From: an uncultured bacterium
Lineage (GTDB): Bacteria > Desulfobacterota > BSN033 > UBA1163
Direction of reading: 5' to 3'
Length of the DNA stretch: 64,000 nucleotides
Assembly (NCBI GenBank): GCA_938002255.1
Contig: CALLAL010000012.1
Span: 41,456-105,455 of the forward strand
The notes below the pieces were generated by a model. That model had not been told where the DNA came from and did no database searches. It worked only from the letters and a program-made list of their open reading frames with translations. The stretch's first letter is position 1. Each line of letters opens with the position of its first letter. This document shows, one piece after another, positions 1 through 64,000 of this stretch. The position numbers were made by a program, and so were the translations under genes.

Positions 1-402
1 AAGATTCTAAAAGAGGTGGGATTGGGTTATCTAACACTGGGTCAATCCACCAATACGTTGAGCGGAGGGGAATCCCAGCGATTGAAATTAGCACAACATA
101 TTGGACGGGCAGATTCCGGGAAATATCTCTTTATCTTCGACGAGCCAACCACTGGTCTCCACCTGGCAGACATTGAACTTCTTCTCAAAACGTTTGATCG
201 CCTCCTGAACCAAGGGCATTCCCTGATTGTCATCGAACACAATCTGGATCTCATTCAATGTGCTGACTACATTATTGACCTCGGTCCAGAGGGGGGGGAA
301 GGAGGTGGGAGAATTGTGGCGGAAGGTCCCCCTCAAGTCGTGATGGCTTCGAGTCAATCCTTGACCGGACAGTTCTTGAAACAAAGGTTTCAAAATTCAT
401 AA
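1..402 (+). CDS. uvrA: Excinuclease ABC subunit A, C-terminal fragment (5' end lies outside the window)
   Basis: ABC signature LSGGESQRLKLA, Walker B FIFDEPTTGLH and the typical UvrA C-terminal tail; the frame is open from base 1. Confidence 0.9.
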   Translation, partial: KILKEVGLGYLTLGQSTNTLSGGESQRLKLAQHIGRADSGKYLFIFDEPTTGLHLADIELLLKTFDRLLNQGHSLIVIEHNLDLIQCADYIIDLGPEGGEGGGRIVAEGPPQVVMASSQSLTGQFLKQRFQNS

Positions 403-432
403 ATCCGAAATTCGAATGTGGTGCCTCAGATT

Positions 433-693
433 TTAGAGGTCTGTTCTTTGTTTAATGCAACTGAGCATCTGCTCAAGTCGGGTCCTCTCAAATCCGACCA
501 TCACTTCGTTACAGGCGACAATGACCGGAACACTCCGTGCCCCTGAGATCTTAACCATCTCATCAAGAGCCGCACGGTCTTTGGTTACATCGTATTCGGT
601 ATAGGTGTAGCCTTTCTGTGAAAGGAATTCTTTCGCCATCCTGCAATATGGACAGGTTGGGGTTGAATAAATCTTAATTTCTTCACTGGCCAT
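433..693 (-). CDS. Glutaredoxin-family thiol-disulfide oxidoreductase
   Basis: CPYC active-site motif; about 86 aa if started at Met-21 of the ORF, which is preceded by a GAGGAGG RBS; the upstream ATG at 753 has no RBS. Confidence 0.8.
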   Translation of the reverse strand: MASEEIKIYSTPTCPYCRMAKEFLSQKGYTYTEYDVTKDRAALDEMVKISGARSVPVIVACNEVMVGFERTRLEQMLSCIKQRTDL

Positions 694-809
694 AGACGCC
701 TCCTCTTTCTTTAGAGTTGAAAAGCATTCAGATCTATTATAAAACGGAATCAATCTAAAATGTCAATAAATCTTTTCTAATCTGGACGATGATCCAATCC
801 TGAAATCCC

Positions 810-1496
810 ATGACGATCAAACATCCTTTGTTGCAAGAAGCAGCCTGTGACTTTCGATACCTATTAAATCGAGGTTATCCGAGGAAAGGAGCGCTGGAGC
901 TGGTTGGCAATCGCTATCAACTTACTTTAGATGAACGCCATCTCCTCCATCGAGGGGTCTTTTCAGAAGAGGATTCTCAACGCAGAAGGACAAAGAAGAT
1001 CTCTTTCCATAGGCTTCGGAATCGAGATCTTGCCATCGATGGCCATAATGTGTTGATGACCCTTGAGGCTGGCCTTTCAGGACGGCGTCTTATCTGTGGA
1101 GATGATGGGTTTATTCGAGACATTTCAGGAGTCTCTGGAAATTACCGCAAATCAAACGTGACAGAAGAAGCTCTCCAGCTCCTCTTCCATGCCCTCAAAC
1201 GCATCAGGCCGAGACATATTCTCTTCCTCCTTGACGCCCCGATCAGTGGAAGCGGAAGCCTGGCCTCGGAGATCCGAAAACAAATGAAACAGGAAGCTAT
1301 CTCTGGCGATGCTCAAGCAATAAAAGTCCCGGAAAGGATACTCCATGAATTCCCAGGAGTAGTAGCCACCTCCGATTCCGCTATCCTCGATCGAGCCAAG
1401 ATGGCGGTTGATTTAGCTGGGGACCTTTTAAAACAGAAAGGGTTGTGGAACACCGTTCTCTCTCTGGAAAAGAGGAAGACCTCCCTCGGAAAATAG
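810..1496 (+). CDS. Conserved hypothetical protein
   Basis: Clean 228-aa ORF with normal codon usage; no motif I can assign with confidence. Confidence 0.45.
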   Translation: MTIKHPLLQEAACDFRYLLNRGYPRKGALELVGNRYQLTLDERHLLHRGVFSEEDSQRRRTKKISFHRLRNRDLAIDGHNVLMTLEAGLSGRRLICGDDGFIRDISGVSGNYRKSNVTEEALQLLFHALKRIRPRHILFLLDAPISGSGSLASEIRKQMKQEAISGDAQAIKVPERILHEFPGVVATSDSAILDRAKMAVDLAGDLLKQKGLWNTVLSLEKRKTSLGK

Positions 1497-1533
1497 TAGA
1501 AAGCTCATTCGGAGATTTTCCAAAAATAAAAAC

Positions 1534-1600
1534 TTGACAACTTAAAATGACTGGCATATAAGAAAGTTTGGATACTGTATACAAAATAGTTATCCAACTG
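1534..1600 (+). promoter_or_regulatory. Candidate sigma-70 promoter with an inverted-repeat operator upstream of the GntR regulator
   Basis: TTGACA at 1535 with a TATAAG-like -10 about 17 nt downstream; downstream inverted repeat TGGATAC TGTATACA ...TTATCCA. Confidence 0.3.
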
Positions 1601-1614
1601 TTTTAGGAGGAGAC

Positions 1615-2301
1615 ATGGAATACCTGCTCGGAGCAACCAGGCTAAGCAAAAGAAAACCTTTAAGGGAATTGGTCTATGAGTCTCTCAAAAAGTCCATCCT
1701 TCATGGGAAAGTGAAAGCAGGACAGCGATTGATTGAAGAGACACTCGCTCAACAGGTGGGCATTAGTCGAACCCCTGTCCGAGAAGCCTTTTACAAACTC
1801 GAACGGGACGATCTTGTCTCCCGGCTACCCAAGGGGGGATTTGCAGTAAGAGAATTCACCAAGGAGGATGTTGAGGAGATTTTCGGCATTCGAATCGCCC
1901 TTGAAAGTTATGCGGCTTACCTCGCGACCCTCCACATCACTCCAGACAAGATCTCTGCCCTTGAGAAGAAGATTGATGAATCGGAGCAAGCCCTGAAGCG
2001 GGGAGAGGATGACAAGGTGATTCAACTCCACACGGAGTTCCATGATCTTCTTTATAAATCCTCCAAGAGCAAAAAATTAACCGAAATGATTAACAATTTT
2101 CGGGACTATTTTTATCGGTATCGTTCGGCCCTCCTTCGCGCCCCGAACGGTTATAAGACATCGATCACAGGCCATCGACGAATGTTGGAAGCGATGAAGA
2201 AGAAGAATGCACGAGAGGTTGAACGATTGGTGAGGGAGCATCTCGAAAAAGGAAGAGAGATTGTCCTCAATGAAATCGATCAGGGAAGAATGATTCCTTG
2301 A
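1615..2301 (+). CDS. GntR-family transcriptional regulator (FadR/FCD subfamily)
   Basis: N-terminal winged HTH (LAQQVGISRTPVREAFYKLE) plus a C-terminal all-helical FCD-like domain; GGAGG RBS. Confidence 0.85.
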   Translation: MEYLLGATRLSKRKPLRELVYESLKKSILHGKVKAGQRLIEETLAQQVGISRTPVREAFYKLERDDLVSRLPKGGFAVREFTKEDVEEIFGIRIALESYAAYLATLHITPDKISALEKKIDESEQALKRGEDDKVIQLHTEFHDLLYKSSKSKKLTEMINNFRDYFYRYRSALLRAPNGYKTSITGHRRMLEAMKKKNAREVERLVREHLEKGREIVLNEIDQGRMIP

Positions 2302-2359
2302 TCCTTAATGAATGTTGGTTCCCTGATATCAGGTGAGCTGAAATGCCTAACCGAAATGG

Positions 2360-2779
2360 ATGAAAACGAGGAGACCCGTGGAAAAGAAGATTCGTATTTT
2401 AATCGCTAAACCGGGATTGGATGGGCATGATCGTGGGGCGAAAGTCATCGCCCAAGCTCTTCGCGATGCTGGCATGGAAGTGATCTATACCGGACTCCAT
2501 CAAACGATTGATCAAATCATCCAAACAGCAATCCAGGAGGATGTGGACGTCATCGGCCTTTCGGTCATGTCAGGAGCCCATCTTCCCATCTGCGAAAAAT
2601 TGACTCAAAAGATGAAAGAGAAGAATCTGCAGGATATCCTGCTAATCATTGGCGGAGTCATACCTAAACGGGATATCCCTCTTTTGCAGAAGATGGGGGT
2701 TCATGGAATCTTTCCTGGGGGCACTCCATTTGAAGAATCGATCAAATGGATTAAAGAGCATGTTCGTTGCGAAACCTAA
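2360..2779 (+). CDS. Acyl-CoA mutase small subunit, cobalamin-binding domain
   Basis: B12-binding fold: DGHDRG cobalamin-His motif and GLSVMSG; size 139 aa is typical of separate IcmB/HcmB/McmA2-type subunits. Confidence 0.85.
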   Translation: MKTRRPVEKKIRILIAKPGLDGHDRGAKVIAQALRDAGMEVIYTGLHQTIDQIIQTAIQEDVDVIGLSVMSGAHLPICEKLTQKMKEKNLQDILLIIGGVIPKRDIPLLQKMGVHGIFPGGTPFEESIKWIKEHVRCET

Positions 2780-2862
2780 AGTATTAAGCACAAGTCGTAT
2801 CGAATCTTAGGTCATCTAAACCCACTTACCTTTAACGACTTATCCTTGACAAGGAGTCAACC

Positions 2863-4491
2863 ATGGGCGTCGCACGCTATATTAAAAATGAAAAAGATGA
2901 GGTTCTCGATGTGATCTTACAGTCAGGGATTCATATCAAACCGGTTTATACTCAGAAAGATCTGGAGGACATCGGCTTTAATCCCCAGGAGGATTTAGCC
3001 TTACCAGGAGAATATCCGTTCACAAGAGGAATTCACCCGATGGGTTATCGCAGTCGGGAGTGGACTACCCGCCAGTATACTGGCTTTGGCACGCCGGAGG
3101 AAACCAATGAACGATTCAAACTGATGATTTCTCACGGACAGACTGGCCTGAATGTGGCGTTCGATCTTCCAACACAGATGGGGCTTGATTCTGATGATCC
3201 TCTGGCAGAGGGCGAGGTAGGAAGGGTCGGAATGGCTGTCGACTCCTTAAGGGACTTTGAAATCGCTTTTAAGGATATCCCTCTCGATCGAATCGGCGTC
3301 GGGTTGACTATTAATGCCGTGGCAAGCATCATGCTTGCCATGTTTCAAGCCACAGCAGAGAAGTTTGGATTCAAAAAAGACCGGGTCAGCGCAACCCCGC
3401 AAAATGACATCCTGAAAGAAATGATAGGCCGGGGCGCATGGATCTTTCCTGTCCAGCCTGCGGTCCGACTCATCGGAGACACGATCGAATATTCGATGAA
3501 GGAACTCCCCCGCACCAATCCGGTCAGTGTCTGCGGATATCATATCCGGGAGTCAGGATGTTCTCCCGTACAGGAAATAGCCTATGCTTTTCAAATCGCC
3601 AACACCTATATTGAAGAGGTTCTTCAACGAGGTTATGGGATTGATGATTTTGTCAGAGGCTTTACTTTCAATCTCAATGTGTTTGGAAATCTCTGGGAGC
3701 AGGTGGCAAAATTTCGAGCCGCCCGAAAACTCTGGGCAAAAAATTTAAAGGAACGTTATGGAGCCAAGGATAACCGCTCTCTCCTCCTCAGGGGGATTTT
3801 CGGAGGAGGGGGCTACGGAATGACCAAAGCCCAACCGGAAAATAATATTATCCGCGGTGCCTACTATGCCCTTGCCGCTGCACTGGGAGGAGCTCAGACC
3901 ACAGCCCTCTGTTCTTTTGATGAAGCCTATACGATCCCCACTCCGAGGGCAGCCCTTCTCTCTCTCCGAACCTTTCAGATCCTCATGGAAGAGATTGGTC
4001 TTCGAGATACGGTTGATCCATTAGCAGGGTCCTACTTTATCGAAACCCTGACCAAGCAGATGGAAGAGAAGATCGTCGAAGAGATGAAGCGGGTGGACGA
4101 GATGGGAGGCATGATTAAAGCCGTAGAGACCGGATATGTTCAACGAGAAGTCGCCAGACAGGCTTATGAGTTTGAAAAGGGAGTCCAGAAAGGAGAGTTG
4201 ATTAAGGTCGGTGTCAATAAATACACCGAGGGGGAAGAGATGGAGGTGGAACTTCACGAATATCGATGGGAGTCTGCCGAAGAACAGATCAAACGGACCC
4301 AAGCCGTCAGGCGCGAGAGAGAGAATCGAAAAGTGACGCAATTGTTGAAAGAGCTCGAAGGAGCCGCAAAGGCTCAAAAGAATGTGATGCCCTATCTTCT
4401 CGAATGCTGTAAAGCGTACGCAACGGTAGGAGAAATGACCAAGGTCTTTAAAGAAGTCTATGGAGAATTTAAAGAGCCCAGCATCTTCTGA
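2863..4491 (+). CDS. Acyl-CoA mutase large (catalytic, substrate-binding) subunit
   Basis: Methylmalonyl-CoA mutase family N-terminal TIM-barrel motifs (FTRGIHPMGYR, RQYTGFGT, GLNVAFDLPTQ); it lacks its own B12 domain. Confidence 0.85.
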   Translation: MGVARYIKNEKDEVLDVILQSGIHIKPVYTQKDLEDIGFNPQEDLALPGEYPFTRGIHPMGYRSREWTTRQYTGFGTPEETNERFKLMISHGQTGLNVAFDLPTQMGLDSDDPLAEGEVGRVGMAVDSLRDFEIAFKDIPLDRIGVGLTINAVASIMLAMFQATAEKFGFKKDRVSATPQNDILKEMIGRGAWIFPVQPAVRLIGDTIEYSMKELPRTNPVSVCGYHIRESGCSPVQEIAYAFQIANTYIEEVLQRGYGIDDFVRGFTFNLNVFGNLWEQVAKFRAARKLWAKNLKERYGAKDNRSLLLRGIFGGGGYGMTKAQPENNIIRGAYYALAAALGGAQTTALCSFDEAYTIPTPRAALLSLRTFQILMEEIGLRDTVDPLAGSYFIETLTKQMEEKIVEEMKRVDEMGGMIKAVETGYVQREVARQAYEFEKGVQKGELIKVGVNKYTEGEEMEVELHEYRWESAEEQIKRTQAVRRERENRKVTQLLKELEGAAKAQKNVMPYLLECCKAYATVGEMTKVFKEVYGEFKEPSIF

Positions 4492-4499
4492 TGAGGAGA

Positions 4500-4615
4500 A
4501 AATCATAAATTCAAAGCTTGAAACCTGAAATTCGAAGCAATTTTCAAAGGATTGATTTCCAACTGTTCAATTTGTTTCGAATTTCGATATTCCAATTTCG
4601 AATTTTAGAGGGGGT
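4500..4615. promoter_or_regulatory. Array of TTCGAA-containing inverted repeats (candidate operator/promoter) between the mutase and dehydrogenase-hydratase genes
   Basis: GAAATTCGAA, TTTCGAATTTCGA, AATTTCGAATTTT and TTCAAA variants within 115 bp. Confidence 0.35.
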
Positions 4616-4620
4616 GTGTT

Positions 4621-6642
4621 ATGGCATTTACGATGTTTGGTCGGACCATTCGAAAAGTTGGGGTGATAGGTTCAGGAAATATTGGCCCTGATATCGCCCT
4701 CCATTTCAGCCAGAATCTCTACTCCTATGGAGTGCCTGTTGTCATCGTTGATATTGTCCAGGCAGCTCTGGATTCCGGGTCAAAGAAGGCCCAAGCCAAG
4801 ATGGACAAGGCCGCTGAAAAAAAGATTTATAAAAAGGATGTGGCAGAAGCCATCTTCAAAAACATGATCTTCACCACGGACTACAATACACTCAGCGATG
4901 CCGATTTGGTCATTGAAGCCGCCTTTGAGAGTATCGAAGTGAAAGATAAAATTTTTAGCCGATGTGAAGAGGTCTGCCCAAAAACGACGATTTTGGCCTC
5001 CAATACTTCTCATATGGTTCCTGATGACATTTTCAGCAAAATGAAGGATAAAACCAGGTGTTTGGCCATCCACTATTTTTTCCCTGCTGAAAGAAATATG
5101 GCTCTTGAAATCATTCCCGGCACGGAGACAGATCCGGGGTTAGTCGAATATCTAATGAAATTTTATGAGTTCATCGGAAAGGCACCTATCGAGGTAAAAC
5201 CACGATATGGATTTGCTCTGAATCCAATTTTTGAAGGGGTCTTCCTTGCAGCAGCCTTGATGGTCGAAAGAGGGATAGCAAGCGTCAAGCAGGCAGATGC
5301 CATTGTTCAGAAGGCTCTGAGTATGGGGGTAGGACCCTTCACGGCTCATAATCTTGCAGGAGGGAATCCCCTGACCCAGCATGGCTTGATGGGAATGACT
5401 TCAACGATTATGCCCTGGTTCCGTTCACCCAAGATCCTGGATGACCAGGTAAAATCGGGAAAACCTTGGGAGACGGCTGCAAAAGGAGAGACGGTTGAAT
5501 ATTCTCAGGAAATGTATGAGGCAGTGGCAAACTGGGTCATGGGAGCTTACTTTGGAATGGCCTGTGAAATCGTTGAAAGCGGTATTACCAATATCGGCGA
5601 TTTTGAGCTGGGGGTTGATATTGGATTGGTCATGGCGCCGCCTTTTGGACTGATGAACAAGGTTGGAATCAAGAGATCCCTTGAATTAGTCGAGAACTAT
5701 GCAAAGGAAAATCCTGGATTTAAAGTAGCTGACCTTCTGGTTAAACAGGCAGCTTCAGAAAAACCTTGGAGGATTCCCGTTGTCCTCCGAATGGATAGAG
5801 GAGAAGTGGCTATCATCAAGATACGTCGTCCCAAAGTTCTTAATGCGCTCAATGAAGATGTTTTCGAACAACTGAGAGAGACCTTCACAGAAATTCAGAA
5901 AGATCCAAAGATCAAAGGGGCGATTCTCACTGGCTTCGGAACAAGGGCCTTTGTCTCAGGCGCAGATATTGGAATGTTGGCGGCTCAAAAAACGGCTGAG
6001 GAAGCGGAGAAGGCCTGCCTGAAGAACTACGCAATCCTCGATCTCATTGAAAACCTGGGTAAGCCTGTGGTTTGCGCAATGAATGGCTTGGCCTTTGGCG
6101 GTGGAAATGAGATTGCCATGGCCTGCACCGTTAGGATTGCCAATAAAGGTCAAAAGGTTTTTGTGGCTCAGCCAGAACCGAGACTCGGGTTCATCCCTGG
6201 AGCTGGAGGAACACAGAGGCTTCCAAGGCTGATCGGGATTGAAAAGGCGTGGCCCATCCTTAGAAATGCGAATCCAATCTCATCGGCTCAAGCCAGAGAG
6301 ATTGGCCTGATTCAGGAGGAGGTGGAAGGAGACCTTATTGAAGCAGGCATCCGATGGATAAATGATCTTCTCTCCGGAAAAGTGAAACCACCGACCATGC
6401 CCAAAGGTCCAATTCCCATCCCTTCAACATTACCGGAGGTCGACATCGGTCACTTAAGCAGGAAGATCGACTCCATCCTGCAAAAAGCCATTTTAGAAGG
6501 GGCAAAGACAACCTTGGAGGAAGGGTTGAAACTCGAAGCCAAACTCTTTGGGGAGTGTTTCTATACTCAGGATCGGCAGATTGGGATAGAAAACTTCATG
6601 AAAAACGGCCCCAAGGTCAATGCAAACTTCGTACACCAATAA
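4621..6642 (+). CDS. Bifunctional 3-hydroxyacyl-CoA dehydrogenase (N-terminal) / enoyl-CoA hydratase (C-terminal)
   Basis: N-terminal Rossmann motif VGVIGSGNIGPDIA plus the 3HCDH C-domain; C-terminal crotonase fold (AIIKIRRPKVLNALN...GADI); domain order is reversed relative to FadB. Confidence 0.85.
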   Translation: MAFTMFGRTIRKVGVIGSGNIGPDIALHFSQNLYSYGVPVVIVDIVQAALDSGSKKAQAKMDKAAEKKIYKKDVAEAIFKNMIFTTDYNTLSDADLVIEAAFESIEVKDKIFSRCEEVCPKTTILASNTSHMVPDDIFSKMKDKTRCLAIHYFFPAERNMALEIIPGTETDPGLVEYLMKFYEFIGKAPIEVKPRYGFALNPIFEGVFLAAALMVERGIASVKQADAIVQKALSMGVGPFTAHNLAGGNPLTQHGLMGMTSTIMPWFRSPKILDDQVKSGKPWETAAKGETVEYSQEMYEAVANWVMGAYFGMACEIVESGITNIGDFELGVDIGLVMAPPFGLMNKVGIKRSLELVENYAKENPGFKVADLLVKQAASEKPWRIPVVLRMDRGEVAIIKIRRPKVLNALNEDVFEQLRETFTEIQKDPKIKGAILTGFGTRAFVSGADIGMLAAQKTAEEAEKACLKNYAILDLIENLGKPVVCAMNGLAFGGGNEIAMACTVRIANKGQKVFVAQPEPRLGFIPGAGGTQRLPRLIGIEKAWPILRNANPISSAQAREIGLIQEEVEGDLIEAGIRWINDLLSGKVKPPTMPKGPIPIPSTLPEVDIGHLSRKIDSILQKAILEGAKTTLEEGLKLEAKLFGECFYTQDRQIGIENFMKNGPKVNANFVHQ

Positions 6643-6718
6643 TCTCCTCCTTTTTGAATAAGGGAGGTGAAGGAACCCTCTTTAAAATTCAATCTATTCG
6701 GCACCTGGAGGTAAGGTC

Positions 6719-7702
6719 ATGAAAAGTGCTCTTCGGTTGGTATTTTTTTTATGGGTAGGAATTTCTTTCATGATGGGAATTTCTTCGGCTGAGGCGAAGG
6801 AATGGCCTAAGATTGTCACCATTGGAGGAGCCCCTGTAGGAGGAACAGGATATGTGTATTCAGGGGGATTTGCAAAAGTCCTTCATGAAAAAATGGCCAT
6901 TACGGCTTCCGTCGAAGCCACTGGAGGTCCGGTTCATAATACTCAACTGGTCAACGCGAAGGAAGCCACCTTTGGAGGGGTAAGTGCACCGGCTGTCTAT
7001 GATGGATGGCATGGTCTGGGATGGGCAAAAGGAAAGAAACATCAGGATATCCGAATTATATTTCCAATGTTTAACACTTTCTTTCAAATCTACGCTTTGA
7101 AAAAAAGCGGGGTCAAAGAAGTCCAAGATTTATCTGGAAAGAGTCTCGGGGTCGGTCCGGTGGGAGGAACCTCAGCAATGCTCTGGCCTCAGGTTCTTGA
7201 AACGCTACGGATTAAACCAGGACGGGTGGTGAATGCAAGCTCATCAGATCTCAACTCACAATTAAAAGACGGCCTCCTTGATGCCAATGCTCAAACCGTT
7301 GGGTTACCCTGGTCCCTGATCTCTGAAATCGAGACAACTCATGAGATCAATGTGCTCGGGCTTTCTAAAAAAGAGAGCCAGACGGTGCTTGAAAAGTTTC
7401 CGTTCCTTTCAACCGGCCATATCCCGAAAGGAACTTACAAAACGAATAAAGAGAAAGATATCGAGACCCTCACTTTCTGGAGTTTTTTTATTACTCACAA
7501 GGATATGCCCGATGATTTTATTTATGAAGTCTTAAAAAGAGTTTATGAGAATACAGATATCATGATCGCCACACATAAGTCTGCAAAGGAGACGAAGCCA
7601 GAATATATCGTGTATAGCCCCCTTCCCCTTCACCCGGGAGCCGTCAAATTTTATAAAGAGAAAGGAATCGCCCTGCCAGACAGGTTACTTTCAACCAGAT
7701 AG
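6719..7702 (+). CDS. TRAP transporter solute receptor, TAXI family
   Basis: Signal peptide; size and composition are typical of TAXI (immunogenic-protein family) binding proteins; lies directly upstream of a fused TRAP permease. Confidence 0.75.
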   Translation: MKSALRLVFFLWVGISFMMGISSAEAKEWPKIVTIGGAPVGGTGYVYSGGFAKVLHEKMAITASVEATGGPVHNTQLVNAKEATFGGVSAPAVYDGWHGLGWAKGKKHQDIRIIFPMFNTFFQIYALKKSGVKEVQDLSGKSLGVGPVGGTSAMLWPQVLETLRIKPGRVVNASSSDLNSQLKDGLLDANAQTVGLPWSLISEIETTHEINVLGLSKKESQTVLEKFPFLSTGHIPKGTYKTNKEKDIETLTFWSFFITHKDMPDDFIYEVLKRVYENTDIMIATHKSAKETKPEYIVYSPLPLHPGAVKFYKEKGIALPDRLLSTR

Positions 7703-7744
7703 GCATAGCGATTTTAAACAACGAGCGACCGATACAATTCGTTC

Positions 7745-9667
7745 ATGAATGATCGATCTCCGGAAATCAGTCAAAAATTATGTAAAATCAAGGATCTTGA
7801 AGTTTCCCCTAAAAGAGAATTCCAGGGCCCATTAGCCATCCTTCTTCTGATCATTGGGTTCCTGATGAGTCTTTTTCATATTATCGTCTTGACCTTCACA
7901 CCCATTGACCCCTGGTTCTTTAGAAGCCTCCACGTTGTCTTCGCCGGTATCCTTGTCTTTTCGTTGGTTCCAGGTTGGGGAAAAGTCCCCCAAAATCGCC
8001 CTCATCTCATGGACTATCTATGGATGGCAACCCTCATCCTTCCAGTCGTCTATTTAACTTTTGAATTCGACACATGGGTTTATCGGGTTGGAGTTACCCC
8101 TACTCTTTTAGACACCCTTTTCTCTCTCCTCTTTGTTCTCGGCGTCCTGGAGATGGCACGGCGAACGACAGGGTGGACCCTTACGATCATTTCTGTGTTT
8201 TTCGTCTTCTACGGTTACTTCGGTCCCTATATGCCAGGAATCCTCCAGCATAAGGGGTATAGTTGGCCTCGCATCTTAACCTATCTTTTCAGTTTGGATG
8301 GAATTCTCAGTATTCCCGTCTTCGCTTCAGCCCACTATATCTTCCTTTTTATCCTCTTTGGTGCATTCTTGGACGCGTCCGGCGCAGGTCGTTTCTTCGT
8401 CGATTTCGCGCGATCGATTGCGGGTGGACGCAGAGGAGGTCCTGCAAAGGTCTCCATCGTATCCAGTGCGATGATTGGAACTGCTTCAGGGTCTTCGGTT
8501 GCCAATGTTGTCGTGGATGGAGTATTCAACATTCCTCTGATGAAAGCCAGTGGATTTAAACCGGCCATTGCCGGTGCGATTGAAGCCATGAACTCAGCGG
8601 GTGGACAGATCGTTCCTCCGGTCATGGGGGCAGGTGCCTTTCTTATGGCTGAGATCCTTGGAATCCCCTACTCAAAAATTGCCCTTGCCGCCATTATTCC
8701 AGCGGCCCTCTACTACAGCGCGGCCTACTGGATGATTGACTTTTATTCCGCTCGAATGGGTCTCCTGGGCATGCCCAAACAAGAACTTCCATCTTTCAGG
8801 AAACTTCTAATAGAAAAGGGATATCTACTGGTTCCCCTGCTTGTTCTCCTATATAGTTTGATGGTCCTCCAGCTTTCTCCTTTCCGATCCGCCTTGTGGG
8901 CGACCCTTGTATTGATTGGGTTGAGCGGGTTCAAAAAAGAGACCCGACTCGATTTAAGAAAAATTTTAAAAACCCTTTCCATCGGACCTCGGAGTGCCAT
9001 GGAGATTGCAGCAACCTGTGCAGCCGCTGGCATCATCGTCGGTATCATCTCACAAACAGGATTGGGAATGAAGTTCGCCATGATCATCATCACCTATTCC
9101 AAAGGAAACCTTTTCATGGCTTTGGTTCTTACAATGATCATTGCCATTGTCCTCGGAATGGGCATGCCTACCACTGCCGCCTATGCGATCTCTGCCTCGG
9201 TCCTTCCTCCAGCACTGATCAAACTGGGAGTCCATCCCATTGGCGCCCATCTTTTCATCTTCTATTTCGCCTGCCTTTCTCCCCTCACCCCTCCTTTGGC
9301 AGTGGCTTCCTACGCAGCGGCAGCCATAGCCAATGCAAGAGTCTGGGAGGTTGCCTGGCTTTCAATGAAATTTGCCATCGCAGGATTTATTGTTCCTTAT
9401 ATGTTTGCCTATGGGCCACCTCTTATCCTTGAAGGAGAGGCGGGGGATATTCTGTTTGCACTCATCACTGGGTTGCTCGGAACGATGACCCTTTCCGCCG
9501 CGGTTCAGGGTTGGTTCTGGGGGAATTTAAATTATCTCAAACGAATCTATCTCCTTGCCATGTCGCTTCTTCTCATCAAACCAGGATGGCAGTCAGACCT
9601 CATTGGATTGGGTCTTTTATTCCTTCTACTTCTCGTTCAATATCTCAAAGGCAAAAAAACTTCCTGA
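7745..9667 (+). CDS. TRAP transporter fused 4TM/12TM permease (TAXI-associated)
   Basis: 640-aa polytopic membrane protein with a DctM-like core fused to a DctQ-like N-terminus. Confidence 0.8.
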   Translation: MNDRSPEISQKLCKIKDLEVSPKREFQGPLAILLLIIGFLMSLFHIIVLTFTPIDPWFFRSLHVVFAGILVFSLVPGWGKVPQNRPHLMDYLWMATLILPVVYLTFEFDTWVYRVGVTPTLLDTLFSLLFVLGVLEMARRTTGWTLTIISVFFVFYGYFGPYMPGILQHKGYSWPRILTYLFSLDGILSIPVFASAHYIFLFILFGAFLDASGAGRFFVDFARSIAGGRRGGPAKVSIVSSAMIGTASGSSVANVVVDGVFNIPLMKASGFKPAIAGAIEAMNSAGGQIVPPVMGAGAFLMAEILGIPYSKIALAAIIPAALYYSAAYWMIDFYSARMGLLGMPKQELPSFRKLLIEKGYLLVPLLVLLYSLMVLQLSPFRSALWATLVLIGLSGFKKETRLDLRKILKTLSIGPRSAMEIAATCAAAGIIVGIISQTGLGMKFAMIIITYSKGNLFMALVLTMIIAIVLGMGMPTTAAYAISASVLPPALIKLGVHPIGAHLFIFYFACLSPLTPPLAVASYAAAAIANARVWEVAWLSMKFAIAGFIVPYMFAYGPPLILEGEAGDILFALITGLLGTMTLSAAVQGWFWGNLNYLKRIYLLAMSLLLIKPGWQSDLIGLGLLFLLLLVQYLKGKKTS

Positions 9668-9680
9668 AAGGATATAAGGT

Positions 9681-11228
9681 ATGATTAACGTTGGCGATTG
9701 GATCAAAAAATGGAGCATTCTTCAGCCTTATAAAGAGGCTCTATTTTTTGAGGGTCACCCAATCACCTACCTCCAATTGAACCATCGCATTAACCAGTTA
9801 TCTCATCTCTTCTTAGCCATGGGGATTGGAAGAGGAGACCGCGTGGCTGTTTTACTCTATAACTGTCCTCCTTATCTTGAAATCTTTTTCGCTCTCTCGA
9901 AGATCGGAGCTATTCTCGTTCCTCTTAACTGGAGGCTGGCAGGGCCAGAACTCGAGTTTATCCTTCGAGACAGTGGTTCCCGACTCCTCATCTTTGAGCC
10001 AGAGTTTGAAAAAATGGTCGCTTTGATCCGGTCTCATTTAACCCTCCCCAACGGAAACTACATCTCTGTGGGAGAGCCTCATCCGGATTGGGCGATGGAA
10101 TATGAAGCATCCCTGGCAAGGTATCCCATCGATGAACTTTCCGAGCCTCATAATGCCGGTGATGACGATCCCCATATCATCATGTACACATCCGGGACAA
10201 CGGGGATTCCAAAGGGTGCTGTCCTCTCCCATCGGAAAACCTTCTTTAACGTCCTCAACGCAGACATTGTCTATAATCTTACCTCCAGGGACATCATGAT
10301 CGTTTCCAGGCCTATGTTTCACTCCGGAGGACTTCTGGTAGAGTCCGCCCCTGTTCTCTACAAGGGTGGAACCCTCATTTTAAAGAAAAGATTTCGCCCC
10401 GAAGAAATACTTGAGGCGATTGAACGATATCGTGTAACGATTCTCGAACTGGCCGCTACGGTTTACCAATTCATTTTACAACAATGTGACTTAAGTCGTT
10501 ACGATCTTCGGTCTGTCCGTTGTTACTTCACCGGTGGCGAACGGATTCCAATCTCGTTACTCAAAGAATATGCGCAAAAGGGAATCGTCATCTCTCAAAT
10601 CTTTGGTCAGACCGAAGCCTCCACCATCACCTTTCTCTCCTCTGAAAAAGCGATCGAAAAAATCGGATCTGTAGGCCTTCCTGTCTTTCACGGAGAGGTA
10701 AAAATCGTTAATAAAGAGGGAAAGGAGGTGGGTTCGGATGAGGTAGGAGAAATTATTGTCAAAGGTCCAACCCTGATGAACGGCTACTGGAACCGACCGG
10801 ATCTCACGGCTGAAACGATTCGGGATGGCTGGCTCTATACCGGAGATCTGGCAAAAAAGGACAAAGAAGGGTATGTATATATCGTCGATCGGGAACGGGA
10901 TATGTATATCAGTGGAGGAGAAAATGTCTATCCGGCTGAAATCGAAAAGGTCTTTTTTACTCACCCGAAAATCTTAGACGTAGGAGTCGTCGGGGTTCCA
11001 GATGGAACATGGGGAGAAGTGGGAAAGGCTTACCTTGTCCTTAAGCCAGGCGAAACAATGGAAGCGGAAGAAGCCCTCACCTTTCTTCAGGGAAAGATCG
11101 CCAGATTTAAGATTCCCAAGTACGTAGAGTTTGTAGAAAAACTTCCTAAAACGGCCAGTGGCAAAATTCAAAAATTCATTTTAAAAGAATGGCACCAGTC
11201 GAAGACTAAGTCTGGAGTTTGGAGTTAG
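9681..11228 (+). CDS. AMP-dependent acyl-CoA synthetase/ligase
   Basis: AMP-binding motif YTSGTTGIPKG and the C-terminal lysine region (SGKIQK). Confidence 0.85.
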   Translation: MINVGDWIKKWSILQPYKEALFFEGHPITYLQLNHRINQLSHLFLAMGIGRGDRVAVLLYNCPPYLEIFFALSKIGAILVPLNWRLAGPELEFILRDSGSRLLIFEPEFEKMVALIRSHLTLPNGNYISVGEPHPDWAMEYEASLARYPIDELSEPHNAGDDDPHIIMYTSGTTGIPKGAVLSHRKTFFNVLNADIVYNLTSRDIMIVSRPMFHSGGLLVESAPVLYKGGTLILKKRFRPEEILEAIERYRVTILELAATVYQFILQQCDLSRYDLRSVRCYFTGGERIPISLLKEYAQKGIVISQIFGQTEASTITFLSSEKAIEKIGSVGLPVFHGEVKIVNKEGKEVGSDEVGEIIVKGPTLMNGYWNRPDLTAETIRDGWLYTGDLAKKDKEGYVYIVDRERDMYISGGENVYPAEIEKVFFTHPKILDVGVVGVPDGTWGEVGKAYLVLKPGETMEAEEALTFLQGKIARFKIPKYVEFVEKLPKTASGKIQKFILKEWHQSKTKSGVWS

Positions 11229-11264
11229 GGGTTCAGAGTGTGAATCAATACTCTGAAAGATGCT

Positions 11265-13370
11265 ATGGAGGCATTTATGACTCAAAAGGTTTATCGGTTA
11301 GGGTGTGATATTGGAGGAACGTTTACAGATTTTGTCTTGCTCAACGATGAGACCGGAGAGATCAAAACGTACAAGTGCCTCACCACTCCTAAAGACCCTT
11401 CGGATGCGGTAGAAGCGGGAATTCGGGGATTGGAGAGAGATACTCCAAATTTTATAGGAAAGCTTGATGAAGTCATTCATGGGACAACCCTGGTCATCAA
11501 TGCCATCATCGAAAGAAAGGGAGCAAAGACTGCACTCATCACAACCAAGGGCTTCCGAGATGTTCTCGAGATCGGGAGAGGAATCCGGTACGCCCCTTAT
11601 GATATCTTTGCTGAATTTCCAAAGCCCCTCATCCCGAGACGTCTCCGTTTCGAAGTGGATGAAAGGATTCGTAGTGACGGAAGCGTCCTAAAGCCTCTGG
11701 ACCTTCAAGAAGCCAGGCAGGTGATCCAGGAAATTCTTAAAGAGAACGTCGAATCAATTGCAGTCTGCCTGCTTAATTCATTTGAAAATCCCACCCATGA
11801 GCTGATGCTCAAAGAACTAATCGAAAAAGAAGCGCCAGGTCTTTCCGTTTCCATATCCTTTCAAGTCTTGCCTCAGATCAAAGAATATGAGCGCACCAGC
11901 ACCACTGCAACGAATGCCTACGTCAAACCCCTTACGGGACGGTATCTTTCGAAATTGTCTGGGAGACTTGAACGCATCGGGTTTAAAGGAAAACTCTTCA
12001 TCATGCTCTCCAGCGGAGGCGTGACCTCTGTCGAAACCGCTGCTGAGTTTCCAGTCCGAATTATCGAATCCGGACCAACAGCCGCCGTGATTGCAGGCCA
12101 ATATTATGGCCGCCTCTTTAACATCTCGGAGATGTTCTGCTTCGACATGGGGGGAACAACTGCTAAATCGTGTTTAATTCAAAAGGGTGAAGCCGGTGTT
12201 GTTCCGACCTTTGAAGTCGGTCGCGTCCAGAGATTTATGAAGGGAAGTGGACTGACCATTCAGGTGCCGGTGGTGGATTTAATGGAAATCGGAGCGGGAG
12301 GGGGCAGCATCGCAAGGGTCAGCCGTATGGGAACCCTTCAGGTAGGACCTGAGAGTTCAGGGGCCGATCCAGGCCCTATCTGTTATGGCATTGGAGGAAC
12401 AGAACCCTGTGTCACTGACGCCGATCTTTTGTTAGGGTATCTCGATGAAAATTATTTTCTCGGCGGTAAAATGAAACTTGATAAAGAGGCGGCAAAAAAA
12501 GGAGTGGAAGAGAAAGTAGCTCACCCTCTGGGCGTCACCTACCTTCAGGCGGTATGGGGTATTCACGATCTCATCAATGAGACGATGGCCGCCGCTGCCA
12601 AGACGCATATCGCAGAGAAAGGTGGTAATCCAAAGATTGTGACCATCGTCGCGTTCGGCGGTGCTGGACCGGTCCATGCTTATGGATTAGCCAAGAAACT
12701 AGGGGCACCTCGTCTGCTTGTCCCCCCCAATGCTGGAGTCGGTTCTGCTCTTGGATTCTTTACCGCGCCTCGGGCCTATGATGTGCTTAGAAGCCATAAG
12801 GTCGCGCTCAGCACTGCTGATTTTAACGAAATTGAGAGGATTTTTAGGGAACTCGAAGAGGAAGCTTCCAAGATTCTGAAGAAACAAGCAGCGGAATCAG
12901 AGATTTATTACGAGCGATCTCTTGATATGAGATTTGTTGGTCAAGGTTCGGAGACAAATGTTCCAATTCCCAGGGAAGAGTTCAAAAAATTGAGTCAGGA
13001 AGAAATCCGCCGCAGGTTCGATGAGATTTATAAAAAATTATATGGGAGAACTTATCCTGACTCTGAAGTAGAGTTCATCAATTTTAAAATAAGAGCCAGT
13101 CTCCCTGAACGGACTTTACGCCTTCCAAAGATTGATAAGAAGAGGCGGTCCCTCACGGAGGCGATCAAAGGGAAACGGTCAGCATATTCATCACTGGTTA
13201 AGGATTTTATCCCTTTTACAATATATGATCGATACCAACTTTTCCCGGAGGCCGCTTTCAAAGGGCCTGCCATCATCGAAGAAAAGGAGTCCACCGTTAT
13301 TGTCGGTGAGGACGCCACGGTCTTTGTTGATGACTTTGGATTTTTGTGGATCAACCTGACCAATGAATAG
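11265..13370 (+). CDS. Hydantoinase/oxoprolinase A-family ATP-dependent hydrolase/carboxylase, alpha-type subunit
   Basis: N-terminal LGCDIGGTFTDFVL actin-like ATPase motif; 701 aa. Confidence 0.85.
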   Translation: MEAFMTQKVYRLGCDIGGTFTDFVLLNDETGEIKTYKCLTTPKDPSDAVEAGIRGLERDTPNFIGKLDEVIHGTTLVINAIIERKGAKTALITTKGFRDVLEIGRGIRYAPYDIFAEFPKPLIPRRLRFEVDERIRSDGSVLKPLDLQEARQVIQEILKENVESIAVCLLNSFENPTHELMLKELIEKEAPGLSVSISFQVLPQIKEYERTSTTATNAYVKPLTGRYLSKLSGRLERIGFKGKLFIMLSSGGVTSVETAAEFPVRIIESGPTAAVIAGQYYGRLFNISEMFCFDMGGTTAKSCLIQKGEAGVVPTFEVGRVQRFMKGSGLTIQVPVVDLMEIGAGGGSIARVSRMGTLQVGPESSGADPGPICYGIGGTEPCVTDADLLLGYLDENYFLGGKMKLDKEAAKKGVEEKVAHPLGVTYLQAVWGIHDLINETMAAAAKTHIAEKGGNPKIVTIVAFGGAGPVHAYGLAKKLGAPRLLVPPNAGVGSALGFFTAPRAYDVLRSHKVALSTADFNEIERIFRELEEEASKILKKQAAESEIYYERSLDMRFVGQGSETNVPIPREEFKKLSQEEIRRRFDEIYKKLYGRTYPDSEVEFINFKIRASLPERTLRLPKIDKKRRSLTEAIKGKRSAYSSLVKDFIPFTIYDRYQLFPEAAFKGPAIIEEKESTVIVGEDATVFVDDFGFLWINLTNE

Positions 13371-13433
13371 CACAAATGGGAACGACTCACACGAATCAGG
13401 CGTTTTCTTGCCATTTGTTATGATTCGTGCCCA

Positions 13434-15194
13434 TTGTGTTTTTATGGAGGGAACATGGGACCAACCTTTGACCCCATCACCTTAGAAATTTTATGGCGGA
13501 GATTGATTTCGATTGTTGACGAAGCGGACAGTGCAGTCGCCCGGACCGCTTTCTCCAGTCTCCTTCGTGATGCTCACGACTATACCTGCATGTTTACGGA
13601 CCAGAAAGGACGAGAGTTGGCACAGGGCTCCTTTGCAACGCCAGGACAGTCGGGGGCTATGGCATTGGGGATTAAGAATTTGGTCACCCGGCTGCCTTTA
13701 GACACTTACAAACCCGGGGACATCTTTATCACTAATGATCCATGGGCATTAGCAGGACACCTGAACGATGTATGTGTTATGAGTCCTGTGTTTTATAATC
13801 AACAATTGGTTGCATTTACGGCTTGCGTCTTCCATCACTCAGATATTGGTGGCCGCGTCTCCTCCGACAACCACGATGTCTTTGAGGAAGGACTTTTCAT
13901 TCCCTTTGTAAAACTTTATGAGGGAGGGATCCTTAATCAATCTGTGATCGACATGATTCGGTGGAATGTTCGAACACCGGATGAAGTGATCGGAGACATT
14001 CGTTCTCAAATTGCCGCCAACCATGTTTGTTCTGAAAAAATCTGCCAGATGCTAAAGGAAAACGGGCTGGATCGTCTCGACGATCTCGCAGACCAGATCA
14101 TTCATCGCACAGAAAAGAGCATGAGGGAAGAGATTGAGAAGATCCCTGATGGGATCTATCAAGCCGAGGGAATGATAGAGCAGATGAAGGGCCAACAGGA
14201 TGTCGTCATTAAAGCAACGGTTGAAGTCAAGGGAAGCGACATCGTCGTAGATTTAACGGGGTCCTCTCCTCAAGTGAATTGGGGCGGGAATGTGGTCTAT
14301 AATTTTACCTACGCCTATGTTTTCATGGCCATTAAGAGTATGTTCGGTCCCGACATACCCAATAACGATGGCTGCGCAAGCCCCATCACCCTCCTGGCAC
14401 CGGAGGGGACTGTGGTCAACTGCCGATTTCCTGCAGCCGTTGCCGCACGTCTGGTCATCGGTCATTTCCTAACAGAGATCATCTATCGGGCGCTTGGCAA
14501 AGTGGCTCCTGATAAAGTGATTGCCGCCAGTGGGGGGACCCCTGCACAGATGAATGTCTTTTATGGGAAGAGAAAGAATGGGAAACCTTGGCACTCCGTG
14601 ATCATTCGAGGAGGTGGAATGGGTGCCAGCGTGAGAAGCGATGGCAATTATGTCTATATCTTTCCTGCAAACGGTGCCAATACCCCAATAGAGATTTTTG
14701 AAAGCGATACCCCCCTGATCGTGGAGCGAAGGGAACTGATCCCTGATTCAGGAGGTCCTGGCAAAATGAAAGGAGGACTCGGCCAGAGAGAGGTCTTCCG
14801 AATCCCCGATGATGAATATGGACCCCTTCCTCCAGTGAATCTTGGCATTCAAGCCGGAAGGCATGTCTATCCTCCTGAGGGTCTTTTCGGTGGTAAGCCG
14901 GGTTTGAAGGCAAAATTTCTTGTGGATGGCGTACCCGGAAACCCTTTTGGATTGACGCAACTCAATCCAGGGAGCGTGGTAACCATCGACGCAGCAGGCG
15001 GAGGGGGTTACGGCAATCCGTTTGAACGCGATCCAGAAATGGTTGAAAGAGATGTGCAGGAAGGTTATGTGAGTCTCGATAAGGCAAAAGAAGACTATGG
15101 CGTGGTCATCGACCCAAAGACATTGAAAGTAGATTGGGAGGCGACTAAAAGACAGAGGGAAAAGTTATCAGACGATGTGCCAACCCTTCGATAG
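13434..15194 (+). CDS. Hydantoinase B/oxoprolinase-family subunit
   Basis: HyuB family (DPITLEILWRRL start, 586 aa) immediately downstream of the A subunit. Confidence 0.85.
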   Translation: MCFYGGNMGPTFDPITLEILWRRLISIVDEADSAVARTAFSSLLRDAHDYTCMFTDQKGRELAQGSFATPGQSGAMALGIKNLVTRLPLDTYKPGDIFITNDPWALAGHLNDVCVMSPVFYNQQLVAFTACVFHHSDIGGRVSSDNHDVFEEGLFIPFVKLYEGGILNQSVIDMIRWNVRTPDEVIGDIRSQIAANHVCSEKICQMLKENGLDRLDDLADQIIHRTEKSMREEIEKIPDGIYQAEGMIEQMKGQQDVVIKATVEVKGSDIVVDLTGSSPQVNWGGNVVYNFTYAYVFMAIKSMFGPDIPNNDGCASPITLLAPEGTVVNCRFPAAVAARLVIGHFLTEIIYRALGKVAPDKVIAASGGTPAQMNVFYGKRKNGKPWHSVIIRGGGMGASVRSDGNYVYIFPANGANTPIEIFESDTPLIVERRELIPDSGGPGKMKGGLGQREVFRIPDDEYGPLPPVNLGIQAGRHVYPPEGLFGGKPGLKAKFLVDGVPGNPFGLTQLNPGSVVTIDAAGGGGYGNPFERDPEMVERDVQEGYVSLDKAKEDYGVVIDPKTLKVDWEATKRQREKLSDDVPTLR

Positions 15195-15295
15195 ATGAAA
15201 TAATAGACTCCCGGGGGCTAAACATTTTGTGAAAATATTCTCTTGACGGTTGAGAATTTTTTTTATACGATTGGTCTTGATTCGGAGGGAACAAG

Positions 15296-16588
15296 ATGGG
15301 AAAGAGTTTTATGCCAACGATTCGGACAGAAAGAGAACTAAAAAAGGTCCAATTAGAAGGACTTCAATGGACAGTCAATCACGTTTATCAGCATTCTGAA
15401 TTTTATCGGAATCGTTTCGATGAAGCAGGCGTTAAACCCAGACATATCAAATCGCTTAAAGACATTTCAAAACTTCCCTTCACCACAGCCGCCGACCTTC
15501 AGGAGGGGTACCCTTTCCCCTTAAGGTCGGTCCCCTTCGAAAAAATTGTGAGAATTCATGCCTCCTCCGGTACCACAGGGAAAAGGAAAGTGCTCTGTTA
15601 TACCCAGAAAGATATCAGCGACTGGGCAAATATGTTTGCCCGATGTTATGAAATGGCAGGTTTAACCCCAAAAGATCGAGTACAAATTGCTGTAGGTTAC
15701 GGAGTTTGGACAGCGGGGGTTGGATTTCAGTTGGGGTGTGAGCGTCTGGGAGCAATGGCCATACCTGTGGGTCCTGGAAATATTGATATGCAATGCCAAT
15801 TTCTCGAAGATTTTCGACCCACGGTCATCTGCGCTACAGCCTCCATGGCCCTTCTCATGGGTGAAGAGGTTGAAAAGAGAGGGATCAGGGAAAAGATTGG
15901 TTTAAGAAAAGTGATCATGGGTTCAGAGCGTTCGAGTGATGCCATGAGGGCAAGGATGAAGGACCTCCTCGGAGTGGACCATGTCTTTGACATCACAGGC
16001 TTGACAGAACTTTATGGTCCAGGGACCGGTATTGATTGCGACCGTCACGAAGGAATCCATTATTGGGCAGATTACTACATTCTCGAACTCCTTAATCCGG
16101 AAACTCTTCAACCGGTGCCCCCAGGCGAAACCGGTGAAATGGTAGTCACAACGCTCCGGAAAGAGGCCGCCCCTCTCATCCGCTATCGCACTCGGGACCT
16201 TACACGACTGATCCCAAAAAAATGTTCCTGTGGTTCCATTCTCCCCATGCATGACCGACTGCTTGGACGATCAGATGATATGTTTATTATTCGAGCTGTT
16301 AATATCTATCCGGGACAGATTGACCACATTCTCTCAAACACTAAAGGAATAGGCAGCGAATATCAGATACATCTTGATCGAAAAGAGGATGGAAAAGATT
16401 ACATGACCATTAAAGTGGAGCGGGCAGAAGGAGAAACTCCGGATCAAGATGCTGTGTTGGTACAAACCCTTGAATCAGAGATCAAAACGCAGATTCTGGT
16501 AAGCGGAAAGGTAGAAATTGTTGATTACGGCTCTCTTCCCCGCTCGGAGAGAAAGAGCAAACGAGTTTTTGATCACAGAGGAATTTAA
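15296..16588 (+). CDS. PaaK-family aryl-acetate-CoA ligase (phenylacetate/indoleacetate-CoA ligase-like)
   Basis: PaaK/F390-synthetase family: LKDISKLPFTTAADL, SSGTTGKRKV, about 430 aa; a sigma-70-like promoter lies upstream at 15252. Confidence 0.8.
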   Translation: MGKSFMPTIRTERELKKVQLEGLQWTVNHVYQHSEFYRNRFDEAGVKPRHIKSLKDISKLPFTTAADLQEGYPFPLRSVPFEKIVRIHASSGTTGKRKVLCYTQKDISDWANMFARCYEMAGLTPKDRVQIAVGYGVWTAGVGFQLGCERLGAMAIPVGPGNIDMQCQFLEDFRPTVICATASMALLMGEEVEKRGIREKIGLRKVIMGSERSSDAMRARMKDLLGVDHVFDITGLTELYGPGTGIDCDRHEGIHYWADYYILELLNPETLQPVPPGETGEMVVTTLRKEAAPLIRYRTRDLTRLIPKKCSCGSILPMHDRLLGRSDDMFIIRAVNIYPGQIDHILSNTKGIGSEYQIHLDRKEDGKDYMTIKVERAEGETPDQDAVLVQTLESEIKTQILVSGKVEIVDYGSLPRSERKSKRVFDHRGI

Positions 16589-16750
16589 TTCCTCTTTTAG
16601 AAGGAGGTGATGGAAAGAGATTTTTTAAAGACCAGAGGAACGTGTTGAAATCTTTTTCAAAACCTTATTCTTTTGCCTTGAGCCAATGGTCTCATGATAG
16701 TTAGTTCCCTAACCTTTTCCGGTTCTTCAATTTTAGAAAGGAGGAAAGAA

Positions 16751-17788
16751 ATGGTGAAAAAGGCTCTTCTATTATCCCTCTCAGGAATGCTGGTTTTATT
16801 CGGAACATTCGGTTTGATGGTTACAACTCCAGCTCAAGCCCAGATTAAACTAAGTTATGCGAATTTTCCGCCAGCCCCGACATTCCCCTGCGTGCAAATG
16901 GAGCGATGGAAGACAGAGGTTGAAAAGAGAACAGCAGGAAAAGTAAAAATCGACACCTACCCTGGAGGAACCCTGCTGGGAGCGAAAAACATGTTCGATG
17001 GCGTGGCCGCAGGAACAGCAGATATTGGTTCTACGGCAACCTCCTATTTCCCGGGAATGTTTCCTGTAGTCGAATTCGTTGATCTCCCCCTTGGTTGGCC
17101 CAGTGCCACTGTTGCAAGTGCTGCGCTTTACGAACTCGTGGATAAATATAAACCCAAAGAACTTGAAAAATTCAAAGTCCTCACGATGTTCACCTGTCCT
17201 CCTGCTAACATCATGTCCATGAAACCCATTCTCAGCCTTGAGGATCTGAAGGGCTATCCATTAAGGGCTTCTGGGACAGGGGCTAAAATTTTGGGTCTTC
17301 TTGGAGCCTCGGCAGTCGGCATGCCACAATCTGATGTTCCTGAAGCTATTCAGAAAGGTGTGATCAAAGGGAATGTCTCTTCTCTCGAAGTGATGAAGGA
17401 TTTCAAATACGCGGAGTATTGCAAACATGTGACCGCCAATGTCAACCTCTTTGTCGTCTCCTTTGCAGTCGTCATGAATCAGAAGAAATGGGATTCTTTG
17501 CCCGCAGATGTGAAGAAGGTGATGGATGACCTTCGCCTGGATCAGGCCATCTGGACAGGAAAATATGTGGATAACCATGTGAAAGAGTCGATGAAATGGT
17601 CCGAACAGACTCATAATGTTCAGGTCTACAGACTCTCTCCAAAAGAAATCTCAAGATGGGATGCCTTACTCAAACCCATGGTTGATCAACATCTCAAGGA
17701 GGTTGAAGCAAAAGGGCTACCAGCAAAAGCAATCCTTGAAGATACCTTGAAACTGAAAGAGAAATACACCAAACAATTCCCGGATTGA
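16751..17788 (+). CDS. TRAP transporter substrate-binding protein, DctP family
   Basis: Signal peptide; DctP-type SBP, followed by dctQ and dctM; start placed at the ATG after a GGAGGAAAG RBS. Confidence 0.8.
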   Translation: MVKKALLLSLSGMLVLFGTFGLMVTTPAQAQIKLSYANFPPAPTFPCVQMERWKTEVEKRTAGKVKIDTYPGGTLLGAKNMFDGVAAGTADIGSTATSYFPGMFPVVEFVDLPLGWPSATVASAALYELVDKYKPKELEKFKVLTMFTCPPANIMSMKPILSLEDLKGYPLRASGTGAKILGLLGASAVGMPQSDVPEAIQKGVIKGNVSSLEVMKDFKYAEYCKHVTANVNLFVVSFAVVMNQKKWDSLPADVKKVMDDLRLDQAIWTGKYVDNHVKESMKWSEQTHNVQVYRLSPKEISRWDALLKPMVDQHLKEVEAKGLPAKAILEDTLKLKEKYTKQFPD

Positions 17789-17823
17789 TTTTGACAAGCG
17801 TTCTTTACAACGACAGGGCTAAT

Positions 17824-17867
17824 CTGGCGGGGTTATAACCCCGCCAGGCATCTTTATAATTTTTTTT
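17824..17867 (+). terminator. Intrinsic terminator/attenuator hairpin between dctP and dctQ
   Basis: Perfect 9-bp GC-rich stem CTGGCGGGG-TTATAA-CCCCGCCAG followed 12 nt later by a T8 run. Confidence 0.5.
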
Positions 17868-17892
17868 CGAACAACGAAGAGAGATACCCAGC

Positions 17893-18399
17893 ATGGAGAT
17901 TCGAAGGATGCTCAAATGGGATCAGTGGAGTAATCGTTTAAGCCTCTGGTTCAATTGGTTGGGGGCCATTGCCCTTGCCGGGTTAACTGGAATCGCTTGT
18001 GTGAATATGTTGATGCGAATTCTTGGATCCCCCTTCAAGGGAGCCTATGAACTGGTCGGATTTTTCGGCGCTCTCGTGGTGGCTTTGCCCCTTGGTTATG
18101 CTCAGATTAATCGGGCCCACATCGCCGTTGATATTTTAGGCAGGCGTTATTCCAATAAGGCAAAACGCATCATCAATGCCTTCAACGATCTGGTTTGCAT
18201 GAGTCTTTTCCTTCTGGTCGCCTGGCAGAGTTCCGTTTATGCTACAGCTATATGGAAAAGAGGTGAAACATCCGAAACCCTTCGAATCATCTATCATCCT
18301 TTTGTCTATCTGGTCGCTCTCTGCTGCCTCCTTCTTGCCTTTGTCCTGTGTATCAATTTTCTTAAATCGCTTTTCCCCCTAAAGGAGAAAAATAGATGA
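17893..18399 (+). CDS. TRAP transporter small permease, DctQ family
   Basis: 168 aa with 4 transmembrane segments, between dctP and dctM. Confidence 0.8.
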   Translation: MEIRRMLKWDQWSNRLSLWFNWLGAIALAGLTGIACVNMLMRILGSPFKGAYELVGFFGALVVALPLGYAQINRAHIAVDILGRRYSNKAKRIINAFNDLVCMSLFLLVAWQSSVYATAIWKRGETSETLRIIYHPFVYLVALCCLLLAFVLCINFLKSLFPLKEKNR

Positions 18400-19691
18400 T
18401 TGGCCTTCTTGGAATTGTTATCCTTCTTGGTGTTATGATTCTTCTTCAGATGCCTGTAGGATTCGCAATGGCACTCGTGGGGTTCCTCGGATTATGGTAT
18501 GTTACAGGAATTCAGTCAGCCCTTTCAACCATTGGAACAGAGACTTGGTCCATCTTTTCCTCTTACGGATTGACCGTCATCCCCCTCTTCATTCTCATGG
18601 GAACGGTCTGCTTCTATTCGGGAGTGAACAAAAGTCTGTATGAAACAGCGTATAAATGGTTTGGCCGAACCCGGGGGGGTATTGCGATGGCAACGATAAT
18701 GGCGTGTGCAGGATTTTCTGCCATCTGTGGTTCCAATAATGCAACAGCGGCAACCATGTCAACCGTCGCCCTTCCGGAGATGAAGAAGTACCATTATCAT
18801 AATGCCCTTTCCTCCGGATCCATCGCCTGTGGTTCAACGCTCGGAGTCGTGATCCCGCCCAGTGTGGTGCTGATTGTTTATGGCATTCAAACAGGCCAAT
18901 CGATTGGAAAGCTTTTTTGGGGCTCCACCCTTCCAGGCATTCTGATGGCAACCCTGTTTGCGCTTACCGTTTATTTCATCTGTCTGAGACATCCAGAATG
19001 GGGGCCGGGAGGACCAAAGGCAAGTTTGTTGGAAAAGATAAAGGCAACCCCTGGCATGACCGAGATGGTCATTCTGTTTGGTCTGGTCATGGGCGGATTA
19101 TACACAGGGGCTTATACACCGACCGAGGCGGGTGCTGCAGGAGCCTTCTTCGCTCTGCTCATCGCGGGGACGATTCGAAGAAAATTAACTTGGAAAGGAT
19201 TGGTTTCATCCTTTACAGATGCTCTCAGGGTTGCCTGCATGGTCATTGTTATTGTGTGGGGAGCAGTTATTTTTGGCCGGTTTCTCACGATTAGTCGTCT
19301 GCCCTTCCTTGCTGTTGATTTTGTTTCAGCTCTTCAGATCCCACCGTTCATGATCATTGTCTGTATTCTCTTGATTTATGCCATTGCAGGCATGGTGATG
19401 GACGCTCTTGGCTTTCTTCTCATCTCAATCCCCATATTCTTTCCCATGGCCATGAAACTTGGTTACGATCCGGTTTGGTTTGGTTGCCTCCTGACTGTGG
19501 TGACCACTTTAGGTGCAGTCACTCCTCCTGTAGGAATTTGCGCCTACGTGGTTTCAGGGATGGCACCCGATATTCCCCTTGCCACCGTCTTCAAAGGTAT
19601 TATGTGGTTCATTCCCGCATATGTCGTTACGATGGGAATGATCATCCTTTTTCCACAAATCGTTCTTTTTCTTCCCAGCTTGGTCCGATAA
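18396..19691 (+). CDS. TRAP transporter large permease, DctM family
   Basis: 431-aa polytopic permease; its start overlaps the dctQ stop (ATGA). Confidence 0.85.
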   Translation: MIGLLGIVILLGVMILLQMPVGFAMALVGFLGLWYVTGIQSALSTIGTETWSIFSSYGLTVIPLFILMGTVCFYSGVNKSLYETAYKWFGRTRGGIAMATIMACAGFSAICGSNNATAATMSTVALPEMKKYHYHNALSSGSIACGSTLGVVIPPSVVLIVYGIQTGQSIGKLFWGSTLPGILMATLFALTVYFICLRHPEWGPGGPKASLLEKIKATPGMTEMVILFGLVMGGLYTGAYTPTEAGAAGAFFALLIAGTIRRKLTWKGLVSSFTDALRVACMVIVIVWGAVIFGRFLTISRLPFLAVDFVSALQIPPFMIIVCILLIYAIAGMVMDALGFLLISIPIFFPMAMKLGYDPVWFGCLLTVVTTLGAVTPPVGICAYVVSGMAPDIPLATVFKGIMWFIPAYVVTMGMIILFPQIVLFLPSLVR

Positions 19692-19710
19692 AGGCTTAAC
19701 GGAGGCGCCG

Positions 19711-20565
19711 ATGAAAAAATTTGACTACCTTAAACCCCAATCCTTGGAGGAAGTCCTTTCCCTGTTGAATCAATTTGGGACTAAGGCAAAATTAATTGGC
19801 GGGGGAACAGATGCGATTGTCATGCAACGGCAGAATAAAATCTCTCCTGATCTTTTTATCTCTCTTCGTGGAATTCCCGGTTTGGATCACATTGAGGGAA
19901 ATGGACTTCTGAAAATTGGAGCAATGGTCACGCACCGAGCCATCGAACAATCCCCTTTAATCAGGGAAAGATTTCCTCTCCTTTCAGAGGCTTCGGGTCT
20001 CCTCGGTTCAGTTCAAATACGGAATGTCGCAACCCTTGGGGGCAATCTCTGTACTGCATCGCCCTCTGCAGAAACGGCACCGCCCCTTCTGGTTTATGAG
20101 GCTGAGGTCCATCTCATCAGTCAGAAGGGAGAAAGAAGAATCCCACTCGAATCATTTTTTCTCGGTCCCGGTGAGACAGCCCTTGAACAGAAAGAGGTGC
20201 TGAAGGAAATCCTCCTCCAACCGCCTCCTCCCAATAGCAGGGGAGCCTATTTGAAATTGGGACGGCGAAAGGCAATGGATCTTGCTGTGGTCAATGTGGC
20301 TGTCCTCTTAACCCTCAATCCCAAAACAGGCATCTGTGAACGAGCTCGAATAGCCTTAGGAGCCGTCGCCCCTACTCCAATCAGAGTGAGAGAGGCTGAG
20401 AACATCATTGAGGGGAATCAGCTTAATGATGAATTGATTCGTAAAGCAGGAGAGATGGCCAAACACACCTGTTCACCTATTTCTGATATCCGGGCTTCAT
20501 CAGAATATCGGAGGGAGATGGTTGGCGTCCTCGTTGAAAAAGCCATCAGGCAGTCTTTAACATAA
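19711..20565 (+). CDS. Xanthine-dehydrogenase-family molybdenum hydroxylase, FAD-binding medium subunit (CoxM-like)
   Basis: FAD_binding_5 motifs (LIGGGTDAIV, ATLGGNLC), 284 aa. Confidence 0.85.
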   Translation: MKKFDYLKPQSLEEVLSLLNQFGTKAKLIGGGTDAIVMQRQNKISPDLFISLRGIPGLDHIEGNGLLKIGAMVTHRAIEQSPLIRERFPLLSEASGLLGSVQIRNVATLGGNLCTASPSAETAPPLLVYEAEVHLISQKGERRIPLESFFLGPGETALEQKEVLKEILLQPPPPNSRGAYLKLGRRKAMDLAVVNVAVLLTLNPKTGICERARIALGAVAPTPIRVREAENIIEGNQLNDELIRKAGEMAKHTCSPISDIRASSEYRREMVGVLVEKAIRQSLT

Positions 20566-20589
20566 CATTTTTGAAAGGAATATCGTACG

Positions 20590-21054
20590 ATGAAACAGAC
20601 CGTGCAATTTAAACTAAATGGGGAATCCATCCAGATCGAGGTAGAACCTCATCTCAGCCTCCTTCAAGTTATCAGAGAAAAGTTAGAACTGACGGGAACC
20701 AAAGAAGGCTGCGGGATGGGAGAATGTGGCGCCTGTACTGTGTTGGTGGATGGGAAAGCAATCAATTCCTGCCTTTTCCCGATTCTGGAGGTAGAGGGAA
20801 AGAGTGTTACAACGATTGAAGGACTGATTGAAGCCGATGGAACGCTCCATCCTCTTCAACGGTCTTTTGTCGAAAACGGAGCCGTTCAATGTGGCTTTTG
20901 TACCCCTGGAATGGTTCTTTCTGCCAAAGCCCTTCTGGATCAACATCCCAAGCCGACGGAGAAACAGATTCGTCTTGCCATCTCAGGAAATCTCTGTCGT
21001 TGCACTGGATATATTCAGATTATCCGGGCCATCCAGGCTGCCAGTGAACAATAG
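20590..21054 (+). CDS. Molybdenum hydroxylase (2Fe-2S)-binding small subunit (CoxS-like)
   Basis: Two [2Fe-2S] motifs CGMGECGAC and CGFCTPG; 154 aa. Confidence 0.9.
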   Translation: MKQTVQFKLNGESIQIEVEPHLSLLQVIREKLELTGTKEGCGMGECGACTVLVDGKAINSCLFPILEVEGKSVTTIEGLIEADGTLHPLQRSFVENGAVQCGFCTPGMVLSAKALLDQHPKPTEKQIRLAISGNLCRCTGYIQIIRAIQAASEQ

Positions 21055-21086
21055 CCGAAGACCATGTTAAGAAACGGAGGGGTAAG

Positions 21087-23384
21087 ATGACAGAGTTTAT
21101 TAATGTTGGGAAACGAATCCCCAAATCAGACGCCCAGGAAAAGGTCACTGGAAAAGCAATCTATATTCAGGATCTTAAAATTCCAGGGATGCTATGGGGA
21201 AAAATCCTTTACAGCCACCATCCCCATGCACGAATTTTGAACATTGATACCTCTGAAGCAGAAAAACTTCCGGGAGTAAAGGCCGTTCTCACAGGGTATA
21301 ATATACCCACGATCAAATTTGGTTTTTACAAAGATAATACTCCACTGAAATCGAATAAAGTGTGTTCCTATCGTGACGAAGTGGCAGCAGTAGCCGCCAT
21401 TGATCCAGACATCGCTGAGGAAGCAATCAATCTCATCAAAGTCGAATATGAACTCCTTCCTCCAGTCTTCGATCCAGAGGAAGCCATGAAGGAAGGGGCT
21501 CCTCTCATTCATGAAGATCATTTGGGCGGGAAGGAGAAAAAACCAACCAATATTCTCAATATCCCTTGGAAACTTGTGGCTGGAGATGTCGAAGAGGGTC
21601 GAAAAAATTCAGACTATGTGGCAGAGAACCGATTCAAAGTGACCTGGGTCACCCACTGCTGTATGGGAACAAGTGGTTGTATCGCTCAATTTGATCCCCG
21701 AGATAATCTTACCATTTACAGCAACACACAGATTCCTTCTCTTGCTCAGCGAGACTTTACAGAAGCCCTTTCCGCGATGGGGCTCCAAGGGAAGAAGGTC
21801 AGACTGATCAAAGCCACCATCGGTGGTGCCTTCGGGAGCAAACTGGACACCTACCCCTATGAATATATTGCTATTCTATTGGCACACCGTACGCGTAAGC
21901 CGGTCAAGATTATTTTTTCTCGGGAGGAGGAATTTTTTGCCACATCTCCCAGACAAGCGGCCATCATTGATATCGCCCAGGGATGTAAAAAGGATGGGAC
22001 CCTGACGTTTAGAGATGTCCGGATGGTTTTGGATAATGGTGCCTATACCTCCTGGGGAGCAACCACTCCTTCGGTAATGATGATGCCCATTTCTTCTCTT
22101 TATAAAGTTCCCCATGTACGATATGTAGCCAAATGTGTTTATACTAACAACACCTATTCCCAGGCATTTCGTGGTTATGGAAATCCTCAAGCCACCTTTG
22201 CTATCGAATCGCAAATCGATTCTCTTGCCGAAATGGCTGGGATTGATCCACTCGACTTCAGATTGAGAAATGCCAACACCCCTGGAGAAGTCACTCCCCA
22301 GCGATTCAAAGTTGGCACCTGTGGTTTAAGAGAATGCATCGATGCAGTGGCTCAGCGATTGGATTGGAGGCAAAATCGAGGGAAACGAGATGGAAGAGGG
22401 GTTGGAATGGCTTCCTTGATTCATGTTGGTGGAGGAGCGCGGGTCTATAAATCAGACGGATGTGGAACCATCATCAAAGTAGATGATTTCGGAACGGTCA
22501 ATGTGATTACCGGCGCTACGGACATGGGACAGGGAGCAGATACGGTCATTGCTCAGATTGTTGCAGAAGAGCTCGGCGTAAGAATCCAGGATGTGGTTGT
22601 GACACACACGGATACAGACATCTGCCCCTGGGATGTCGGAGCCCATGCCAGTCGAACGACCTTTGTGGCGGGGAACTCAGCAAAGATGGCTGCCAAAAAA
22701 GTGAAGGAACAACTTCTCGAAGTCGCTTCCAGATCTCTGGGTGAAGTCCCTGAAAATCTCGAGATTCGAGATCGAATGGTTTTTTCTAAAATCGATCCCG
22801 AGAAGAAATCTCCACTTGGAAAGGTTCTAAGAGCTGCACACTACACCACCGGCGGAAAGATGGTTATGGCGGAGTATTTTTACGATCCCCCTAACGAAAA
22901 CCTGGACAAAGAATTTAAGGGAAATCTTTCTGTGACCTATGCCTATGGGACGCACGGCGTTGAGGTGGAAGTAGATAAAACCACAGGGCAAGTCAACATC
23001 CTAAAATATATCGCTGCCCATGATGTTGGAAGAGCCGTTAATCCCATGCTTTTAGAAGGGCAGGTCTATGGCGGAGCAGCCATGGGAATCGGGTACGCAT
23101 TGATGGAACAGCTTGTCCTTAACAACGGAAAGGTGATCAATCCTGATTTCAGGGATTATAAAATCCTCACGGCTTCGGATATCCCAACTATCGAAGCCAT
23201 CACGATCGAAACGGACGACCCCTTTGGTCCTTTTGGAGCCAAAGGGATTGGAGAACCAGGTCTGGTTCCAACGGCCCCCGCCATTGCGAATGCCATTTAT
23301 GATGCCATCGGAGTGAGGATTAAGGATCTTCCCATCACCCCTGAAAAGATTTTGGCCGCCCTAAAAGGGAAAGATTCCAAATAA
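21087..23384 (+). CDS. Molybdenum hydroxylase molybdopterin-binding large subunit (CoxL-like)
   Basis: 765 aa with aldehyde oxidase / xanthine dehydrogenase a/b hammerhead and MoCo-binding domains. Confidence 0.9.
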   Translation: MTEFINVGKRIPKSDAQEKVTGKAIYIQDLKIPGMLWGKILYSHHPHARILNIDTSEAEKLPGVKAVLTGYNIPTIKFGFYKDNTPLKSNKVCSYRDEVAAVAAIDPDIAEEAINLIKVEYELLPPVFDPEEAMKEGAPLIHEDHLGGKEKKPTNILNIPWKLVAGDVEEGRKNSDYVAENRFKVTWVTHCCMGTSGCIAQFDPRDNLTIYSNTQIPSLAQRDFTEALSAMGLQGKKVRLIKATIGGAFGSKLDTYPYEYIAILLAHRTRKPVKIIFSREEEFFATSPRQAAIIDIAQGCKKDGTLTFRDVRMVLDNGAYTSWGATTPSVMMMPISSLYKVPHVRYVAKCVYTNNTYSQAFRGYGNPQATFAIESQIDSLAEMAGIDPLDFRLRNANTPGEVTPQRFKVGTCGLRECIDAVAQRLDWRQNRGKRDGRGVGMASLIHVGGGARVYKSDGCGTIIKVDDFGTVNVITGATDMGQGADTVIAQIVAEELGVRIQDVVVTHTDTDICPWDVGAHASRTTFVAGNSAKMAAKKVKEQLLEVASRSLGEVPENLEIRDRMVFSKIDPEKKSPLGKVLRAAHYTTGGKMVMAEYFYDPPNENLDKEFKGNLSVTYAYGTHGVEVEVDKTTGQVNILKYIAAHDVGRAVNPMLLEGQVYGGAAMGIGYALMEQLVLNNGKVINPDFRDYKILTASDIPTIEAITIETDDPFGPFGAKGIGEPGLVPTAPAIANAIYDAIGVRIKDLPITPEKILAALKGKDSK

Positions 23385-23692
23385 TAGGATTCGAGGAGCA
23401 AATGCTTCATTAAAAATATTACTCTTGAATCCGTACACCCTTGAATCCTTGAACCCACCCAATAGGTTTGCCCAAAATTGTTACTATTTGGGTATTATTG
23501 TCATAAATCTTCCTTTTTTACGCAATTAAACGATCTTTCAATAACGCCTTCCTTTAACAGAAAAAAGTAAAAAGAGCTTAAATATTGAAAAGATAGGACA
23601 TTTTCCAATGATTTAAGAAAATTAAAGAAAATTTGGAACAAAAATTGCTGTTTGCCCTTCTACCGGTCTTTTATTCAATCAAGGAAAAGAAG

Positions 23693-26600
23693 ATGAAAAA
23701 AGAGAATAAAGATACCCAATCTAAGAGAAAATCAGATTTAGATTCCCCTTTAAAAAAAGACGAACCCAAAGATCTAACCAACTATTCAGAATATGAAGAC
23801 ATTTATAAAAAACTTGTAGAATCATCCCTGCAGGGGATTATCATTGCCCAGGGCCTCCCGCCCCGCTTAGTCTATGCGAATCCTGCCATCTCAAAAATTC
23901 TTGGCTACACTCCCGATGAATTAACCTCTCTATCGATAGATGAAACCGATTCCCTCATCCATCCAGAGGACCGATACGAATTTTTTAAACGCTATCAAGA
24001 ACGTCTTGAGGGAAAACTCTCTTCTGCAAGCATTGTCTTTCGTGGAATTCGAAAAGACGGAAGTAGCATCTGGTTGGAGGGGACAGGAACCCGGATCGAA
24101 TATCAAAATCAACCGGCCGTCCTTGCCACCTTCATCGAAATCACAGAACGAAAACATGCAGAACAGCAACTGATCAAAAGAAGTCAATTTCAACAACTCA
24201 TCACGACCCTTTCCACAAACTTCATTAATATATCGTCGAAGGAGATCGATTCGGAAATTCACCGAACCCTTCAAAAGATTGGCGAATTTGCAGAGGTGGA
24301 TCGGAGTTACGTTTTCCTGTTTGCTGAAACCTTTGAAAAGATAAATAACACTCACGAATGGTGCGCTCCAGGTATTGAGCCACAAATCCAAAGACTTCAG
24401 CAGATTGAAATCGACCGGGAATTTCCGTTTTTTGCCAAAACCATCAAGAATCGAGAAGTCTTCCATGTTCCCCGGGTTGCAGAGCTCTCGGAAAACGCCA
24501 GAGCTGAAAAAAGGGAATTTGGACGTCAAAAGATCCAATCCCTGATTTGTGTGCCCATGGTCTGTCAGGATCAACTGATCGGGTTTCTTGGGTTAGATTC
24601 GGTCAGACGGGAGAAATCCTGGCCAGAAGATATCATCACTCTTCTCAAAACAGTTGGAGAAATGATCGGAAGTGCGATCGTTCGAAAACGGGCTGAAGAG
24701 GCATTACGAGCCAGTGAAGAAAGATATAAAACCATCATTGAAAGTATTGAGGATGGATATTTTGAAGTGAACCTTGCAGGGGATCTAACTTTTTTCAATG
24801 ATTCTCTTTGTCGGATATTGGGCTATTCACGGGAAGAAATGTTAGGCATGAGTAATCGGCAGTACACGGATGAAGAGAATCGCAAAAAATTATATGAAGC
24901 CTTTAATAAAGTCTATCGAACGGGACAGCCCACAAGAGCCTTTGCCTGGGAGATCATTCGTAAAGATGGGATGAAAAGGTTTGGAGAGGTTTCCATTACC
25001 CTGATGAAAAATTCAAAAGGAGAACCTATCGGATTTCGAGGCACAGCCCGCGATGTGACGGAACGAAAGAAGGCGGAACAAGAAATTCAACAAACCCTCT
25101 CTCTCTTAAACGCCACGTTGGAATCGACTGCCGATGGAATCCTTGTGGTTGATTTAAACGGTAAAATCGTCAGCTATAACCAGAAATTTGTCCAACTCTG
25201 GCATATCCCCGACTCGGTGATAGTCTCCCGAAACGAGGACCAAGCCCTTGCTTATGTATTAGATCAGTTGAAGGACCCAAACGGTTTTCTGGATAAGGTG
25301 AGGGCCCTTTATGCTCAACCAGAGGCTGAAAATTATGATGTGATTGAGTTTAAAGATGGGAGACGATTTGAGCGGTTTTCGACCCCTCATCGAATCGGTG
25401 ACCAGATTGTTGGACGGGTCTGGTGCTTTCGGGATGTGACAAATCACTTGCAAGCAGAGGAAGCCCTTGCCAGAAGTGAAGAGCGCTACCGAATGCTGGT
25501 GGAGGAGAGTTTTGATGGCATCTTTATCCAAAGAGGTGCCGAGATCATCTTCGCAAATCGTCGCCTTCATGAGATGCTGGGTTATGAGGAAGGGGAATTA
25601 TTAGGAATGAACCACTGGAGGGTCTATCACCCAAACTACCAGAGCCTAACGCGCAAAAGAGCAGAAGCCCGTTTGCGCGGAGAATCTCCTCCCTCCACCT
25701 ATGAAGTTAAATTCCAGCGAAAAGATGGGTCATCCTTCTGGGGAGAGATTAATGCTAAAGTCATACATTTTGTAGGAGGACCTGGAATTCAGGTCTGGGC
25801 AAGGGATATCAGTGAAAGAAAACTTGCAGAAGAGATACTCCAGGCTGAGAAGGAACGATTCCAGTCCTTATCAGAGGGTGCTCCTTTTGGGATGGTGATG
25901 ATCAGTCAAGATGGTCGATTCAAATACATGAATCCCAAATTTAAAGAGCTGTTTGGCTATGACCTCCGAGACATACCGGATGGAAAAACCTGGTTTAGAA
26001 AAGCCTACCCTGATCCAGACTACCGCCGTCAAGTTATCGGCACCTGGTTAACCGATCACACGGTTTCAAAACCAGGGGCAAAAGTGCCCCGAGTTTTTAC
26101 AGTCCGATGTAAAGATGGAACAGAAAAGATTATTAATTTCATATCGGTTTACCTTCAATCAGGCGAAACCCTTATGACTTGCGAGGATATCACCGAATTA
26201 AAACGGGCGGAGGAGGCATTGCGCCAGACTGAAGAACAACTGCGACATTCCCAGAAAATGGAAGCAGTGGGAAAACTGGCAGGGGGGGTCGCACACGACT
26301 TCAACAATTTGCTCACCGTGATCAAAGGCTATGCCGAACTCTCCTGTATCGGATTAGAAGAGAGTGATCCTTTGCGAATCAATCTTGAGGAAATACGAAA
26401 GGCATCCGAACGTGCCGCCAGTCTCACCCGGCAATTGTTAGCGTTTAGTCGAAGACAGATTCTTGATTTGAAGATCGTCAATCTGAATACCCTTTTAAAA
26501 GATCTTGATAAGATGCTCCATCGAATTATGGGTGAAGACATTGAACTGGTTTACCACCTTAGTCAAGACCTTGGAATGGTCAAAACCGACCCAGGCCAAA

Positions 26601-27382
26601 TGGAACAGGTCATTCTGAACCTTGCGGTGAATGCGAGAGATGCCATGCCCTCCGGAGGCAAATTGACGATCGAAACATTTAATGTGGAACTGGACGAGGC
26701 TTATTCGAAAAAACATATGGAAGTGACTCCTGGTCAGTATATCATGCTTTCCGTCAGCGACAGTGGGATTGGAATCTCGCCAGAGGTGAAGGACCGAATT
26801 TTTGATCCCTTCTTCACTACAAAAGAAAAAGGGAAAGGAACGGGGCTCGGACTCTCCATGGTCTATGGGATTGTCAAGCAAAGCGGAGGCAACATCTATG
26901 TTTATAGTGAGCCCGGCCATGGAACCACCTTTAAAATTTATCTCCCAAAAATTGAAGCAGAAGAAGAAAATCTCCAGCTTCAACCCGAATCAACGCGTAC
27001 TCTCCCAAAAGGAAACGAGAATATTCTTCTTGCAGAAGATGAAACATCGGTTCGGGAGTTGACCGCTCGCATCCTCCGAGAACATGGTTATCAAGTCTTT
27101 GAGGCCCAAAATGGGATGGATATCTTAAACTTTGTCAAAAGTCATCGAGAGAAAGAGTTTCACCTCCTGGTCACAGACGTGGTGATGCCTATCATGAGCG
27201 GCAAGGAACTTGAAAATCATCTAAAACCGCTCATCCCCGGCCTGAAGGTGATCTTTATTTCTGGTTATACAGACAATGCGATTGTCCACCATGGCGTGTT
27301 GATGGAGGGGGTGGAGTTTCTCCAGAAGCCTTTTACCCATCACACCCTTCTTAACAAAGTTCGCGAAGTACTCGACCGATGA
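23693..27382 (+). CDS. Multi-PAS/GAF hybrid sensor histidine kinase with C-terminal receiver domain
   Basis: Repeated PAS modules; HisKA H-box HDFNNLL; HATPase_c; C-terminal REC (ILLAEDE...VVMP); the ORF opens at 23633 but Met at 23693 has the better RBS. Confidence 0.8.
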
Positions 27383-27475
27383 CTTAGGGTGAGACGACAC
27401 GGGATGGCGATACCATTCGATACAGTTTGTGAAATGCTCTTCAGATCATTCGATTGTTAGACAGGGAGAAAAAAA

Positions 27476-27709
27476 ATGGATAAATATTCTCAACTTAGAA
27501 CATTTAACTCAGAACTCCGGACAAAGGAAATTATGACGCCTCGGGAAGCGGCAGACTATTTAAGCATTCATGTCCGAACGATCTACCGTTTGGCGAAGAA
27601 GGGTGAAATCCCGGGGAGAAAGATCGGTGGGAGTTGGAGATTTAAAAAGGAGGCTTTAGATCAGTGGCTTTCTGGCAAGGAGGGAACATCTCCGGAGGAA
27701 AAGCGGTAA
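27476..27709 (+). CDS. Excisionase-family (MerR-like) helix-turn-helix DNA-binding protein
   Basis: 77 aa; HTH_17 pattern [37 protein letters not shown]; its stop overlaps the start of the next gene (TAATG). Confidence 0.6.
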
Positions 27710-29268
27710 TGGAACATCGAGTGTTAGTGGTTGACGATGAGCGAGACATCCGGGACTTTCTCTTCAAAGCCCTGACCCGGATTGCTGGGTTTCAGGTTGA
27801 ACTGGCAGAGAACGGAGAGGATGCTCTTAGAAAGATTGAAAACGAAAGGTTTGACCTCATCCTGACAGATTTGAAGATGCCGGCAATGGATGGCCTTCAA
27901 CTGATTACCGAGATTTCAAGGAAGAAACCAGAAACGCTTACCGTTTTGATGACGGGGCATGGAACCATCGACTCAGCGATAGAGGCCATGAAGCAAGGGG
28001 CAAGCGATTACTTGACCAAACCCCTCAATTTGGATGAAATGATTCTTCGTCTTAAAAAAGTCCTCGATGAAAAACAACGGTTTGTTAGGCTCAAAGACTA
28101 TATTGATCAACTGGAGAAAGCCAATCAGGAGCTGAAGAAGATCGATGCGATGAAATCGGAATTTGTATCGGTGGCCTCCCACGAGTTAAGGACTCCTTTG
28201 GCAGCTATCAAAAATTCTATTCAACTAATTCTATCAGGTAAGACAGGAACGATCAATGAGACCCAGACAAAATTTCTTTCCATGGCCGAAAGAAACATCA
28301 ATCGTCTAACCAATATTTTAAATGATCTGCTGAGCCTCTCGAGGATTGAATCTGGGCGAATGGCACTTTCTTTTGAAAATATATCCTTGCAAACCATCAT
28401 CGAACCTACCCTCTCCTCCTTGAAACCCCAGGCCGATGGAAAATCGATCGCCCTTGAGGTGGACTACCCTGAAGGGCTTCCTCAGGTTTATGTGGACAAA
28501 GAAAAAATTGAACAGGTCCTCGTCAATTTGGTAGGAAATGCAATCAAATTCACTCCTGAAGGAGGAAAAATTTCCGTATCGGCAAAGCTCATTTCTGAAG
28601 AAAGAGAGGGAGGACCAGCAAGAAAGGTGGTGGTCTCCGTAAAAGATACAGGAATTGGAATCCCGCAAGAACACTTAAATTCCATCTTTGACAAATTCTA
28701 TCAGGTGGAAGGCTCTCTCCATCGCTCTGCAGGTGGAACGGGTCTTGGGCTTGCCATTACGAAGGGATTGGTCGAAGCCCATCAGGGAAAGATCTGGGTC
28801 GAAAGCGAGGTAGGAAAAGGAAGCACGTTTATCTTTACGCTTCCCATCGCTGAAGAAGAGAGGAGGGAGATTCCTCTGCGTTATCTTCTCGAAAAGGAAT
28901 TTCATCGCGCAAGCAAAAATGATCTTCCCTTATCCCTCTTTCTGATCGAATGGGCAAACTCAGGAAAAGGTTGGGAGGGAAAAGAATCTGATCAACTCGA
29001 AACACGAATCAAACGCTGTCTTTGTCGTAAAGGCGATTTCCTGCTCAGAATGAGACAGGCCCCTTTATGGGTGGCCCTATGCGAAGCGGATCAGAAAGGG
29101 GTTCAGGCCATTACGCAACGGATCAAAGAAGAACTACAAAAAGATCCGATCCAAGGACCTGAGGGACCCATGGTAGTGAAGATCGGAGCAGCCACTTTTC
29201 CACAAGAGGCTGTGACCAAAAGGGAACTTTTCAGAAAGGCGAAGGATCGGTTAAGGAGGGAAGCATGA
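27709..29268 (+). CDS. Hybrid response-regulator / histidine kinase with a degenerate GGDEF-like C-terminus
   Basis: N-terminal REC (VLVVDDERD...[10 protein letters not shown]), HisKA (SHELRTPL), HATPase_c, then a roughly 130-aa tail resembling the C-terminal half of a GGDEF domain without the GGDEF motif. Confidence 0.75.
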
Positions 29269-29636
29269 GCCATAAGAGGATTCTGGTGGTTGACGATGAA
29301 GTTGATCTGGTGGAAACGATCCGTTTCTCTCTCGAACTGGAGGGATTTGAAATTCTTGTAGCCTACAATGGTGAAGAGGCCTTGAATCAGGCAAGGAAGG
29401 AGAAACCCGACTTGATTCTCCTTGACCTCATGTTGCCCAAACTGGATGGATACAAGGTCTGCCGACTCTTAAAGTTTGACGAGCGATACAAACATATTCC
29501 GATCCTGATGTTGACCGCTAAGTCCCAGGATAAGGACAAGACCATTGGATTGGAAACTGGAGCGAACGAATACATTACAAAACCCTTTGACATGGATGAC
29601 CTTATGAAGAAAGTAAAGCATTATCTTGGTCAATAA
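29265..29636 (+). CDS. Single-domain CheY-like response regulator
   Basis: 123-aa REC domain (ILVVDDE...[10 protein letters not shown]...KP). Confidence 0.85.
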
Positions 29637-29730
29637 AAAGGATTCCATGGGGCAACGAAAGATTTCAAAAAATGGTTGAACCCATGACCCCCTCGGAAAT
29701 AGAACGTTTAAACGTTTAAGGAATAAGCCG

Positions 29731-30948
29731 ATGCCCATCTTTCAATACAGAGCACGAGACCGAAACGGTAAGGCTATTGAGAGCAAGCTGGAGGCTCCCA
29801 CCCTCCAGCTTGCAGGAGATCAGCTTCGCCGTCTCGGATATTTACCTGTTTCGATTGAAGAAATGAAGAAATCTAAGTCGATCACTCTTTCGGATTGGTC
29901 CCCCCAGTTCAAAAAGGTTCGGCTGGAAGATCTCATCCTTTTCAGTCAGCAGTTGTCCACACTCTATAAGGCGGGCTTGCCTCTTCTACTAAGTCTATCG
30001 AATCTAAAGGACCAAGTTGAGAATAAAAGATTCAGGTCTGTCTTAGAAAAAGTTTGTAACGACGTCGAAGGAGGAAACCCACTTTTTGCATCCCTAGCAA
30101 AGCATCCGGATGTGTTCTCTACGATTTACATCAATATGATTCGTGCTGGCGAGGCGTCCGGTCGTTTAGGAGAATCTCTGGACCGGTTTGTAAACCTTGC
30201 TGAAAGGGAACTCCAGACCCGGCAGAGACTGAAGGAAGCCACCCGGTATCCAAAGATCGTCATCTTTTCAGTGGTCATCGCTTTTGCAGTTCTGATTGCC
30301 TTTGTCATCCCCCGATTTGCAGCGACCTTCGCACAATTTAATATGCCATTGCCATTACCAACCCGGATCATGATTGCCGTGAATCATATCTTCCAGTCTT
30401 ACTGGTACGTGGTCCTGGGCTTCTTTCTGAGTCTCTTAATCGTTCTAAAACGCTATGTTAAGACGAAGCGGGGAAGATACTTCTGGGATTATCTCCAATA
30501 TCGAATACCTGTTTTAGGCCCCCTGTTTTTAAAAATTGGGCTTTCCCGATTTACCCATACCCTTGGAATGTTAAACCGAAGTGGGATCCCTATTTTGCAA
30601 GCTCTCGAAATGACTTCAACCACAGTGGATAACATCCTTCTTGCCCAATCCATTGAGGGAGTCAAACAACGGGTCAGCGAGGGAAGCAGTTTAACCGATG
30701 CATTAAAGGAAAGCGGAAGGTTTACCCCTCTGGTTACCCAGATGATTTCAGTGGGGGAATCCTCCGGTACGCTGGATGAAATGTTAAGCAGGGTGACAGA
30801 CTATTACGATGTGGAAGTTGAAAATGCGATGAAGAAACTTCCCACTTACATCGAACCTCTTCTGACGCTTTTTTTAGGGGGGGTTGTTTTGCTTCTTGCT
30901 CTGGCTGTATTTCTCCCCTGGTGGAATCTCGCTTCGTTGTTCAGGTGA
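29731..30948 (+). CDS. pilC: Type IV pilus assembly platform protein PilC (GspF family)
   Basis: Two T2SF repeats and 3 transmembrane segments; 405 aa. Confidence 0.85.
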   Translation: MPIFQYRARDRNGKAIESKLEAPTLQLAGDQLRRLGYLPVSIEEMKKSKSITLSDWSPQFKKVRLEDLILFSQQLSTLYKAGLPLLLSLSNLKDQVENKRFRSVLEKVCNDVEGGNPLFASLAKHPDVFSTIYINMIRAGEASGRLGESLDRFVNLAERELQTRQRLKEATRYPKIVIFSVVIAFAVLIAFVIPRFAATFAQFNMPLPLPTRIMIAVNHIFQSYWYVVLGFFLSLLIVLKRYVKTKRGRYFWDYLQYRIPVLGPLFLKIGLSRFTHTLGMLNRSGIPILQALEMTSTTVDNILLAQSIEGVKQRVSEGSSLTDALKESGRFTPLVTQMISVGESSGTLDEMLSRVTDYYDVEVENAMKKLPTYIEPLLTLFLGGVVLLLALAVFLPWWNLASLFR

Positions 30949-31004
30949 TTCACAAAGGACGATGGAAAATGGACCAAAGACCTGTGAATTTCAGATGTTG
31001 GCAT

Positions 31005-31448
31005 ATGGATTGGGGAATTCATACTCCGAACTTAAAGGGATTCACCCTCATCGAAACCATTATTGTTATGGTCATCATCGCCATCCTTCTGACTGCGGTG
31101 ATTCCGAGGGTCGGGTTTGATATTGCTCCAAGGATGTCTGTGGAAGGGGCAGCTCATATGGTTGCTTCTGATATCCGCTATGCTCAGGAATGTGCCATGG
31201 CCAATCGGGTTTCAAAAAGCATCACATTTACTGCGGGCTCTTCAGTTTACACGTTCAACCCTATCTATCATCTCGACCCTGCAGGTCGGTTACCGTCAGG
31301 AGTAACGATTGGGACTACGATGACATTTACTTTTAATTCCCTTGGGGAACCCATATCAGGTGGAGGCAGTTCAGTGACCATCTCTGGAAGTGGAGGGTCT
31401 CAAACAGTCACCGTTACAAACTATACAGGAAAGGTGAGTATTCATTGA
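31005..31448 (+). CDS. Minor pseudopilin, FimT/GspH-like
   Basis: Prepilin class III N-terminus KG|FTLIETIIVMVIIAIL followed by a GspH-like domain; start placed at the internal Met that gives an 11-aa leader. Confidence 0.7.
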   Translation: MDWGIHTPNLKGFTLIETIIVMVIIAILLTAVIPRVGFDIAPRMSVEGAAHMVASDIRYAQECAMANRVSKSITFTAGSSVYTFNPIYHLDPAGRLPSGVTIGTTMTFTFNSLGEPISGGGSSVTISGSGGSQTVTVTNYTGKVSIH

Positions 31449-31478
31449 TTTCGGAATTCATATTTCGGAATAAAAACT

Positions 31479-31964
31479 ATGGAAAAAAGAAAATTACAGG
31501 ATAAATTGAAAAAACGAAAACGGATCTTTTTTCGTTTTTTCCGTAACGCAATCTCCGATCTGGAATCGGCAATCGGAAACAGGGGGGTCACCCTCATTGA
31601 GATCATCATTCTAATTGTGATGGCAGGGATTCTTCTGCCGACCATCATTGTTCCGTTCGCTACGGGCATGAAGAGCAGTGCAAAACCCGAACTGGCAACA
31701 AAAGCCATCTATCTTGCCCATCAAAAGATGGAAGAGTTTATGAAATTTCAATATACGGACACCAACCTAAACCCAGTGGCTCTCACTTCATATTCCCCTG
31801 TTCCCGGCAACGCTGGCTATGAGTGGCAATGGGAAATTACTCTGGTGGATAGCAATTTTAGTGTGTCGGGTTTGGATGTAGGATATAAAAGAATTCTCGT
31901 TCGTGTAAAGGATCCGCAACATGACACGTATGAAATCTATTCGGTGGTCACAAGGTTTCCGTAA
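31479..31964 (+). CDS. Minor pseudopilin (PilV-like)
   Basis: Prepilin motif RG|VTLIEIIILIV; unusually long basic leader if the annotated ATG is used. Confidence 0.6.
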   Translation: MEKRKLQDKLKKRKRIFFRFFRNAISDLESAIGNRGVTLIEIIILIVMAGILLPTIIVPFATGMKSSAKPELATKAIYLAHQKMEEFMKFQYTDTNLNPVALTSYSPVPGNAGYEWQWEITLVDSNFSVSGLDVGYKRILVRVKDPQHDTYEIYSVVTRFP

Positions 31965-32598
31965 AAGGTATTATCATTCACATCCCTTATCTCGGACTTT
32001 GGATTTTGGATTTCGGGTCCGTCACTCCGCAATCCGCAATCTTCATTCCTCATTCGATAAGGGGTTTACGCTCATCGAAATCATGATTGCAATTGTTATT
32101 TTATCCCTGATCTCTTCGATTACCATTAAGTTTTTGATCGATAGCCTGAAAATCTATACCATGACCGTCAACCAAAAGAGGCTTTATGATGAAGGAAAAT
32201 TGGCATTAGAGAGAATGATAAGGGATATTCGAGATGCGCGGACTATTACGACGCCTTCTCCCGGGGGATCTGGAAATACGATGACCTTTCAGAGGACACA
32301 CCCAACAGGAACGGGTCAGGATGGAGCCAACGAAATCCTAACCTACCAATTAATCGGAACGACACTTGAAAAAGTCAAATCCTCTCCGGCTGCTACAAGT
32401 CCACTCGCCTCAAATGTCAGTGCTTTTACAGTGACAAGGGGCGCGGGAGGATCGGATGAGATCACATTATCTCTTACCCTTACCCTGGGGACAGGGGAGA
32501 ATGTGTTTTTGCAGACAAAGGTATATCCTAAAAACCTCGACAAAAGTTCGACTTATAAGAATTTCTTTCAAAATTGGAGAGAGGAACCAAGCAGTTGA
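31921..32598 (+). CDS. Minor pseudopilin (PilW-like)
   Basis: Prepilin motif KG|FTLIEIMIAIVIL; PilW-like region KRLYDEGKLALERMIRDIRDA; a long leader or non-ATG start is possible (in-frame TTG at 31999). Confidence 0.6.
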   Translation: MTRMKSIRWSQGFRKRYYHSHPLSRTLDFGFRVRHSAIRNLHSSFDKGFTLIEIMIAIVILSLISSITIKFLIDSLKIYTMTVNQKRLYDEGKLALERMIRDIRDARTITTPSPGGSGNTMTFQRTHPTGTGQDGANEILTYQLIGTTLEKVKSSPAATSPLASNVSAFTVTRGAGGSDEITLSLTLTLGTGENVFLQTKVYPKNLDKSSTYKNFFQNWREEPSS

Positions 32599-33686
32599 AA
32601 CGATTTGAATTTAGGTTGAATCGATTCATGTGGGGTAAAGCTTTATTCAACCCTCGAGGTCTATCCGTCCTCTTTTTGGTCATTGCCATGCTTTTGATGG
32701 TAACAATTGGGTATGTCTTGTCATATCTTCTTCCTGCCAAGCAAAAATCAACTGCCCTCACGGTCAGTTCGAATCAAGCCTTTTTCCTCGCCCAGTCCGG
32801 AGTGGAGTTCGCTGTAAGGTATGCGACGGATCAAGGCTGGACGACTGCGGCCGAGCTCAATGGCTTAGATGGAACGACAAGAAACCTCGGGAAAGGAAGA
32901 TTTACACTCGATTATAATGATTTAAATAATTCACTTATCTCTATCGGCGAAATTCCCAATATCAGTCGGAGGAGAATTGTCGTATCAAATTTTAATAGCT
33001 TCTTAACCATGGGGATCACTTATGTTGCCTCTGCTTCCAATCCCAACGATAATGGATTAAATAATTCTAATCCAACGACCATCGTTCCTCCGGCAGGAAT
33101 GCAGGCGGGAGATCTTGTCCTGATGATTGCCCAAGCTCGCGCGAGCTCAGGCACACTGACTCTCGCAAATGGCGGGGGCCAAACCTGGACAGCAGAAACC
33201 CAGCAAAACCGACCGAACTGCCGACTAAGGCTTTTTTGGTGTAGATTCAATGGGACGTGGAGTGCCAATCCGAGTGTAAACTTCGGAAGTGCCAACTGTA
33301 ACACGATTGTCATCCATGTCTTTCGTCCGACTAATCCCAACAGTGTCTGGCAGGTGGATGTACCGCAGGTTTCAGGTAATTTTGCCGCTCCCATTTCACC
33401 TTATACGGTGACCATTCCAGGAATCACCACGTTGACAAACGGGGCCCTCGTTTTCGCGACATGGGCCTCTGTTGATGACAATACTTGGGGATCTCTAACA
33501 GCAGGATGGACGACTCCGGGGATGAATCAGTACCGGAACTTAGCGGGCTCAGACTCCTCTCAAACCCATGCGTATAAGGTTATGGCCACTGCTGGAGCAT
33601 CTGGAAACGTCAGCAAAAACCAGCTCACCCTTGGAGGAGATGGCGGGGCGTATTTCATCATTGGTTTCAGAGCAGTAGGAATATGA
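32574..33686 (+). CDS. PilX-like pilus-associated protein
   Basis: N-terminal PilX_N-type hydrophobic anchor (RGLSVLFLVIAMLLMVTIG) without a prepilin cleavage site; Asn/Thr/Gly-rich remainder. Confidence 0.5.
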   Translation: MERGTKQLKRFEFRLNRFMWGKALFNPRGLSVLFLVIAMLLMVTIGYVLSYLLPAKQKSTALTVSSNQAFFLAQSGVEFAVRYATDQGWTTAAELNGLDGTTRNLGKGRFTLDYNDLNNSLISIGEIPNISRRRIVVSNFNSFLTMGITYVASASNPNDNGLNNSNPTTIVPPAGMQAGDLVLMIAQARASSGTLTLANGGGQTWTAETQQNRPNCRLRLFWCRFNGTWSANPSVNFGSANCNTIVIHVFRPTNPNSVWQVDVPQVSGNFAAPISPYTVTIPGITTLTNGALVFATWASVDDNTWGSLTAGWTTPGMNQYRNLAGSDSSQTHAYKVMATAGASGNVSKNQLTLGGDGGAYFIIGFRAVGI

Positions 33687-33748
33687 TTTTGAGGATTATT
33701 CATGGAAGACTAAAATGCAAACAAAACTTAAAAAAGTAGAGGTCAAAT

Positions 33749-35458
33749 ATGCCTGAATGTTTCGGTATCGACATTGGTTCTCATTCCATAAAGCTGGTGG
33801 GGTTGAAAAAAACCTCCAGAGGACTCTTGCTTACGTGCCTTGGAATGAAAAAGATTCCCCATGGCTTGGATGGGGATGATGTTGGGGTTTTTTCCACCCT
33901 CCTTAAAGAGCTGGTCGAAGAAATTGGTATCAAATCGAAGAAGGTAAACCTGACCCTTTCCGGTGTCGGAATTCATCTTCGACGCCTAACCATACCCTCC
34001 ATCCCGAATGAGGAACTCATAAAAACCCTGCCCTGGGAGATGAAGGACCATCTCCCCTACCCTGTTGAAACAGCCCGAATCCGATATCATCTCATCGGAA
34101 AATTCATGGAGGATGGGGTTAAAAAATTGGACTTACTGGTGGTTGCCTGTCCAAATGCTCTGATCGAGCGAACTCTTTCTATTGCAAAGGGAGCAGGTCT
34201 TCAGGTTATCCATCTCGATATCGGTGCCTTTGCCCTCTGGAATATGCTTCTGGCTGTAGATCGTCTAAAAATTGGAGAGACTACCGCCCTGATAGATCTT
34301 GGCTCAGAAAAGATGAGCCTTTATTTGTTCAAAGACGACCTCCTACAATTTAGCAGAGAGATGACCCCAGCCGGAGCAGACCTCACCCGGGCGATCACAG
34401 ATGCTATGCCTTTCGAAAGAGATCTCCATTTTCTTCACGAGAAGGCCGAGAAGATAAAAGAACAGGTAGGAATTCCCTCGGTCACCCAGGGTATCAAAGG
34501 GTTTGATGAAACACTCGATCTCTCCAAAATCTCCTTTCTAATGAGACCGGTTTTAGAGAAATGGGTGGCAGAGATCAGCCGTTCCCTCGATTATTATCGG
34601 AATCAGTTTTACGGGGAAAGGATCGACCGTCTCCTCCTCACCGGAGGGGGCGCCCATCTTAGGAATGTAATCTCCTATCTCGAAGGGGAACTTCATCTCC
34701 CCGTTGAAATTTTTAATCCCCTAAAAGAAATGCCTTTTGATTCCAAGACGTTTGGAACCGGAGAGTTGGAGGCGACTGGGGCCTTCTTTACCATAGCTGC
34801 AGGTGTTGCCCTCTCAGACCCCAGACAGATTGAATTCCTTGACACAAAAGAACCGTTAAGGTCAACAATACTATCTGAAAAATCCCTGTTCATTACAGCT
34901 CCCCTGCTCACCGTTCTCCTCTTATTTGGGATCGGTTGGTATAAATCAGCACAAATAAACACACTCGAAAGAGAGAGGGACGAAAAAGTCCTGAGAGTGG
35001 CAAAGCTTGAGGATCTCAGGGCAAGATTGGCTATCCTAAAGGAGAAAGAGGCTCAGATCAAACAGGATCTTTCTCTCTTCCCGTCTTCAGTGGCTCCTCC
35101 AATCCCTTATCGTAAAGTGCTAAAGGAAGTCAATGGGGTTATTCCTGGAAATGTCACCCTGACGCATCTGGAGGTTCAAACCGAAGCACCCGCTTTAAAG
35201 AGCACAGCCCAGACTTCCAAACCTCCGGATAAAGAATCAGAGCATAGAATCCTCCATCTTAGTGCTCTTGCCTTTGGCAATGATATCCACTGTCTTACAG
35301 CGATTGCTCAACTCATTGAAGGGCTTGAGAAATCACCTCTGTTTAGCCATGTAAAATTAATATCTACAGAGGTGAACAAACAATACAATCAGTTGGCCGT
35401 TGAATTTGACATTATTTGTGAGATTGAGGTTGGGCAATACACAAAGGAGAAACGCTAA
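33749..35458 (+). CDS. Fused PilM-PilN type IV pilus inner-membrane assembly protein
   Basis: N-terminal actin-like PilM fold (FGIDIGSHSIKLV), then a transmembrane segment (LLTVLLLFGIGWY) and a coiled-coil PilN-like C-terminal region; 569 aa. Confidence 0.75.
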   Translation: MPECFGIDIGSHSIKLVGLKKTSRGLLLTCLGMKKIPHGLDGDDVGVFSTLLKELVEEIGIKSKKVNLTLSGVGIHLRRLTIPSIPNEELIKTLPWEMKDHLPYPVETARIRYHLIGKFMEDGVKKLDLLVVACPNALIERTLSIAKGAGLQVIHLDIGAFALWNMLLAVDRLKIGETTALIDLGSEKMSLYLFKDDLLQFSREMTPAGADLTRAITDAMPFERDLHFLHEKAEKIKEQVGIPSVTQGIKGFDETLDLSKISFLMRPVLEKWVAEISRSLDYYRNQFYGERIDRLLLTGGGAHLRNVISYLEGELHLPVEIFNPLKEMPFDSKTFGTGELEATGAFFTIAAGVALSDPRQIEFLDTKEPLRSTILSEKSLFITAPLLTVLLLFGIGWYKSAQINTLERERDEKVLRVAKLEDLRARLAILKEKEAQIKQDLSLFPSSVAPPIPYRKVLKEVNGVIPGNVTLTHLEVQTEAPALKSTAQTSKPPDKESEHRILHLSALAFGNDIHCLTAIAQLIEGLEKSPLFSHVKLISTEVNKQYNQLAVEFDIICEIEVGQYTKEKR

Positions 35459-35461
35459 ACC

Positions 35462-36028
35462 ATGGTGCTCAAAAGACGTGAAAAAATCTTACTGGTTGGT
35501 GTGGCCATTGCCTTGATCATCTTTTTGTTTGATCGGTTTTTTGATACGCCAATGAATCGTAAAATATCCCTGCTCCGGGGAGAAGTAAAGGCGGTAGATG
35601 CCAGGCTGAAAGAACTTGACCTTTTAGTCAAAGGACTTCAAATCGCAGAGGAAGAAACCCTGCGACTGGAAAAAGAATTGAAGAGTCTTTCTGCTCAAAC
35701 CCTCCGGGGTGAAGAGTTCAGGGCCTTTTTAAGGCATCTGGCCAGATCGAGTGACCCACTCCAAATGAAGGTCATCTCGATGGTTCCCACAGAAGAGAAG
35801 ATCATTCCTTCCGAAGAAAAGAAGGGCACCCCACTTCGAGACTCTCGAAAGATAACGGTTCAACTGGTGCTCCACTCGACCTTTCCTAAGGTCGAGTCCT
35901 ATTTAAGAGGAATTGAGGAACTCCCTTTTCTTGTCCAAATCGAGGGTATACAGATCGAGAGAGCTGAAGAAGCTCAGCCTCTCTTAAAAGTGACTTTAAA
36001 TCTGAAAATGTATATGATTTCAATTTAG
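35462..36028 (+). CDS. PilO-like pilus assembly protein
   Basis: N-terminal transmembrane segment plus coiled coil; sits between pilMN and a pilP-like gene. Confidence 0.6.
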   Translation: MVLKRREKILLVGVAIALIIFLFDRFFDTPMNRKISLLRGEVKAVDARLKELDLLVKGLQIAEEETLRLEKELKSLSAQTLRGEEFRAFLRHLARSSDPLQMKVISMVPTEEKIIPSEEKKGTPLRDSRKITVQLVLHSTFPKVESYLRGIEELPFLVQIEGIQIERAEEAQPLLKVTLNLKMYMISI

Positions 36029-36038
36029 GAGGCATTCA

Positions 36039-36518
36039 GTGATTCGATCTCAAAAGATACGTTTATTTCCTGCGATATGGGCTCTCCTTTTTCCGATTAC
36101 GTCTATTGCTCCGTCAGGACAGGTTCAGGCACAATTGAATCAAAAACCTGTCTTGATCCAAGAGACTCGAAAAGATCCGTTCTCTCTTCCCAAAGGAATC
36201 CGTCTCCTTTCTCAGGAGGTCCCTCCCCCTCGGGAAGAGAAGAAAGTTCACCCCTCGTTAGAAATAAAATCCACTGAAACCAAATCAGAAGAAATTCCTT
36301 TGAAACTGAAAGCCATTCTGATGACAGATCATATTCGATTGGCTTCCATTGACCGATTCATTGTAAAAGTGGGAGACCTGATCCATGGGGAAAAGGTAGT
36401 GGAGATCCGTCCTGACAGGGTGATCCTTGAAAAGGAGGGTAAAAAACGGATGATTGTTTTAGATCAAAATCCAGTAAAACTGATGGTGGAGGAAAGAGAT
36501 TCCTCAAAAAAGGAGTAG
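36039..36518 (+). CDS. PilP-like pilus assembly protein
   Basis: Signal peptide; small periplasmic protein immediately upstream of the secretin gene. Confidence 0.5.
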   Translation: MIRSQKIRLFPAIWALLFPITSIAPSGQVQAQLNQKPVLIQETRKDPFSLPKGIRLLSQEVPPPREEKKVHPSLEIKSTETKSEEIPLKLKAILMTDHIRLASIDRFIVKVGDLIHGEKVVEIRPDRVILEKEGKKRMIVLDQNPVKLMVEERDSSKKE

Positions 36519-36521
36519 GCG

Positions 36522-38168
36522 ATGAAAGCGAAAATGTTATGGATTGGTCTTATATGTCTTATCGGAGCTGTGGGGTGTGCTTCCCCCCCAAAACAGGAAC
36601 GGTCCCGGCTACCTGCCCAAAAGATGGAAACCTCCAGGCCCCAGGCCCCCCCGGAGGAGAAATTGCAAGAACTTGTCATTCCTCAAAAAGAGGAGGCCAA
36701 AAAGGTCCCTGAAAAACTTTACTCTTTCTTCGCCCGAGATTCGAACGTCCAGGACATCCTGTTAGCCTTTTCGAAGGAAGATGAATATAACATCGTCATC
36801 GATCCCGAATTGACTGGCAAAGTCACGATCGATCTGAAACGAGTCACCCTGAGAGAAGCTCTGGATGCCATTCTAACCCCCTTGGGCTGGACCTATCGTG
36901 TAGAAGGCAAATTCATTAAAATTATAAGACCCCAGATGGAAACACGCCTGTTTACACTCAATTACCTTGCCACCAGACGGACCGGTAAGAGAGAAGTGTA
37001 TGCGAGCACCGGAGGCGGACTTCAGGCGACAGTCCTTCCAGGTCAACAGGCTCCTGCCGTTACCCCCGGAGGCCGAACCGGTTTTAGTGATCTCATCAGC
37101 GTGGATGAAATGGATCTTTGGAAGGATATCCAGAGAGGATTGGAAACCATCATTTTTGGAGGCACGGACGAAAAGGCTCCAGCGGCAGATTTAGAAAAAG
37201 CCACTTGGGCAAAGTCGGATGCCAAAGGCAGAAAATTAATTGTTAACAAATCCACCAACGTGATCCTGGTGACAGACTATCCCCATAATCTTAATAAAGT
37301 TGCTTCGTTCCTCGAAGCCATGGAAGGAAGCTCCCAAAGACAAGTTACCATCCAGGCAAAAATCTTTGAAGTCATTCTTTCGGACGAGCATAAAGAAGGA
37401 ATCAATTGGAAGGTGATTGAAAGTCTTCCGCGAATCGTCAACCTTTCCTGGGGACTTACCAATAAAGCGGGCACAACGGGCTTTCCTGGAGTGACAGGAG
37501 GATTTACACTATCCGATACCACAACAGGAACGACCATTCAAACTCCGGGAACCTTTAAGATAAAACCTTTTGGAGGGACCCTCGCTATTGGGACAGATGT
37601 TGCCCTTTCAGATATCATGGCTGCAATTGCAGAACAGGGAGATGTGAAGATCCTTTCCAGTCCCACCATCTCAACGCTCAACAACCAAAAAGCGATTATC
37701 CGGGTGGGCAATCAGGATGTCTTTTTCACCTCTGGCGTAGTAGTAGCTGGAGGAGAAACAGTGGTTCAAACGTTTCAACCGGTGACAATCGATGTTGGAA
37801 TCATCCTCGATGTCACCCCCCAAATTTCAGAAGATGGAACGATCATCATGAATGTCCACCCCAGCATTACTGAGAAAACAGGAGAGAAGGTGACTCCGGA
37901 TGGAAAGACCACCTTTCCCCTGCTGAGTGTCAGAGAAACCGATACCACCGTGAAGGTTCGAGATGGGCAGACCATTATCATTGCAGGCTTGATGCAAGAA
38001 AAGAATGAAGATTCCTATGTTGGAGTCCCTGTGCTCCACTCGATTCCTATACTTGGAGGATTGTTCCGCTATAAGAACGAAAAGAAGAGAACTTCGGAAT
38101 TGGTGATCATGATTACACCGACTCTACAGGTGGGAAAGAGAGTGGAGGACTTTACCAAAAACAGATAG
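36522..38168 (+). CDS. pilQ: Type IV pilus secretin PilQ (lipoprotein-type signal)
   Basis: C-terminal secretin domain (VKILSSPTISTLNNQKAIIRVG...PVLHSIPILGGLF); N-terminal lipobox LIGAVGC. Confidence 0.85.
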   Translation: MKAKMLWIGLICLIGAVGCASPPKQERSRLPAQKMETSRPQAPPEEKLQELVIPQKEEAKKVPEKLYSFFARDSNVQDILLAFSKEDEYNIVIDPELTGKVTIDLKRVTLREALDAILTPLGWTYRVEGKFIKIIRPQMETRLFTLNYLATRRTGKREVYASTGGGLQATVLPGQQAPAVTPGGRTGFSDLISVDEMDLWKDIQRGLETIIFGGTDEKAPAADLEKATWAKSDAKGRKLIVNKSTNVILVTDYPHNLNKVASFLEAMEGSSQRQVTIQAKIFEVILSDEHKEGINWKVIESLPRIVNLSWGLTNKAGTTGFPGVTGGFTLSDTTTGTTIQTPGTFKIKPFGGTLAIGTDVALSDIMAAIAEQGDVKILSSPTISTLNNQKAIIRVGNQDVFFTSGVVVAGGETVVQTFQPVTIDVGIILDVTPQISEDGTIIMNVHPSITEKTGEKVTPDGKTTFPLLSVRETDTTVKVRDGQTIIIAGLMQEKNEDSYVGVPVLHSIPILGGLFRYKNEKKRTSELVIMITPTLQVGKRVEDFTKNR

Positions 38169-38267
38169 AATTCAAGGGGCCAAACGGCCAAGGACGCCGA
38201 AAAAATATCATTCACCGATTTAACCCCGTGCCCCTTTGAACCTTTTTTATCTTTTTCTGAGGAGAAG

Positions 38268-39380
38268 ATGTACCTCGACTTCTATGGATTGAAAGAAAAA
38301 CCATTTTCACTGACGCCTGACCCTCAGTTTCTTTATCTGAGCGAGAGCCATCGGACAGCCATCGATTCCCTCCTCTATGGAATTCAACAGCGGGAAGGAT
38401 TTATGGTCGTGACCGGCGATATCGGAACGGGTAAGACGACCATCTGCCGGAGCCTCCTTGAAAAACTGGATCATAAGGTAAAAACCGCCGTCATCTTTAA
38501 CTCCTTCCTCACGGAAGGTGAATTGCTGCGAGCCATACTCAAAGATCTTGGATTTACCTCGATCGGAAGGACCAAGGCCGAGCGGATCGAGGCATTGAAT
38601 CAATACCTTTTGAATCAACTCTCCCAGGGAAACCATGTGGTTCTGATTGTTGACGAAGCGCAAAACCTATCCATTCCGGTTCTGGAACAGATTCGGATGC
38701 TTTCCAATCTGGAAACGACAAAGGAGAAGATGCTTCAGATCATCCTCTTCGGTCAAATTGAACTGAATCAGAAACTTCGATCTCCAAAATTAAAACAGTT
38801 GAACCAGAGGATTGTCATCCGTCATCACATCTTTCCTCTTAGCCGTGAGGAAACAGAATCTTACATCTACCAGCGCTTAACTGTGGCGGGGTCTCAGGGA
38901 GGAGTAACCTTTTCAAAAGCGGCCATGGATGAAATATACCAATTTTCAAAAGGCATTCCCAGACTGATCAACCTCATCTGCGATCGCAGTCTCATTGGTG
39001 GATATGTCGAGGATACCTCTCGTATTGAAAAGAGGGTGGTCTTGAAAGCCAAAAAAGAATTGATCTTGGAAGAACCGACCCGCCCTGTTTTTGATTCAGC
39101 TCTCCTTTTAAAATTTCTTTCACCCTTGGGTATGCTTCTCCTGACAGTGTTAGTCTTCTTAATCGTAGGGATGATCATGCTCCGGGGGGAGTGGCATACT
39201 TCTTTTAATGGAGTACGCCATTTTATCCAAAAACATTTTGAGAAGGGCTATTTCCAAATTTCCGGGTCCATGCCGATGTCTTCCAGTGCAACCCCAACGG
39301 ACAATAAGAAAGAGCAGGATCTCGAACAGAAAGGAACCGTTCCGGAGTCGGTTACAATTGCCCTGGAGGGTTCAAAATGA
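38268..39380 (+). CDS. ExeA/MshM-like AAA+ ATPase
   Basis: FYGLKEKPFSLTPDPQFLY N-terminus and Walker A GDIGTGKTT; C-terminal transmembrane segment. Confidence 0.8.
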   Translation: MYLDFYGLKEKPFSLTPDPQFLYLSESHRTAIDSLLYGIQQREGFMVVTGDIGTGKTTICRSLLEKLDHKVKTAVIFNSFLTEGELLRAILKDLGFTSIGRTKAERIEALNQYLLNQLSQGNHVVLIVDEAQNLSIPVLEQIRMLSNLETTKEKMLQIILFGQIELNQKLRSPKLKQLNQRIVIRHHIFPLSREETESYIYQRLTVAGSQGGVTFSKAAMDEIYQFSKGIPRLINLICDRSLIGGYVEDTSRIEKRVVLKAKKELILEEPTRPVFDSALLLKFLSPLGMLLLTVLVFLIVGMIMLRGEWHTSFNGVRHFIQKHFEKGYFQISGSMPMSSSATPTDNKKEQDLEQKGTVPESVTIALEGSK

Positions 39381-48796: not shown

Positions 48797-49629
48797 TCTC
48801 GCCTTTTCTCCTTCCTCTCAAAGCCTTCCTTGACAAGGACCTGCACCACTGGCCATCTTTCCTTTACCTGTCCCAGGACAACCCTTTCTATTTCGAAACC
48901 ACCTTTTTCAAAGATGAATCGGGCAAGGGCATCGGCTTGGGTCATCTCCTCTAACACATCCATTTTATTTAAAAAGGCAATCCGTCTTGCCGATGGAGGT
49001 GTTCCTTTAAAAAGACCTTGCGGATGAGTAAATAATCGAGCCATTCCTTCTCCTGCTATTTTCTCACCTTCCAGAATCCCTGTCAATTTCGAAACAAGGT
49101 GTGCTTGAAAAACATTCTGATCATTCAGCTCCTTTCCAATCCCATCAAGCCCAAGCAGAGCGATCACCAGAGTGGTGTTTTTTGGAATGACAGGTTCTTG
49201 TTCTCTGGGAGCCTTAATGGGTCTGCCAGCTGCTCCATCTGCTTCAATGATCATATAATTGATCTCATGTAAACTCCAGAGAAGATCTGCAAGGTCAGGA
49301 GAAATTCCTCTAAGCTTTCCTTCCTCAAGCCTCTCAACAGCAAGGGTAAGATGTCGGCCCGTCGGGAGATGGAGGCTGACAAACCTCTTCATCTCTTTTT
49401 CATTGGTTGATACGAAAAGGTGGGGGGCCTCGTCTTTAGAGGGTTCCTTAATTTTTGTCGTCGTGGTGGTGATGACGTTCTTCCCCTTGAGGTAGAGTTC
49501 ATGGGCAAGCCGAAACATGAGGGTGGTCTTTCCACCTGCCCCGGTCAAACAAATCATCTCCTTTTTTCCTAATCCCAATGCCTCTGATAATGATCGGTGA
49601 TCCGTCCGGGATTGTTCATCGTCCATCAT
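48793..49629 (-). CDS. yqeC: Selenium-dependent hydroxylase accessory protein, YqeC family
   Basis: Characteristic N-terminal P-loop CLTGAGGKTTLMFRLA; about 278 aa. Confidence 0.7.
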   Translation of the reverse strand: MMDDEQSRTDHRSLSEALGLGKKEMICLTGAGGKTTLMFRLAHELYLKGKNVITTTTTKIKEPSKDEAPHLFVSTNEKEMKRFVSLHLPTGRHLTLAVERLEEGKLRGISPDLADLLWSLHEINYMIIEADGAAGRPIKAPREQEPVIPKNTTLVIALLGLDGIGKELNDQNVFQAHLVSKLTGILEGEKIAGEGMARLFTHPQGLFKGTPPSARRIAFLNKMDVLEEMTQADALARFIFEKGGFEIERVVLGQVKERWPVVQVLVKEGFERKEKRRE

Positions 49630-49644
49630 TGAATAGTCTTCATT

Positions 49645-50496
49645 TTATTTATTGTACCAGTATAAAATCGCTTCTAAAACTCCTCCGCCAATGGCTCTTG
49701 CTTTTTCTGAAATCAAGTAACACCACTCTTTCTTAGCTCTTGGATCGATATCTCCCACCTTCATTCCCTTTTTTGCCTCAATGCCTTCTCGAAGCAGTCC
49801 TCTCACAATGCCGCTGATCTGAGCAATAACAGGATAGTCATCCACAACCGCAACGACCGACCCTTTGGTCACAGCATCCCCGATTGCTTTCTGAGGATGA
49901 AAGATCCCTTTCTTCATCGTTCGAAGAACTCTCTCAACCGTATATCCTCCGATCTCTCCGGGGATGCCCGTATCCGGCTCCGCCTCTCCCTCAAGGATGA
50001 CTCTCCCTAAATTGTGGCCTCGGTTTGTTTCAATCACAAGATGAACATCTTCCCCTGCAGTAAAGCCTGGTCCAAGTCCGATCACCAAAGGGGCATCCTC
50101 CTTCCGTGTTCCGAGATTTCTCTTCGCCATAATGGCATCCACAAGAATATCAGGGTTTAAAATTTTCCGTGTCTCTTTTGCCTCAGGATCAATCAGGATA
50201 GGGATATGACCTTCCTTCCAGACGGAATCGATTTCCTGTGGTGCATGGATTCTTTTGGCGAGGACTCCTTCCACCGATTTTTCTCCATCGTAGATAGCTT
50301 CACAAAAAGAGACTTCTCGTCTTACAGCGAGGGGGTGTGATACCTCTGTCATGCAGATCCTAAAGTGGGATCGGAAAAGCCGATGGGCGACACCACTCGC
50401 CATCTCTCCTGCACCCCGAATGAGAATGATAAGATCAGATAATTTTTTCTGTGATGCCATTGAAAACTCCTCTCTCCCATGCCCTGTGACCATCAT
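49645..50496 (-). CDS. yqeB: Selenium-dependent molybdenum hydroxylase system protein, YqeB-like
   Basis: Rossmann-like GAGEMASGVA N-terminus; size and position between the mocA-like gene and yqeC match YqeB-family genes of SDMH loci (family call made from memory). Confidence 0.55.
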   Translation of the reverse strand: MMVTGHGREEFSMASQKKLSDLIILIRGAGEMASGVAHRLFRSHFRICMTEVSHPLAVRREVSFCEAIYDGEKSVEGVLAKRIHAPQEIDSVWKEGHIPILIDPEAKETRKILNPDILVDAIMAKRNLGTRKEDAPLVIGLGPGFTAGEDVHLVIETNRGHNLGRVILEGEAEPDTGIPGEIGGYTVERVLRTMKKGIFHPQKAIGDAVTKGSVVAVVDDYPVIAQISGIVRGLLREGIEAKKGMKVGDIDPRAKKEWCYLISEKARAIGGGVLEAILYWYNK

Positions 50497-51086
50497 CTCT
50501 TGGTTCTCAAGGCCTTTCTGTAATCTCTTGGAGTATCGATATCCATGAGGACCCCGGAAGCTCTCACCGGAACAACATGGACCTCTTCAGGGTGTCTCCT
50601 CAGAATCGTTTTTCCTCCCTCATCGCCTTTCAATCTTAGCAGTTCCCACCTCAATGTTTGAGGGAAAATGACAGGATGTCCACTTTTTCCTCTAAACGAT
50701 GGGACGATAATCTTCTCCCCCTTTTCATGAAAAGCATCAATCAGAGCATTGATCGTCCGAGACCGAATAGAGGGTTGATCAGCTAACGCGATAAGAATCC
50801 CCTTGCAGTTAAGATCGGTCGCCTCCACACCCTTTTGAATAGAACTGCTCATTCCTTTGCGGTAATTAGAATTCAAAACGACCTTCACCTTTCTGTCAAG
50901 GATGGTGCGGGCAATCGACTCTGTATGGTCATTGACCACCAGGATCACTTCTTTCACCCGGGAGCGAAGGAGAGCCTGAAGGCTCTGGTGAAGGATCGTC
51001 TTCTTTCCCCAGGGGAGAAGAAGTTTATTCTCCCCCATCCTTTTCGATTCGCCGGCACACAAAAGGATGGCTGTAACGGAATTCAT
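50493..51086 (-). CDS. MobA-like NTP transferase (likely molybdenum cofactor cytidylyltransferase MocA)
   Basis: AILLCAGESKRMG...NKLLL nucleotidyltransferase motif; 197 aa; context with xdhC, yqeB and yqeC. Confidence 0.7.
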   Translation of the reverse strand: MNSVTAILLCAGESKRMGENKLLLPWGKKTILHQSLQALLRSRVKEVILVVNDHTESIARTILDRKVKVVLNSNYRKGMSSSIQKGVEATDLNCKGILIALADQPSIRSRTINALIDAFHEKGEKIIVPSFRGKSGHPVIFPQTLRWELLRLKGDEGGKTILRRHPEEVHVVPVRASGVLMDIDTPRDYRKALRTKR

Positions 51087-51234
51087 CTTTGAATGGATTT
51101 AAATTTAATCTTTGTATTCATCCCCTGTCAAGGCACAGGAGGGTAGCCTGGGCGTCCAAATATTTTTGATGAAAATAATTTCCAAGTATGTTAAATAAAA
51201 TTAAATATTAAACTAATGAGAGGAGGTACGTTTC

Positions 51235-51735
51235 ATGATCCCCCAAATTAATCGAATCCTTTATGCTACAGATCTGAGCAAGAATTCTTCCTATGCCTTT
51301 TTATACGCCATTGATATGGCAAAAAAGCATAACGCTGAGATTGTGATTTTGCATGCAATTGAACCCATCCCCTCCTATGCTGAAACCTATGTCGCTATGT
51401 CAGGGGATTTCCGAAAGAAACGCCATGAAGAGTTTGTCGAAAAAATAAAGAGTAATTTGCAGGCTTTTTGTCAGAAAGCGGAGGGCCATGTAGGTTCCTC
51501 CTGTGCTAATCTGGTTTCCAAAATCCTCGTACCGGTGGGTTATCCCCCTAATGAGATCCTCAACGCTGCAGAAGACGAAAAGTGCGATCTCATTGTGATG
51601 GGCTCTCATGGAAAAGGATTTTTAGCCCACACCTTCCTGGGAAGTGTATCCAGTGCTGTGTTGAACCGAACCAGAAAACCTGTCTTCATCATTCCTCTTC
51701 CCTCTGAAGTGGACATCGCATGGGATGAGGTCTGA
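51235..51735 (+). CDS. Universal stress protein (UspA family)
   Basis: ILYATDLS...IVILHA...DLIVMGSHGKG...GSV USP motifs. Confidence 0.85.
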   Translation: MIPQINRILYATDLSKNSSYAFLYAIDMAKKHNAEIVILHAIEPIPSYAETYVAMSGDFRKKRHEEFVEKIKSNLQAFCQKAEGHVGSSCANLVSKILVPVGYPPNEILNAAEDEKCDLIVMGSHGKGFLAHTFLGSVSSAVLNRTRKPVFIIPLPSEVDIAWDEV

Positions 51736-51821
51736 ATTTTTACTGGAAGTTTAAATTAAATCCCTTTGCCCCAACAGGACATCAGGTCCTCCAACCGTTT
51801 TGTACCGGAAAGGAGAGGAAA

Positions 51822-53327
51822 ATGAAAAAGGTGGTTTACAGCTTACTCCTTATCCTCTGTCTGACACCTATAGTTCTTTTGGCACAACAGCCAAGTCAAA
51901 AGGGAGCGACGCCATCCATCAGTCAAGAAACCCAAGCCTGCCTCGATTGTCATAAAACCTACACGCCTGGCATCGTGGAAGATTGGCTTAGGAGTCTCCA
52001 TGCTAAAACAACACCTGCCGCAGCGCTAAAGAAACCAGAACTCAGAAGGCGGATGAGCGCCCAAAAGGTCCCCTCCTCTCTGGAAAAAGTCGTGGTGGGC
52101 TGCTATGAATGCCATGCCTTAAACCCCAAAACCCATAAAGACAATTTCGATCATATGGGGTTTCAGATCAACGTGATTGTCTCTCCTCAGGACTGCTCTA
52201 CGTGTCACCCTGTTGAAGCAAAACAATATTCCGGAAGCAAAAAAGCCCATGCGGCTGGCAATCTGCTTAAGAATCCTGTTTTCAATTTATTGGTTGAAAC
52301 GATCCTCAGCAAAAAAATCGTTGAAAATGGAAAGATCGGTCAGAAGCCCTCCTCAGATTTTACCCGTCAGGAAACCTGCTTCAGTTGTCATGGAACAGAA
52401 GTAAAGGTCACAGGGACGGAAACCATCCAAACCGCTATGGGAGGAGTTGATGTTCCCAAACTGACCAACTGGCCAAATCAGGGCGTTGGAAGAATCAACC
52501 CCGATGGAAGCATGGGCGCCTGCTCCTCCTGCCATCCAAGACATCAATTTTCCATTGAGGTAGCTCGAAAACCATACACCTGCGGTCAATGCCATCTCGA
52601 CCCCGATGTACCTGCCTGGAATGTGTATAAAGAAAGCAAGCATGGCAATATCTACTTTTCGAACGATCAAAAGTGGAACTTTAATGCTGTTCCATGGAGG
52701 ATCGGGAAAGATTTCCAAACACCAACGTGTGCGGTTTGCCATAACAGTCTCATCACCACCCCGGACGGGAAAGTGGTGGCGGAAAGGACTCATGATTTCG
52801 GTTCGAGGCTGTGGGTGAGGCTCTTCGGACTCATCTATTCTCATCCTCAGCCAAAACATGGTGATACCTCCGTGATTAAAAATAAAGATGGATTGCCATT
52901 GCCTACCACCTTCACTGGTGAACCCGCCTTAGAGGGGTTGATCGATGAAAAAGAGCAAAAGAAAAGAAAACAATCCATGTCCAAGGTCTGCACACAATGC
53001 CATGCCACTTCCTGGACCAATCTTCATTTTGCTAAACTTGACCATACCATCCTCGAGGTGGATCAGATGAGTCTCGCCTCAACCCAGTTGCTTCTTGAGG
53101 CATGGAAACATAACCTTGCAGAGGGGCTTCCACAGGGCCAAAACCCATTCGACGAAGGAATTGAGCAGATGTGGATCCGGCAGTGGCTCTTTTATGCCAA
53201 CTCCGTCAAATACGCCTCTGCGATGACCGGAGCTCCAGATTATGCGACTTTCAAAAATGGTTGGTGGAATCTAACTGAAAATCTACAGCACATGAAAGAT
53301 TGGATCGAATTCAAGAAAAAGAAATAG
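51822..53327 (+). CDS. Octaheme c-type cytochrome (HAO/ONR/OTR-like multiheme)
   Basis: Signal peptide plus eight CxxCH motifs (CLDCH, CYECH, CSTCH, CFSCH, CSSCH, CGQCH, CAVCH, CTQCH) in 501 aa. Confidence 0.8.
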   Translation: MKKVVYSLLLILCLTPIVLLAQQPSQKGATPSISQETQACLDCHKTYTPGIVEDWLRSLHAKTTPAAALKKPELRRRMSAQKVPSSLEKVVVGCYECHALNPKTHKDNFDHMGFQINVIVSPQDCSTCHPVEAKQYSGSKKAHAAGNLLKNPVFNLLVETILSKKIVENGKIGQKPSSDFTRQETCFSCHGTEVKVTGTETIQTAMGGVDVPKLTNWPNQGVGRINPDGSMGACSSCHPRHQFSIEVARKPYTCGQCHLDPDVPAWNVYKESKHGNIYFSNDQKWNFNAVPWRIGKDFQTPTCAVCHNSLITTPDGKVVAERTHDFGSRLWVRLFGLIYSHPQPKHGDTSVIKNKDGLPLPTTFTGEPALEGLIDEKEQKKRKQSMSKVCTQCHATSWTNLHFAKLDHTILEVDQMSLASTQLLLEAWKHNLAEGLPQGQNPFDEGIEQMWIRQWLFYANSVKYASAMTGAPDYATFKNGWWNLTENLQHMKDWIEFKKKK

Positions 53328-53348
53328 AGACCATCAGGGAGGATTGAG

Positions 53349-53657
53349 ATGTCGCTTAAAAAACCGAGTGAACTGGAAGAGGAATATTTTGCGAGGCTGG
53401 AGTTCGAAACAAGGAAGAAGATTGAAGAGGAGAAGCATAAGAAATTGCAAGAGGAAGAAAAAAAGAGGCTTCGTGAACTCCATTACATGCGATGTCCAAA
53501 ATGCGGCATGGAACTGATAGAGATCGACTATAAACACATCAAAGTCGATAAATGCTCCGAATGTGAGGGCGTATGGCTCGATCCCGGAGAGCTGGAGGCC
53601 ATCTCAAAACTTGAAAAATCTGGGCTTGACAAGCTGTTCAGTGTTTTTAAGAAGTGA
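53349..53657 (+). CDS. Zinc-ribbon domain protein with N-terminal charged coiled coil
   Basis: CPKCG...CSECEG four-Cys zinc ribbon; Glu/Lys-rich N-terminal half. Confidence 0.5.
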   Translation: MSLKKPSELEEEYFARLEFETRKKIEEEKHKKLQEEEKKRLRELHYMRCPKCGMELIEIDYKHIKVDKCSECEGVWLDPGELEAISKLEKSGLDKLFSVFKK

Positions 53658-53694
53658 GCTTTGGGATTCATCAAAGAGTTCACAGGAGAAAGGA

Positions 53695-54390
53695 ATGGGA
53701 ATATTTGAATTAAATCGGCGTCAGCTATTTTTTTTCTTAGGATATGGAGGATTGGCATTACTATCGGGTCTTCCTCAGATGTCCCTCAGTCAAGAAAAAA
53801 AAGAGACAAAACCGCTTTACCTTTCCAAGAACTACAACACCCTCTTAGGGATGGAAGGATTCAGTGACACCCTCCTGAAAAACCATTTTACCCTCTACCA
53901 AGGTTATGTGGCCCAAACGAATCGTTTAATCCAAATTCTGGACCGAATGGTCAAAGAAGGGAAGGTGGGATCTTCGGAATACGCTGAATTGAAAAGGAGG
54001 TTCGGGTGGGAGTTCAACGGAATGAGGCTTCATGAATACTATTTTGAAAATCTGGGGGGGAAGGAAGGAATCGATAAATCAGGGAAGCTCTTTAAGAAGA
54101 TCTCTGAAGAGTTCGGAAATTACGAAACCTGGGAGAAAGATTTTAAAGCCACCGGAATGATGAGAGGAATCGGATGGGCTATTCTTTATCAGGATTCCCA
54201 TTCAGGAAAGTTATTCAATTGCTGGATTAACGAACATGAAATGGGACACCCATCGGGATGTCATCCAATCCTCATCCTCGATGTCTTTGAGCATGCCTTT
54301 ATGATCGATTACGGATTGAAACGGGCTGATTACATCGAAGCTTTTTTTAAGAATCTCAACTGGAAGGCTATCGAAAAAAGATTAGGCTAA
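53695..54390 (+). CDS. Fe/Mn superoxide dismutase-family protein with twin-arginine signal
   Basis: Tat motif NRRQLFFF; C-terminal SOD signature DVFEHAFMIDYGLKRADYIEAFF (compare DVWEHAYY) and GIGWAIL; start at the Met after an AGGAGAAAGGA RBS. Confidence 0.7.
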   Translation: MGIFELNRRQLFFFLGYGGLALLSGLPQMSLSQEKKETKPLYLSKNYNTLLGMEGFSDTLLKNHFTLYQGYVAQTNRLIQILDRMVKEGKVGSSEYAELKRRFGWEFNGMRLHEYYFENLGGKEGIDKSGKLFKKISEEFGNYETWEKDFKATGMMRGIGWAILYQDSHSGKLFNCWINEHEMGHPSGCHPILILDVFEHAFMIDYGLKRADYIEAFFKNLNWKAIEKRLG

Positions 54391-54441
54391 CTCCCCCGCC
54401 CTCCTTTCAAAAAGGGGGCCGGGGGATCGAAGGAGCAGAAC

Positions 54442-54900
54442 TTAACCGGTAAGGGTTGCCAAATAAGCCGCACCTAATTGGTCAATGTGATCTTTCACAT
54501 TCTCAAAGTAATTATAGTGTTCTTCTTCATCCTTTAGAAGTTCCTCAAAAATTTCTTTAGAAACCTGGTCCTTCTCCGCTGCACAGGTCACTGAGGCTTC
54601 GTTATACATCTTCATCGCCGTGGATTCAAGACCCATGTTTGTTTTTAACATCTCCTGAATCGTCTGACCTTTTTTGGCTACAGCATCAGGTTTAGAGGTG
54701 GGCTCCCCTTTCAGAAAGAGAATCCTCTCTGCCAATTTTTCAGCATGCTTCATTTCCTGTATGGCAATTTCTTTAAACTTGGTTGCCAGTTTCCCAAAAT
54801 CCTGATCCTCGAGTTCATAATGTTGCGCCATGTACTGAGTAATGGCATGGAGCTCCCTTGACCGCGCCGCATTCAATAGATCAATTACTTTCTTACTCAT
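54442..54900 (-). CDS. bfr: Bacterioferritin/ferritin-like protein
   Basis: 152-aa four-helix ferritin-like protein with di-iron Glu/His pattern (ELHAITQYMAQHYE...EMKHAEKL...EEEH). Confidence 0.75.
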   Translation of the reverse strand: MSKKVIDLLNAARSRELHAITQYMAQHYELEDQDFGKLATKFKEIAIQEMKHAEKLAERILFLKGEPTSKPDAVAKKGQTIQEMLKTNMGLESTAMKMYNEASVTCAAEKDQVSKEIFEELLKDEEEHYNYFENVKDHIDQLGAAYLATLTG

Positions 54901-55068
54901 AGGCCCTCCTTTTTATTGGTGAATTTTTGCCTATATATATAACATTGAACACATGAGATAACAAGTAAATTTTTAGATCTGTCTATGATACAATCCTTTC
55001 TTCAAGAAGAATCATCCTACTTGTCAAGGGCTTCTTTGAATGTTAAAAATCCTTTAGGAGGAATCATA

Positions 55069-57153
55069 ATGATCGTCAAAACCTTTTGCGCAAGGATGGA
55101 TCATGGTGGATGTGGGATTTTGGTTCATCTGGAGGGTGGAAAAATTCAAAAGATTGAGGGTGATCCTGACTGTCCATTAAATCAAGGAACGATCTGTGCA
55201 AAAGGAATTGCACAGATCGAAAGACTGAATCATCCTGACCGCCTCACCTATCCCATGAAGAGGATGGGGAGCAGGGGGGAAGGAAGATGGAGCCGAATCT
55301 CCTGGGATGAGGCCCTTGAAACGATTTCTCAACAGATCAAGAGGACGATTCATCAGTCAGGTCCGGAAAGCATTGCATTCGCCCAGGGCACACCCAAAGG
55401 CCTTGAACTCTTCCTGATGATGCGGCTTGCCAACCTTCTTCGCATTCCCAATATTTCAACTCCAGGCCATATCTGCCATATGCCGAGAGAAACCGCTTCC
55501 ACACTGACCTGTGGCTTTTTCCCGGTTCCGGATTATGACCATCCTCCTTCATGCGTACTTGTTTGGGGAAGCAACCTCTTTCAGACGAATGAAGAAGGTA
55601 TCATCGGTTCCCAACTTAAAAGGGCGCTGGACAGAGGAGCCAGACTCATTGTCATCGATCCAAGAAAGACAGGGGTGGCTTCACAGGCAGATCTCTGGAT
55701 CAGGCTCAGGCCTGGTACGGACATCTTTCTCGCACTGGGAATGCTCAGGGCAATCATCGATGAGAAGGTCTATGATCAACCTTTCGTCGAAAACTGGACA
55801 AAGGGGTTTCATGAATTGACAGGGCATCTCGAAGATTATTCCCTCGATAGGATTTCAGAGATCACCTGGGTTTCGAAAGAGGAGATCATTAAGGCCGCAA
55901 GGCTCTATGCTCAGAGTAGGCCTGCAGCTCTGCAGTGGGGAAATGCGATCGAACATACGACCAATAGCTTCCAGTGTTCCAGGGCCCTTCTCATTCTCAT
56001 GGCCATCACCGGAAATCTTGATATCCCGGGTGGAAATGTAAACCGGATTGCTCCCCCAGTGATGAGGCCTGGAGAGTTGGTCCAGATCAAGAAATTTCCT
56101 GAGAAGAGGGAGAAAATCCTCAGCCATGAGTTTCGTCTCTCAACGATGATGGGATTTGTCCCCTCTCAGTTGATTGTCAAAGCGATTCTCACGGGAAAGC
56201 CCCATCCCATTCGGATGATGTATATTCAAGGTGGAAATCCCCTCCTCAGTTACGCTAATTCGAAAGACACCTATGAAGCCTTAAAGAAGTTGGATTTTCT
56301 TGCAATCTCAGAGATTTTCCTAACACCGACTGCCCAGATGGCTGACATCGTACTTCCTGCAGCAACCCATTTTGAGTTTGATGACATAGGTCATTATGGT
56401 CTTCCCCACGGGTTCATTCTGGCAAGGCCCAAGATCGTCGAACCCATAGGAGAGTGCTGGTCTGATTTAAACATCTTGAATGAATTGGGGAAAAAGCTCG
56501 GCCTGGAGGAATATTTCTGGCAAAGCACAGAAGATTGCTTGGATGAGATTCTGAGACCCTCAGGATTGACTTATGATGACTTTAAATCAATCGGTTTATT
56601 AAAAGGGAGATGGGAATACCGTTCTTTTGAGAAGAAGGGGTTTTCAACTCCTTCTGGAAAGATCGAACTCTATTCTGAACAGCTGAAAGCGTGGGGTTAT
56701 CCGCCCCTTCCCTCCCCGATGGAATCCGAAACATCTTCTGAAGAAATCCGAAAAGAATTCCCTCTCATTTTTACTTCTGCAAAAGACCCTTACTATTTCC
56801 ATTCCGCCTATCGAAACATCCTTTCTCTACGAAAACTTTCTCCTGACCCAGTTCTGTTGATCCATCCTGACACAGCCTCACGGTTTGGCATCACAGAGGG
56901 AGACTGGGTTGAAATTGAAACGGTAAAAGGAGCGATTCGGCAGAAAGCGAGAATGGATAAGGAAATCGACCGTCAAGTGATCGTCCTCAGTTATGGGTGG
57001 TGGTTTCCAGAACGAAAGGACCTCGAACTTTCCGGTTGGAAAGAGTCTAACCTCAACATTCTGACAGATAATAGTCCTCCTTACGAACCAGCAATTGGCT
57101 CAACCTCTTTGAGAGCCATTCCTTGCCGGATTTCAAAATCGCATCCTTTTTGA
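55069..57153 (+). CDS. Molybdopterin oxidoreductase catalytic subunit (DMSO reductase / MopB superfamily), cytoplasmic
   Basis: N-terminal Cys cluster FCARMDHGGCG...DPDCPLNQGTICAKG; MopB molybdopterin and C-terminal MGD-binding domains; no Tat signal; start at the Met after an AGGAGGAATC RBS. Confidence 0.85.
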   Translation: MIVKTFCARMDHGGCGILVHLEGGKIQKIEGDPDCPLNQGTICAKGIAQIERLNHPDRLTYPMKRMGSRGEGRWSRISWDEALETISQQIKRTIHQSGPESIAFAQGTPKGLELFLMMRLANLLRIPNISTPGHICHMPRETASTLTCGFFPVPDYDHPPSCVLVWGSNLFQTNEEGIIGSQLKRALDRGARLIVIDPRKTGVASQADLWIRLRPGTDIFLALGMLRAIIDEKVYDQPFVENWTKGFHELTGHLEDYSLDRISEITWVSKEEIIKAARLYAQSRPAALQWGNAIEHTTNSFQCSRALLILMAITGNLDIPGGNVNRIAPPVMRPGELVQIKKFPEKREKILSHEFRLSTMMGFVPSQLIVKAILTGKPHPIRMMYIQGGNPLLSYANSKDTYEALKKLDFLAISEIFLTPTAQMADIVLPAATHFEFDDIGHYGLPHGFILARPKIVEPIGECWSDLNILNELGKKLGLEEYFWQSTEDCLDEILRPSGLTYDDFKSIGLLKGRWEYRSFEKKGFSTPSGKIELYSEQLKAWGYPPLPSPMESETSSEEIRKEFPLIFTSAKDPYYFHSAYRNILSLRKLSPDPVLLIHPDTASRFGITEGDWVEIETVKGAIRQKARMDKEIDRQVIVLSYGWWFPERKDLELSGWKESNLNILTDNSPPYEPAIGSTSLRAIPCRISKSHPF

Positions 57154-57303
57154 AAGAAATTGGAACCCCTTTTCTGTTTTAAAGGGTAGGTTCTTAGAGC
57201 ACAAATCTCTATGGTGCTTAAAGGTTTTTGTAACGTTTCAATTTTCTTGACTTTTTCATAAAAACGGATAAAATTCATAAAATTTTGTTGGAGGTCAATT
57301 TCA

Positions 57304-58284
57304 CTGAAGGCACTGGTTACCGGAGGAACAGGATTTATCGGGAGTCATCTGGTTGAGACCCTCCTTAAGAGAGGGGATGAAGTCCGCTGTCTGGTTAGAA
57401 ATAAAAACGATCTGAGGTGGTTAAAAAACCTTCCTATCGAAACGGTTCAGGGTGATTGTAAAGATAGATCCTCTCTGTCAGAGGCTGTAAAGGGAATCGA
57501 TCAGGTATTCCATCTCGCCGGTGTAACTCGGGCGTTGAATGAACAGATCTATATGGACGTTAATGCCCTCGGCACTGAAAATCTGATCCATGCCTGCCTT
57601 GAAAAGAATCCCCATCTCAAAAAATTTATCTATCTTTCAAGTCAGGCCGCTGCGGGTCCCTGTCGGGATGGAGGAAAAAAGAGAGAGTCAGACCAGTGTC
57701 AACCGGTCTCCCCCTACGGAAGAAGCAAACGAAGAGGAGAAGAGTATTGTCTCGAACATGTTAGTCAAATCCCCCTGGTGATCTTAAGGCCTTCTGCGGT
57801 TTATGGGCCGAGAGACAGGGATGTTTATTTCTTTTTTAAGGTTCTGAAAAAGGGAATCAAACCCCTTTTCTCACAAGAGGAACAACACATCAGCCTTTGT
57901 TATGTTGAGGACGTGGTTCAGGCATTGCTTTTATCAGCAGATTCGTACGATGCAACAGGGGAGGTTTTTTTCATATCGGATGGTCAGGACTATCGCCTTG
58001 ATCAAATTGGAGACCTTTTCGAAAAAAGCATGGGAATTCATGCTCGACCCATCTATATCCCCAGATGGGTTATCTCTGGAGTAGCTTCCTTTTCTGAACG
58101 GATTTCAAAATTCACTCAAAACCCCCCATTAATCAATAGAGGTAAGGTTGAGGAGATGATTCAGAAAAATTGGCTCTGCGATATTTCGAAAGCAGAAAAG
58201 GTTCTCGGTTTTAAACCTCGCTTCTCCCTTGCAGAAGGAATTAAAATCACTTATGAATGGTATCTAAAAGAGAACTGGCTATAA
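57304..58284 (+). CDS. NAD(P)-dependent epimerase/dehydratase-family protein (CerR-like)
   Basis: Rossmann motif LVTGGTGFIGSHLV lies upstream of the first ATG (57535), so the gene must use a non-ATG start near 57300 (in-frame CTG at 57304 after GGAGG); exact start uncertain. Confidence 0.65.
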   Translation: MKALVTGGTGFIGSHLVETLLKRGDEVRCLVRNKNDLRWLKNLPIETVQGDCKDRSSLSEAVKGIDQVFHLAGVTRALNEQIYMDVNALGTENLIHACLEKNPHLKKFIYLSSQAAAGPCRDGGKKRESDQCQPVSPYGRSKRRGEEYCLEHVSQIPLVILRPSAVYGPRDRDVYFFFKVLKKGIKPLFSQEEQHISLCYVEDVVQALLLSADSYDATGEVFFISDGQDYRLDQIGDLFEKSMGIHARPIYIPRWVISGVASFSERISKFTQNPPLINRGKVEEMIQKNWLCDISKAEKVLGFKPRFSLAEGIKITYEWYLKENWL

Positions 58285-58302
58285 CAAAGGACGAGGTGGA
58301 AT

Positions 58303-59484
58303 ATGGATGTTTTTGAAAAATGTGAAAAAGTAAATGAGCAGTACCGATCGGTTTATGAGAGCGGAAACTATTTTTTCTTTCGAAAACTCGAATCCGCCCA
58401 AGATGCTGAGGTCATGGTCAATGGCAGACGGGTGATCATGATTGGATCGAATAACTACCTCGGTCTTACAAACCATCCAAGGGTTAAAGAAGCGGCAATT
58501 AAAGCCGTGGAGAAGTATGGCAGTGGCTGTGCAGGGTCTCGTTTTCTCAACGGAAATCTCGAAATTCATGAAGAATTAGAGACGAAGTTAGCCCGATTCT
58601 TTCGAAAGGAAGCCGCCCTCGTTTTTGCAACAGGTTATCAAACCAATCTTGGGGCTATTTCTGCTCTGGTGGGCAGAAATGATGTAGCTATTATCGACAA
58701 GTATGACCATGCCAGCATCATCGATGGCTGTCGCCTCTCCTTTGGCCAAGTCAAGAAATATCGGCACAATGATATGAAGGATCTTGAAAAAATCCTCGAT
58801 TCCAATAAGGAAAAGGGGAAACTGATTATTGTGGATGGCGTTTTCAGTATGGAGGGAGACATTGCCAACCTGCCTGAGATCGTCAGGCTGGCCAAAACTT
58901 ATGGAGCTCGGGTAATGGTTGATGACGCCCACGGCGTCGGCGTACTGGGAAAAGGAGGGAGAGGAACAGCAGAGCACTTTGGACTGGAAGAAGAAGTTGA
59001 TCTGATCATGGGCACTTACAGCAAATCACTTGCTGCCATTGGTGGATTCGTTGCAGGGTCGTGGGAAGTAGTAAATTTTATTAAACATACAGGCCGCTCC
59101 ATGATCTTTAGCGCCAGCCTTCCCCCTGCACTGGTCGCTTCGGTAAACACGGCATTGGATATCATTGATGAACAACCCCAACTGATTGCCCAACTATGGA
59201 AGAACACAAAAAAAATGCTTCAGGGCTATAAGGAGCTGGGCTTTGATACCGGAACGAGTGAAACGCCGATTATCCCCATCATTCTCGGCGATCCCATGAA
59301 GGTTTTTGGGATGTGTCGGCTTCTCTTTGAAAACGGGGTCTTCGCCAATCCAGTGGCAAGTCCTGCCGTGCCACCGGGACGGGAGCTTCTCAGGACAAGT
59401 TATATGGCTACCCATACCGAAGAACAACTTGATCGGGTCCTTGATGCCTTTCAGAAGGTTGGAAAACAGATGAATCTTATATAA
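58303..59484 (+). CDS. spt: Alpha-oxoamine synthase, serine palmitoyltransferase-like (PLP-dependent)
   Basis: High similarity to Sphingomonas SPT remembered: IGSNNYLGL, YGSGCAGSRFLNG, VFATGYQTNLG, DGVFSMEGDIA, GTYSKS (PLP lysine), FSASLPP. Confidence 0.75.
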   Translation: MDVFEKCEKVNEQYRSVYESGNYFFFRKLESAQDAEVMVNGRRVIMIGSNNYLGLTNHPRVKEAAIKAVEKYGSGCAGSRFLNGNLEIHEELETKLARFFRKEAALVFATGYQTNLGAISALVGRNDVAIIDKYDHASIIDGCRLSFGQVKKYRHNDMKDLEKILDSNKEKGKLIIVDGVFSMEGDIANLPEIVRLAKTYGARVMVDDAHGVGVLGKGGRGTAEHFGLEEEVDLIMGTYSKSLAAIGGFVAGSWEVVNFIKHTGRSMIFSASLPPALVASVNTALDIIDEQPQLIAQLWKNTKKMLQGYKELGFDTGTSETPIIPIILGDPMKVFGMCRLLFENGVFANPVASPAVPPGRELLRTSYMATHTEEQLDRVLDAFQKVGKQMNLI

Positions 59485-60623
59485 TGGATAATGATGAAAT
59501 GGTATCACAAACGCTCTCCCTTCGCCCGGTAGAAAATAAGAAAGACCTACTCACCTTCATCCGATTTCCATGGAAGATTTATAAAAACAATGCCTATTGG
59601 ATCCCACCTCTCATCAAGGAACAACTCCAGAAATTCAGTACAAAATCTCCTTTCCGTTCCCATGCGGAAATGATCCTCTATCTTGCCTATCAAGGAGAGG
59701 AAATTGTAGGAAGAATCGCTGGCATCATTGACCGCAATTATGTCGAATTTCATCAGGAGAAAACTGGATTTTTTGGTTTTTTTGAGTGTGTAAATGCCTC
59801 CGAAGTTTCAAACCTTCTTCTCTCATCGGTTGTCTTCTGGCTCAAGGAGAGGGGAATGGAAAAGATAATGGGCCCGATGAATCCCTCCACCAATGACGAA
59901 TGTGGACTGCTCATCGATGCCTTCGATCGATCGCCTTGTCTGATGATGCCTTATAATCCCCCTTACTACCCTACCCTGATCGAGAATGAGGGGTTTAAGA
60001 AGGCCATGGATCTCTATGCATTCCTCCTTGAAAAAGATACCTTTCATCATGCTCGTCTCGAGCGCGTCACCCAACGAATTTTAAAAAAAGAACCTAACTT
60101 ATCCGTTCGCCCTTTGAATCTTCGTCGATTCAATGAAGAGTTAATGATTATCAAGGAGATTTATAATAACTCCTGGAGCAAGAACTGGGGATTCGTTCCC
60201 ATGACCGAAGAGGAGATTGATGATCTGGCAAAGCATTTAAAACCTCTGGTGGTTCCTGATCTGGTACTCTTCGCTTATTTAGGTGATGAACCCGTGGGTT
60301 TTTCAGCGGCTCTACCGGATTATAATGTGGTTCTTAAACATCTGAATGGGAAATTAGGCCCTCTCGGGCTCATCAAATTTCTTTACTTTTCAAGAAAAAT
60401 CAAATTAGTCCGGATTATGCTCCTTGGGATAAAACTCCCCTTCCAAAAAAGGGGGATTGAAGGACTCCTCTATATTGAAACCTTCAAGAGGGGGATCGCG
60501 AAAGGTTACCTTCAGGGAGAATGTTCCTGGATTCTTGAAAACAATATCCTCATGCAACACGGTATCGAAGCGATGGGAGGGAAACGATATAAAACCTATC
60601 GAATCTATGAAAAGCAGATTTAA
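59484..60623 (+). CDS. GNAT-fold N-acyltransferase-like protein (bacterial ceramide synthase-like candidate)
   Basis: 379-aa soluble protein; C-terminal half fits an acyl-CoA N-acyltransferase fold; its start overlaps the spt stop. Confidence 0.45.
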   Translation: MDNDEMVSQTLSLRPVENKKDLLTFIRFPWKIYKNNAYWIPPLIKEQLQKFSTKSPFRSHAEMILYLAYQGEEIVGRIAGIIDRNYVEFHQEKTGFFGFFECVNASEVSNLLLSSVVFWLKERGMEKIMGPMNPSTNDECGLLIDAFDRSPCLMMPYNPPYYPTLIENEGFKKAMDLYAFLLEKDTFHHARLERVTQRILKKEPNLSVRPLNLRRFNEELMIIKEIYNNSWSKNWGFVPMTEEEIDDLAKHLKPLVVPDLVLFAYLGDEPVGFSAALPDYNVVLKHLNGKLGPLGLIKFLYFSRKIKLVRIMLLGIKLPFQKRGIEGLLYIETFKRGIAKGYLQGECSWILENNILMQHGIEAMGGKRYKTYRIYEKQI

Positions 60624-61483
60624 GCTTCTCTTTCTGCTTTCCATAAGTTGTAAAGTCTGGTCGCAATAAAAACAGAGGCAATGGCAAAGACCGATCCTGC
60701 CATGAGATCGATGACATAGTGGTATCGGAGGTAGATCGTGGAAAAGATTAAACCACAGACAACGGGTAAAAAAAGATAGAAAAGAATCCTTTCATAACGG
60801 TGACTTAAAAAAAGAACCATCAGGGCAATCTGGGTATGCCCACTGGGCATACAATCCCTTTTGTTATGTTCCAGAGCGTTTAAAGTATCTCTCACAAAGT
60901 CGGTGATCCAGCTCCCTTCCAGTGGAACGGTGTAGAGATGGGCCTGAGTAAATCGAGGTCCAATAGCAGGAAAGAGGATATATCCGACAAAGGAGAGGTA
61001 GTATCCAAAAGTCAAGATGAAGATGGCCTGATTGAATTCCTTTTTTCCTTTGAGATAGAGTGTAACGATGAGGATGACCGGCAGGAAATAGTAGCTGAGG
61101 TAAGCAAGGGATAAGAGATCTGTTAACCAGGGGGTGATCCACCGCTGTAACCAGACAGTCGGATGAACACCAAAAAGAGAAAAGTCAATCCGGATCAGAT
61201 AGGGATCGACATCTGGCCAGAGATATTGAATCAAATTTCCGAGGGATTGGTAAGTGAGGATCACAAAGAGAATGGGTGAAAAGTCATTCAAAAACCCTCC
61301 AAGGCCTCTTGCTCCTCTTCGGTCGGCATAAATTTTCAATAGGAACAATAGACCCAAGAGCAAAGTATAAAAAAGAAGCTGAGATCTCCAGAGTGGAATT
61401 TTTTCTTTAAAAAAGAGGGTCAGCAGAAAGAGTCCGATAAGAAAAAGAAAGGTAAGCCCCTGAGTTGGAGTCAATCGCCTCAT
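60620..61483 (-). CDS. PAP2-superfamily membrane protein (lipid phosphatase / phospho-headgroup transferase-like)
   Basis: PAP2 motifs PSGH and SR-x5-H-x3-D (RYHYVIDLMAG); six transmembrane segments; probable start at the internal Met (MRRLTPTQG) rather than the ORF start at 61552. Confidence 0.65.
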   Translation of the reverse strand: MRRLTPTQGLTFLFLIGLFLLTLFFKEKIPLWRSQLLFYTLLLGLLFLLKIYADRRGARGLGGFLNDFSPILFVILTYQSLGNLIQYLWPDVDPYLIRIDFSLFGVHPTVWLQRWITPWLTDLLSLAYLSYYFLPVILIVTLYLKGKKEFNQAIFILTFGYYLSFVGYILFPAIGPRFTQAHLYTVPLEGSWITDFVRDTLNALEHNKRDCMPSGHTQIALMVLFLSHRYERILFYLFLPVVCGLIFSTIYLRYHYVIDLMAGSVFAIASVFIATRLYNLWKAEREA

Positions 61484-61554
61484 GGGAAAATGTCTATAGC
61501 CTAAATCAAGAAAAAGTTCAAGAAAGGTAAGATCCATTTCAAGGAGGCACATCC

Positions 61555-63294
61555 ATGCGATATTCGCAATATCTTCTGCCTACTTCGAGGGAAATCCCCT
61601 CTGAGGCAGAAGTCCCGAGCCATCAATTGATGCTTCGTGCAGGGATGATCCGGAAATTGACCTCTGGCATCTACTCCTATCTTCCCTTCGGTCTCCGGTC
61701 CATTCGAAAAGTGGAAGGAATCATCCGGGAGGAGATGAATCGAGCCGGAGCCATCGAAGTTCTACTGCCAATGGTCCAGCCGGCTGAACTCTGGCAGGAA
61801 AGCCACCGATGGGAAGAGTATGGAAAGGAACTGGCTAGGTTCAGAGACCGCCATAATCGGGAATGCTGTCTTGGACCAACCCATGAAGAAGTGATCACCG
61901 ATATTGCACGGAGGGAGATTCGTTCCTATCGCCAGATGCCCATCAATCTTTACCAGATTCAGACGAAGTTCAGAGATGAAATTCGCCCACGCTTTGGAGT
62001 CATGCGAGCCCGGGAATTCATCATGAAAGATGCCTACAGTTTTGATGTGGACGAAAAGGGTGAAGAGATAAGTTATCGCAAAATGGTTGATGCTTATTGT
62101 CGTATCTTCACCCGCTGTGGTCTCAAATTTAAAGTAGTGGAAGCAGAATCCGGGTTAATCGGAGGAACATACTCTCATGAATTTATGGTCCTGGCCGAAA
62201 CCGGTGAGGAGACCATCGTGAGTTGTACTCAATGCTCCTACGCAGCAAATATTGAGAGGGCCGATTTTAAGAGAACGAAGAAACAAAGCCCATCCTCCCA
62301 TCAGCCGTTCAAAACCCTGCAAAAAGTGTTCACGCCTGATCAGAGAACAGTTGAGGAAGTAACCGAATTTCTGAATCTTTCTGCCTCCGATCTGATTAAA
62401 ACACTCCTCTTTGTCTCAGACAGAGGTCCAGTAGCCGCTCTGGTTCGCGGGGATCATGAAATCAGTGAAAAAAAGTTAAAGGCCTTTCTTAAAACAGATG
62501 ACCTTCAATTAGCTGATGAAGAGACCGTTGAGAAGGTTTCTCGCTCACCAAAAGGATTCGCCGGTCCAATAGGGCTCACAATTCCAATCTATGCTGACCT
62601 TGACATTAAAGAGATGGTAAACTTTGTAACGGGGGCCAATGAAAAGGACTATCATTTCATCCACGTGAACCTAGGCAGAGATTTCCAGGTTTCCCAATTT
62701 ATCGATCTGAGGAGATTTTCTCCAGGAGACCTATGTCCCCTCTGTGGAAACGAAACCAGGTTGGATAAGGGAATCGAAGTGGGACACACCTTCAAGCTGG
62801 GGACTAAATATAGTAAGGTTTTAGGAGCAACGTATCTCGATGATAAAGGAGTCGAAAAAGAGATCGTCATGGGATGTTACGGCATTGGTGTCGGAAGGAC
62901 CGTGGCTGCAGCCATCGAACAATATTATGATGAAAACGGGATTATTTTCCCCATGCCCATCGCCCCTTTTCAGGTCCTTCTGCTGCCCGTGAATTTGAAA
63001 GTGGATATGATCCGCGAAATCTCGGAAGAGCTTTACCAGGGCCTTTTAAAGGAGGGGGTAGAAATTCTTTTCGATGACCGCGAGGAAAGCCCTGGGGTCA
63101 AGTTTAAAGACGCTGACCTGATAGGAATCCCCTTAAGAGTTACCCTGGGGGAAAAGAATTTAAGGAAAGGACTAATCGAAATTAAAAAAAGGAGAACGGG
63201 GGAAGTCGTCCTGGTGACAAGAGAATCTGCCATCCTGGAGATCAAAAAGATGATTGCTCAGGAGATGAAAGAGGGAAGTCCGAATTTCTCCTGA
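61555..63294 (+). CDS. proS: Proline-tRNA ligase (bacterial type)
   Basis: Class II aaRS motifs and a ProRS N-terminus; AGGAGG RBS. Confidence 0.9.
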   Translation: MRYSQYLLPTSREIPSEAEVPSHQLMLRAGMIRKLTSGIYSYLPFGLRSIRKVEGIIREEMNRAGAIEVLLPMVQPAELWQESHRWEEYGKELARFRDRHNRECCLGPTHEEVITDIARREIRSYRQMPINLYQIQTKFRDEIRPRFGVMRAREFIMKDAYSFDVDEKGEEISYRKMVDAYCRIFTRCGLKFKVVEAESGLIGGTYSHEFMVLAETGEETIVSCTQCSYAANIERADFKRTKKQSPSSHQPFKTLQKVFTPDQRTVEEVTEFLNLSASDLIKTLLFVSDRGPVAALVRGDHEISEKKLKAFLKTDDLQLADEETVEKVSRSPKGFAGPIGLTIPIYADLDIKEMVNFVTGANEKDYHFIHVNLGRDFQVSQFIDLRRFSPGDLCPLCGNETRLDKGIEVGHTFKLGTKYSKVLGATYLDDKGVEKEIVMGCYGIGVGRTVAAAIEQYYDENGIIFPMPIAPFQVLLLPVNLKVDMIREISEELYQGLLKEGVEILFDDREESPGVKFKDADLIGIPLRVTLGEKNLRKGLIEIKKRRTGEVVLVTRESAILEIKKMIAQEMKEGSPNFS

Positions 63295-63524
63295 ATCACA
63301 CGTTTAAAACGGGGTCTGTAAATTAATTCAAAAGCCAGTTCTTTTCCAGGAAAGAGTGAAAGAGCGACTTTCTTTGCCTCCTCCACTCTTTGAAAGGCTT
63401 CCTCAGGGGTCAGCTCATCCAGCTGGATGGAAAGGATGGAAAAGTCGATCAGAAATCTTAAAAACCGTATTTTCCGGTTCTCTTCTATGATGGCTTTGTC
63501 TTGTGTTTCTTTATGAGTTGCCAT
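63258..63524 (-). CDS. Small hypothetical protein (uncertain)
   Basis: 88-aa ORF in an otherwise 320-bp non-coding gap; no recognisable motif. Confidence 0.25.
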   Translation of the reverse strand: MATHKETQDKAIIEENRKIRFLRFLIDFSILSIQLDELTPEEAFQRVEEAKKVALSLFPGKELAFELIYRPRFKRVIQEKFGLPSFIS

Positions 63525-63614
63525 ATCTCTTACAAGCCAGTTATATCTGATTCCATTTCTCTTGTAAAGATGAGTTCATTATGATACATTGATGCATGAA
63601 AGGAACCTTCTGTG

Positions 63615-64000
63615 ATGAACCCCCTCGGTCCAACCAGCCCCAAAGACCGAATTATCTTTGCCCTTGATGTAGAACATTTTCACGAAGCCCAGCATTGGGT
63701 CAATCTCTTAAAAGGCCACGTGGGGATTTTCAAGGTTGGAAAACAACTTTTTACCCATTCAGGACCCAAAATCATCGATATGATTACTCAGAAGGGTCAA
63801 AAAGTTTTCCTCGATCTTAAATACCACGACATTCCCAATACAGTGGCAAAGGCCGGAGAGGAAGCCACCAAACATCAAGTGGCGATGTTCAACCTTCATG
63901 CCCTTGGCGGTTTTGAGATGATGAGAAAGACGGTTGAGGCCTCAAGAGCGATTGCCAAACATCTCGAGATCCCAAGGCCTTTGATTCTTGCTGTTACTAT
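63615..64000 (+). CDS. pyrF: Orotidine 5'-phosphate decarboxylase, N-terminal fragment (runs off the window)
   Basis: DRIIFALDV and FLDLKYHDIPNTVA OMP decarboxylase signatures; no stop codon before the window end. Confidence 0.8.
   Translation, partial: MNPLGPTSPKDRIIFALDVEHFHEAQHWVNLLKGHVGIFKVGKQLFTHSGPKIIDMITQKGQKVFLDLKYHDIPNTVAKAGEEATKHQVAMFNLHALGGFEMMRKTVEASRAIAKHLEIPRPLILAVT

Follow-up and report, generated by a model that had tools for sequence, protein, structure and literature searches.

Indoleacetate, a plant and gut hormone, is broken down in Aromatoleum by an anaerobic pathway; whether CoA activation or hydroxylation comes first in it was reportedly left unsettled by the papers of 2012 and 2016. 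Of its proteins, IaaB, IaaF and IaaL have been characterised biochemically, and IaaCE are induced. In this pathway the intramolecular CoA transferase IaaL moves the thioester to the carboxyl where it is required (PMC8360864, PMC8453981). The benzylmalonyl-CoA dehydrogenase IaaF belongs to a subclass with a GGG motif as its specific hallmark, and all members of this subclass are located in iaa operons (PMC8360864).

The window analysed here is a 64-kb stretch of DNA from an uncultured anaerobic Thermodesulfobacteriota bacterium that is Syntrophaceae/Syntrophorhabdus-like. It contains 16 co-directional genes (1615-23384, + strand; Table 1) that probably constitute one GntR-controlled operon encoding the upper part of an anaerobic indoleacetate (iaa-type) pathway. 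The function of the operon is most likely the anaerobic breakdown of indoleacetate, a substrate deduced entirely from gene content. Apart from IaaF, IaaL and thiolase, all enzyme classes assigned to the iaa operon lie in this one tight block, in which the intergenic gaps are 13-129 nt and a single overlap is 4 nt. A previous sequence-only reading had counted 20 genes; ORF review of the gaps and gene calling done independently on the source contig both gave 16, and the gaps between these genes contained no further plausible ORFs. The protein families named in that reading were all recovered where it had placed them, on the + strand, by the Pfam and NCBIfam profile matches used to assign families across the block. 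Its statement that acyl-CoA dehydrogenase and CoA transferase are absent holds for the whole window, and neither was found in the 10 kb upstream or the 10 kb downstream on the same contig.

Table 1. Genes and non-coding elements of the cluster (window coordinates).
Feature	Length	Position	Strand	Basis
Sigma-70-type promoter, upstream of gntR		1534..1562	+	TTGACA (1534-1539), 17-nt spacer, TATAAG (1557-1562); read from sequence
Operator-like palindrome TGGATACTGTATACA		1569..1583	.	Immediately downstream of -10 box
GntR-family regulator with FCD ligand-binding domain	228 aa	1615..2301	+	Pfam GntR 58 bits, FCD 98 bits
Acyl-CoA mutase, B12-binding small subunit	139 aa	2360..2779	+	Pfam B12-binding
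Acyl-CoA mutase, large (substrate-binding) subunit	542 aa	2863..4491	+	Pfam MM_CoA_mutase 605 bits
AT-rich imperfect inverted repeat, mutase/hcd-ech gap	two 37-nt arms	4507..4605	.	73% complementary (repeat search)
3-Hydroxyacyl-CoA dehydrogenase (N-terminal)/enoyl-CoA hydratase (C-terminal) fusion	673 aa	4621..6642	+	Pfam 3HCDH_N, 3HCDH, ECH_1
TAXI-family TRAP solute-binding protein	327 aa	6719..7702	+	TIGR02122 221 bits (cut-off 84)
TAXI-TRAP fused permease	640 aa	7745..9667	+	TIGR02123 640 bits (cut-off 321)
AMP-forming acyl-CoA ligase, feruloyl/fatty-acyl/o-succinylbenzoate-CoA-ligase-like	515 aa	9681..11228	+	Pfam AMP-binding
HyuA-type ATP-binding subunit, hydantoinase/oxoprolinase family	701 aa	11265..13370	+	Pfam Hydant_A_N, Hydantoinase_A, Hydant_A_C
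HyuB-type subunit	586 aa from TTG	13434..15194	+	Pfam Hydantoinase_B 502 bits
PaaK-family aryl-acetate-CoA ligase	430 aa	15296..16588	+	Pfam AMP-binding, AMP-binding_C_2; alternative start 15311
DctP-type TRAP solute-binding protein	364 aa	16694..17788	+	Pfam DctP; NF037995 110 bits (cut-off 50)
GC-rich hairpin, then T-rich tail, after dctP	11 pairs	17823..17848	+	Top terminator-like match
DctQ small TRAP membrane subunit	168 aa	17893..18399	+	Pfam DctQ
DctM large TRAP membrane subunit	431 aa	18396..19691	+	Pfam DctM 269 bits
FAD-binding medium subunit, xanthine-dehydrogenase-family Mo enzyme	284 aa	19711..20565	+	Pfam FAD_binding_5, CO_deh_flav_C
2x[2Fe-2S] small subunit	154 aa	20590..21054	+	Pfam Fer2, Fer2_2
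Molybdopterin-binding large subunit	765 aa	21087..23384	+	Pfam Ald_Xan_dh_C, MoCoBD_1, MoCoBD_2

The gntR gene opens the cluster in most related loci that extend that far, and a TTGACA...TATAAA arrangement is kept upstream of it in ~20 closely related loci; a consensus promoter scan did not include the window's promoter among its listed sites. The palindrome, as TGGATAC(A/T)GTATACA, occupies the same position in ~20 related loci, and its core, TGTATACA, occurs only twice in the 64 kb (0.14 expected). It is probably the binding site of the GntR/FCD protein, which would repress the operon at this conserved element overlapping the transcription start. The hairpin after dctP may be an attenuator or mRNA stabiliser; terminator-like matches overall do not exceed the shuffle expectation.

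The sequence-only reading had taken the cluster for an iaa-like one and had set against this four rival families: isobutyryl-CoA mutase, caprolactamase, CO dehydrogenase and true PaaK. No gene of the block reached the curated cut-off of any of these, in support of the iaa-like assignment. The small mutase subunit (TIGR00640, 159 bits; cut-off 57) has the motifs DGHDRG (DxHxxG), SxL and GG. The large subunit is nearest to HcmA among solved structures (4R3U, 482 bits), followed by human methylmalonyl-CoA mutase (MCM, 378 bits). Its RQYTGF (Tyr) and IGRGAWIFP (Arg) segments match the carboxylate-binding pair of MCM, which implies that the substrate has a free carboxylate, and the subunit does not have the Ile and Asp of HcmA; isobutyryl-CoA and 2-hydroxyisobutyryl-CoA mutases were rejected on these residues. 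The split enzyme is proposed to be an IaaGH-like arylsuccinyl-CoA/benzylmalonyl-CoA mutase. In the fusion protein both glutamates of the hydratase part are kept (GGGNEIA, QPEPRLG).

HyuA, to which over 120 relatives are 82-93% identical, carries the phosphate-binding motifs DxGGTxTD and DxGGT. It scores 544 bits with the caprolactamase model CapA versus 322 (ApcC) and 210 with acetophenone carboxylase models; HyuB, which starts at 13455 in the contig gene calls (579 aa), scores 257 with CapB and 130 with an acetophenone carboxylase subunit model. Both caprolactamase scores are below the cut-offs of 1000, and caprolactamase was rejected as the identity. HyuA is proposed to be an IaaC-like 2-oxoindoleacetate(-CoA) lactamase subunit and HyuB to be IaaE-like. 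High HyuAB identity alone does not fix the pathway, since in another MAG (L004/L016) HyuAB at 83-87% identity have genes for succinyl-CoA synthetase, thiolase and CoA transferase as neighbours and none for a Mo enzyme, PaaK or mutase within 10 kb.

The Mo subunit best matches 4-hydroxybenzoyl-CoA reductase (4-HBCR) alpha among PDB entries (1RM6_A, 448 bits full length; next 299), and the Glu of its GAKGIGEPG aligns with that of the 4-HBCR C-terminal segment. As 4-HBCR acts on an aryl-CoA, this suggests a CoA-ester substrate. The FAD subunit is of the CoxM/XdhB type (best PDB match CutM, 150 bits; HcrB just 71). Whereas the 4-HBCR flavoprotein has a 4Fe-4S loop, the alignment of the window's subunit shows neither this loop nor a Cys-rich insertion; an ordinary CoxM-type flavoprotein fits an oxidative hydroxylase. 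CO dehydrogenase was rejected (336-386 bits for the Mo subunit; cut-offs 950-991). The enzyme is proposed to be an indoleacetyl-CoA (or indoleacetate) C2-hydroxylase.

The PaaK-family ligase carries the SSGTTGK motif and is equally distant from 4R1L and PaaK1 2Y27 (352 bits each). By the curated equivalog it is not a bona fide PaaK (417 bits; cut-off 646) and is a putative IaaB-like indoleacetate-CoA ligase; in most loci shown its gene lies 3' of HyuB, directly or past a few inserted genes. The AMP-forming ligase best matches 8WEU/8WEV (378 bits; OSB-CoA ligase 282). Within +-10 kb, this ligase alone is present in 13 loci, an IaaL-like CoA transferase alone in 19, and both in 1. The DctP system is proposed to take up the substrate (an organic acid), and a branched-chain-type ABC system replaces it in some sister clusters. 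The TAXI solute-binding protein has only one independent instance among related loci (L031).

Related loci were examined in the best 80 of 345 matching genomes, all of them MAGs labelled Syntrophorhabdus, Syntrophaceae or Desulfobacteraceae. In most of these 80 the core order GntR-mutS-mutL-HyuA-HyuB-PaaK-transporter-Mo enzyme is kept, and thus the arrangement is not due to chance. In the 23 loci built like that of the window, the fusion gene is directly 3' of the mutase. Loci that include the mutase gene and reach more than 7 kb upstream of hyuA number 48, and 18 of these have an acyl-CoA dehydrogenase within 10 kb. Every such dehydrogenase with an intact C-terminus carries LL[YFS]GGGT[SH]E instead of YEG, and the same loci encode a family III CoA transferase, ETF alpha/beta, FixC and MeaB (261 bits; cut-off 241), a neighbourhood that also favours the iaa-like assignment. 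Identities between the window and these IaaF-containing clusters are 78-86% for HyuA, 71-94% for the mutase and 69-88% for the ligase.

The proposed pathway is drawn in all its steps from family membership and the Aromatoleum pathway (PMC8360864, PMC8453981). Indoleacetate would be imported by the DctPQM TRAP system and converted to indoleacetyl-CoA by the PaaK-family ligase. The Mo hydroxylase would use water to hydroxylate the pyrrole ring at C2 and so produce the 2-oxo (lactam) form, with electrons exiting via the 2Fe-2S clusters and FAD; ATP-dependent hydrolysis by HyuAB would open the lactam to (2-aminophenyl)succinyl-CoA or the free acid. A thioester would then be needed on the carboxyl adjacent to the aryl-bearing carbon. 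With no IaaL nearby, the AMP-forming ligase is the candidate proposed to activate or reactivate the ring-opened dicarboxylate; import or salvage of this dicarboxylate is a possible role of the TAXI-TRAP system. The B12 mutase would rearrange the intermediate to (2-aminobenzyl)malonyl-CoA, and a decarboxylating acyl-CoA dehydrogenase of the IaaF type, its gene lying elsewhere in the genome, would yield 2-aminocinnamoyl-CoA. The fusion protein would hydrate and then oxidise this product, and a thiolase encoded elsewhere would release 2-aminobenzoyl-CoA and acetyl-CoA. Genes for IaaF, IaaL, MeaB, ETF and thiolase were found neither in the window nor in 83 kb of its contig, so the pathway as written needs genes outside these 83 kb.

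The same chemistry, hydroxylation next to N, lactam opening and rearrangement as a substituted succinyl-CoA, could serve another (hetero)aryl-acetate or N-heterocyclic acid, for example oxindole-3-acetate, another indole-3-alkanoate, or pyridyl- or imidazolyl-acetate. The sequence itself fixes no substrate, the ligase falls below the PaaK cut-off at equal distance from two solved PaaK-type enzymes, and IaaF is missing from the 83 kb of contig in the window's architecture. Moreover, within +-10 kb the fusion is found in 17 loci, IaaF in 18, and the two together in none, a split that could mark two substrate-specific versions. However, the two act at consecutive steps, and the placement of genes elsewhere accounts equally well for their separation. 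The high identities to IaaF-containing clusters point to identical reactions on a substrate that is the same or very similar, and a different substrate is unlikely.

HyuAB might instead be an ATP-dependent acetone/acetophenone-type carboxylase in a cluster handling a ketone or phenolic compound. The acetophenone carboxylase scores and the L004 arrangement HyuA-HyuA-HyuB, whose neighbours would suit a beta-keto-acid product, point that way. But the lactamase models score higher, ORF review found no small gamma or epsilon carboxylase subunit gene in the cluster or its gaps, and a carboxylase leaves the Mo hydroxylase, PaaK-type ligase and mutase without a coherent role and the association with IaaF-type genes in sister loci unexplained; this explanation is very improbable. 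Least probable is a mosaic of unrelated functions, in which 4-HBCR and an aryl-acid ligase of hydroxyphenylacetate or hydroxybenzoate metabolism lie beside beta-oxidation genes and a generic methylmalonyl-CoA mutase. Syntrophorhabdus relatives are known to degrade phenolic compounds, and the Mo subunit's best match and the MCM-type residues would agree with a mosaic. Against it, all three 4-HBCR subunit models were missed (631 bits with TIGR03194, cut-off 995; 127/405; 170/258), the beta subunit lacks the reductase's typical loop, the MCM equivalog was missed as well (461 bits; cut-off 876), and dozens of genomes keep the whole block together downstream of a single conserved promoter and operator.

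For the indoleacetate operon favoured here, the composition of the sister loci matches that of the iaa operons predicted in strict anaerobes (PMC8360864). Compared with the described iaa pathway, the window's cluster is without two characterised enzymes and has an additional CoA ligase and an additional importer. On this reading it is a variant within an already described pathway family.

The block at 1615-23384 consists of 16 open reading frames, a number matched by the stored gene calls of the contig, with intergenic gaps of 13-129 nt and a single 4-nt overlap. The sequence-only reading had counted 20 genes; apart from that count its observation is real, and all the protein families it named were recovered in the block by Pfam and NCBIfam assignments. 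DUF434, glutaredoxin, UvrA and ABC genes lie upstream, and PAS/GAF histidine kinases and a type II secretion/type IV pilus-like block downstream; with such distinct neighbours on either side the cluster is well bounded. The window corresponds to positions 39550-103549 of a 119.8-kb metagenome contig (ERZ6864144) from an uncultured organism, and searches for absent genes were extended 10 kb beyond it on each side, covering 83 kb of contig in all.

Features of the window, with the genes of the cluster (1615-23384) in their order
Feature	Coordinates	Strand	Content
Sigma-70 promoter upstream of gntR	1534-1562		TTGACA, 17-nt spacer, TATAAG
Operator-like element	1569-1583		TGGATACTGTATACA
GntR/FCD regulator		+	first gene of cluster
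B12 mutase	2360-4491	+	small (B12-binding), then large subunit
Inverted repeat	4507-4605		two 37-nt arms, 73% complementary
Fusion enzyme	4621-6642	+	673 aa; 3-hydroxyacyl-CoA dehydrogenase (N-terminal), enoyl-CoA hydratase (C-terminal)
TAXI-TRAP importer		+	binding protein, fused permease
AMP-forming acyl-CoA ligase	9681-11228	+	
HyuA, HyuB	11265-15194	+	
PaaK-family ligase	15296-16588	+	
TRAP transporter		+	DctP, DctQ, DctM
Mo enzyme	19711-23384	+	FAD (19711-20565), 2Fe-2S and molybdopterin subunits; xanthine-dehydrogenase family
Two-component genes	23633-29636	+	1249-aa hybrid histidine kinase (several PAS, one GAF), second kinase with N-terminal receiver domain, stand-alone receiver protein
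Type II secretion/type IV pilus-like set	29731-42355	+	T2SSF, several prepilin-type N-methylation proteins, PilM-PilN fusion, secretin, AAA ATPase, TPR protein, T2SSE ATPase
Prepilin-like genes	46215-47036	-	two genes
XdhC	47120-48202	-	
192-aa ORF	between XdhC and YqeC	-	no family
YqeC	48793-49629	-	
283-aa ORF	between YqeC and MobA-like gene	-	no family
MobA-like nucleotidyltransferase	50493-51086	-	
Redox genes	51822-57153	+	501-aa multihaem c-type cytochrome, superoxide-dismutase-like protein, 722-aa molybdopterin (bis-PGD type) oxidoreductase with Fe4S4 domain

When one genome per species was scanned, 345 loci proved to encode a HyuA relative. The best 80 of the 345 are 78-86% identical, and all come from metagenome-assembled genomes (MAGs) labelled Syntrophorhabdus, Syntrophaceae, Syntrophales, Desulfobacteraceae or "Deltaproteobacteria". 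Synteny was analyzed by tBLASTn of the window proteins and clustering of all ORFs in the loci. Most loci long enough to judge keep a core: GntR, the small and large mutase subunits, HyuA, HyuB, the PaaK-like ligase, a transporter (DctPQM or a branched-chain-type ABC system) and the three Mo-enzyme subunits. Identity to the window is 71-94% for the mutase, 55-86% for the Mo subunit and 69-88% for the ligase, bar three more distant ligase matches (31-55%). The window belongs to a fusion-plus-ligase type, to which the flanking DUF434 and UvrA genes are also common; this type is thus a vertically inherited arrangement of one clade.

The sister loci carry additional genes. The commonest encodes an acyl-CoA dehydrogenase of ~385 aa, present in some loci as a tandem pair. 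In all copies whose C-terminus is intact, LL[YFS]GGGT[SH]E stands in place of the YEG of ordinary family members; GGG is the hallmark of IaaF, the decarboxylating benzylmalonyl-CoA dehydrogenase (PMC8360864). An IaaF-type gene with GGG adjoins the orthologous cluster in 18 of the 48 informative loci, defined as those with a mutase gene and over 7 kb of sequence upstream of hyuA. Genes for an IaaL-like family III CoA transferase, a MeaB GTPase (261 bits, exceeding the model cut-off), ETF alpha, ETF beta and FixC also occur in these loci. Iaa-specific models are absent from NCBIfam. The GGG dehydrogenase and the other sister-locus genes, read with the descriptions in PMC8360864 and PMC8453981, support placing the window's cluster, by IaaF motif and gene content, in the iaa family already recognized in the literature.

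The iaa interpretation had been set against several functionally defined families, PaaK, caprolactamase, isobutyryl-CoA mutase and CO dehydrogenase, and it is supported against all four. The ligase has the AMP-binding and AMP-binding_C_2 domains of a PaaK-family aryl-acetate-CoA ligase, as expected for IaaB, but scores 417 bits against the cut-off of 646 for PaaK proper (TIGR02155 equivalog); by this curated score it is a PaaK relative, not PaaK. The mutase small subunit contains the DxHxxG cobalamin motif. Its large subunit best matches, in the PDB, the split HcmA (482 bits), then human methylmalonyl-CoA mutase (378 bits), and the division into large and small subunits is shared with HcmAB. 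A 2-hydroxyisobutyryl-CoA mutase is rejected: the Ile and Asp equivalent to HcmA Ile90 and Asp117 are absent, with Ala (NVAFD) at the Asp site. Tyr (RQYTGF) and Arg (IGRGAWIFP) occupy the specificity positions as in methylmalonyl-CoA mutase, though the protein stays below that equivalog cut-off (461 vs 876 bits). In substrates of the succinyl/malonyl type the free carboxylate is bound by this Tyr/Arg pair, which an arylsuccinyl-CoA/benzylmalonyl-CoA mutase would need. Isobutyryl-CoA mutase fails on both residues, there being no Phe/Gln, and score (243 bits vs a cut-off of 1500 for the fused IcmF model). Motif and residues thus describe a two-subunit B12 mutase for a carboxylated CoA ester, the type of IaaGH, with putative aryl specificity.

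HyuA and HyuB have full Pfam domain sets, and both actin-like ATP phosphate-binding motifs are present in HyuA. At 701 and 579-586 aa they compare with 707 and 564 aa for IaaC and IaaE, the hydantoinase-like pair within the induced Aromatoleum cluster (PMC8453981). Two-subunit organization and ATP motifs are shared with caprolactamase CapAB, 5-oxoprolinase and N-methylhydantoinase; lactamase models are the best curated matches, and HyuA is nearer to the NCBIfam lactamase model than to the acetophenone carboxylase models. Caprolactamase itself is nevertheless excluded: HyuA (544 bits) reaches about half and HyuB (257 bits) about a quarter of the cut-offs of 1000 (NF050156/NF050157). The context, aromatic acid and CoA-ester metabolism, also differs from that of the ATP-dependent lactamases of the family. 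The three-subunit enzyme has all the domains expected of a xanthine-dehydrogenase-family Mo hydroxylase. Its flavoprotein is of the ordinary CoxM/CutM type (150 bits vs 71 for HcrB). Aerobic CO dehydrogenase CoxL is ruled out at 336 vs 991 and 386 vs 950 bits.

The HyuAB family shows very slow divergence inside the Thermodesulfobacteriota (hundreds of members at 78-93% identity) and a sharp fall outside. More than 120 database relatives of HyuA are 82-93% identical, the named ones coming from Syntrophaceae or Thermodesulfobacteriota MAGs. Among 50%-identity representatives none exceeds 50%; the best, a Hydrogenophaga protein at 49% (P0121, Hydrogenophaga sp. BPS33), is flanked by TctC, PrpD-like and LysR genes and was rejected as iaa. 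A 707-aa candidate of IaaC length (P0272) turned out to be a Hyphomicrobiaceae/Burkholderiales family member. No plasmid-borne iaa cluster was found in the plasmid collection: the best HyuA match is 45%, from rhizobia, and the best IaaF-like match, at 42%, is a generic acyl-CoA dehydrogenase. One MAG contig (L004/L016; contig_3974, MFD04408.bin.3.38, 200-13928) encodes HyuA and HyuB 83% and 87% identical to the window pair, alongside another HyuA and an AMP ligase related at 67% identity, among genes for a thiolase, an OB-fold DUF35-type protein, acetyl-CoA hydrolase/transferase and succinyl-CoA synthetase; mutase, PaaK-type ligase and Mo enzyme are all absent within 10 kb. The pair alone is therefore not diagnostic of iaa.

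The alignment of the Mo large subunit with 4-hydroxybenzoyl-CoA reductase alpha (1RM6_A) spans its full length (residues 6-763) and scores 448 bits, against 299 for the next structure; this end-to-end match suggests a CoA-thioester, probably aryl-CoA, substrate. The enzyme has the three-subunit Mo/FAD/2Fe-2S layout of Thauera aromatica HcrABC (PDB 1RM6). Unlike HcrABC, however, all its subunits miss the NCBIfam equivalog cut-offs (alpha 631 vs 995, beta 127 vs 405, gamma 170 vs 258 bits), and the 284-aa FAD subunit has no Cys-rich 4Fe-4S insertion. Cut-offs and missing Fe-S loop rule out a true 4-hydroxybenzoyl-CoA reductase, and they point to an oxidative hydroxylase as more likely than a reductive, ferredoxin-driven dehydroxylase.

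The flavoprotein occurs in two forms among the related loci. A short CoxM-like form (284-297 aa) is found in the window, in loci L005 and L027 and in the Desulfobacteraceae loci. The long form (323-337 aa), the type in most sister clusters, has a ~24-residue insertion with three Cys and a C-terminal extension (e.g., L076 15318-16292, L030 18275-19273). L030 has the window's architecture and a Mo subunit 84% identical, yet its long-form FAD subunit is only 47% identical, which suggests subunit exchange in the cluster hydroxylase. A second Mo enzyme adjoins the iaa-like cluster in several sister genomes (L056 19363-22097, L076 1-2366, L022 1-2020, L057 510-3961). Its FAD subunit resembles 4-hydroxybenzoyl-CoA reductase beta over its full length, Cys-rich 4Fe-4S loop included, yet stays below the cut-off of that family (198-239 vs 405 bits). 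Speculatively, it might carry out a reductive step on the pathway product, e.g., deamination of 2-aminobenzoyl-CoA, for which we know of no enzyme identified so far. In the window itself, some 24 kb further downstream than the Mo hydroxylase genes, the five-gene block at 47120-51086 resembles a set for the maturation of xanthine-dehydrogenase-family enzymes and insertion of their cofactor; the cluster's hydroxylase may be one that it serves.

Genes for MeaB, ETF, thiolase, IaaF (an acyl-CoA dehydrogenase with GGG for YEG) and IaaL were found neither in the window nor in the 10 kb upstream or downstream. The earlier remark that acyl-CoA dehydrogenase and CoA transferase are lacking therefore holds for the whole window by Pfam and tblastn; the sister-locus IaaL-like protein had no tblastn match there, and Pfam scans gave no CoA_transf_3. 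For side-chain shortening the window has the fusion enzyme, and no thiolase was found anywhere in it. Within +-10 kb, the 48 informative loci divide into 17 with the fusion but not IaaF, 18 with IaaF but not the fusion and 13 with neither; none has both. A malonyl-type decarboxylase activity of the ECH domain in place of IaaF was considered and rejected: both catalytic glutamates of the hydratase are intact, and the need for an acyl-CoA dehydrogenase would remain. IaaF and the fusion act one directly after the other, so the simplest interpretation is that in each architecture some of the pathway genes lie at another place in the genome.

A similar pattern holds for the AMP ligase and IaaL. An IaaL-like CoA transferase lies within 10 kb in 20 of the 48 loci; 13 loci have the AMP ligase only, 19 IaaL only, one both and 15 neither. 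The AMP ligase is related to feruloyl-, fatty-acyl- and o-succinylbenzoate-CoA ligases (PDB matches), and a TAXI-TRAP system beside it recurs in one other independent locus only (L031). The CoA ester made by the first ligase ends up on the (2-aminophenyl)succinate carboxyl that is wrong for the mutase, which IaaL corrects in Aromatoleum. Phenylsuccinyl-CoA isomers hydrolyse quickly (PMC8360864). AMP ligase and IaaL almost exclude each other, a testable hint that this regiochemistry problem may have been solved in another way. It is conceivable, if rather doubtful, that the window represents a distinct IaaL-free branch in which the AMP ligase spends ATP to re-activate the free dicarboxylate, regiospecifically at the carboxyl that the mutase uses. 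The dicarboxylate would arise by hydrolysis of the labile (2-aminophenyl)succinyl thioester after lactam opening, or be imported by the TAXI-TRAP system, and the short CoxM-type flavoprotein would go with an electron acceptor other than that of the sister clusters.

From family memberships, motifs and synteny, a substrate, a step order and roles for the extra genes can be predicted. DctPQM would take up the substrate, the PaaK-like ligase would make the CoA ester, and the Mo enzyme would hydroxylate C2 with water. HyuAB would then open the lactam at the expense of ATP, and the thioester would be moved to the carboxyl that the mutase requires, a task for the AMP ligase here and elsewhere for IaaL. 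B12-dependent rearrangement would give (2-aminobenzyl)malonyl-CoA, which IaaF, encoded elsewhere, would decarboxylate oxidatively. Hydration and oxidation by the fusion enzyme and a final thiolysis would yield 2-aminobenzoyl-CoA and acetyl-CoA. The substrate could instead be a related heteroaryl-acetate.

The promoter of gntR is followed immediately by the operator-like element, and both the promoter and a TGGATAC(A/T)GTATACA element occur in the same place in about 20 close-clade loci. The 8-mer core of the element is found twice in the window against 0.14 expected. The TGGATACWGTATACA element upstream of gntR is likely the operator of the GntR/FCD repressor, with binding and effector predicted from sequence. 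Generic promoter and terminator scans gave no more matches than in shuffled sequence; the evidence for the gntR promoter is instead its conservation across loci. Neither an Rfam family nor a tRNA was detected in the window, hence no B12 riboswitch. In the 129-nt gap between mutase and fusion, the AT-rich, imperfect inverted repeat carries reiterated GAAATTCGAA-like units and could be an internal regulatory site.

Directly 3' of the cluster are the two-component genes. Related loci extending past the Mo subunit gene contain no homologue of the 1249-aa kinase, so a link to the cluster is doubtful. The secretion and pilus-like set follows, with two more prepilin-like genes on the opposite strand. 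The genes at 51822-57153 are respiratory or redox genes unrelated to the cluster.

Indoleacetate arises from tryptophan where protein ferments (guts, digesters, sediments) and is also the main plant auxin. To our knowledge, its oxygen-free removal has been studied in two denitrifiers only. By this census the pathway core occurs, in several architectures, among syntrophic and sulfate-reducing Thermodesulfobacteriota, in no fewer than several dozen and perhaps as many as 345 species-level genomes, which points to these organisms as anaerobic auxin sinks. It also offers concrete candidates for uncharacterized enzymes: the Mo hydroxylase, the HyuAB lactamase and the mutase. A literature search found nothing on iaa clusters in Syntrophorhabdus or Syntrophaceae, nor pathway descriptions beyond PMC8360864. 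Modestly new are the wide spread among syntrophs, the pattern of ligase in place of transferase and the swapping of flavoproteins; the existence of the cluster would not surprise a specialist, and current understanding is not overturned.

The cluster has the same enzyme classes as the iaa operon (iaaABCDEFGHIJKLMPQR) of Aromatoleum aromaticum EbN1 and Aromatoleum (Azoarcus) evansii KB740. That operon reportedly also has, according to a 2012 abstract, a xanthine-oxidase-family Mo enzyme and a hydratase/3-hydroxyacyl-CoA dehydrogenase fusion. It serves anaerobic indoleacetate degradation to 2-aminobenzoyl-CoA and includes the PaaK-type ligase IaaB, hydantoinase-like IaaCE, the two-subunit B12 mutase IaaGH, solute-binding-protein-dependent uptake (IaaM) and a regulator (PMC8360864, PMC8453981). 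Unlike it, the window and the 83 kb of contig searched lack IaaF, IaaL and thiolase, and the AMP-forming ligase and TAXI-TRAP importer are added. The hosts differ as well, a strictly anaerobic Thermodesulfobacteriota MAG as against denitrifying betaproteobacteria. Closer in setting are the operons predicted by Schuhle et al. (2016/2021) in Desulfatiglans anilini, NaphS2, Desulfocarbo indianensis and Ferroglobus placidus, the bacterial examples sharing the same phylum-level setting. Predicted operons of strict anaerobes (D. anilini, other sulfate reducers, F. placidus) carry an ETF paralogue (PMC8360864), and sister loci (e.g., L056, L064, L065, L070 and L022) likewise have IaaF orthologue(s) and ETF beside mutase, HyuAB, ligase and Mo enzyme. 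The window type, in contrast, has the fusion instead of the IaaF/IaaL/MeaB/ETF block, with the AMP ligase in 14 of 48 loci, and the window departs from most sister clusters in its short, 284-aa CoxM-type flavoprotein (323-337 aa in the others). In its architecture the cluster is a variant of a pathway cluster that is already known from denitrifiers and has been predicted for strict anaerobes.

Follow-up and report, generated by a model that had tools for sequence, protein, structure and literature searches.

A possibly selenium-dependent molybdenum hydroxylase of an iaa-like catabolic cluster and the distant operon that probably matures it in an uncultured member of the Desulfobacterota

Introduction

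YqeB and YqeC serve together as genomic markers of the selenium-cofactor trait, a published signature (PMC2276186, PMC5029168) to which the initial annotation of the present locus had rightly appealed. In the stretch of DNA analyzed here (64 kb, denoted as the window), the genes of a molybdenum hydroxylase and a minus-strand operon harboring both markers are 23.7 kb apart, counted from the stop of the Mo-subunit gene (23384) to the stop of xdhC (47120). This arrangement raises the question of whether the operon matures this hydroxylase and whether the enzyme would then carry selenium.

The hydroxylase and its catabolic cluster

The genes at 19711-23384 encode a three-subunit xanthine-oxidase-family hydroxylase with FAD, two [2Fe-2S] clusters and Mo (Table 1). 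They lie where they had first been placed, with neither xdhC nor mocA adjoining; their neighbors are the TRAP gene dctM upstream (stop 19691) and a PAS/GAF hybrid histidine kinase gene downstream (start 23633). The enzyme is cytoplasmic and the final one encoded in a catabolic cluster that spans 1615-23384. All eight cluster cysteines of the small subunit are found (CGxGxCGxC...C and CGFC...CRC), the FAD subunit has just three cysteines and hence no [4Fe-4S] insertion, and the catalytic Glu of the Mo subunit lies within GAKGIGEP, aligned with NdhM and 4-hydroxybenzoyl-CoA reductase (4-HBCR). The earlier label "CoxM/S/L-like" is valid for the subunit architecture only, the CODH active-site loop being missing. 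For the Mo subunit, 4-HBCR alpha is the best single match in both PDB (448 bits) and NCBIfam (631 bits); L and M of the selenium-dependent nicotinate dehydrogenase (3HRD; 239 + 231 bits) together match it at least equally well, and its C-terminal half is matched best by NdhM. Against TIGR03311, the equivalog of selenium-dependent XDH, the score is 414, below the cut-off of 830. More than 100 homologues of this subunit, with 77-100% identity, are encoded in Desulfobacterota MAGs. Each of the eight hydroxylase and maturation genes is single-copy in the window (tblastn scan), and no further XDH-family, xdhC or mocA genes were found in its 64 kb or among the gene calls of the 10 kb flanks.

Table 1. 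Features of the window, with positions, strand and supporting matches
Feature	Position	Strand	Evidence
GntR/FCD-family regulator, first gene of the cluster	1615-2301	+	NCBIfam GntR-family best matches; Pfam GntR, FCD
B12-dependent acyl-CoA mutase, small B12-binding subunit	2360-2779	+	TIGR00640, 159 bits (cut-off 57)
B12-dependent acyl-CoA mutase, large subunit	2863-4491	+	TIGR00641, 573 bits (cut-off 304)
3-Hydroxyacyl-CoA dehydrogenase/enoyl-CoA hydratase fusion	4621-6642	+	Pfam 3HCDH_N, ECH_1, ECH_2
TAXI-type TRAP transporter: binding protein; fused permease	6719-7702; 7745-9667	+	Pfam NMT1_3, DctM
Acyl-CoA synthetase, o-succinylbenzoate-CoA ligase-like	9681-11228	+	Pfam AMP-binding; PRK06839, 453 bits (under equivalog cut-off)
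ATP-dependent lactamase, hydantoinase/oxoprolinase family, A subunit	11265-13370	+	Pfam Hydantoinase_A; CapA, 544 bits (under cut-off)
ATP-dependent lactamase, B subunit	13434-15194	+	Pfam Hydantoinase_B; CapB, 257 bits (under cut-off)
PaaK-like aryl-acetate-CoA ligase (IaaB-like)	15296-16588	+	Pfam AMP-binding, AMP-binding_C_2; TIGR02155, 417 bits (cut-off 646)
TRAP transporter: DctP; DctQ; DctM	16694-17788; 17893-18399; 18396-19691	+	Pfam DctP, DctQ, DctM
FAD-binding medium subunit, 284 aa, short type	19711-20565	+	Pfam FAD_binding_5, CO_deh_flav_C
Small subunit, 154 aa, two [2Fe-2S] clusters	20590-21054	+	Pfam Fer2, Fer2_2
Molybdopterin-binding large subunit, 765 aa	21087-23384	+	Pfam Ald_Xan_dh_C, MoCoBD_1, MoCoBD_2
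Signaling module: PAS/GAF hybrid histidine kinase; RR-HK; RR	23633-27382; 27664-29268; 29265-29636	+	Pfam
HTH_17 ORF, 77 aa, in signaling module	27476-27709	+	
MSHA-like type IV pilus cluster	29731-42355	+	Pfam, NCBIfam
GT2 glycosyltransferase, methyltransferase, YfhO-like membrane protein, two pilins	42352-47036	-	Pfam, gene calls
XdhC-family Mo-cofactor insertion chaperone, 360 aa	47120-48202	-	NF045664, 352 bits (cut-off 350); Pfam XdhC_CoxI, XdhC_C
hyp192, 192 aa, conserved all-helical hypothetical, predicted to be exported	48218-48796	-	N-terminus signal-peptide-like
YqeC, P-loop protein	48793-49629	-	TIGR03172, 185 bits (cut-off 73); Pfam YqeC
YqeB	49645-50496	-	TIGR03309, 380 bits (cut-off 220)
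MocA, molybdenum cofactor cytidylyltransferase making MCD	50493-51086	-	TIGR03310, 203 bits (cut-off 186)
Promoter-like site TTGACA-18-TAAATT, directly upstream of mocA	51102-51131	-	Consensus scan, 10/12 matches

Upstream of the regulator gene that opens the cluster, the contig carries unrelated genes (UvrA, glutaredoxin). The gene content of the cluster matches the anaerobic indoleacetate (iaa) pathway, which was reportedly first described by Ebenau-Jehle in 2012, and the likeness is one of enzyme families. As in the iaa cluster of Aromatoleum aromaticum/Azoarcus evansii, genes for a PaaK-like ligase (IaaB) and an XDH-family Mo enzyme are accompanied by those for a hydantoinase-type gamma-lactamase and a B12 acyl-CoA mutase (IaaGH) (PMC8360864, PMC5214803), together with an enoyl-CoA hydratase/hydroxyacyl-CoA dehydrogenase and a binding-protein-dependent transporter. 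Roles in the pathway have been described for the IaaB ligase and the IaaGH mutase (PMC8360864), and Hyd-family 2-oxoindoleacetyl-CoA gamma-lactamases have been reported as well (PMC5214803). In contrast to the iaa cluster, the present one is devoid of IaaF (acyl-CoA dehydrogenase), IaaL (CoA transferase) and thiolase, comprises an extra OSB-CoA-ligase-like synthetase, relies on transporters of the TRAP type, and belongs to a strict anaerobe. Neither mutase subunit reaches the equivalog cut-off for methylmalonyl-CoA mutase (461 vs 876), the best NCBIfam matches of the lactamase subunits are caprolactamase CapA/CapB, and the PaaK-like ligase is found at an unchanged position in relatives (84-88% identity). 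The match to iaa enzyme families points to a (hetero)aryl-acetyl-CoA as the probable substrate of the hydroxylase; for a substrate of the iaa type proper, the chances appear evenly balanced. No iaa Mo enzyme linked to YqeB or YqeC was found in the literature searched.

The maturation operon

For the minus-strand operon at 47120-51086, genes of MocA, YqeB, YqeC and XdhC had been described along with one for an exported hypothetical protein, and each of these gene identities was confirmed. MocA, YqeB, YqeC and XdhC all score above curated NCBIfam cut-offs; YqeB and YqeC, for which a failure against TIGR03309 and TIGR03172 would have counted against selenium, do so by a wide margin. MocA attains only 42 bits against the MobA model TIGR02665, and YqeC harbors the Walker A motif GAGGKTT. 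The real start of YqeB is probably located 12 codons further in, as its homologues comprise 271 aa. Counts of promoter-like sites around the operon do not clearly exceed those of shuffled controls, so the site upstream of mocA is weak evidence.

The extra operon gene, hyp192, overlaps the yqeC stop with its start by 4 nt, and its signal-peptide-like N-terminus suggests export of the product. Pfam and NCBIfam gave no family match for hyp192, and a PDB fold search with its AF2 model (pLDDT 83) found none either. It is present in every operon of the clade (46-59% identity) and has ~600 homologues, none of which has a name; clustering at 50% identity gave only 32 groups.

Linkage of the two loci in relatives

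The region between the loci is shared in part with relatives: the signaling module is also found downstream of the hydroxylase in these, and the GT2/methyltransferase/YfhO-like/pilin set stands beside xdhC in 11 related genomes. The pilus cluster between them encodes T2SSF, minor pilins, PilM, a secretin, an AAA ATPase, a TPR protein and the MshE ATPase. The synteny comparison proposed at the outset did reveal structural genes close to xdhC: in Syntrophaceae UBA2188 (L032) the gene of the orthologous Mo subunit (84% identity) is tail-to-tail with xdhC at a distance of 140 bp, and in Ga0568894_0000081 the gap amounts to 7.1 kb. It is 23.6 kb in Ga0484001_0000500 and 23.7 kb in Syntrophaceae L.E.D.62, a split spacing of 23.6-23.7 kb thus being kept in three genomes, window included; two additional contigs, to judge by their matching lengths, appear to carry both hydroxylase and operon genes. 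Among distant loci, yqeB adjoins XDH-family genes in L033, L034, L040, L041, L050, L056, L062, L063, L078 and L084. Different genes follow xdhC in L020 and L024, and the linkage is hence not universal. Since the two loci lie near each other in UBA2188 and Ga0568894_0000081, the operon is considered to be functionally tied to this hydroxylase, and it is with good confidence that the hydroxylase is regarded as its client.

The view that the pilus and signaling block is a later insertion that separated the loci found no support within this clade, the split layout occurring in at least 11 species-level genomes, early branches included. In the maturation-protein tree as well as in the Mo-subunit tree, the genomes with a gap of 140 bp and 7.1 kb group as sister tips inside the split-layout diversity; nested in two independent trees, these contiguous and near-contiguous forms are best read as secondary deletions. 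The split layout, the majority state, is probably ancestral in the clade, and the block may have been inserted before the clade radiated.

Selenium dependence and alternative readings

The selenium-cofactor loci of E. coli (ygfJ/mocA-yqeB-yqeC), Enterococcus faecalis and Clostridioides difficile comprise the same TIGR03310/TIGR03309/TIGR03172 families (PMC2276186, PMC11448449), and there, as here, the marker genes are clustered and tied to XDH-family hydroxylase genes. XdhC is known to be linked to YqeB as well, with which it forms a fusion in Haloarcula (Haft & Self 2008, PMC2276186; Johnstone & Self 2024, PMC11448449). The present locus differs in its host, which is a Syntrophaceae-like, uncultured bacterium of the Desulfobacterota and not a gut firmicute or enterobacterium, in the extra lineage-specific, putatively exported hyp192, and in its client, which belongs to an aryl-acetate iaa-like cluster and not to purine or nicotinate catabolism; selD, ygfK, ssnA and other purine-cluster genes are not nearby. 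The selenium-dependent nicotinate dehydrogenase of Eubacterium barkeri (3HRD, structure known) is of the same family and has the GAKGxGEP Glu motif in common with the Mo subunit, which is a single 765-aa chain here, whereas L and M are separate there; the genomic context suggests a CoA-thioester substrate instead of free nicotinate. A recent addition to the selenium-dependent XDH-family enzymes is 2,8-dioxopurine dehydrogenase (DOPDH) of Clostridium sporogenes, which has urate as its substrate and is devoid of a FAD domain. Its selenium dependence was initially a prediction, made because YqeBC and SelD co-occur with it, and is backed experimentally (selD mutant; enzyme from a SelD-less host inactive), whereas the present enzyme is a genomic candidate; no active-site signature separates selenium from sulfur enzymes (bioRxiv 10.1101/2025.04.24.650524). 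In C. difficile, selenium-dependent purine use requires yqeB (PMC11448449). For the hydroxylase studied here, selenium dependence is judged an even call.

Alternatively, the operon could mature an MCD cofactor with an ordinary sulfido ligand, YqeB and YqeC being general partners of XdhC and the enzyme being of the sulfur type. This would agree with the deletion of yqeC, which had no phenotype and showed the gene to be dispensable in the sole genetic test so far (PMC11448449), with the caution of other authors that YqeB and YqeC may each act in selenium-independent processes too (PMC5029168), and with the many distant loci that pair YqeB with XdhC alone, YqeC being absent within 10 kb. The Mo subunit, moreover, remains under the Se_dep_XDH cut-off, and with an E. 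coli SelD sequence as a probe, selD was detected neither in positions 31164-112843 of the contig record (~82 kb) nor in 89 related loci. However, TIGR03309 members have been reported only from selD-positive genomes across diverse taxa (PMC2276186), YqeB and YqeC occur together here in a single tight operon, and SelD is likely present in the host because Deltaproteobacteria are rich in selenoproteins (PMC5029168). A sulfido enzyme is thus possible but doubtful.

It is rather improbable that the operon chiefly serves some other XDH-family enzyme with genes in a different part of the genome, with its proximity to the hydroxylase being inherited synteny without function. Descent alone can keep synteny among fairly close relatives, the portion of the genome read is ~82 kb only, NF045664, the best model of XdhC, is named for aldehyde-oxidoreductase maturation, and L020 and L024 have other neighbors after xdhC. 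On the other hand, rearrangement joined the loci instead of parting them (7.1 kb, then 140 bp), the hydroxylase has no second xdhC or mocA nearby, and clustering of YqeB with XDH-family genes is recurrent in distant phyla.

That the hydroxylase is a 4-HBCR, a reductive dehydroxylase, is very hard to sustain: its top single matches (448 and 631 bits), the adjoining CoA ligase gene and two homologues annotated as 4-hydroxybenzoyl-CoA reductase are outweighed by three subunits far under the equivalog cut-offs (631 vs 995, 126 vs 405, 170 vs 258), by the three-cysteine FAD subunit missing the [4Fe-4S] insertion, the defining mark of 4-HBCR beta (1RM6 structure), and by adjacent lactamase and mutase genes unlike those of 4-hydroxybenzoate catabolism. 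With the enzyme of Thauera aromatica (1RM6), the hydroxylase shares its three subunits, and the nearby CoA ligase gene suggests a CoA-thioester substrate, but its likely reaction is oxidative hydroxylation and not reductive dehydroxylation.

Proposed function

In the proposed pathway, the substrate would be taken up through a TRAP transporter and converted to a (hetero)aryl-acetyl-CoA by the PaaK-like ligase. The hydroxylase would oxidize the ring carbon adjoining the heteroatom, yielding a lactam, the ring of which would be opened by the ATP-dependent HydA/B lactamase, and rearrangement and beta-oxidation would proceed via the B12 mutase and the hydratase/dehydrogenase fusion. The cofactor of the hydroxylase would be supplied by the operon 23.7 kb away. 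MocA would convert Mo-MPT to the cytosine dinucleotide form, YqeB together with YqeC would most likely exchange the terminal chalcogen ligand for selenium, or install it as such, from a SelD-derived donor, and XdhC would hold the cofactor and then insert it. Taken as a whole, the reading in which an iaa-like cluster hydroxylase is matured by a distant operon as a selenium-dependent enzyme is slightly favored.

Identity of the hydroxylase

As predicted from domain content and residue conservation, the genes at 19711-23384 encode a three-subunit bacterial molybdenum hydroxylase of the xanthine oxidase family. The large subunit combines an a/b-hammerhead domain with two MoCo-binding domains, the arrangement by which this family is recognized, and its catalytic glutamate lies in the motif GAKGIGEP, which in alignment is matched by GAKGVGEP in NdhM and by the corresponding site in 4-hydroxybenzoyl-CoA reductase (4-HBCR). 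All eight cluster cysteines of the small subunit are kept in the motifs CGMGECGAC...C and CGFC...CRC. The genes are flanked upstream by a TRAP permease gene, ending 19 bp before them, and downstream by a PAS/GAF hybrid kinase gene starting 249 bp beyond them. Neither xdhC nor mocA is located beside the hydroxylase, and hydroxylase and maturation genes are each present in single copy within the 64-kb window. In the lack of an adjacent xdhC or mocA, as well as in gene identities, coordinates and the 23.7 kb separation of the two loci, the initial annotation was borne out by NCBIfam, Pfam and the single-copy scan. The window belongs to a metagenome contig of 119,848 bp (ENA ERZ6864144:c_000003669202), in which its first position falls at about record position 39550.

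Features of the hydroxylase locus, the maturation operon and the region between and beside them
Feature	Position	Strand	Assignment and evidence
FAD subunit	19711-20565	+	Pfam FAD_binding_5 (168 bits), CO_deh_flav_C (102 bits)
2x[2Fe-2S] small subunit	20590-21054	+	Pfam Fer2, Fer2_2
Molybdopterin large (Mo) subunit	21087-23384	+	Pfam PF01315, PF02738, PF20256, all far over gathering cut-offs
Signalling module	between loci		Hybrid kinase, 77-aa HTH_17 ORF, RR-HK, RR
MSHA-like type IV pilus cluster	between loci		T2SSF, minor pilins, PilM, secretin, AAA ATPase, TPR protein, MshE
Minus-strand block	between loci	-	GT2, methyltransferase, YfhO-like protein, two pilins
XdhC	within 47120-51086	-	NF045664, 352 vs cut-off 350, marginal
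hyp192	48218-48796	-	192-aa hypothetical protein
YqeC	within 47120-51086	-	TIGR03172, 185 vs cut-off 73
YqeB	within 47120-51086	-	TIGR03309, 380 vs cut-off 220
MocA (MCD-forming cytidylyltransferase)	within 47120-51086	-	TIGR03310, 203 vs cut-off 186; MobA only 42
Universal stress protein, 501-aa multihaem cytochrome c	51235-53327	+	Divergent from mocA
722-aa DMSO-reductase-family (MGD-type) molybdoenzyme	54985-57153	+	Best matches Fdh-alpha and PhsA, both under cut-off

More than 100 homologues of the Mo subunit were found at 77-100% identity, the nearest named ones belonging to MAGs labelled Syntrophaceae, Thermodesulfobacteriota or Deltaproteobacteria. Among solved structures, the alpha subunit of 4-HBCR is the best match (448 bits). 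The chains of the selenium (Se)-dependent nicotinate dehydrogenase score 239 and 231 bits, with NdhM as the best match for the C-terminal half; this likeness is suggestive, not diagnostic. With 414 bits in the TIGR03311 equivalog model, where the cut-off is 830, the Mo subunit falls outside the orthologues of clostridial Se-dependent xanthine dehydrogenase. 4-HBCR and CO dehydrogenase were rejected because their defining features are missing. Against the models for the alpha, beta and gamma subunits of the former, the window proteins score 631 vs 995, 126 vs 405 and 170 vs 258, all far under the equivalog cut-offs, the TIGR03195 match on the FAD subunit is broken into two stretches, and the [4Fe-4S] insertion is absent from this subunit of 284 aa, which has only three dispersed cysteines. 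Aerobic CO dehydrogenase (CoxL form I) is dismissed by 336 bits vs 991 for TIGR02416 and by the missing VAYRCSFR loop with its Cu-binding cysteine, the corresponding region reading QAFRGYGNPQ.

Two types of FAD subunit occur in the clade. The short type of 284-286 aa (window; related locus L092:8149-9009) is 74% identical between its two members, and the long type of 322-327 aa (related loci L004:8426-9394 and L006:8366-9349) carries 24 inserted residues and is extended at its C-terminus. Short and long types are only ~49% identical, in contrast to 84-88% for the Mo subunits, a discrepancy that points to subunit replacement or fast divergence. A 121-aa four-helix-bundle gene (Pfam 23S_rRNA_IVP) lies between the FeS and Mo genes in two related loci (L092:9555-9920, L094:2561-2926). 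The window lacks this gene, its FeS and Mo genes being just 32 bp apart.

Catabolic cluster and putative substrate

The hydroxylase is the last enzyme of a gene cluster opening at a GntR regulator gene (1615); the contig genes further upstream are unrelated. The cluster encodes a B12-dependent acyl-CoA mutase (small and large subunits), a hydroxyacyl-CoA dehydrogenase/enoyl-CoA hydratase fusion, a TAXI-TRAP transporter and a DctPQM TRAP system, an acyl-CoA synthetase resembling o-succinylbenzoate-CoA ligase, a PaaK-like ligase, and an ATP-dependent lactamase of the hydantoinase A/B family with caprolactamase as best match. The order HydA-HydB-ligase-DctPQM-FAD-FeS-Mo is kept in relatives.

A pathway for the anaerobic degradation of indoleacetate was reportedly described by Ebenau-Jehle in 2012. 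In this pathway, IaaB forms indoleacetyl-CoA, from which a molybdenum enzyme makes the 2-oxo derivative; ring opening by a Hyd-type gamma-lactamase follows, and IaaGH rearranges the product, which then enters beta-oxidation (PMC8360864; PMC5214803). The combination of enzyme families in the window matches: aryl-acetate-CoA ligase, XDH-family molybdenum enzyme, Hyd-type gamma-lactamase, B12 mutase and hydratase/dehydrogenase are all found, at family level only, within 2360-23384. In contrast to the iaa pathway, however, the benzylmalonyl-CoA dehydrogenase IaaF (an acyl-CoA dehydrogenase) and the family III CoA transferase IaaL are absent from the GntR-to-hydroxylase stretch and from the 10 kb upstream, and the catabolic cluster harbors no thiolase. 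With these components missing and the likeness being one of enzyme families, the cluster is denoted here as iaa-like, not as a proven iaa cluster.

Maturation operon

The operon mocA-yqeB-yqeC-hyp192-xdhC is tightly packed: the hyp192 start and the yqeC stop share 4 nt, and hyp192 and xdhC are spaced by 15 bp. With yqeC adjoining yqeB, both markers of the Se-cofactor trait co-occur in one operon; their designation as such markers in the initial annotation holds, TIGR03309 and TIGR03172 both being matched over their curated cut-offs. The set of YqeB homologues (72-93% identity) is comparable to that of the Mo subunit. A promoter-like site directly upstream of mocA is given little weight, since promoter and terminator scans were not above shuffled expectation. 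An Rfam scan of the window at gathering threshold was without any match, Moco riboswitch and SECIS families included, and the ARAGORN scan gave neither tRNA nor tRNA-Sec. The longest YqeB ORF (49645-50496, minus strand, 283 aa) overlaps the mocA stop, and nearly all homologues have 271 aa; the true start is probably an internal Met 12 codons downstream.

A real and conserved gene, hyp192 encodes a member of a lineage-restricted protein family. All operons of the clade carry it in the same place, flanked by yqeC and xdhC (orthologues in the related loci L008-L032, 46-59% identity), and it has ~600 homologues, all unnamed; a full profile search gave only 32 clusters at 50% identity. Its N-terminus carries a predicted Sec-type signal peptide (consensus ...SFAFA|EDY), followed by the conserved motifs YQEGxFWxSKL, LYKSLKDLSxNFNAYNN and VGDLAPExxLWADPVFY and by a Lys/Pro-rich C-terminal tail (KEKKPxPKGKKP). 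The structural model is confident and all-helical (pLDDT 83), with no match in the PDB and no Pfam family. A protein predicted to be exported is thereby encoded within an operon for cytoplasmic cofactor maturation.

Several observations concern the surroundings of the operon. The multihaem cytochrome recurs near it in several relatives (L014, L023, L032, L093). Seven of the related loci (L008, L011, L013, L020, L024, L026, L032) share the MGD-type molybdoenzyme gene as an upstream neighbor of mocA; despite this conserved neighborhood, its cofactor is not a MocA product. Beyond the cytochrome gene of related locus L093 (3261-7710) lie genes for two YedE/YeeE-like Sulf_transp proteins, a metallo-beta-lactamase-rhodanese fusion and a SulP transporter, families linked to sulfur/selenium trafficking, none of which is found at the corresponding position in the window. 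Related locus L024 (12511-13606) has its xdhC broken up into two ORFs of 175 and 233 aa that overlap, followed by two C25 peptidase genes; this xdhC may be a pseudogene or reflect an assembly frameshift.

Linkage of operon and hydroxylase

The distance from the xdhC stop to the Mo-subunit stop was determined in relatives by exact look-ups and one genome scan. The series shows the Se markers YqeB and YqeC genomically associated with the hydroxylase at three scales. In Syntrophaceae UBA2188 (locus L032), the two loci are contiguous, tail to tail with a gap of 140 bp and nothing between; the Mo subunit, 84% identical to that of the window, is followed by FeS, FAD and TRAP genes. On the JGI contig Ga0568894_0000081, a PAS kinase, an HTH_17 gene and a response regulator occupy a gap of 7.1 kb. 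Three genomes including the window have gaps of 23.6-23.7 kb: Ga0484001_0000500 (23.6 kb) and Syntrophaceae L.E.D.62 (JACAEX010000001.1; 23.7 kb) both hold the pilus block as in the window. Two further contigs, paired by their matching lengths, appear to hold both hydroxylase and YqeB genes.

More distant YqeB proteins (52-64% identity; from Chloroflexota, Archaeoglobi, Desulfobacula, Desulfitobacterium and others) are encoded next to XDH-family genes of other subfamilies, in agreement with the varied enzymes that Haft & Self found to accompany YqeB (PMC2276186). In a Desulfobacula sp. MAG (L063:424-10849), the region immediately upstream of YqeB holds two XDH-family loci and a TRAP transporter; one Mo subunit is 63% identical to that of the window and located ~7 kb from YqeB without pilus genes, which looks like an outgroup version of the association. 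The linkage series and the distant YqeB-XDH pairs point, with fair confidence, to this hydroxylase as the enzyme that the operon serves, possibly along with others. The interpretation put forward in the initial annotation is strengthened in this respect; its selenium component remains inferential, and its third element, the separation by a later insertion, is unsupported within the clade.

Origin of the intervening block

It had been suggested that the pilus and signalling genes may be a later insertion that separated the two loci. Layouts were scored among species-level clade genomes with enough sequence. Pilins, YfhO, GT2 and MshE directly follow xdhC in eleven genomes and the window; a kinase only is found in one or two, and a single genome is contiguous. 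Two genomes have other neighbors, namely a different pilus module (L020), and C25 peptidases next to the split xdhC (L024). In a neighbor-joining tree of concatenated MocA, YqeB, YqeC and XdhC (1006 columns), the pilus layout is present in every major subclade, earliest branches included, and the contiguous and kinase-only genomes pair up (75% bootstrap) within a group that has 100% support and is otherwise composed of pilus-layout genomes. An independent Mo-subunit tree likewise recovers these two layouts as sisters (100%) nested in pilus-layout lineages, with the window and Ga0484001 as the basal pair.

From both topologies, the separated layout would therefore be ancestral for the clade by parsimony, judged on gene trees from a simple method, and later insertion within the clade is unsupported. 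By the same parsimony, the contiguous layouts would have arisen by loss of the pilus block first and of the signalling genes next. An insertion predating the clade's radiation is possible. A second pilus-related set (PilY1, PilX_N, N_methyl pilin) lies ~7 kb past the right end of the window, in the contig flank (L091:17123-21740), and a similar set follows xdhC in L020.

Possible selenium dependence

SelD was sought by tblastn in the window, both 10 kb contig flanks and 89 related loci (1.38 Mb), using an approximate E. coli SelD query. With this query, no SelD-like sequence was detected in the window, the flanks or the related loci, the sole match being a weak one (26% identity) in an unrelated Anaerolineae locus; selD is not among the genes called in the flanks either, 82 kb of contig being covered in all. 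Should the organism also make selenocysteine, this outcome would be expected, as selD is in that case located far from yqeB (PMC2276186). In C. difficile, Se-dependent purine use requires yqeB but not yqeC (PMC11448449). A selD mutant yields inactive DOPDH, and the active site offers no signature that tells Se from S enzymes (bioRxiv 10.1101/2025.04.24.650524). Resting on such published comparative and genetic work, the chance that the hydroxylase is Se-dependent is put at about even. Among the papers listed by a literature search, none linked Se-dependent molybdenum hydroxylases (SDMHs) to Syntrophaceae or Desulfobacterota.

Implications

The insertion of Se into molybdenum hydroxylases has been called, in published work, the least understood biological use of this element. 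To our knowledge, proven SDMHs are few, all of them purine or pyridine hydroxylases of fermenting bacteria. The locus is a candidate for this known kind of cofactor and enzyme in a new phylogenetic and metabolic setting, as the clade would provide an SDMH in a different phylum, habitat and pathway. Its compact five-gene maturation operon, linked to one structural locus, offers a clean gene set for co-expression tests of YqeB, YqeC and XdhC.

Taken jointly, the findings permit a tentative reading, held with somewhat less than even confidence: an entire uncultured, Syntrophaceae-like clade of the Desulfobacterota, which is common in anoxic soils, peat and sediments, may oxidize a (hetero)aromatic acyl-CoA, most likely indoleacetyl-CoA, via a Se-containing molybdenum hydroxylase, and hyp192 might be a new component of the Se-cofactor trait. 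Should Se play no part, the locus would serve as an instructive exception to the rule by which YqeB together with YqeC signifies selenium. If the reading is true, SDMHs would extend beyond purine and nicotinate fermentation by gut and clostridial bacteria to the environmental turnover of plant hormones or aromatic acids, and the anaerobic breakdown of auxin-like compounds in soils and sediments would depend on Se supply.

Follow-up and report, generated by a model that had tools for sequence, protein, structure and literature searches.

A probable ceramide biosynthesis operon with a linked AUR1-like membrane enzyme in an uncultured anaerobic bacterium

The ceramide pathway of Caulobacter crescentus comprises Spt (CC_1162/CCNA_01220), bCerS (CC_1154/CCNA_01212) and CerR (CC_1164/CCNA_01222) (Stankeviciute 2022; Olea-Ozuna 2021; PMC11087976; PMC11324152). 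Spt-like, CerR and bCerS genes have also been described in anaerobic MAGs from 38 phyla, including Desulfobacterota (Ding et al., ISME J 2024; PMC11334938), and BT_1522, an AUR1 homologue that is a proven PI-dihydroceramide synthase, provides a bacterial precedent (PMC9246714, PMC8791184). Here we describe a locus in a 64,000-nucleotide stretch of contig CALLAL010000012.1 (the window) that carries the same three enzyme classes as Caulobacter: an alpha-oxoamine synthase, a GNAT-type N-acyltransferase and an epimerase-family SDR. The locus is likely to serve bacterial ceramide (dihydroceramide) biosynthesis of the type that has three genes and uses acyl-CoA, with a candidate head-group enzyme linked to it.

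Layout of the locus and conservation of the gene trio

Positions 57304-60623 of the plus strand form a tightly packed operon that, on sequence, structural and comparative data, encodes a CerR-like extended-SDR protein, an Spt-type alpha-oxoamine synthase and a 379-aa tandem-GNAT acyltransferase of the bCerS/YghO family. The same kinds of data identify the product of a convergent gene as an AUR1-like PAP2_3 membrane enzyme in which the His-His-Asp catalytic residues are conserved. All four genes lie where an earlier note on this DNA had placed them and, being long and having thousands of homologues, these ORFs are not due to chance. Within the gap of 150 nt that precedes the operon lies a sigma-70-like promoter candidate, TTGACT-16-TAAAAT (57247..57274, plus strand), which is a consensus match only (10/12 positions); the gap as a whole is not enriched for such sites (4 found versus 7 expected from shuffles).

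The first gene (cerR-like, 57304..58284, plus strand; Pfam Epimerase, E 7e-43) encodes an extended-SDR NAD(P)-dependent reductase of 326 aa. Its start at 57304 had been proposed in the earlier note and is correct, though the codon is CTG: homologues are also 326 aa long and start at the same position (relatives use TTG), there is no in-frame ATG, GTG or TTG before 57535, and a Shine-Dalgarno sequence, GGAGG, can be read 9 nt 5′ of the CTG (57290..57294, plus strand). The protein carries the motifs TGGTGFIG at residue 6 and YGRSK at residue 138, and can be aligned along its whole length with the SDRs found in the SPT clusters of Sphingomonas, E. coli and Streptomyces (26-37% identity). Two observations count against the CerR reading: identity to the proteobacterial CerR-position SDRs is 26-28%, which is not above the usual extended-SDR level, and the nearest NCBIfam neighbour is HpnA.

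The third gene (bcerS-like, 59484..60623, plus strand) is assigned by fold, homology and synteny to the tandem-GNAT N-acyltransferases of the YghO family. Its ATG overlaps the stop codon of the synthase gene (TAATG), and the gene is translationally coupled to spt. Pfam and NCBIfam searches with the protein returned no match; AlphaFold predicts a tandem GNAT (pLDDT 77; Foldseek E 2e-12). Along its entire length the protein shares 34% identity with an N-acetyltransferase of the Sphingomonas sphingolipid locus (E 2e-74). The latter follows LptF, LptG and a desaturase, just as does Swit_3908, the listed orthologue of Caulobacter bCerS CC_1154 (PMC11324152, S2B table). The GNAT protein and the SDR are tied to Caulobacter bCerS and CerR only indirectly, via the Sphingomonas proteins, which counts against the reading. 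The GNAT protein is also 37% identical to E. coli YghO, over 97% of the window protein, and homologous to a member of a Streptomyces synthase-GNAT-SDR operon. The yghO gene of E. coli itself adjoins an annotated spt-acp-SDR-fatty-acyl-AMP-ligase block, the SPT of which passes its NCBIfam cutoff (600 versus 500).

In a synteny survey of 80 species-level genomes or loci from more than 20 phyla, we counted homologues within 3 kb of the GNAT gene. A synthase was present at 54 of the 80 loci, an SDR at 45 and a PAP2 homologue at 15, while 747 kb of flanks beyond 3 kb held no synthase, three SDR and no PAP2 homologues. The trio co-localises across many phyla, and natural synthase-GNAT fusion proteins of the Rosetta-stone kind (P0275, P0324) were found as well. 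The earlier interpretation of the trio as Spt, CerR and bCerS is supported by the grouping of the synthase with SPT, by the homology of the GNAT protein and the SDR to the Sphingomonas cluster and by this multi-phylum co-localisation, and we consider the identity of the ceramide trio (Spt, bCerS-like GNAT, CerR-like SDR) likely.

The convergent PAP2_3 gene

The fourth gene (60620..61483, minus strand; Pfam PAP2_3, E 2e-22) encodes an AUR1-like PAP2_3 membrane enzyme, a candidate ceramide phospho-head-group transferase of 287 aa counted from Met24 of the longest ORF, the Met at which homologues begin. The gene is convergent and its stop overlaps that of the GNAT gene. The catalytic PSGH and HYxxD motifs are invariant across phyla (H239, H278 and D282 in 310-aa numbering). 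The protein is probably not a generic phosphatase: by profile and by predicted fold alike, yeast AUR1 inositol-phosphorylceramide synthase is its nearest match.

That the protein is a head-group transferase acting on ceramide is a tentative assignment, to which we give a little under an even chance. We regard as rather unlikely the competing explanation that it is a lipid phosphatase (LpxE-, PgpB- or UppP-like, or acting on ceramide-1-phosphate or long-chain-base phosphate) or a mere operon neighbour. Among PDB profiles AUR1 matches best (E 5e-8), with an alignment of 216 positions that spans the whole core, whereas phosphatase matches are limited to the C-terminal 70 residues and the NCBIfam matches to LpxE (27.5 bits) and undecaprenyl-diphosphate phosphatase, which favour a phosphatase, are weak. 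The fold agrees best with the IPC synthase 9vj4 (TM 0.63), as opposed to TM 0.27-0.38 for PgpB, LpxE and SMSr, and the KxxxxxxRP C1 motif is missing, with a conserved PxxGPR in its place that aligns with AUR1. Genomic context points both ways. The window gene is convergent and not co-transcribed and a PAP2 homologue is missing from 65 of the 80 GNAT loci, both of which speak against a head-group link; however, in MAGs of two other phyla, Bryobacterales (Acidobacteriota) and Verrucomicrobiia (Verrucomicrobiota), the ceramide operon itself contains the PAP2 gene, in the order SDR-PAP2-GNAT-synthase with overlapping genes, and its absence from the farther flanks argues against chance neighbourhood. 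PAP2 chemistry itself allows hydrolysis and transfer alike. The idea of a head-group enzyme, first raised from the sequence, has thus gained support from the AUR1 match by profile and fold and from recurrent synteny.

The window protein shares with BT_1522 (Bacteroides thetaiotaomicron) and yeast AUR1 the PAP2_3 family and the conserved PSxH and HYxxD, but it is very distant from both: the NCBIfam model of BT_1522 gives it no more than 28.5 bits (cutoff 480), which counts against a head-group role, and its identity to AUR1 is 22%. Inositol-lipid genes were not seen nearby, with neither inositol-phosphate synthase nor PI synthase among the ten window ORFs scanned. Given this distance and the lack of such neighbours, the head group of the AUR1-like enzyme is probably not inositol.

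The synthase and the proposed pathway

The spt gene (58303..59484, plus strand; Pfam Aminotran_1_2, E 7e-62), with GAGGTGG 6 nt 5′ of its ATG, encodes a serine palmitoyltransferase-type alpha-oxoamine synthase of 393 aa. Its top NCBIfam model is SerpalmtaseCFB (serine palmitoyltransferase, CFB type) at 566 bits, which is below the curated cutoff of 640 and to that extent counts against the SPT assignment; a BioF/Kbl-related subfamily, Kbl and BioF score 449, 419 and 401 bits. Among PDB entries S. multivorum SPT comes first (448 bits, 55% identity), with a Thermus BioF/KBL structure at 333 bits (43%), Sphingomonas SPT at 290-310 bits (41%) and cysteate acyltransferases at 285 and 265 bits. The earlier note, which stressed similarity to Sphingomonas SPT, needs a small correction here: the synthase is closest to the Bacteroidota-type SPT of Sphingobacterium. 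The synthase keeps the motifs GSRFLNG, DHASIIDG, VDDAHG, TYSKSLA (PLP lysine) and LLRTS, and in a neighbour-joining tree it falls in a clade with S. multivorum SPT and other GNAT-adjacent synthases, from which BioF, Kbl and Thermus BioF/KBL are split off with moderate support only (bootstrap 64/100).

By analogy with the work on Caulobacter and Bacteroidota, Spt would convert serine and a long-chain acyl thioester into 3-ketosphinganine, which the GNAT enzyme would then N-acylate, and the SDR would reduce the 3-keto group to yield dihydroceramide. More speculatively, the AUR1-like enzyme might transfer a phospho-alcohol head group from a glycerophospholipid, in this lineage probably phosphatidylethanolamine or phosphatidylglycerol, to the ceramide C1-hydroxyl with release of diacylglycerol. 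The end product would be a phosphosphingolipid.

It is improbable that the trio follows the same pathway logic to a non-serine sphingolipid-like lipid without a C1-hydroxyl, either a 1-deoxy(dihydro)ceramide made from alanine or a sulfonolipid of the capnine type made from cysteate. The amino-acid substrate is not readable from the sequence or motifs of the synthase, and Ding et al. correlate 1-deoxyceramides and sulfono-1-deoxyceramides with Desulfobacterota and/or Bacteroidota; the correlation of Black Sea Desulfobacterota with 1-deoxyceramides counts against serine-derived ceramide (PMC11334938). The cysteate acyltransferases are homologous to the synthase, yet it is far nearer to the serine-using S. 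multivorum SPT, with which its serine-site motif GSRFLNG is identical, and the AUR1-like transferase associated with the operon would imply a C1-hydroxyl acceptor.

That the synthase is instead a housekeeping enzyme for biotin (BioF) or for threonine degradation (Kbl), with unrelated SDR and GNAT neighbours, is very improbable and already disfavoured: despite its resemblance to the bifunctional Thermus enzyme, BioF/Kbl model scores of 400-450 bits and its failure to reach any curated cutoff, SPT models and structures clearly outscore BioF/Kbl, the tree puts the synthase beside characterised SPT and away from the BioF and Kbl of E. coli, its surroundings are free of bio and tdh genes, the GNAT start is coupled to the synthase gene, and the synthase-GNAT pairing is widely kept, including as fusions.

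Comparison with described systems

Serine-derived ceramide synthesis remains our preferred reading, and the closest characterised enzyme to the synthase is Sphingobacterium multivorum SPT (PDB 3A2B, 8GUH), with PLP-lysine, His, Asp and Arg motifs common to both; the window synthase is of the Bacteroidota type and not of the alpha-proteobacterial type (41% and 38% identity). The GNAT protein and the SDR resemble the Caulobacter system by way of Sphingomonas, whose cluster carries a homologue of each, in the bCerS and the CerR position. Unlike in Caulobacter, where the trio is spread over a 17-gene region, the window trio is one compact operon. Its surroundings also lack a dedicated acyl carrier protein (AcpR) and acyl-ACP synthetase (AasR) as well as LptF2/G2, and the absence of the first two from the window counts against the ceramide reading. 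Caulobacter CerR is reported to be periplasmic, whereas the window SDR has no evident signal peptide. The E. coli YghO locus differs as well: it represents the proteobacterial type of five genes and includes an ACP, an adenylating enzyme and LptF/G paralogues.

In Bacteroidota, spt is reported to be unclustered with bcerS and cerR (PMC11334938), while the window has all three adjacent. A text search of the same paper found no mention of PAP2 or AUR1-like head-group genes, of which the window has one. The situation matches that of the Black Sea MAG clusters, in which uncultured anaerobes including Desulfobacterota carry co-localised Spt-like, CerR and bCerS genes (PMC11334938). Since the trio in such anaerobes was published in 2024, there is little new in the locus, and the earlier view that sphingolipid synthesis would be notable for this lineage is outdated. 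The host is an uncultured anaerobic bacterium of the delta-proteobacterium type (Thermodesulfobacteriota), and its locus is a clear example of a pathway whose wide occurrence in anaerobic bacteria has been reported, rather than a new kind of system.

Layout of the locus and gene starts

The segment 57304-61483 holds four genes. Three lie on the forward strand and encode an extended short-chain dehydrogenase/reductase (SDR; 57304-58284, 326 aa, CTG start), an alpha-oxoamine synthase (58303-59484, 393 aa) and a GNAT-like protein (59484-60623, 379 aa); the fourth, on the reverse strand, encodes a PAP2_3 membrane protein (60620-61483). The SDR frame contains no ATG, GTG or TTG before position 57535, where a mechanical ORF list opens the gene, and for lack of a canonical start codon automatic gene callers shorten the product to 243 aa, with loss of the Rossmann motif. 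The earlier note was right to begin the gene at 57304, since the homologues are 326 aa long and align from residue 1, relatives carry TTG at the equivalent position, and a GGAGG precedes the codon (57290-57294). The start codon itself is CTG in three independent assemblies, in a comparison that took in the equivalent codon of L007-L011 and L057.

The 18-nt gap between the SDR and synthase genes contains a GAGGTGG ribosome-binding site, and the synthase stop codon and the GNAT ATG have one base in common (TAATG), confirming the overlap described from the sequence alone. At the other end of the operon the PAP2 and GNAT stop codons overlap convergently. The longest PAP2 ORF reaches 61552, only 2 nt from the divergent proS start at 61555. 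Because the homologues start at Met24 of this ORF, we place the gene at 60620-61483, so that its start coincides with the end that had been assigned to the locus and a 71-nt divergent intergenic region (61484-61554) separates it from proS. A promoter/terminator scan gave no enrichment over shuffled sequence.

The window matches the metagenome contig ENA ERZ6864144, and the closest relatives with a name are MAGs labelled Deltaproteobacteria, Thermodesulfobacteriota and Syntrophaceae. Immediately upstream of the operon (51822-57153) lie genes for a multihaem cytochrome (501 aa), a zinc-ribbon protein, an Fe-SOD C-terminal-domain protein, a ferritin/rubrerythrin-like protein and a molybdopterin oxidoreductase (722 aa), the last of which is also found upstream of the cluster in a related locus (L008). 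A functional tie between these redox genes at 51822-57153 and the lipid genes is not evident.

The synthase, the GNAT protein and the reductase

The synthase (58303-59484) matches Pfam Aminotran_1_2 (E 7e-62) and has the PLP-dependent alpha-oxoamine synthase fold. In an alignment with the serine palmitoyltransferase (SPT) of Sphingobacterium multivorum, the motifs GSRFLNG, DHASIIDG, VDDAHG, TYSKSLA (with the PLP lysine) and LLRTS (with the arginine) are all kept. Among NCBIfam models the Bacteroidota-type SPT model (SerpalmtaseCFB) ranks first at 566 bits, followed by a BioF/Kbl-related subfamily (449), Kbl (419) and BioF (401). The protein scores below the curated cutoff of every NCBIfam SPT model, the beta- and alpha-proteobacterial models included, and equally below those of the BioF/Kbl-related, Kbl and BioF models; for SerpalmtaseCFB this cutoff, 640 bits, is a naming threshold derived from Bacteroidota sequences and not a mechanistic feature. 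The best solved structure in the PDB is by far the S. multivorum SPT (448 bits, 55% identity), ahead of Thermus BioF/KBL (333 bits, 43%), the Sphingomonas SPTs (290-310 bits, 41%) and cysteate acyltransferase (285 bits). The earlier note had pointed to Sphingomonas SPT; the S. multivorum enzyme is closer.

A neighbour-joining tree of 61 sequences places the window synthase in a clade with S. multivorum SPT and the GNAT-adjacent synthases of other phyla, separate from E. coli BioF, E. coli Kbl and Thermus BioF/KBL (bootstrap 64/100). On the NCBIfam ranking, the PDB scores and this tree we rejected identification as BioF or Kbl; the grouping with BioF/KBL beside biotin or threonine genes that had been named beforehand as contrary evidence was not found. 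Judged by its sequence, the window synthase is an SPT-type enzyme, nearer to characterised SPTs than to BioF or Kbl.

The GNAT protein (59484-60623) has no match in Pfam or NCBIfam, and a sequence search of the PDB returned nothing significant. Its AlphaFold model (pLDDT 77) is that of a tandem GNAT (Foldseek match to tandem-GNAT structures, E 2e-12), its relatives give weak Acetyltransf_1 matches in the C-terminal half, and in predicted fold and length it conforms to a GNAT-fold acyltransferase of about 350-390 aa. It is part of a very large family, of which 8515 representatives are left when sequences are clustered at 50%. Among annotated plasmid and chromid records, a translated search recovered full-length homologues in E. 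coli (YghO, 37%), Streptomyces (37%), Sphingomonas parapaucimobilis (34%), Roseomonas, Bacteroides and Phocaeicola.

These records link the protein indirectly to ceramide synthesis. The S. parapaucimobilis homologue, annotated as an N-acetyltransferase (34% identity over 98% of the length, E 2e-74), follows genes for an NAD(P)H-binding SDR, an acyl carrier protein, SPT, LptF, LptG and a desaturase, and the SPT exceeds the alpha-proteobacterial NCBIfam cutoff (833 versus 670). The order LptF-LptG-desaturase-N-acetyltransferase is the same as that of S. wittichii Swit_3905, 3906 and 3908, and Swit_3908 is the listed orthologue of the Caulobacter bacterial ceramide synthase (bCerS) CC_1154, at 45% identity (PMC11324152, S2B table). 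E. coli YghO adjoins LptF/G paralogues and also a block encoding SPT (600 bits against an NCBIfam cutoff of 500), an ACP, an SDR and a fatty-acyl-AMP ligase; together, these are the five Caulobacter gene classes. In Streptomyces the synthase, GNAT and SDR genes form a single operon, and natural alpha-oxoamine synthase-GNAT fusions occur among database proteins (P0275, 780 aa; P0324, 777 aa).

We place the GNAT protein in the bCerS/YghO family; its link to Caulobacter bCerS is indirect, and consistent from four directions. The proposal that it is a bCerS is supported by its homology to the Sphingomonas protein at the Swit_3908 position, by the fusions and by its adjacency to spt. The comparison also supports assigning the E. 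coli orphan YghO to the bCerS family, and the existence of Rosetta-stone Spt-bCerS fusions is a useful by-product.

Several of these records carry further features. In E. coli PN43 (L004, 4525-10122) the orphan yghO adjoins the spt-acp-SDR-fatty-acyl-AMP-ligase block and the LptF/G paralogues, and at 80% coverage or more the block is present in 4068 of the 5426 complete RefSeq E. coli genomes, with the annotation 'spt: serine palmitoyltransferase'. The Streptomyces sp. NBC_01001 operon (L005, 6775-11301; synthase-GNAT-SDR) lies on a 666-kb linear plasmid and is followed by a gene for a condensation-domain protein, which points to an additional product, acylated or otherwise modified, in that organism. 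Also represented among the database proteins (P0241, 784 aa; P0307, 503 aa) are a GNAT protein duplicated in tandem over its full length and a fusion of PilZ with GNAT.

The SDR (57304-58284) matches Pfam Epimerase (E 7e-43) and is an extended SDR, with the NAD(P)-binding motif TGGTGFIG at residue 6 and the catalytic YGRSK at residue 138. End-to-end alignments with SDRs of SPT clusters gave identities of 26% (Sphingomonas), 28% (E. coli) and 37% (Streptomyces), which do not exceed the general extended-SDR background. A dedicated model for the ceramide reductase CerR does not exist, and HpnA is the best, sub-threshold NCBIfam neighbour of the window SDR and of all three SPT-cluster SDRs. Caulobacter CerR is reported to be periplasmic; the window protein begins with the Rossmann motif at once, with no N-terminal extension visible. 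The suggestion of a CerR-like reductase holds as to the epimerase-family fold, the motifs and the place as first gene of an operon with the spt and GNAT genes, and finds no specific backing in identities of 26-37%. Because these do not rise above background, gene position is the main basis of the CerR assignment.

Conservation of the cluster and its AUR1-like partner

Scanning one genome per species with a narrow GNAT alignment as query, we obtained 80 loci from Thermodesulfobacteriota, Nitrospirota, Acidobacteriota, Verrucomicrobiota, Planctomycetota, Zixibacteria, Ignavibacteria, Gemmatimonadota, Spirochaetota and other phyla. These loci contain 54 synthase, 45 SDR and 15 PAP2 homologues no more than 3 kb from the GNAT gene (431 kb covered), as against none, three and none, respectively, at greater distances (747 kb covered). 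Where at least 3 kb of flank was available on each side, synthase and SDR are both present in 36 of 54 loci, and the closer relatives keep the order SDR-synthase-GNAT-PAP2. The overlap and operon position in the window, together with these counts, associate both the spt and the SDR gene with the GNAT gene. In 8 of the 54 loci with at least 3 kb of flank on each side (for example L016, L019 and L021), the 3-kb neighbourhood of the GNAT gene lacks synthase, SDR and PAP2 homologues alike, and none of the three is seen within the available flank of L075, a locus (2209-3339) in a MAG labelled Akkermansia muciniphila. In these genomes either the genes do not cluster or the family serves other functions.

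The PAP2 protein (60620-61483, reverse strand) matches Pfam PAP2_3 (E 2e-22). Eighteen cluster-associated homologues from several phyla have PxxGPR, FPSGHT and YLRYHYxxD in common; H239, H278 and D282 (310-aa numbering) are invariant in these 18 and align with FPSLH and HHYFVD of yeast AUR1, the catalytic subunit of inositol-phosphorylceramide (IPC) synthase. A profile of the PAP2 homologues searched against all PDB chains found AUR1 as its best match (E 5e-8, 216 positions), whereas LpxE and PgpB aligned over the last ~70 residues only. In a Foldseek comparison, the AlphaFold model (pLDDT 76), built on a shallow alignment of database homologues with no less than 64% identity, has its best match in the IPC synthase-ceramide complex 9vj4 (TM 0.63, 22% identity); all other matches, those to PgpB, LpxE and SMSr among them, have a TM of 0.4 or less. 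On these modest scores the protein appears to resemble AUR1 over its whole length more than it does the PAP2 phosphatases. The earlier suggestion of a head-group enzyme gains support from this likeness to AUR1/IPC synthase and from the recurrent synteny.

This clade is represented next to or within the ceramide operon in Thermodesulfobacteriota, Nitrospirota, Acidobacteriota, Verrucomicrobiota, Latescibacterota and other phyla. MAGs of Bryobacterales and Verrucomicrobiia have the gene within the operon (SDR-PAP2-GNAT-synthase), with overlapping reading frames. One relative (P0404) bears the automatic name 'inositol phosphorylceramide synthase', and a 67%-identical homologue at 9196-10068 (reverse strand) of locus L007 is replaced in the deposited calls by a 133-aa ORF on the opposite strand. 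Among ten window ORFs of middle size that were scanned with Pfam, there was no inositol-phosphate synthase or CDP-alcohol transferase.

Proposed pathway and relation to known systems

The analysis shows the enzyme classes, the conservation of their catalytic residues, the translational coupling and the co-localisation across phyla. By analogy with the Caulobacter work, Spt would condense serine with an acyl thioester to 3-ketosphinganine, the GNAT enzyme would N-acylate this product, and the SDR would reduce the keto group to give dihydroceramide. The acyl donor is likely acyl-CoA, because the synthase is a Bacteroidota-type enzyme and neither AcpR nor AasR has a homologue in the window; LptF/G and desaturase homologues were likewise not found there, and the sole match was a generic adenylating enzyme of 22% identity (9762-10973). 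More speculatively, the AUR1-like enzyme might then move a phospho-alcohol from a glycerophospholipid onto the ceramide C1-hydroxyl. Such a transferase role, if right, would argue for serine over alanine as the substrate, because 1-deoxy bases have no acceptor hydroxyl.

We tentatively raise the possibility, which we rate somewhat below even, that the AUR1-like PAP2_3 clade is a bacterial phosphosphingolipid synthase using a donor other than phosphatidylinositol, with a product such as ceramide phosphoethanolamine or ceramide phosphoglycerol. If true, these anaerobes would make C1-hydroxy, head-group-bearing sphingolipids and not just 'headless' 1-deoxyceramides. As a distinct clade recurrently tied to ceramide genes across phyla, it is a concrete candidate for the phosphosphingolipid head-group step and a genomic marker that may help to tell producers of C1-hydroxy sphingolipids from those of 1-deoxy sphingolipids.

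Collectively, the observation of the locus is confirmed and its interpretation as a ceramide locus is supported. It adds one more well-resolved bacterial ceramide pathway, from an uncultured anaerobic Thermodesulfobacteriota lineage, and is in line with the claim, made recently, that sphingolipids occur widely in anoxic settings. Sphingolipid synthesis, which had been thought notable for this lineage, is no longer surprising, since Spt-like, CerR and bCerS genes, often co-localised, have already been reported from anaerobic MAGs that span 38 phyla, Desulfobacterota among them (Ding et al. 2024, PMC11334938). The same paper makes no mention of PAP2 or AUR1-like genes. For Bacteroides, the enzyme of the ceramide-phosphoethanolamine-type step was still without identification in Sartorio et al. 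2022, and no later paper in the literature searched identifies a bacterial ethanolamine-phosphoceramide synthase.

A bacterial precedent is BT_1522 of Bacteroides thetaiotaomicron, an AUR1 homologue needed for phosphoinositol dihydroceramide (PMC9246714, PMC8791184). The window PAP2 protein is not an equivalog of it (28.5 bits against a cutoff of 480, NF052609), and the same model gives its homologues from other phyla at most 33 bits. The trio is a known system, and its recurrent AUR1-like partner, only distantly related to BT_1522, is the sole part with some residual novelty.
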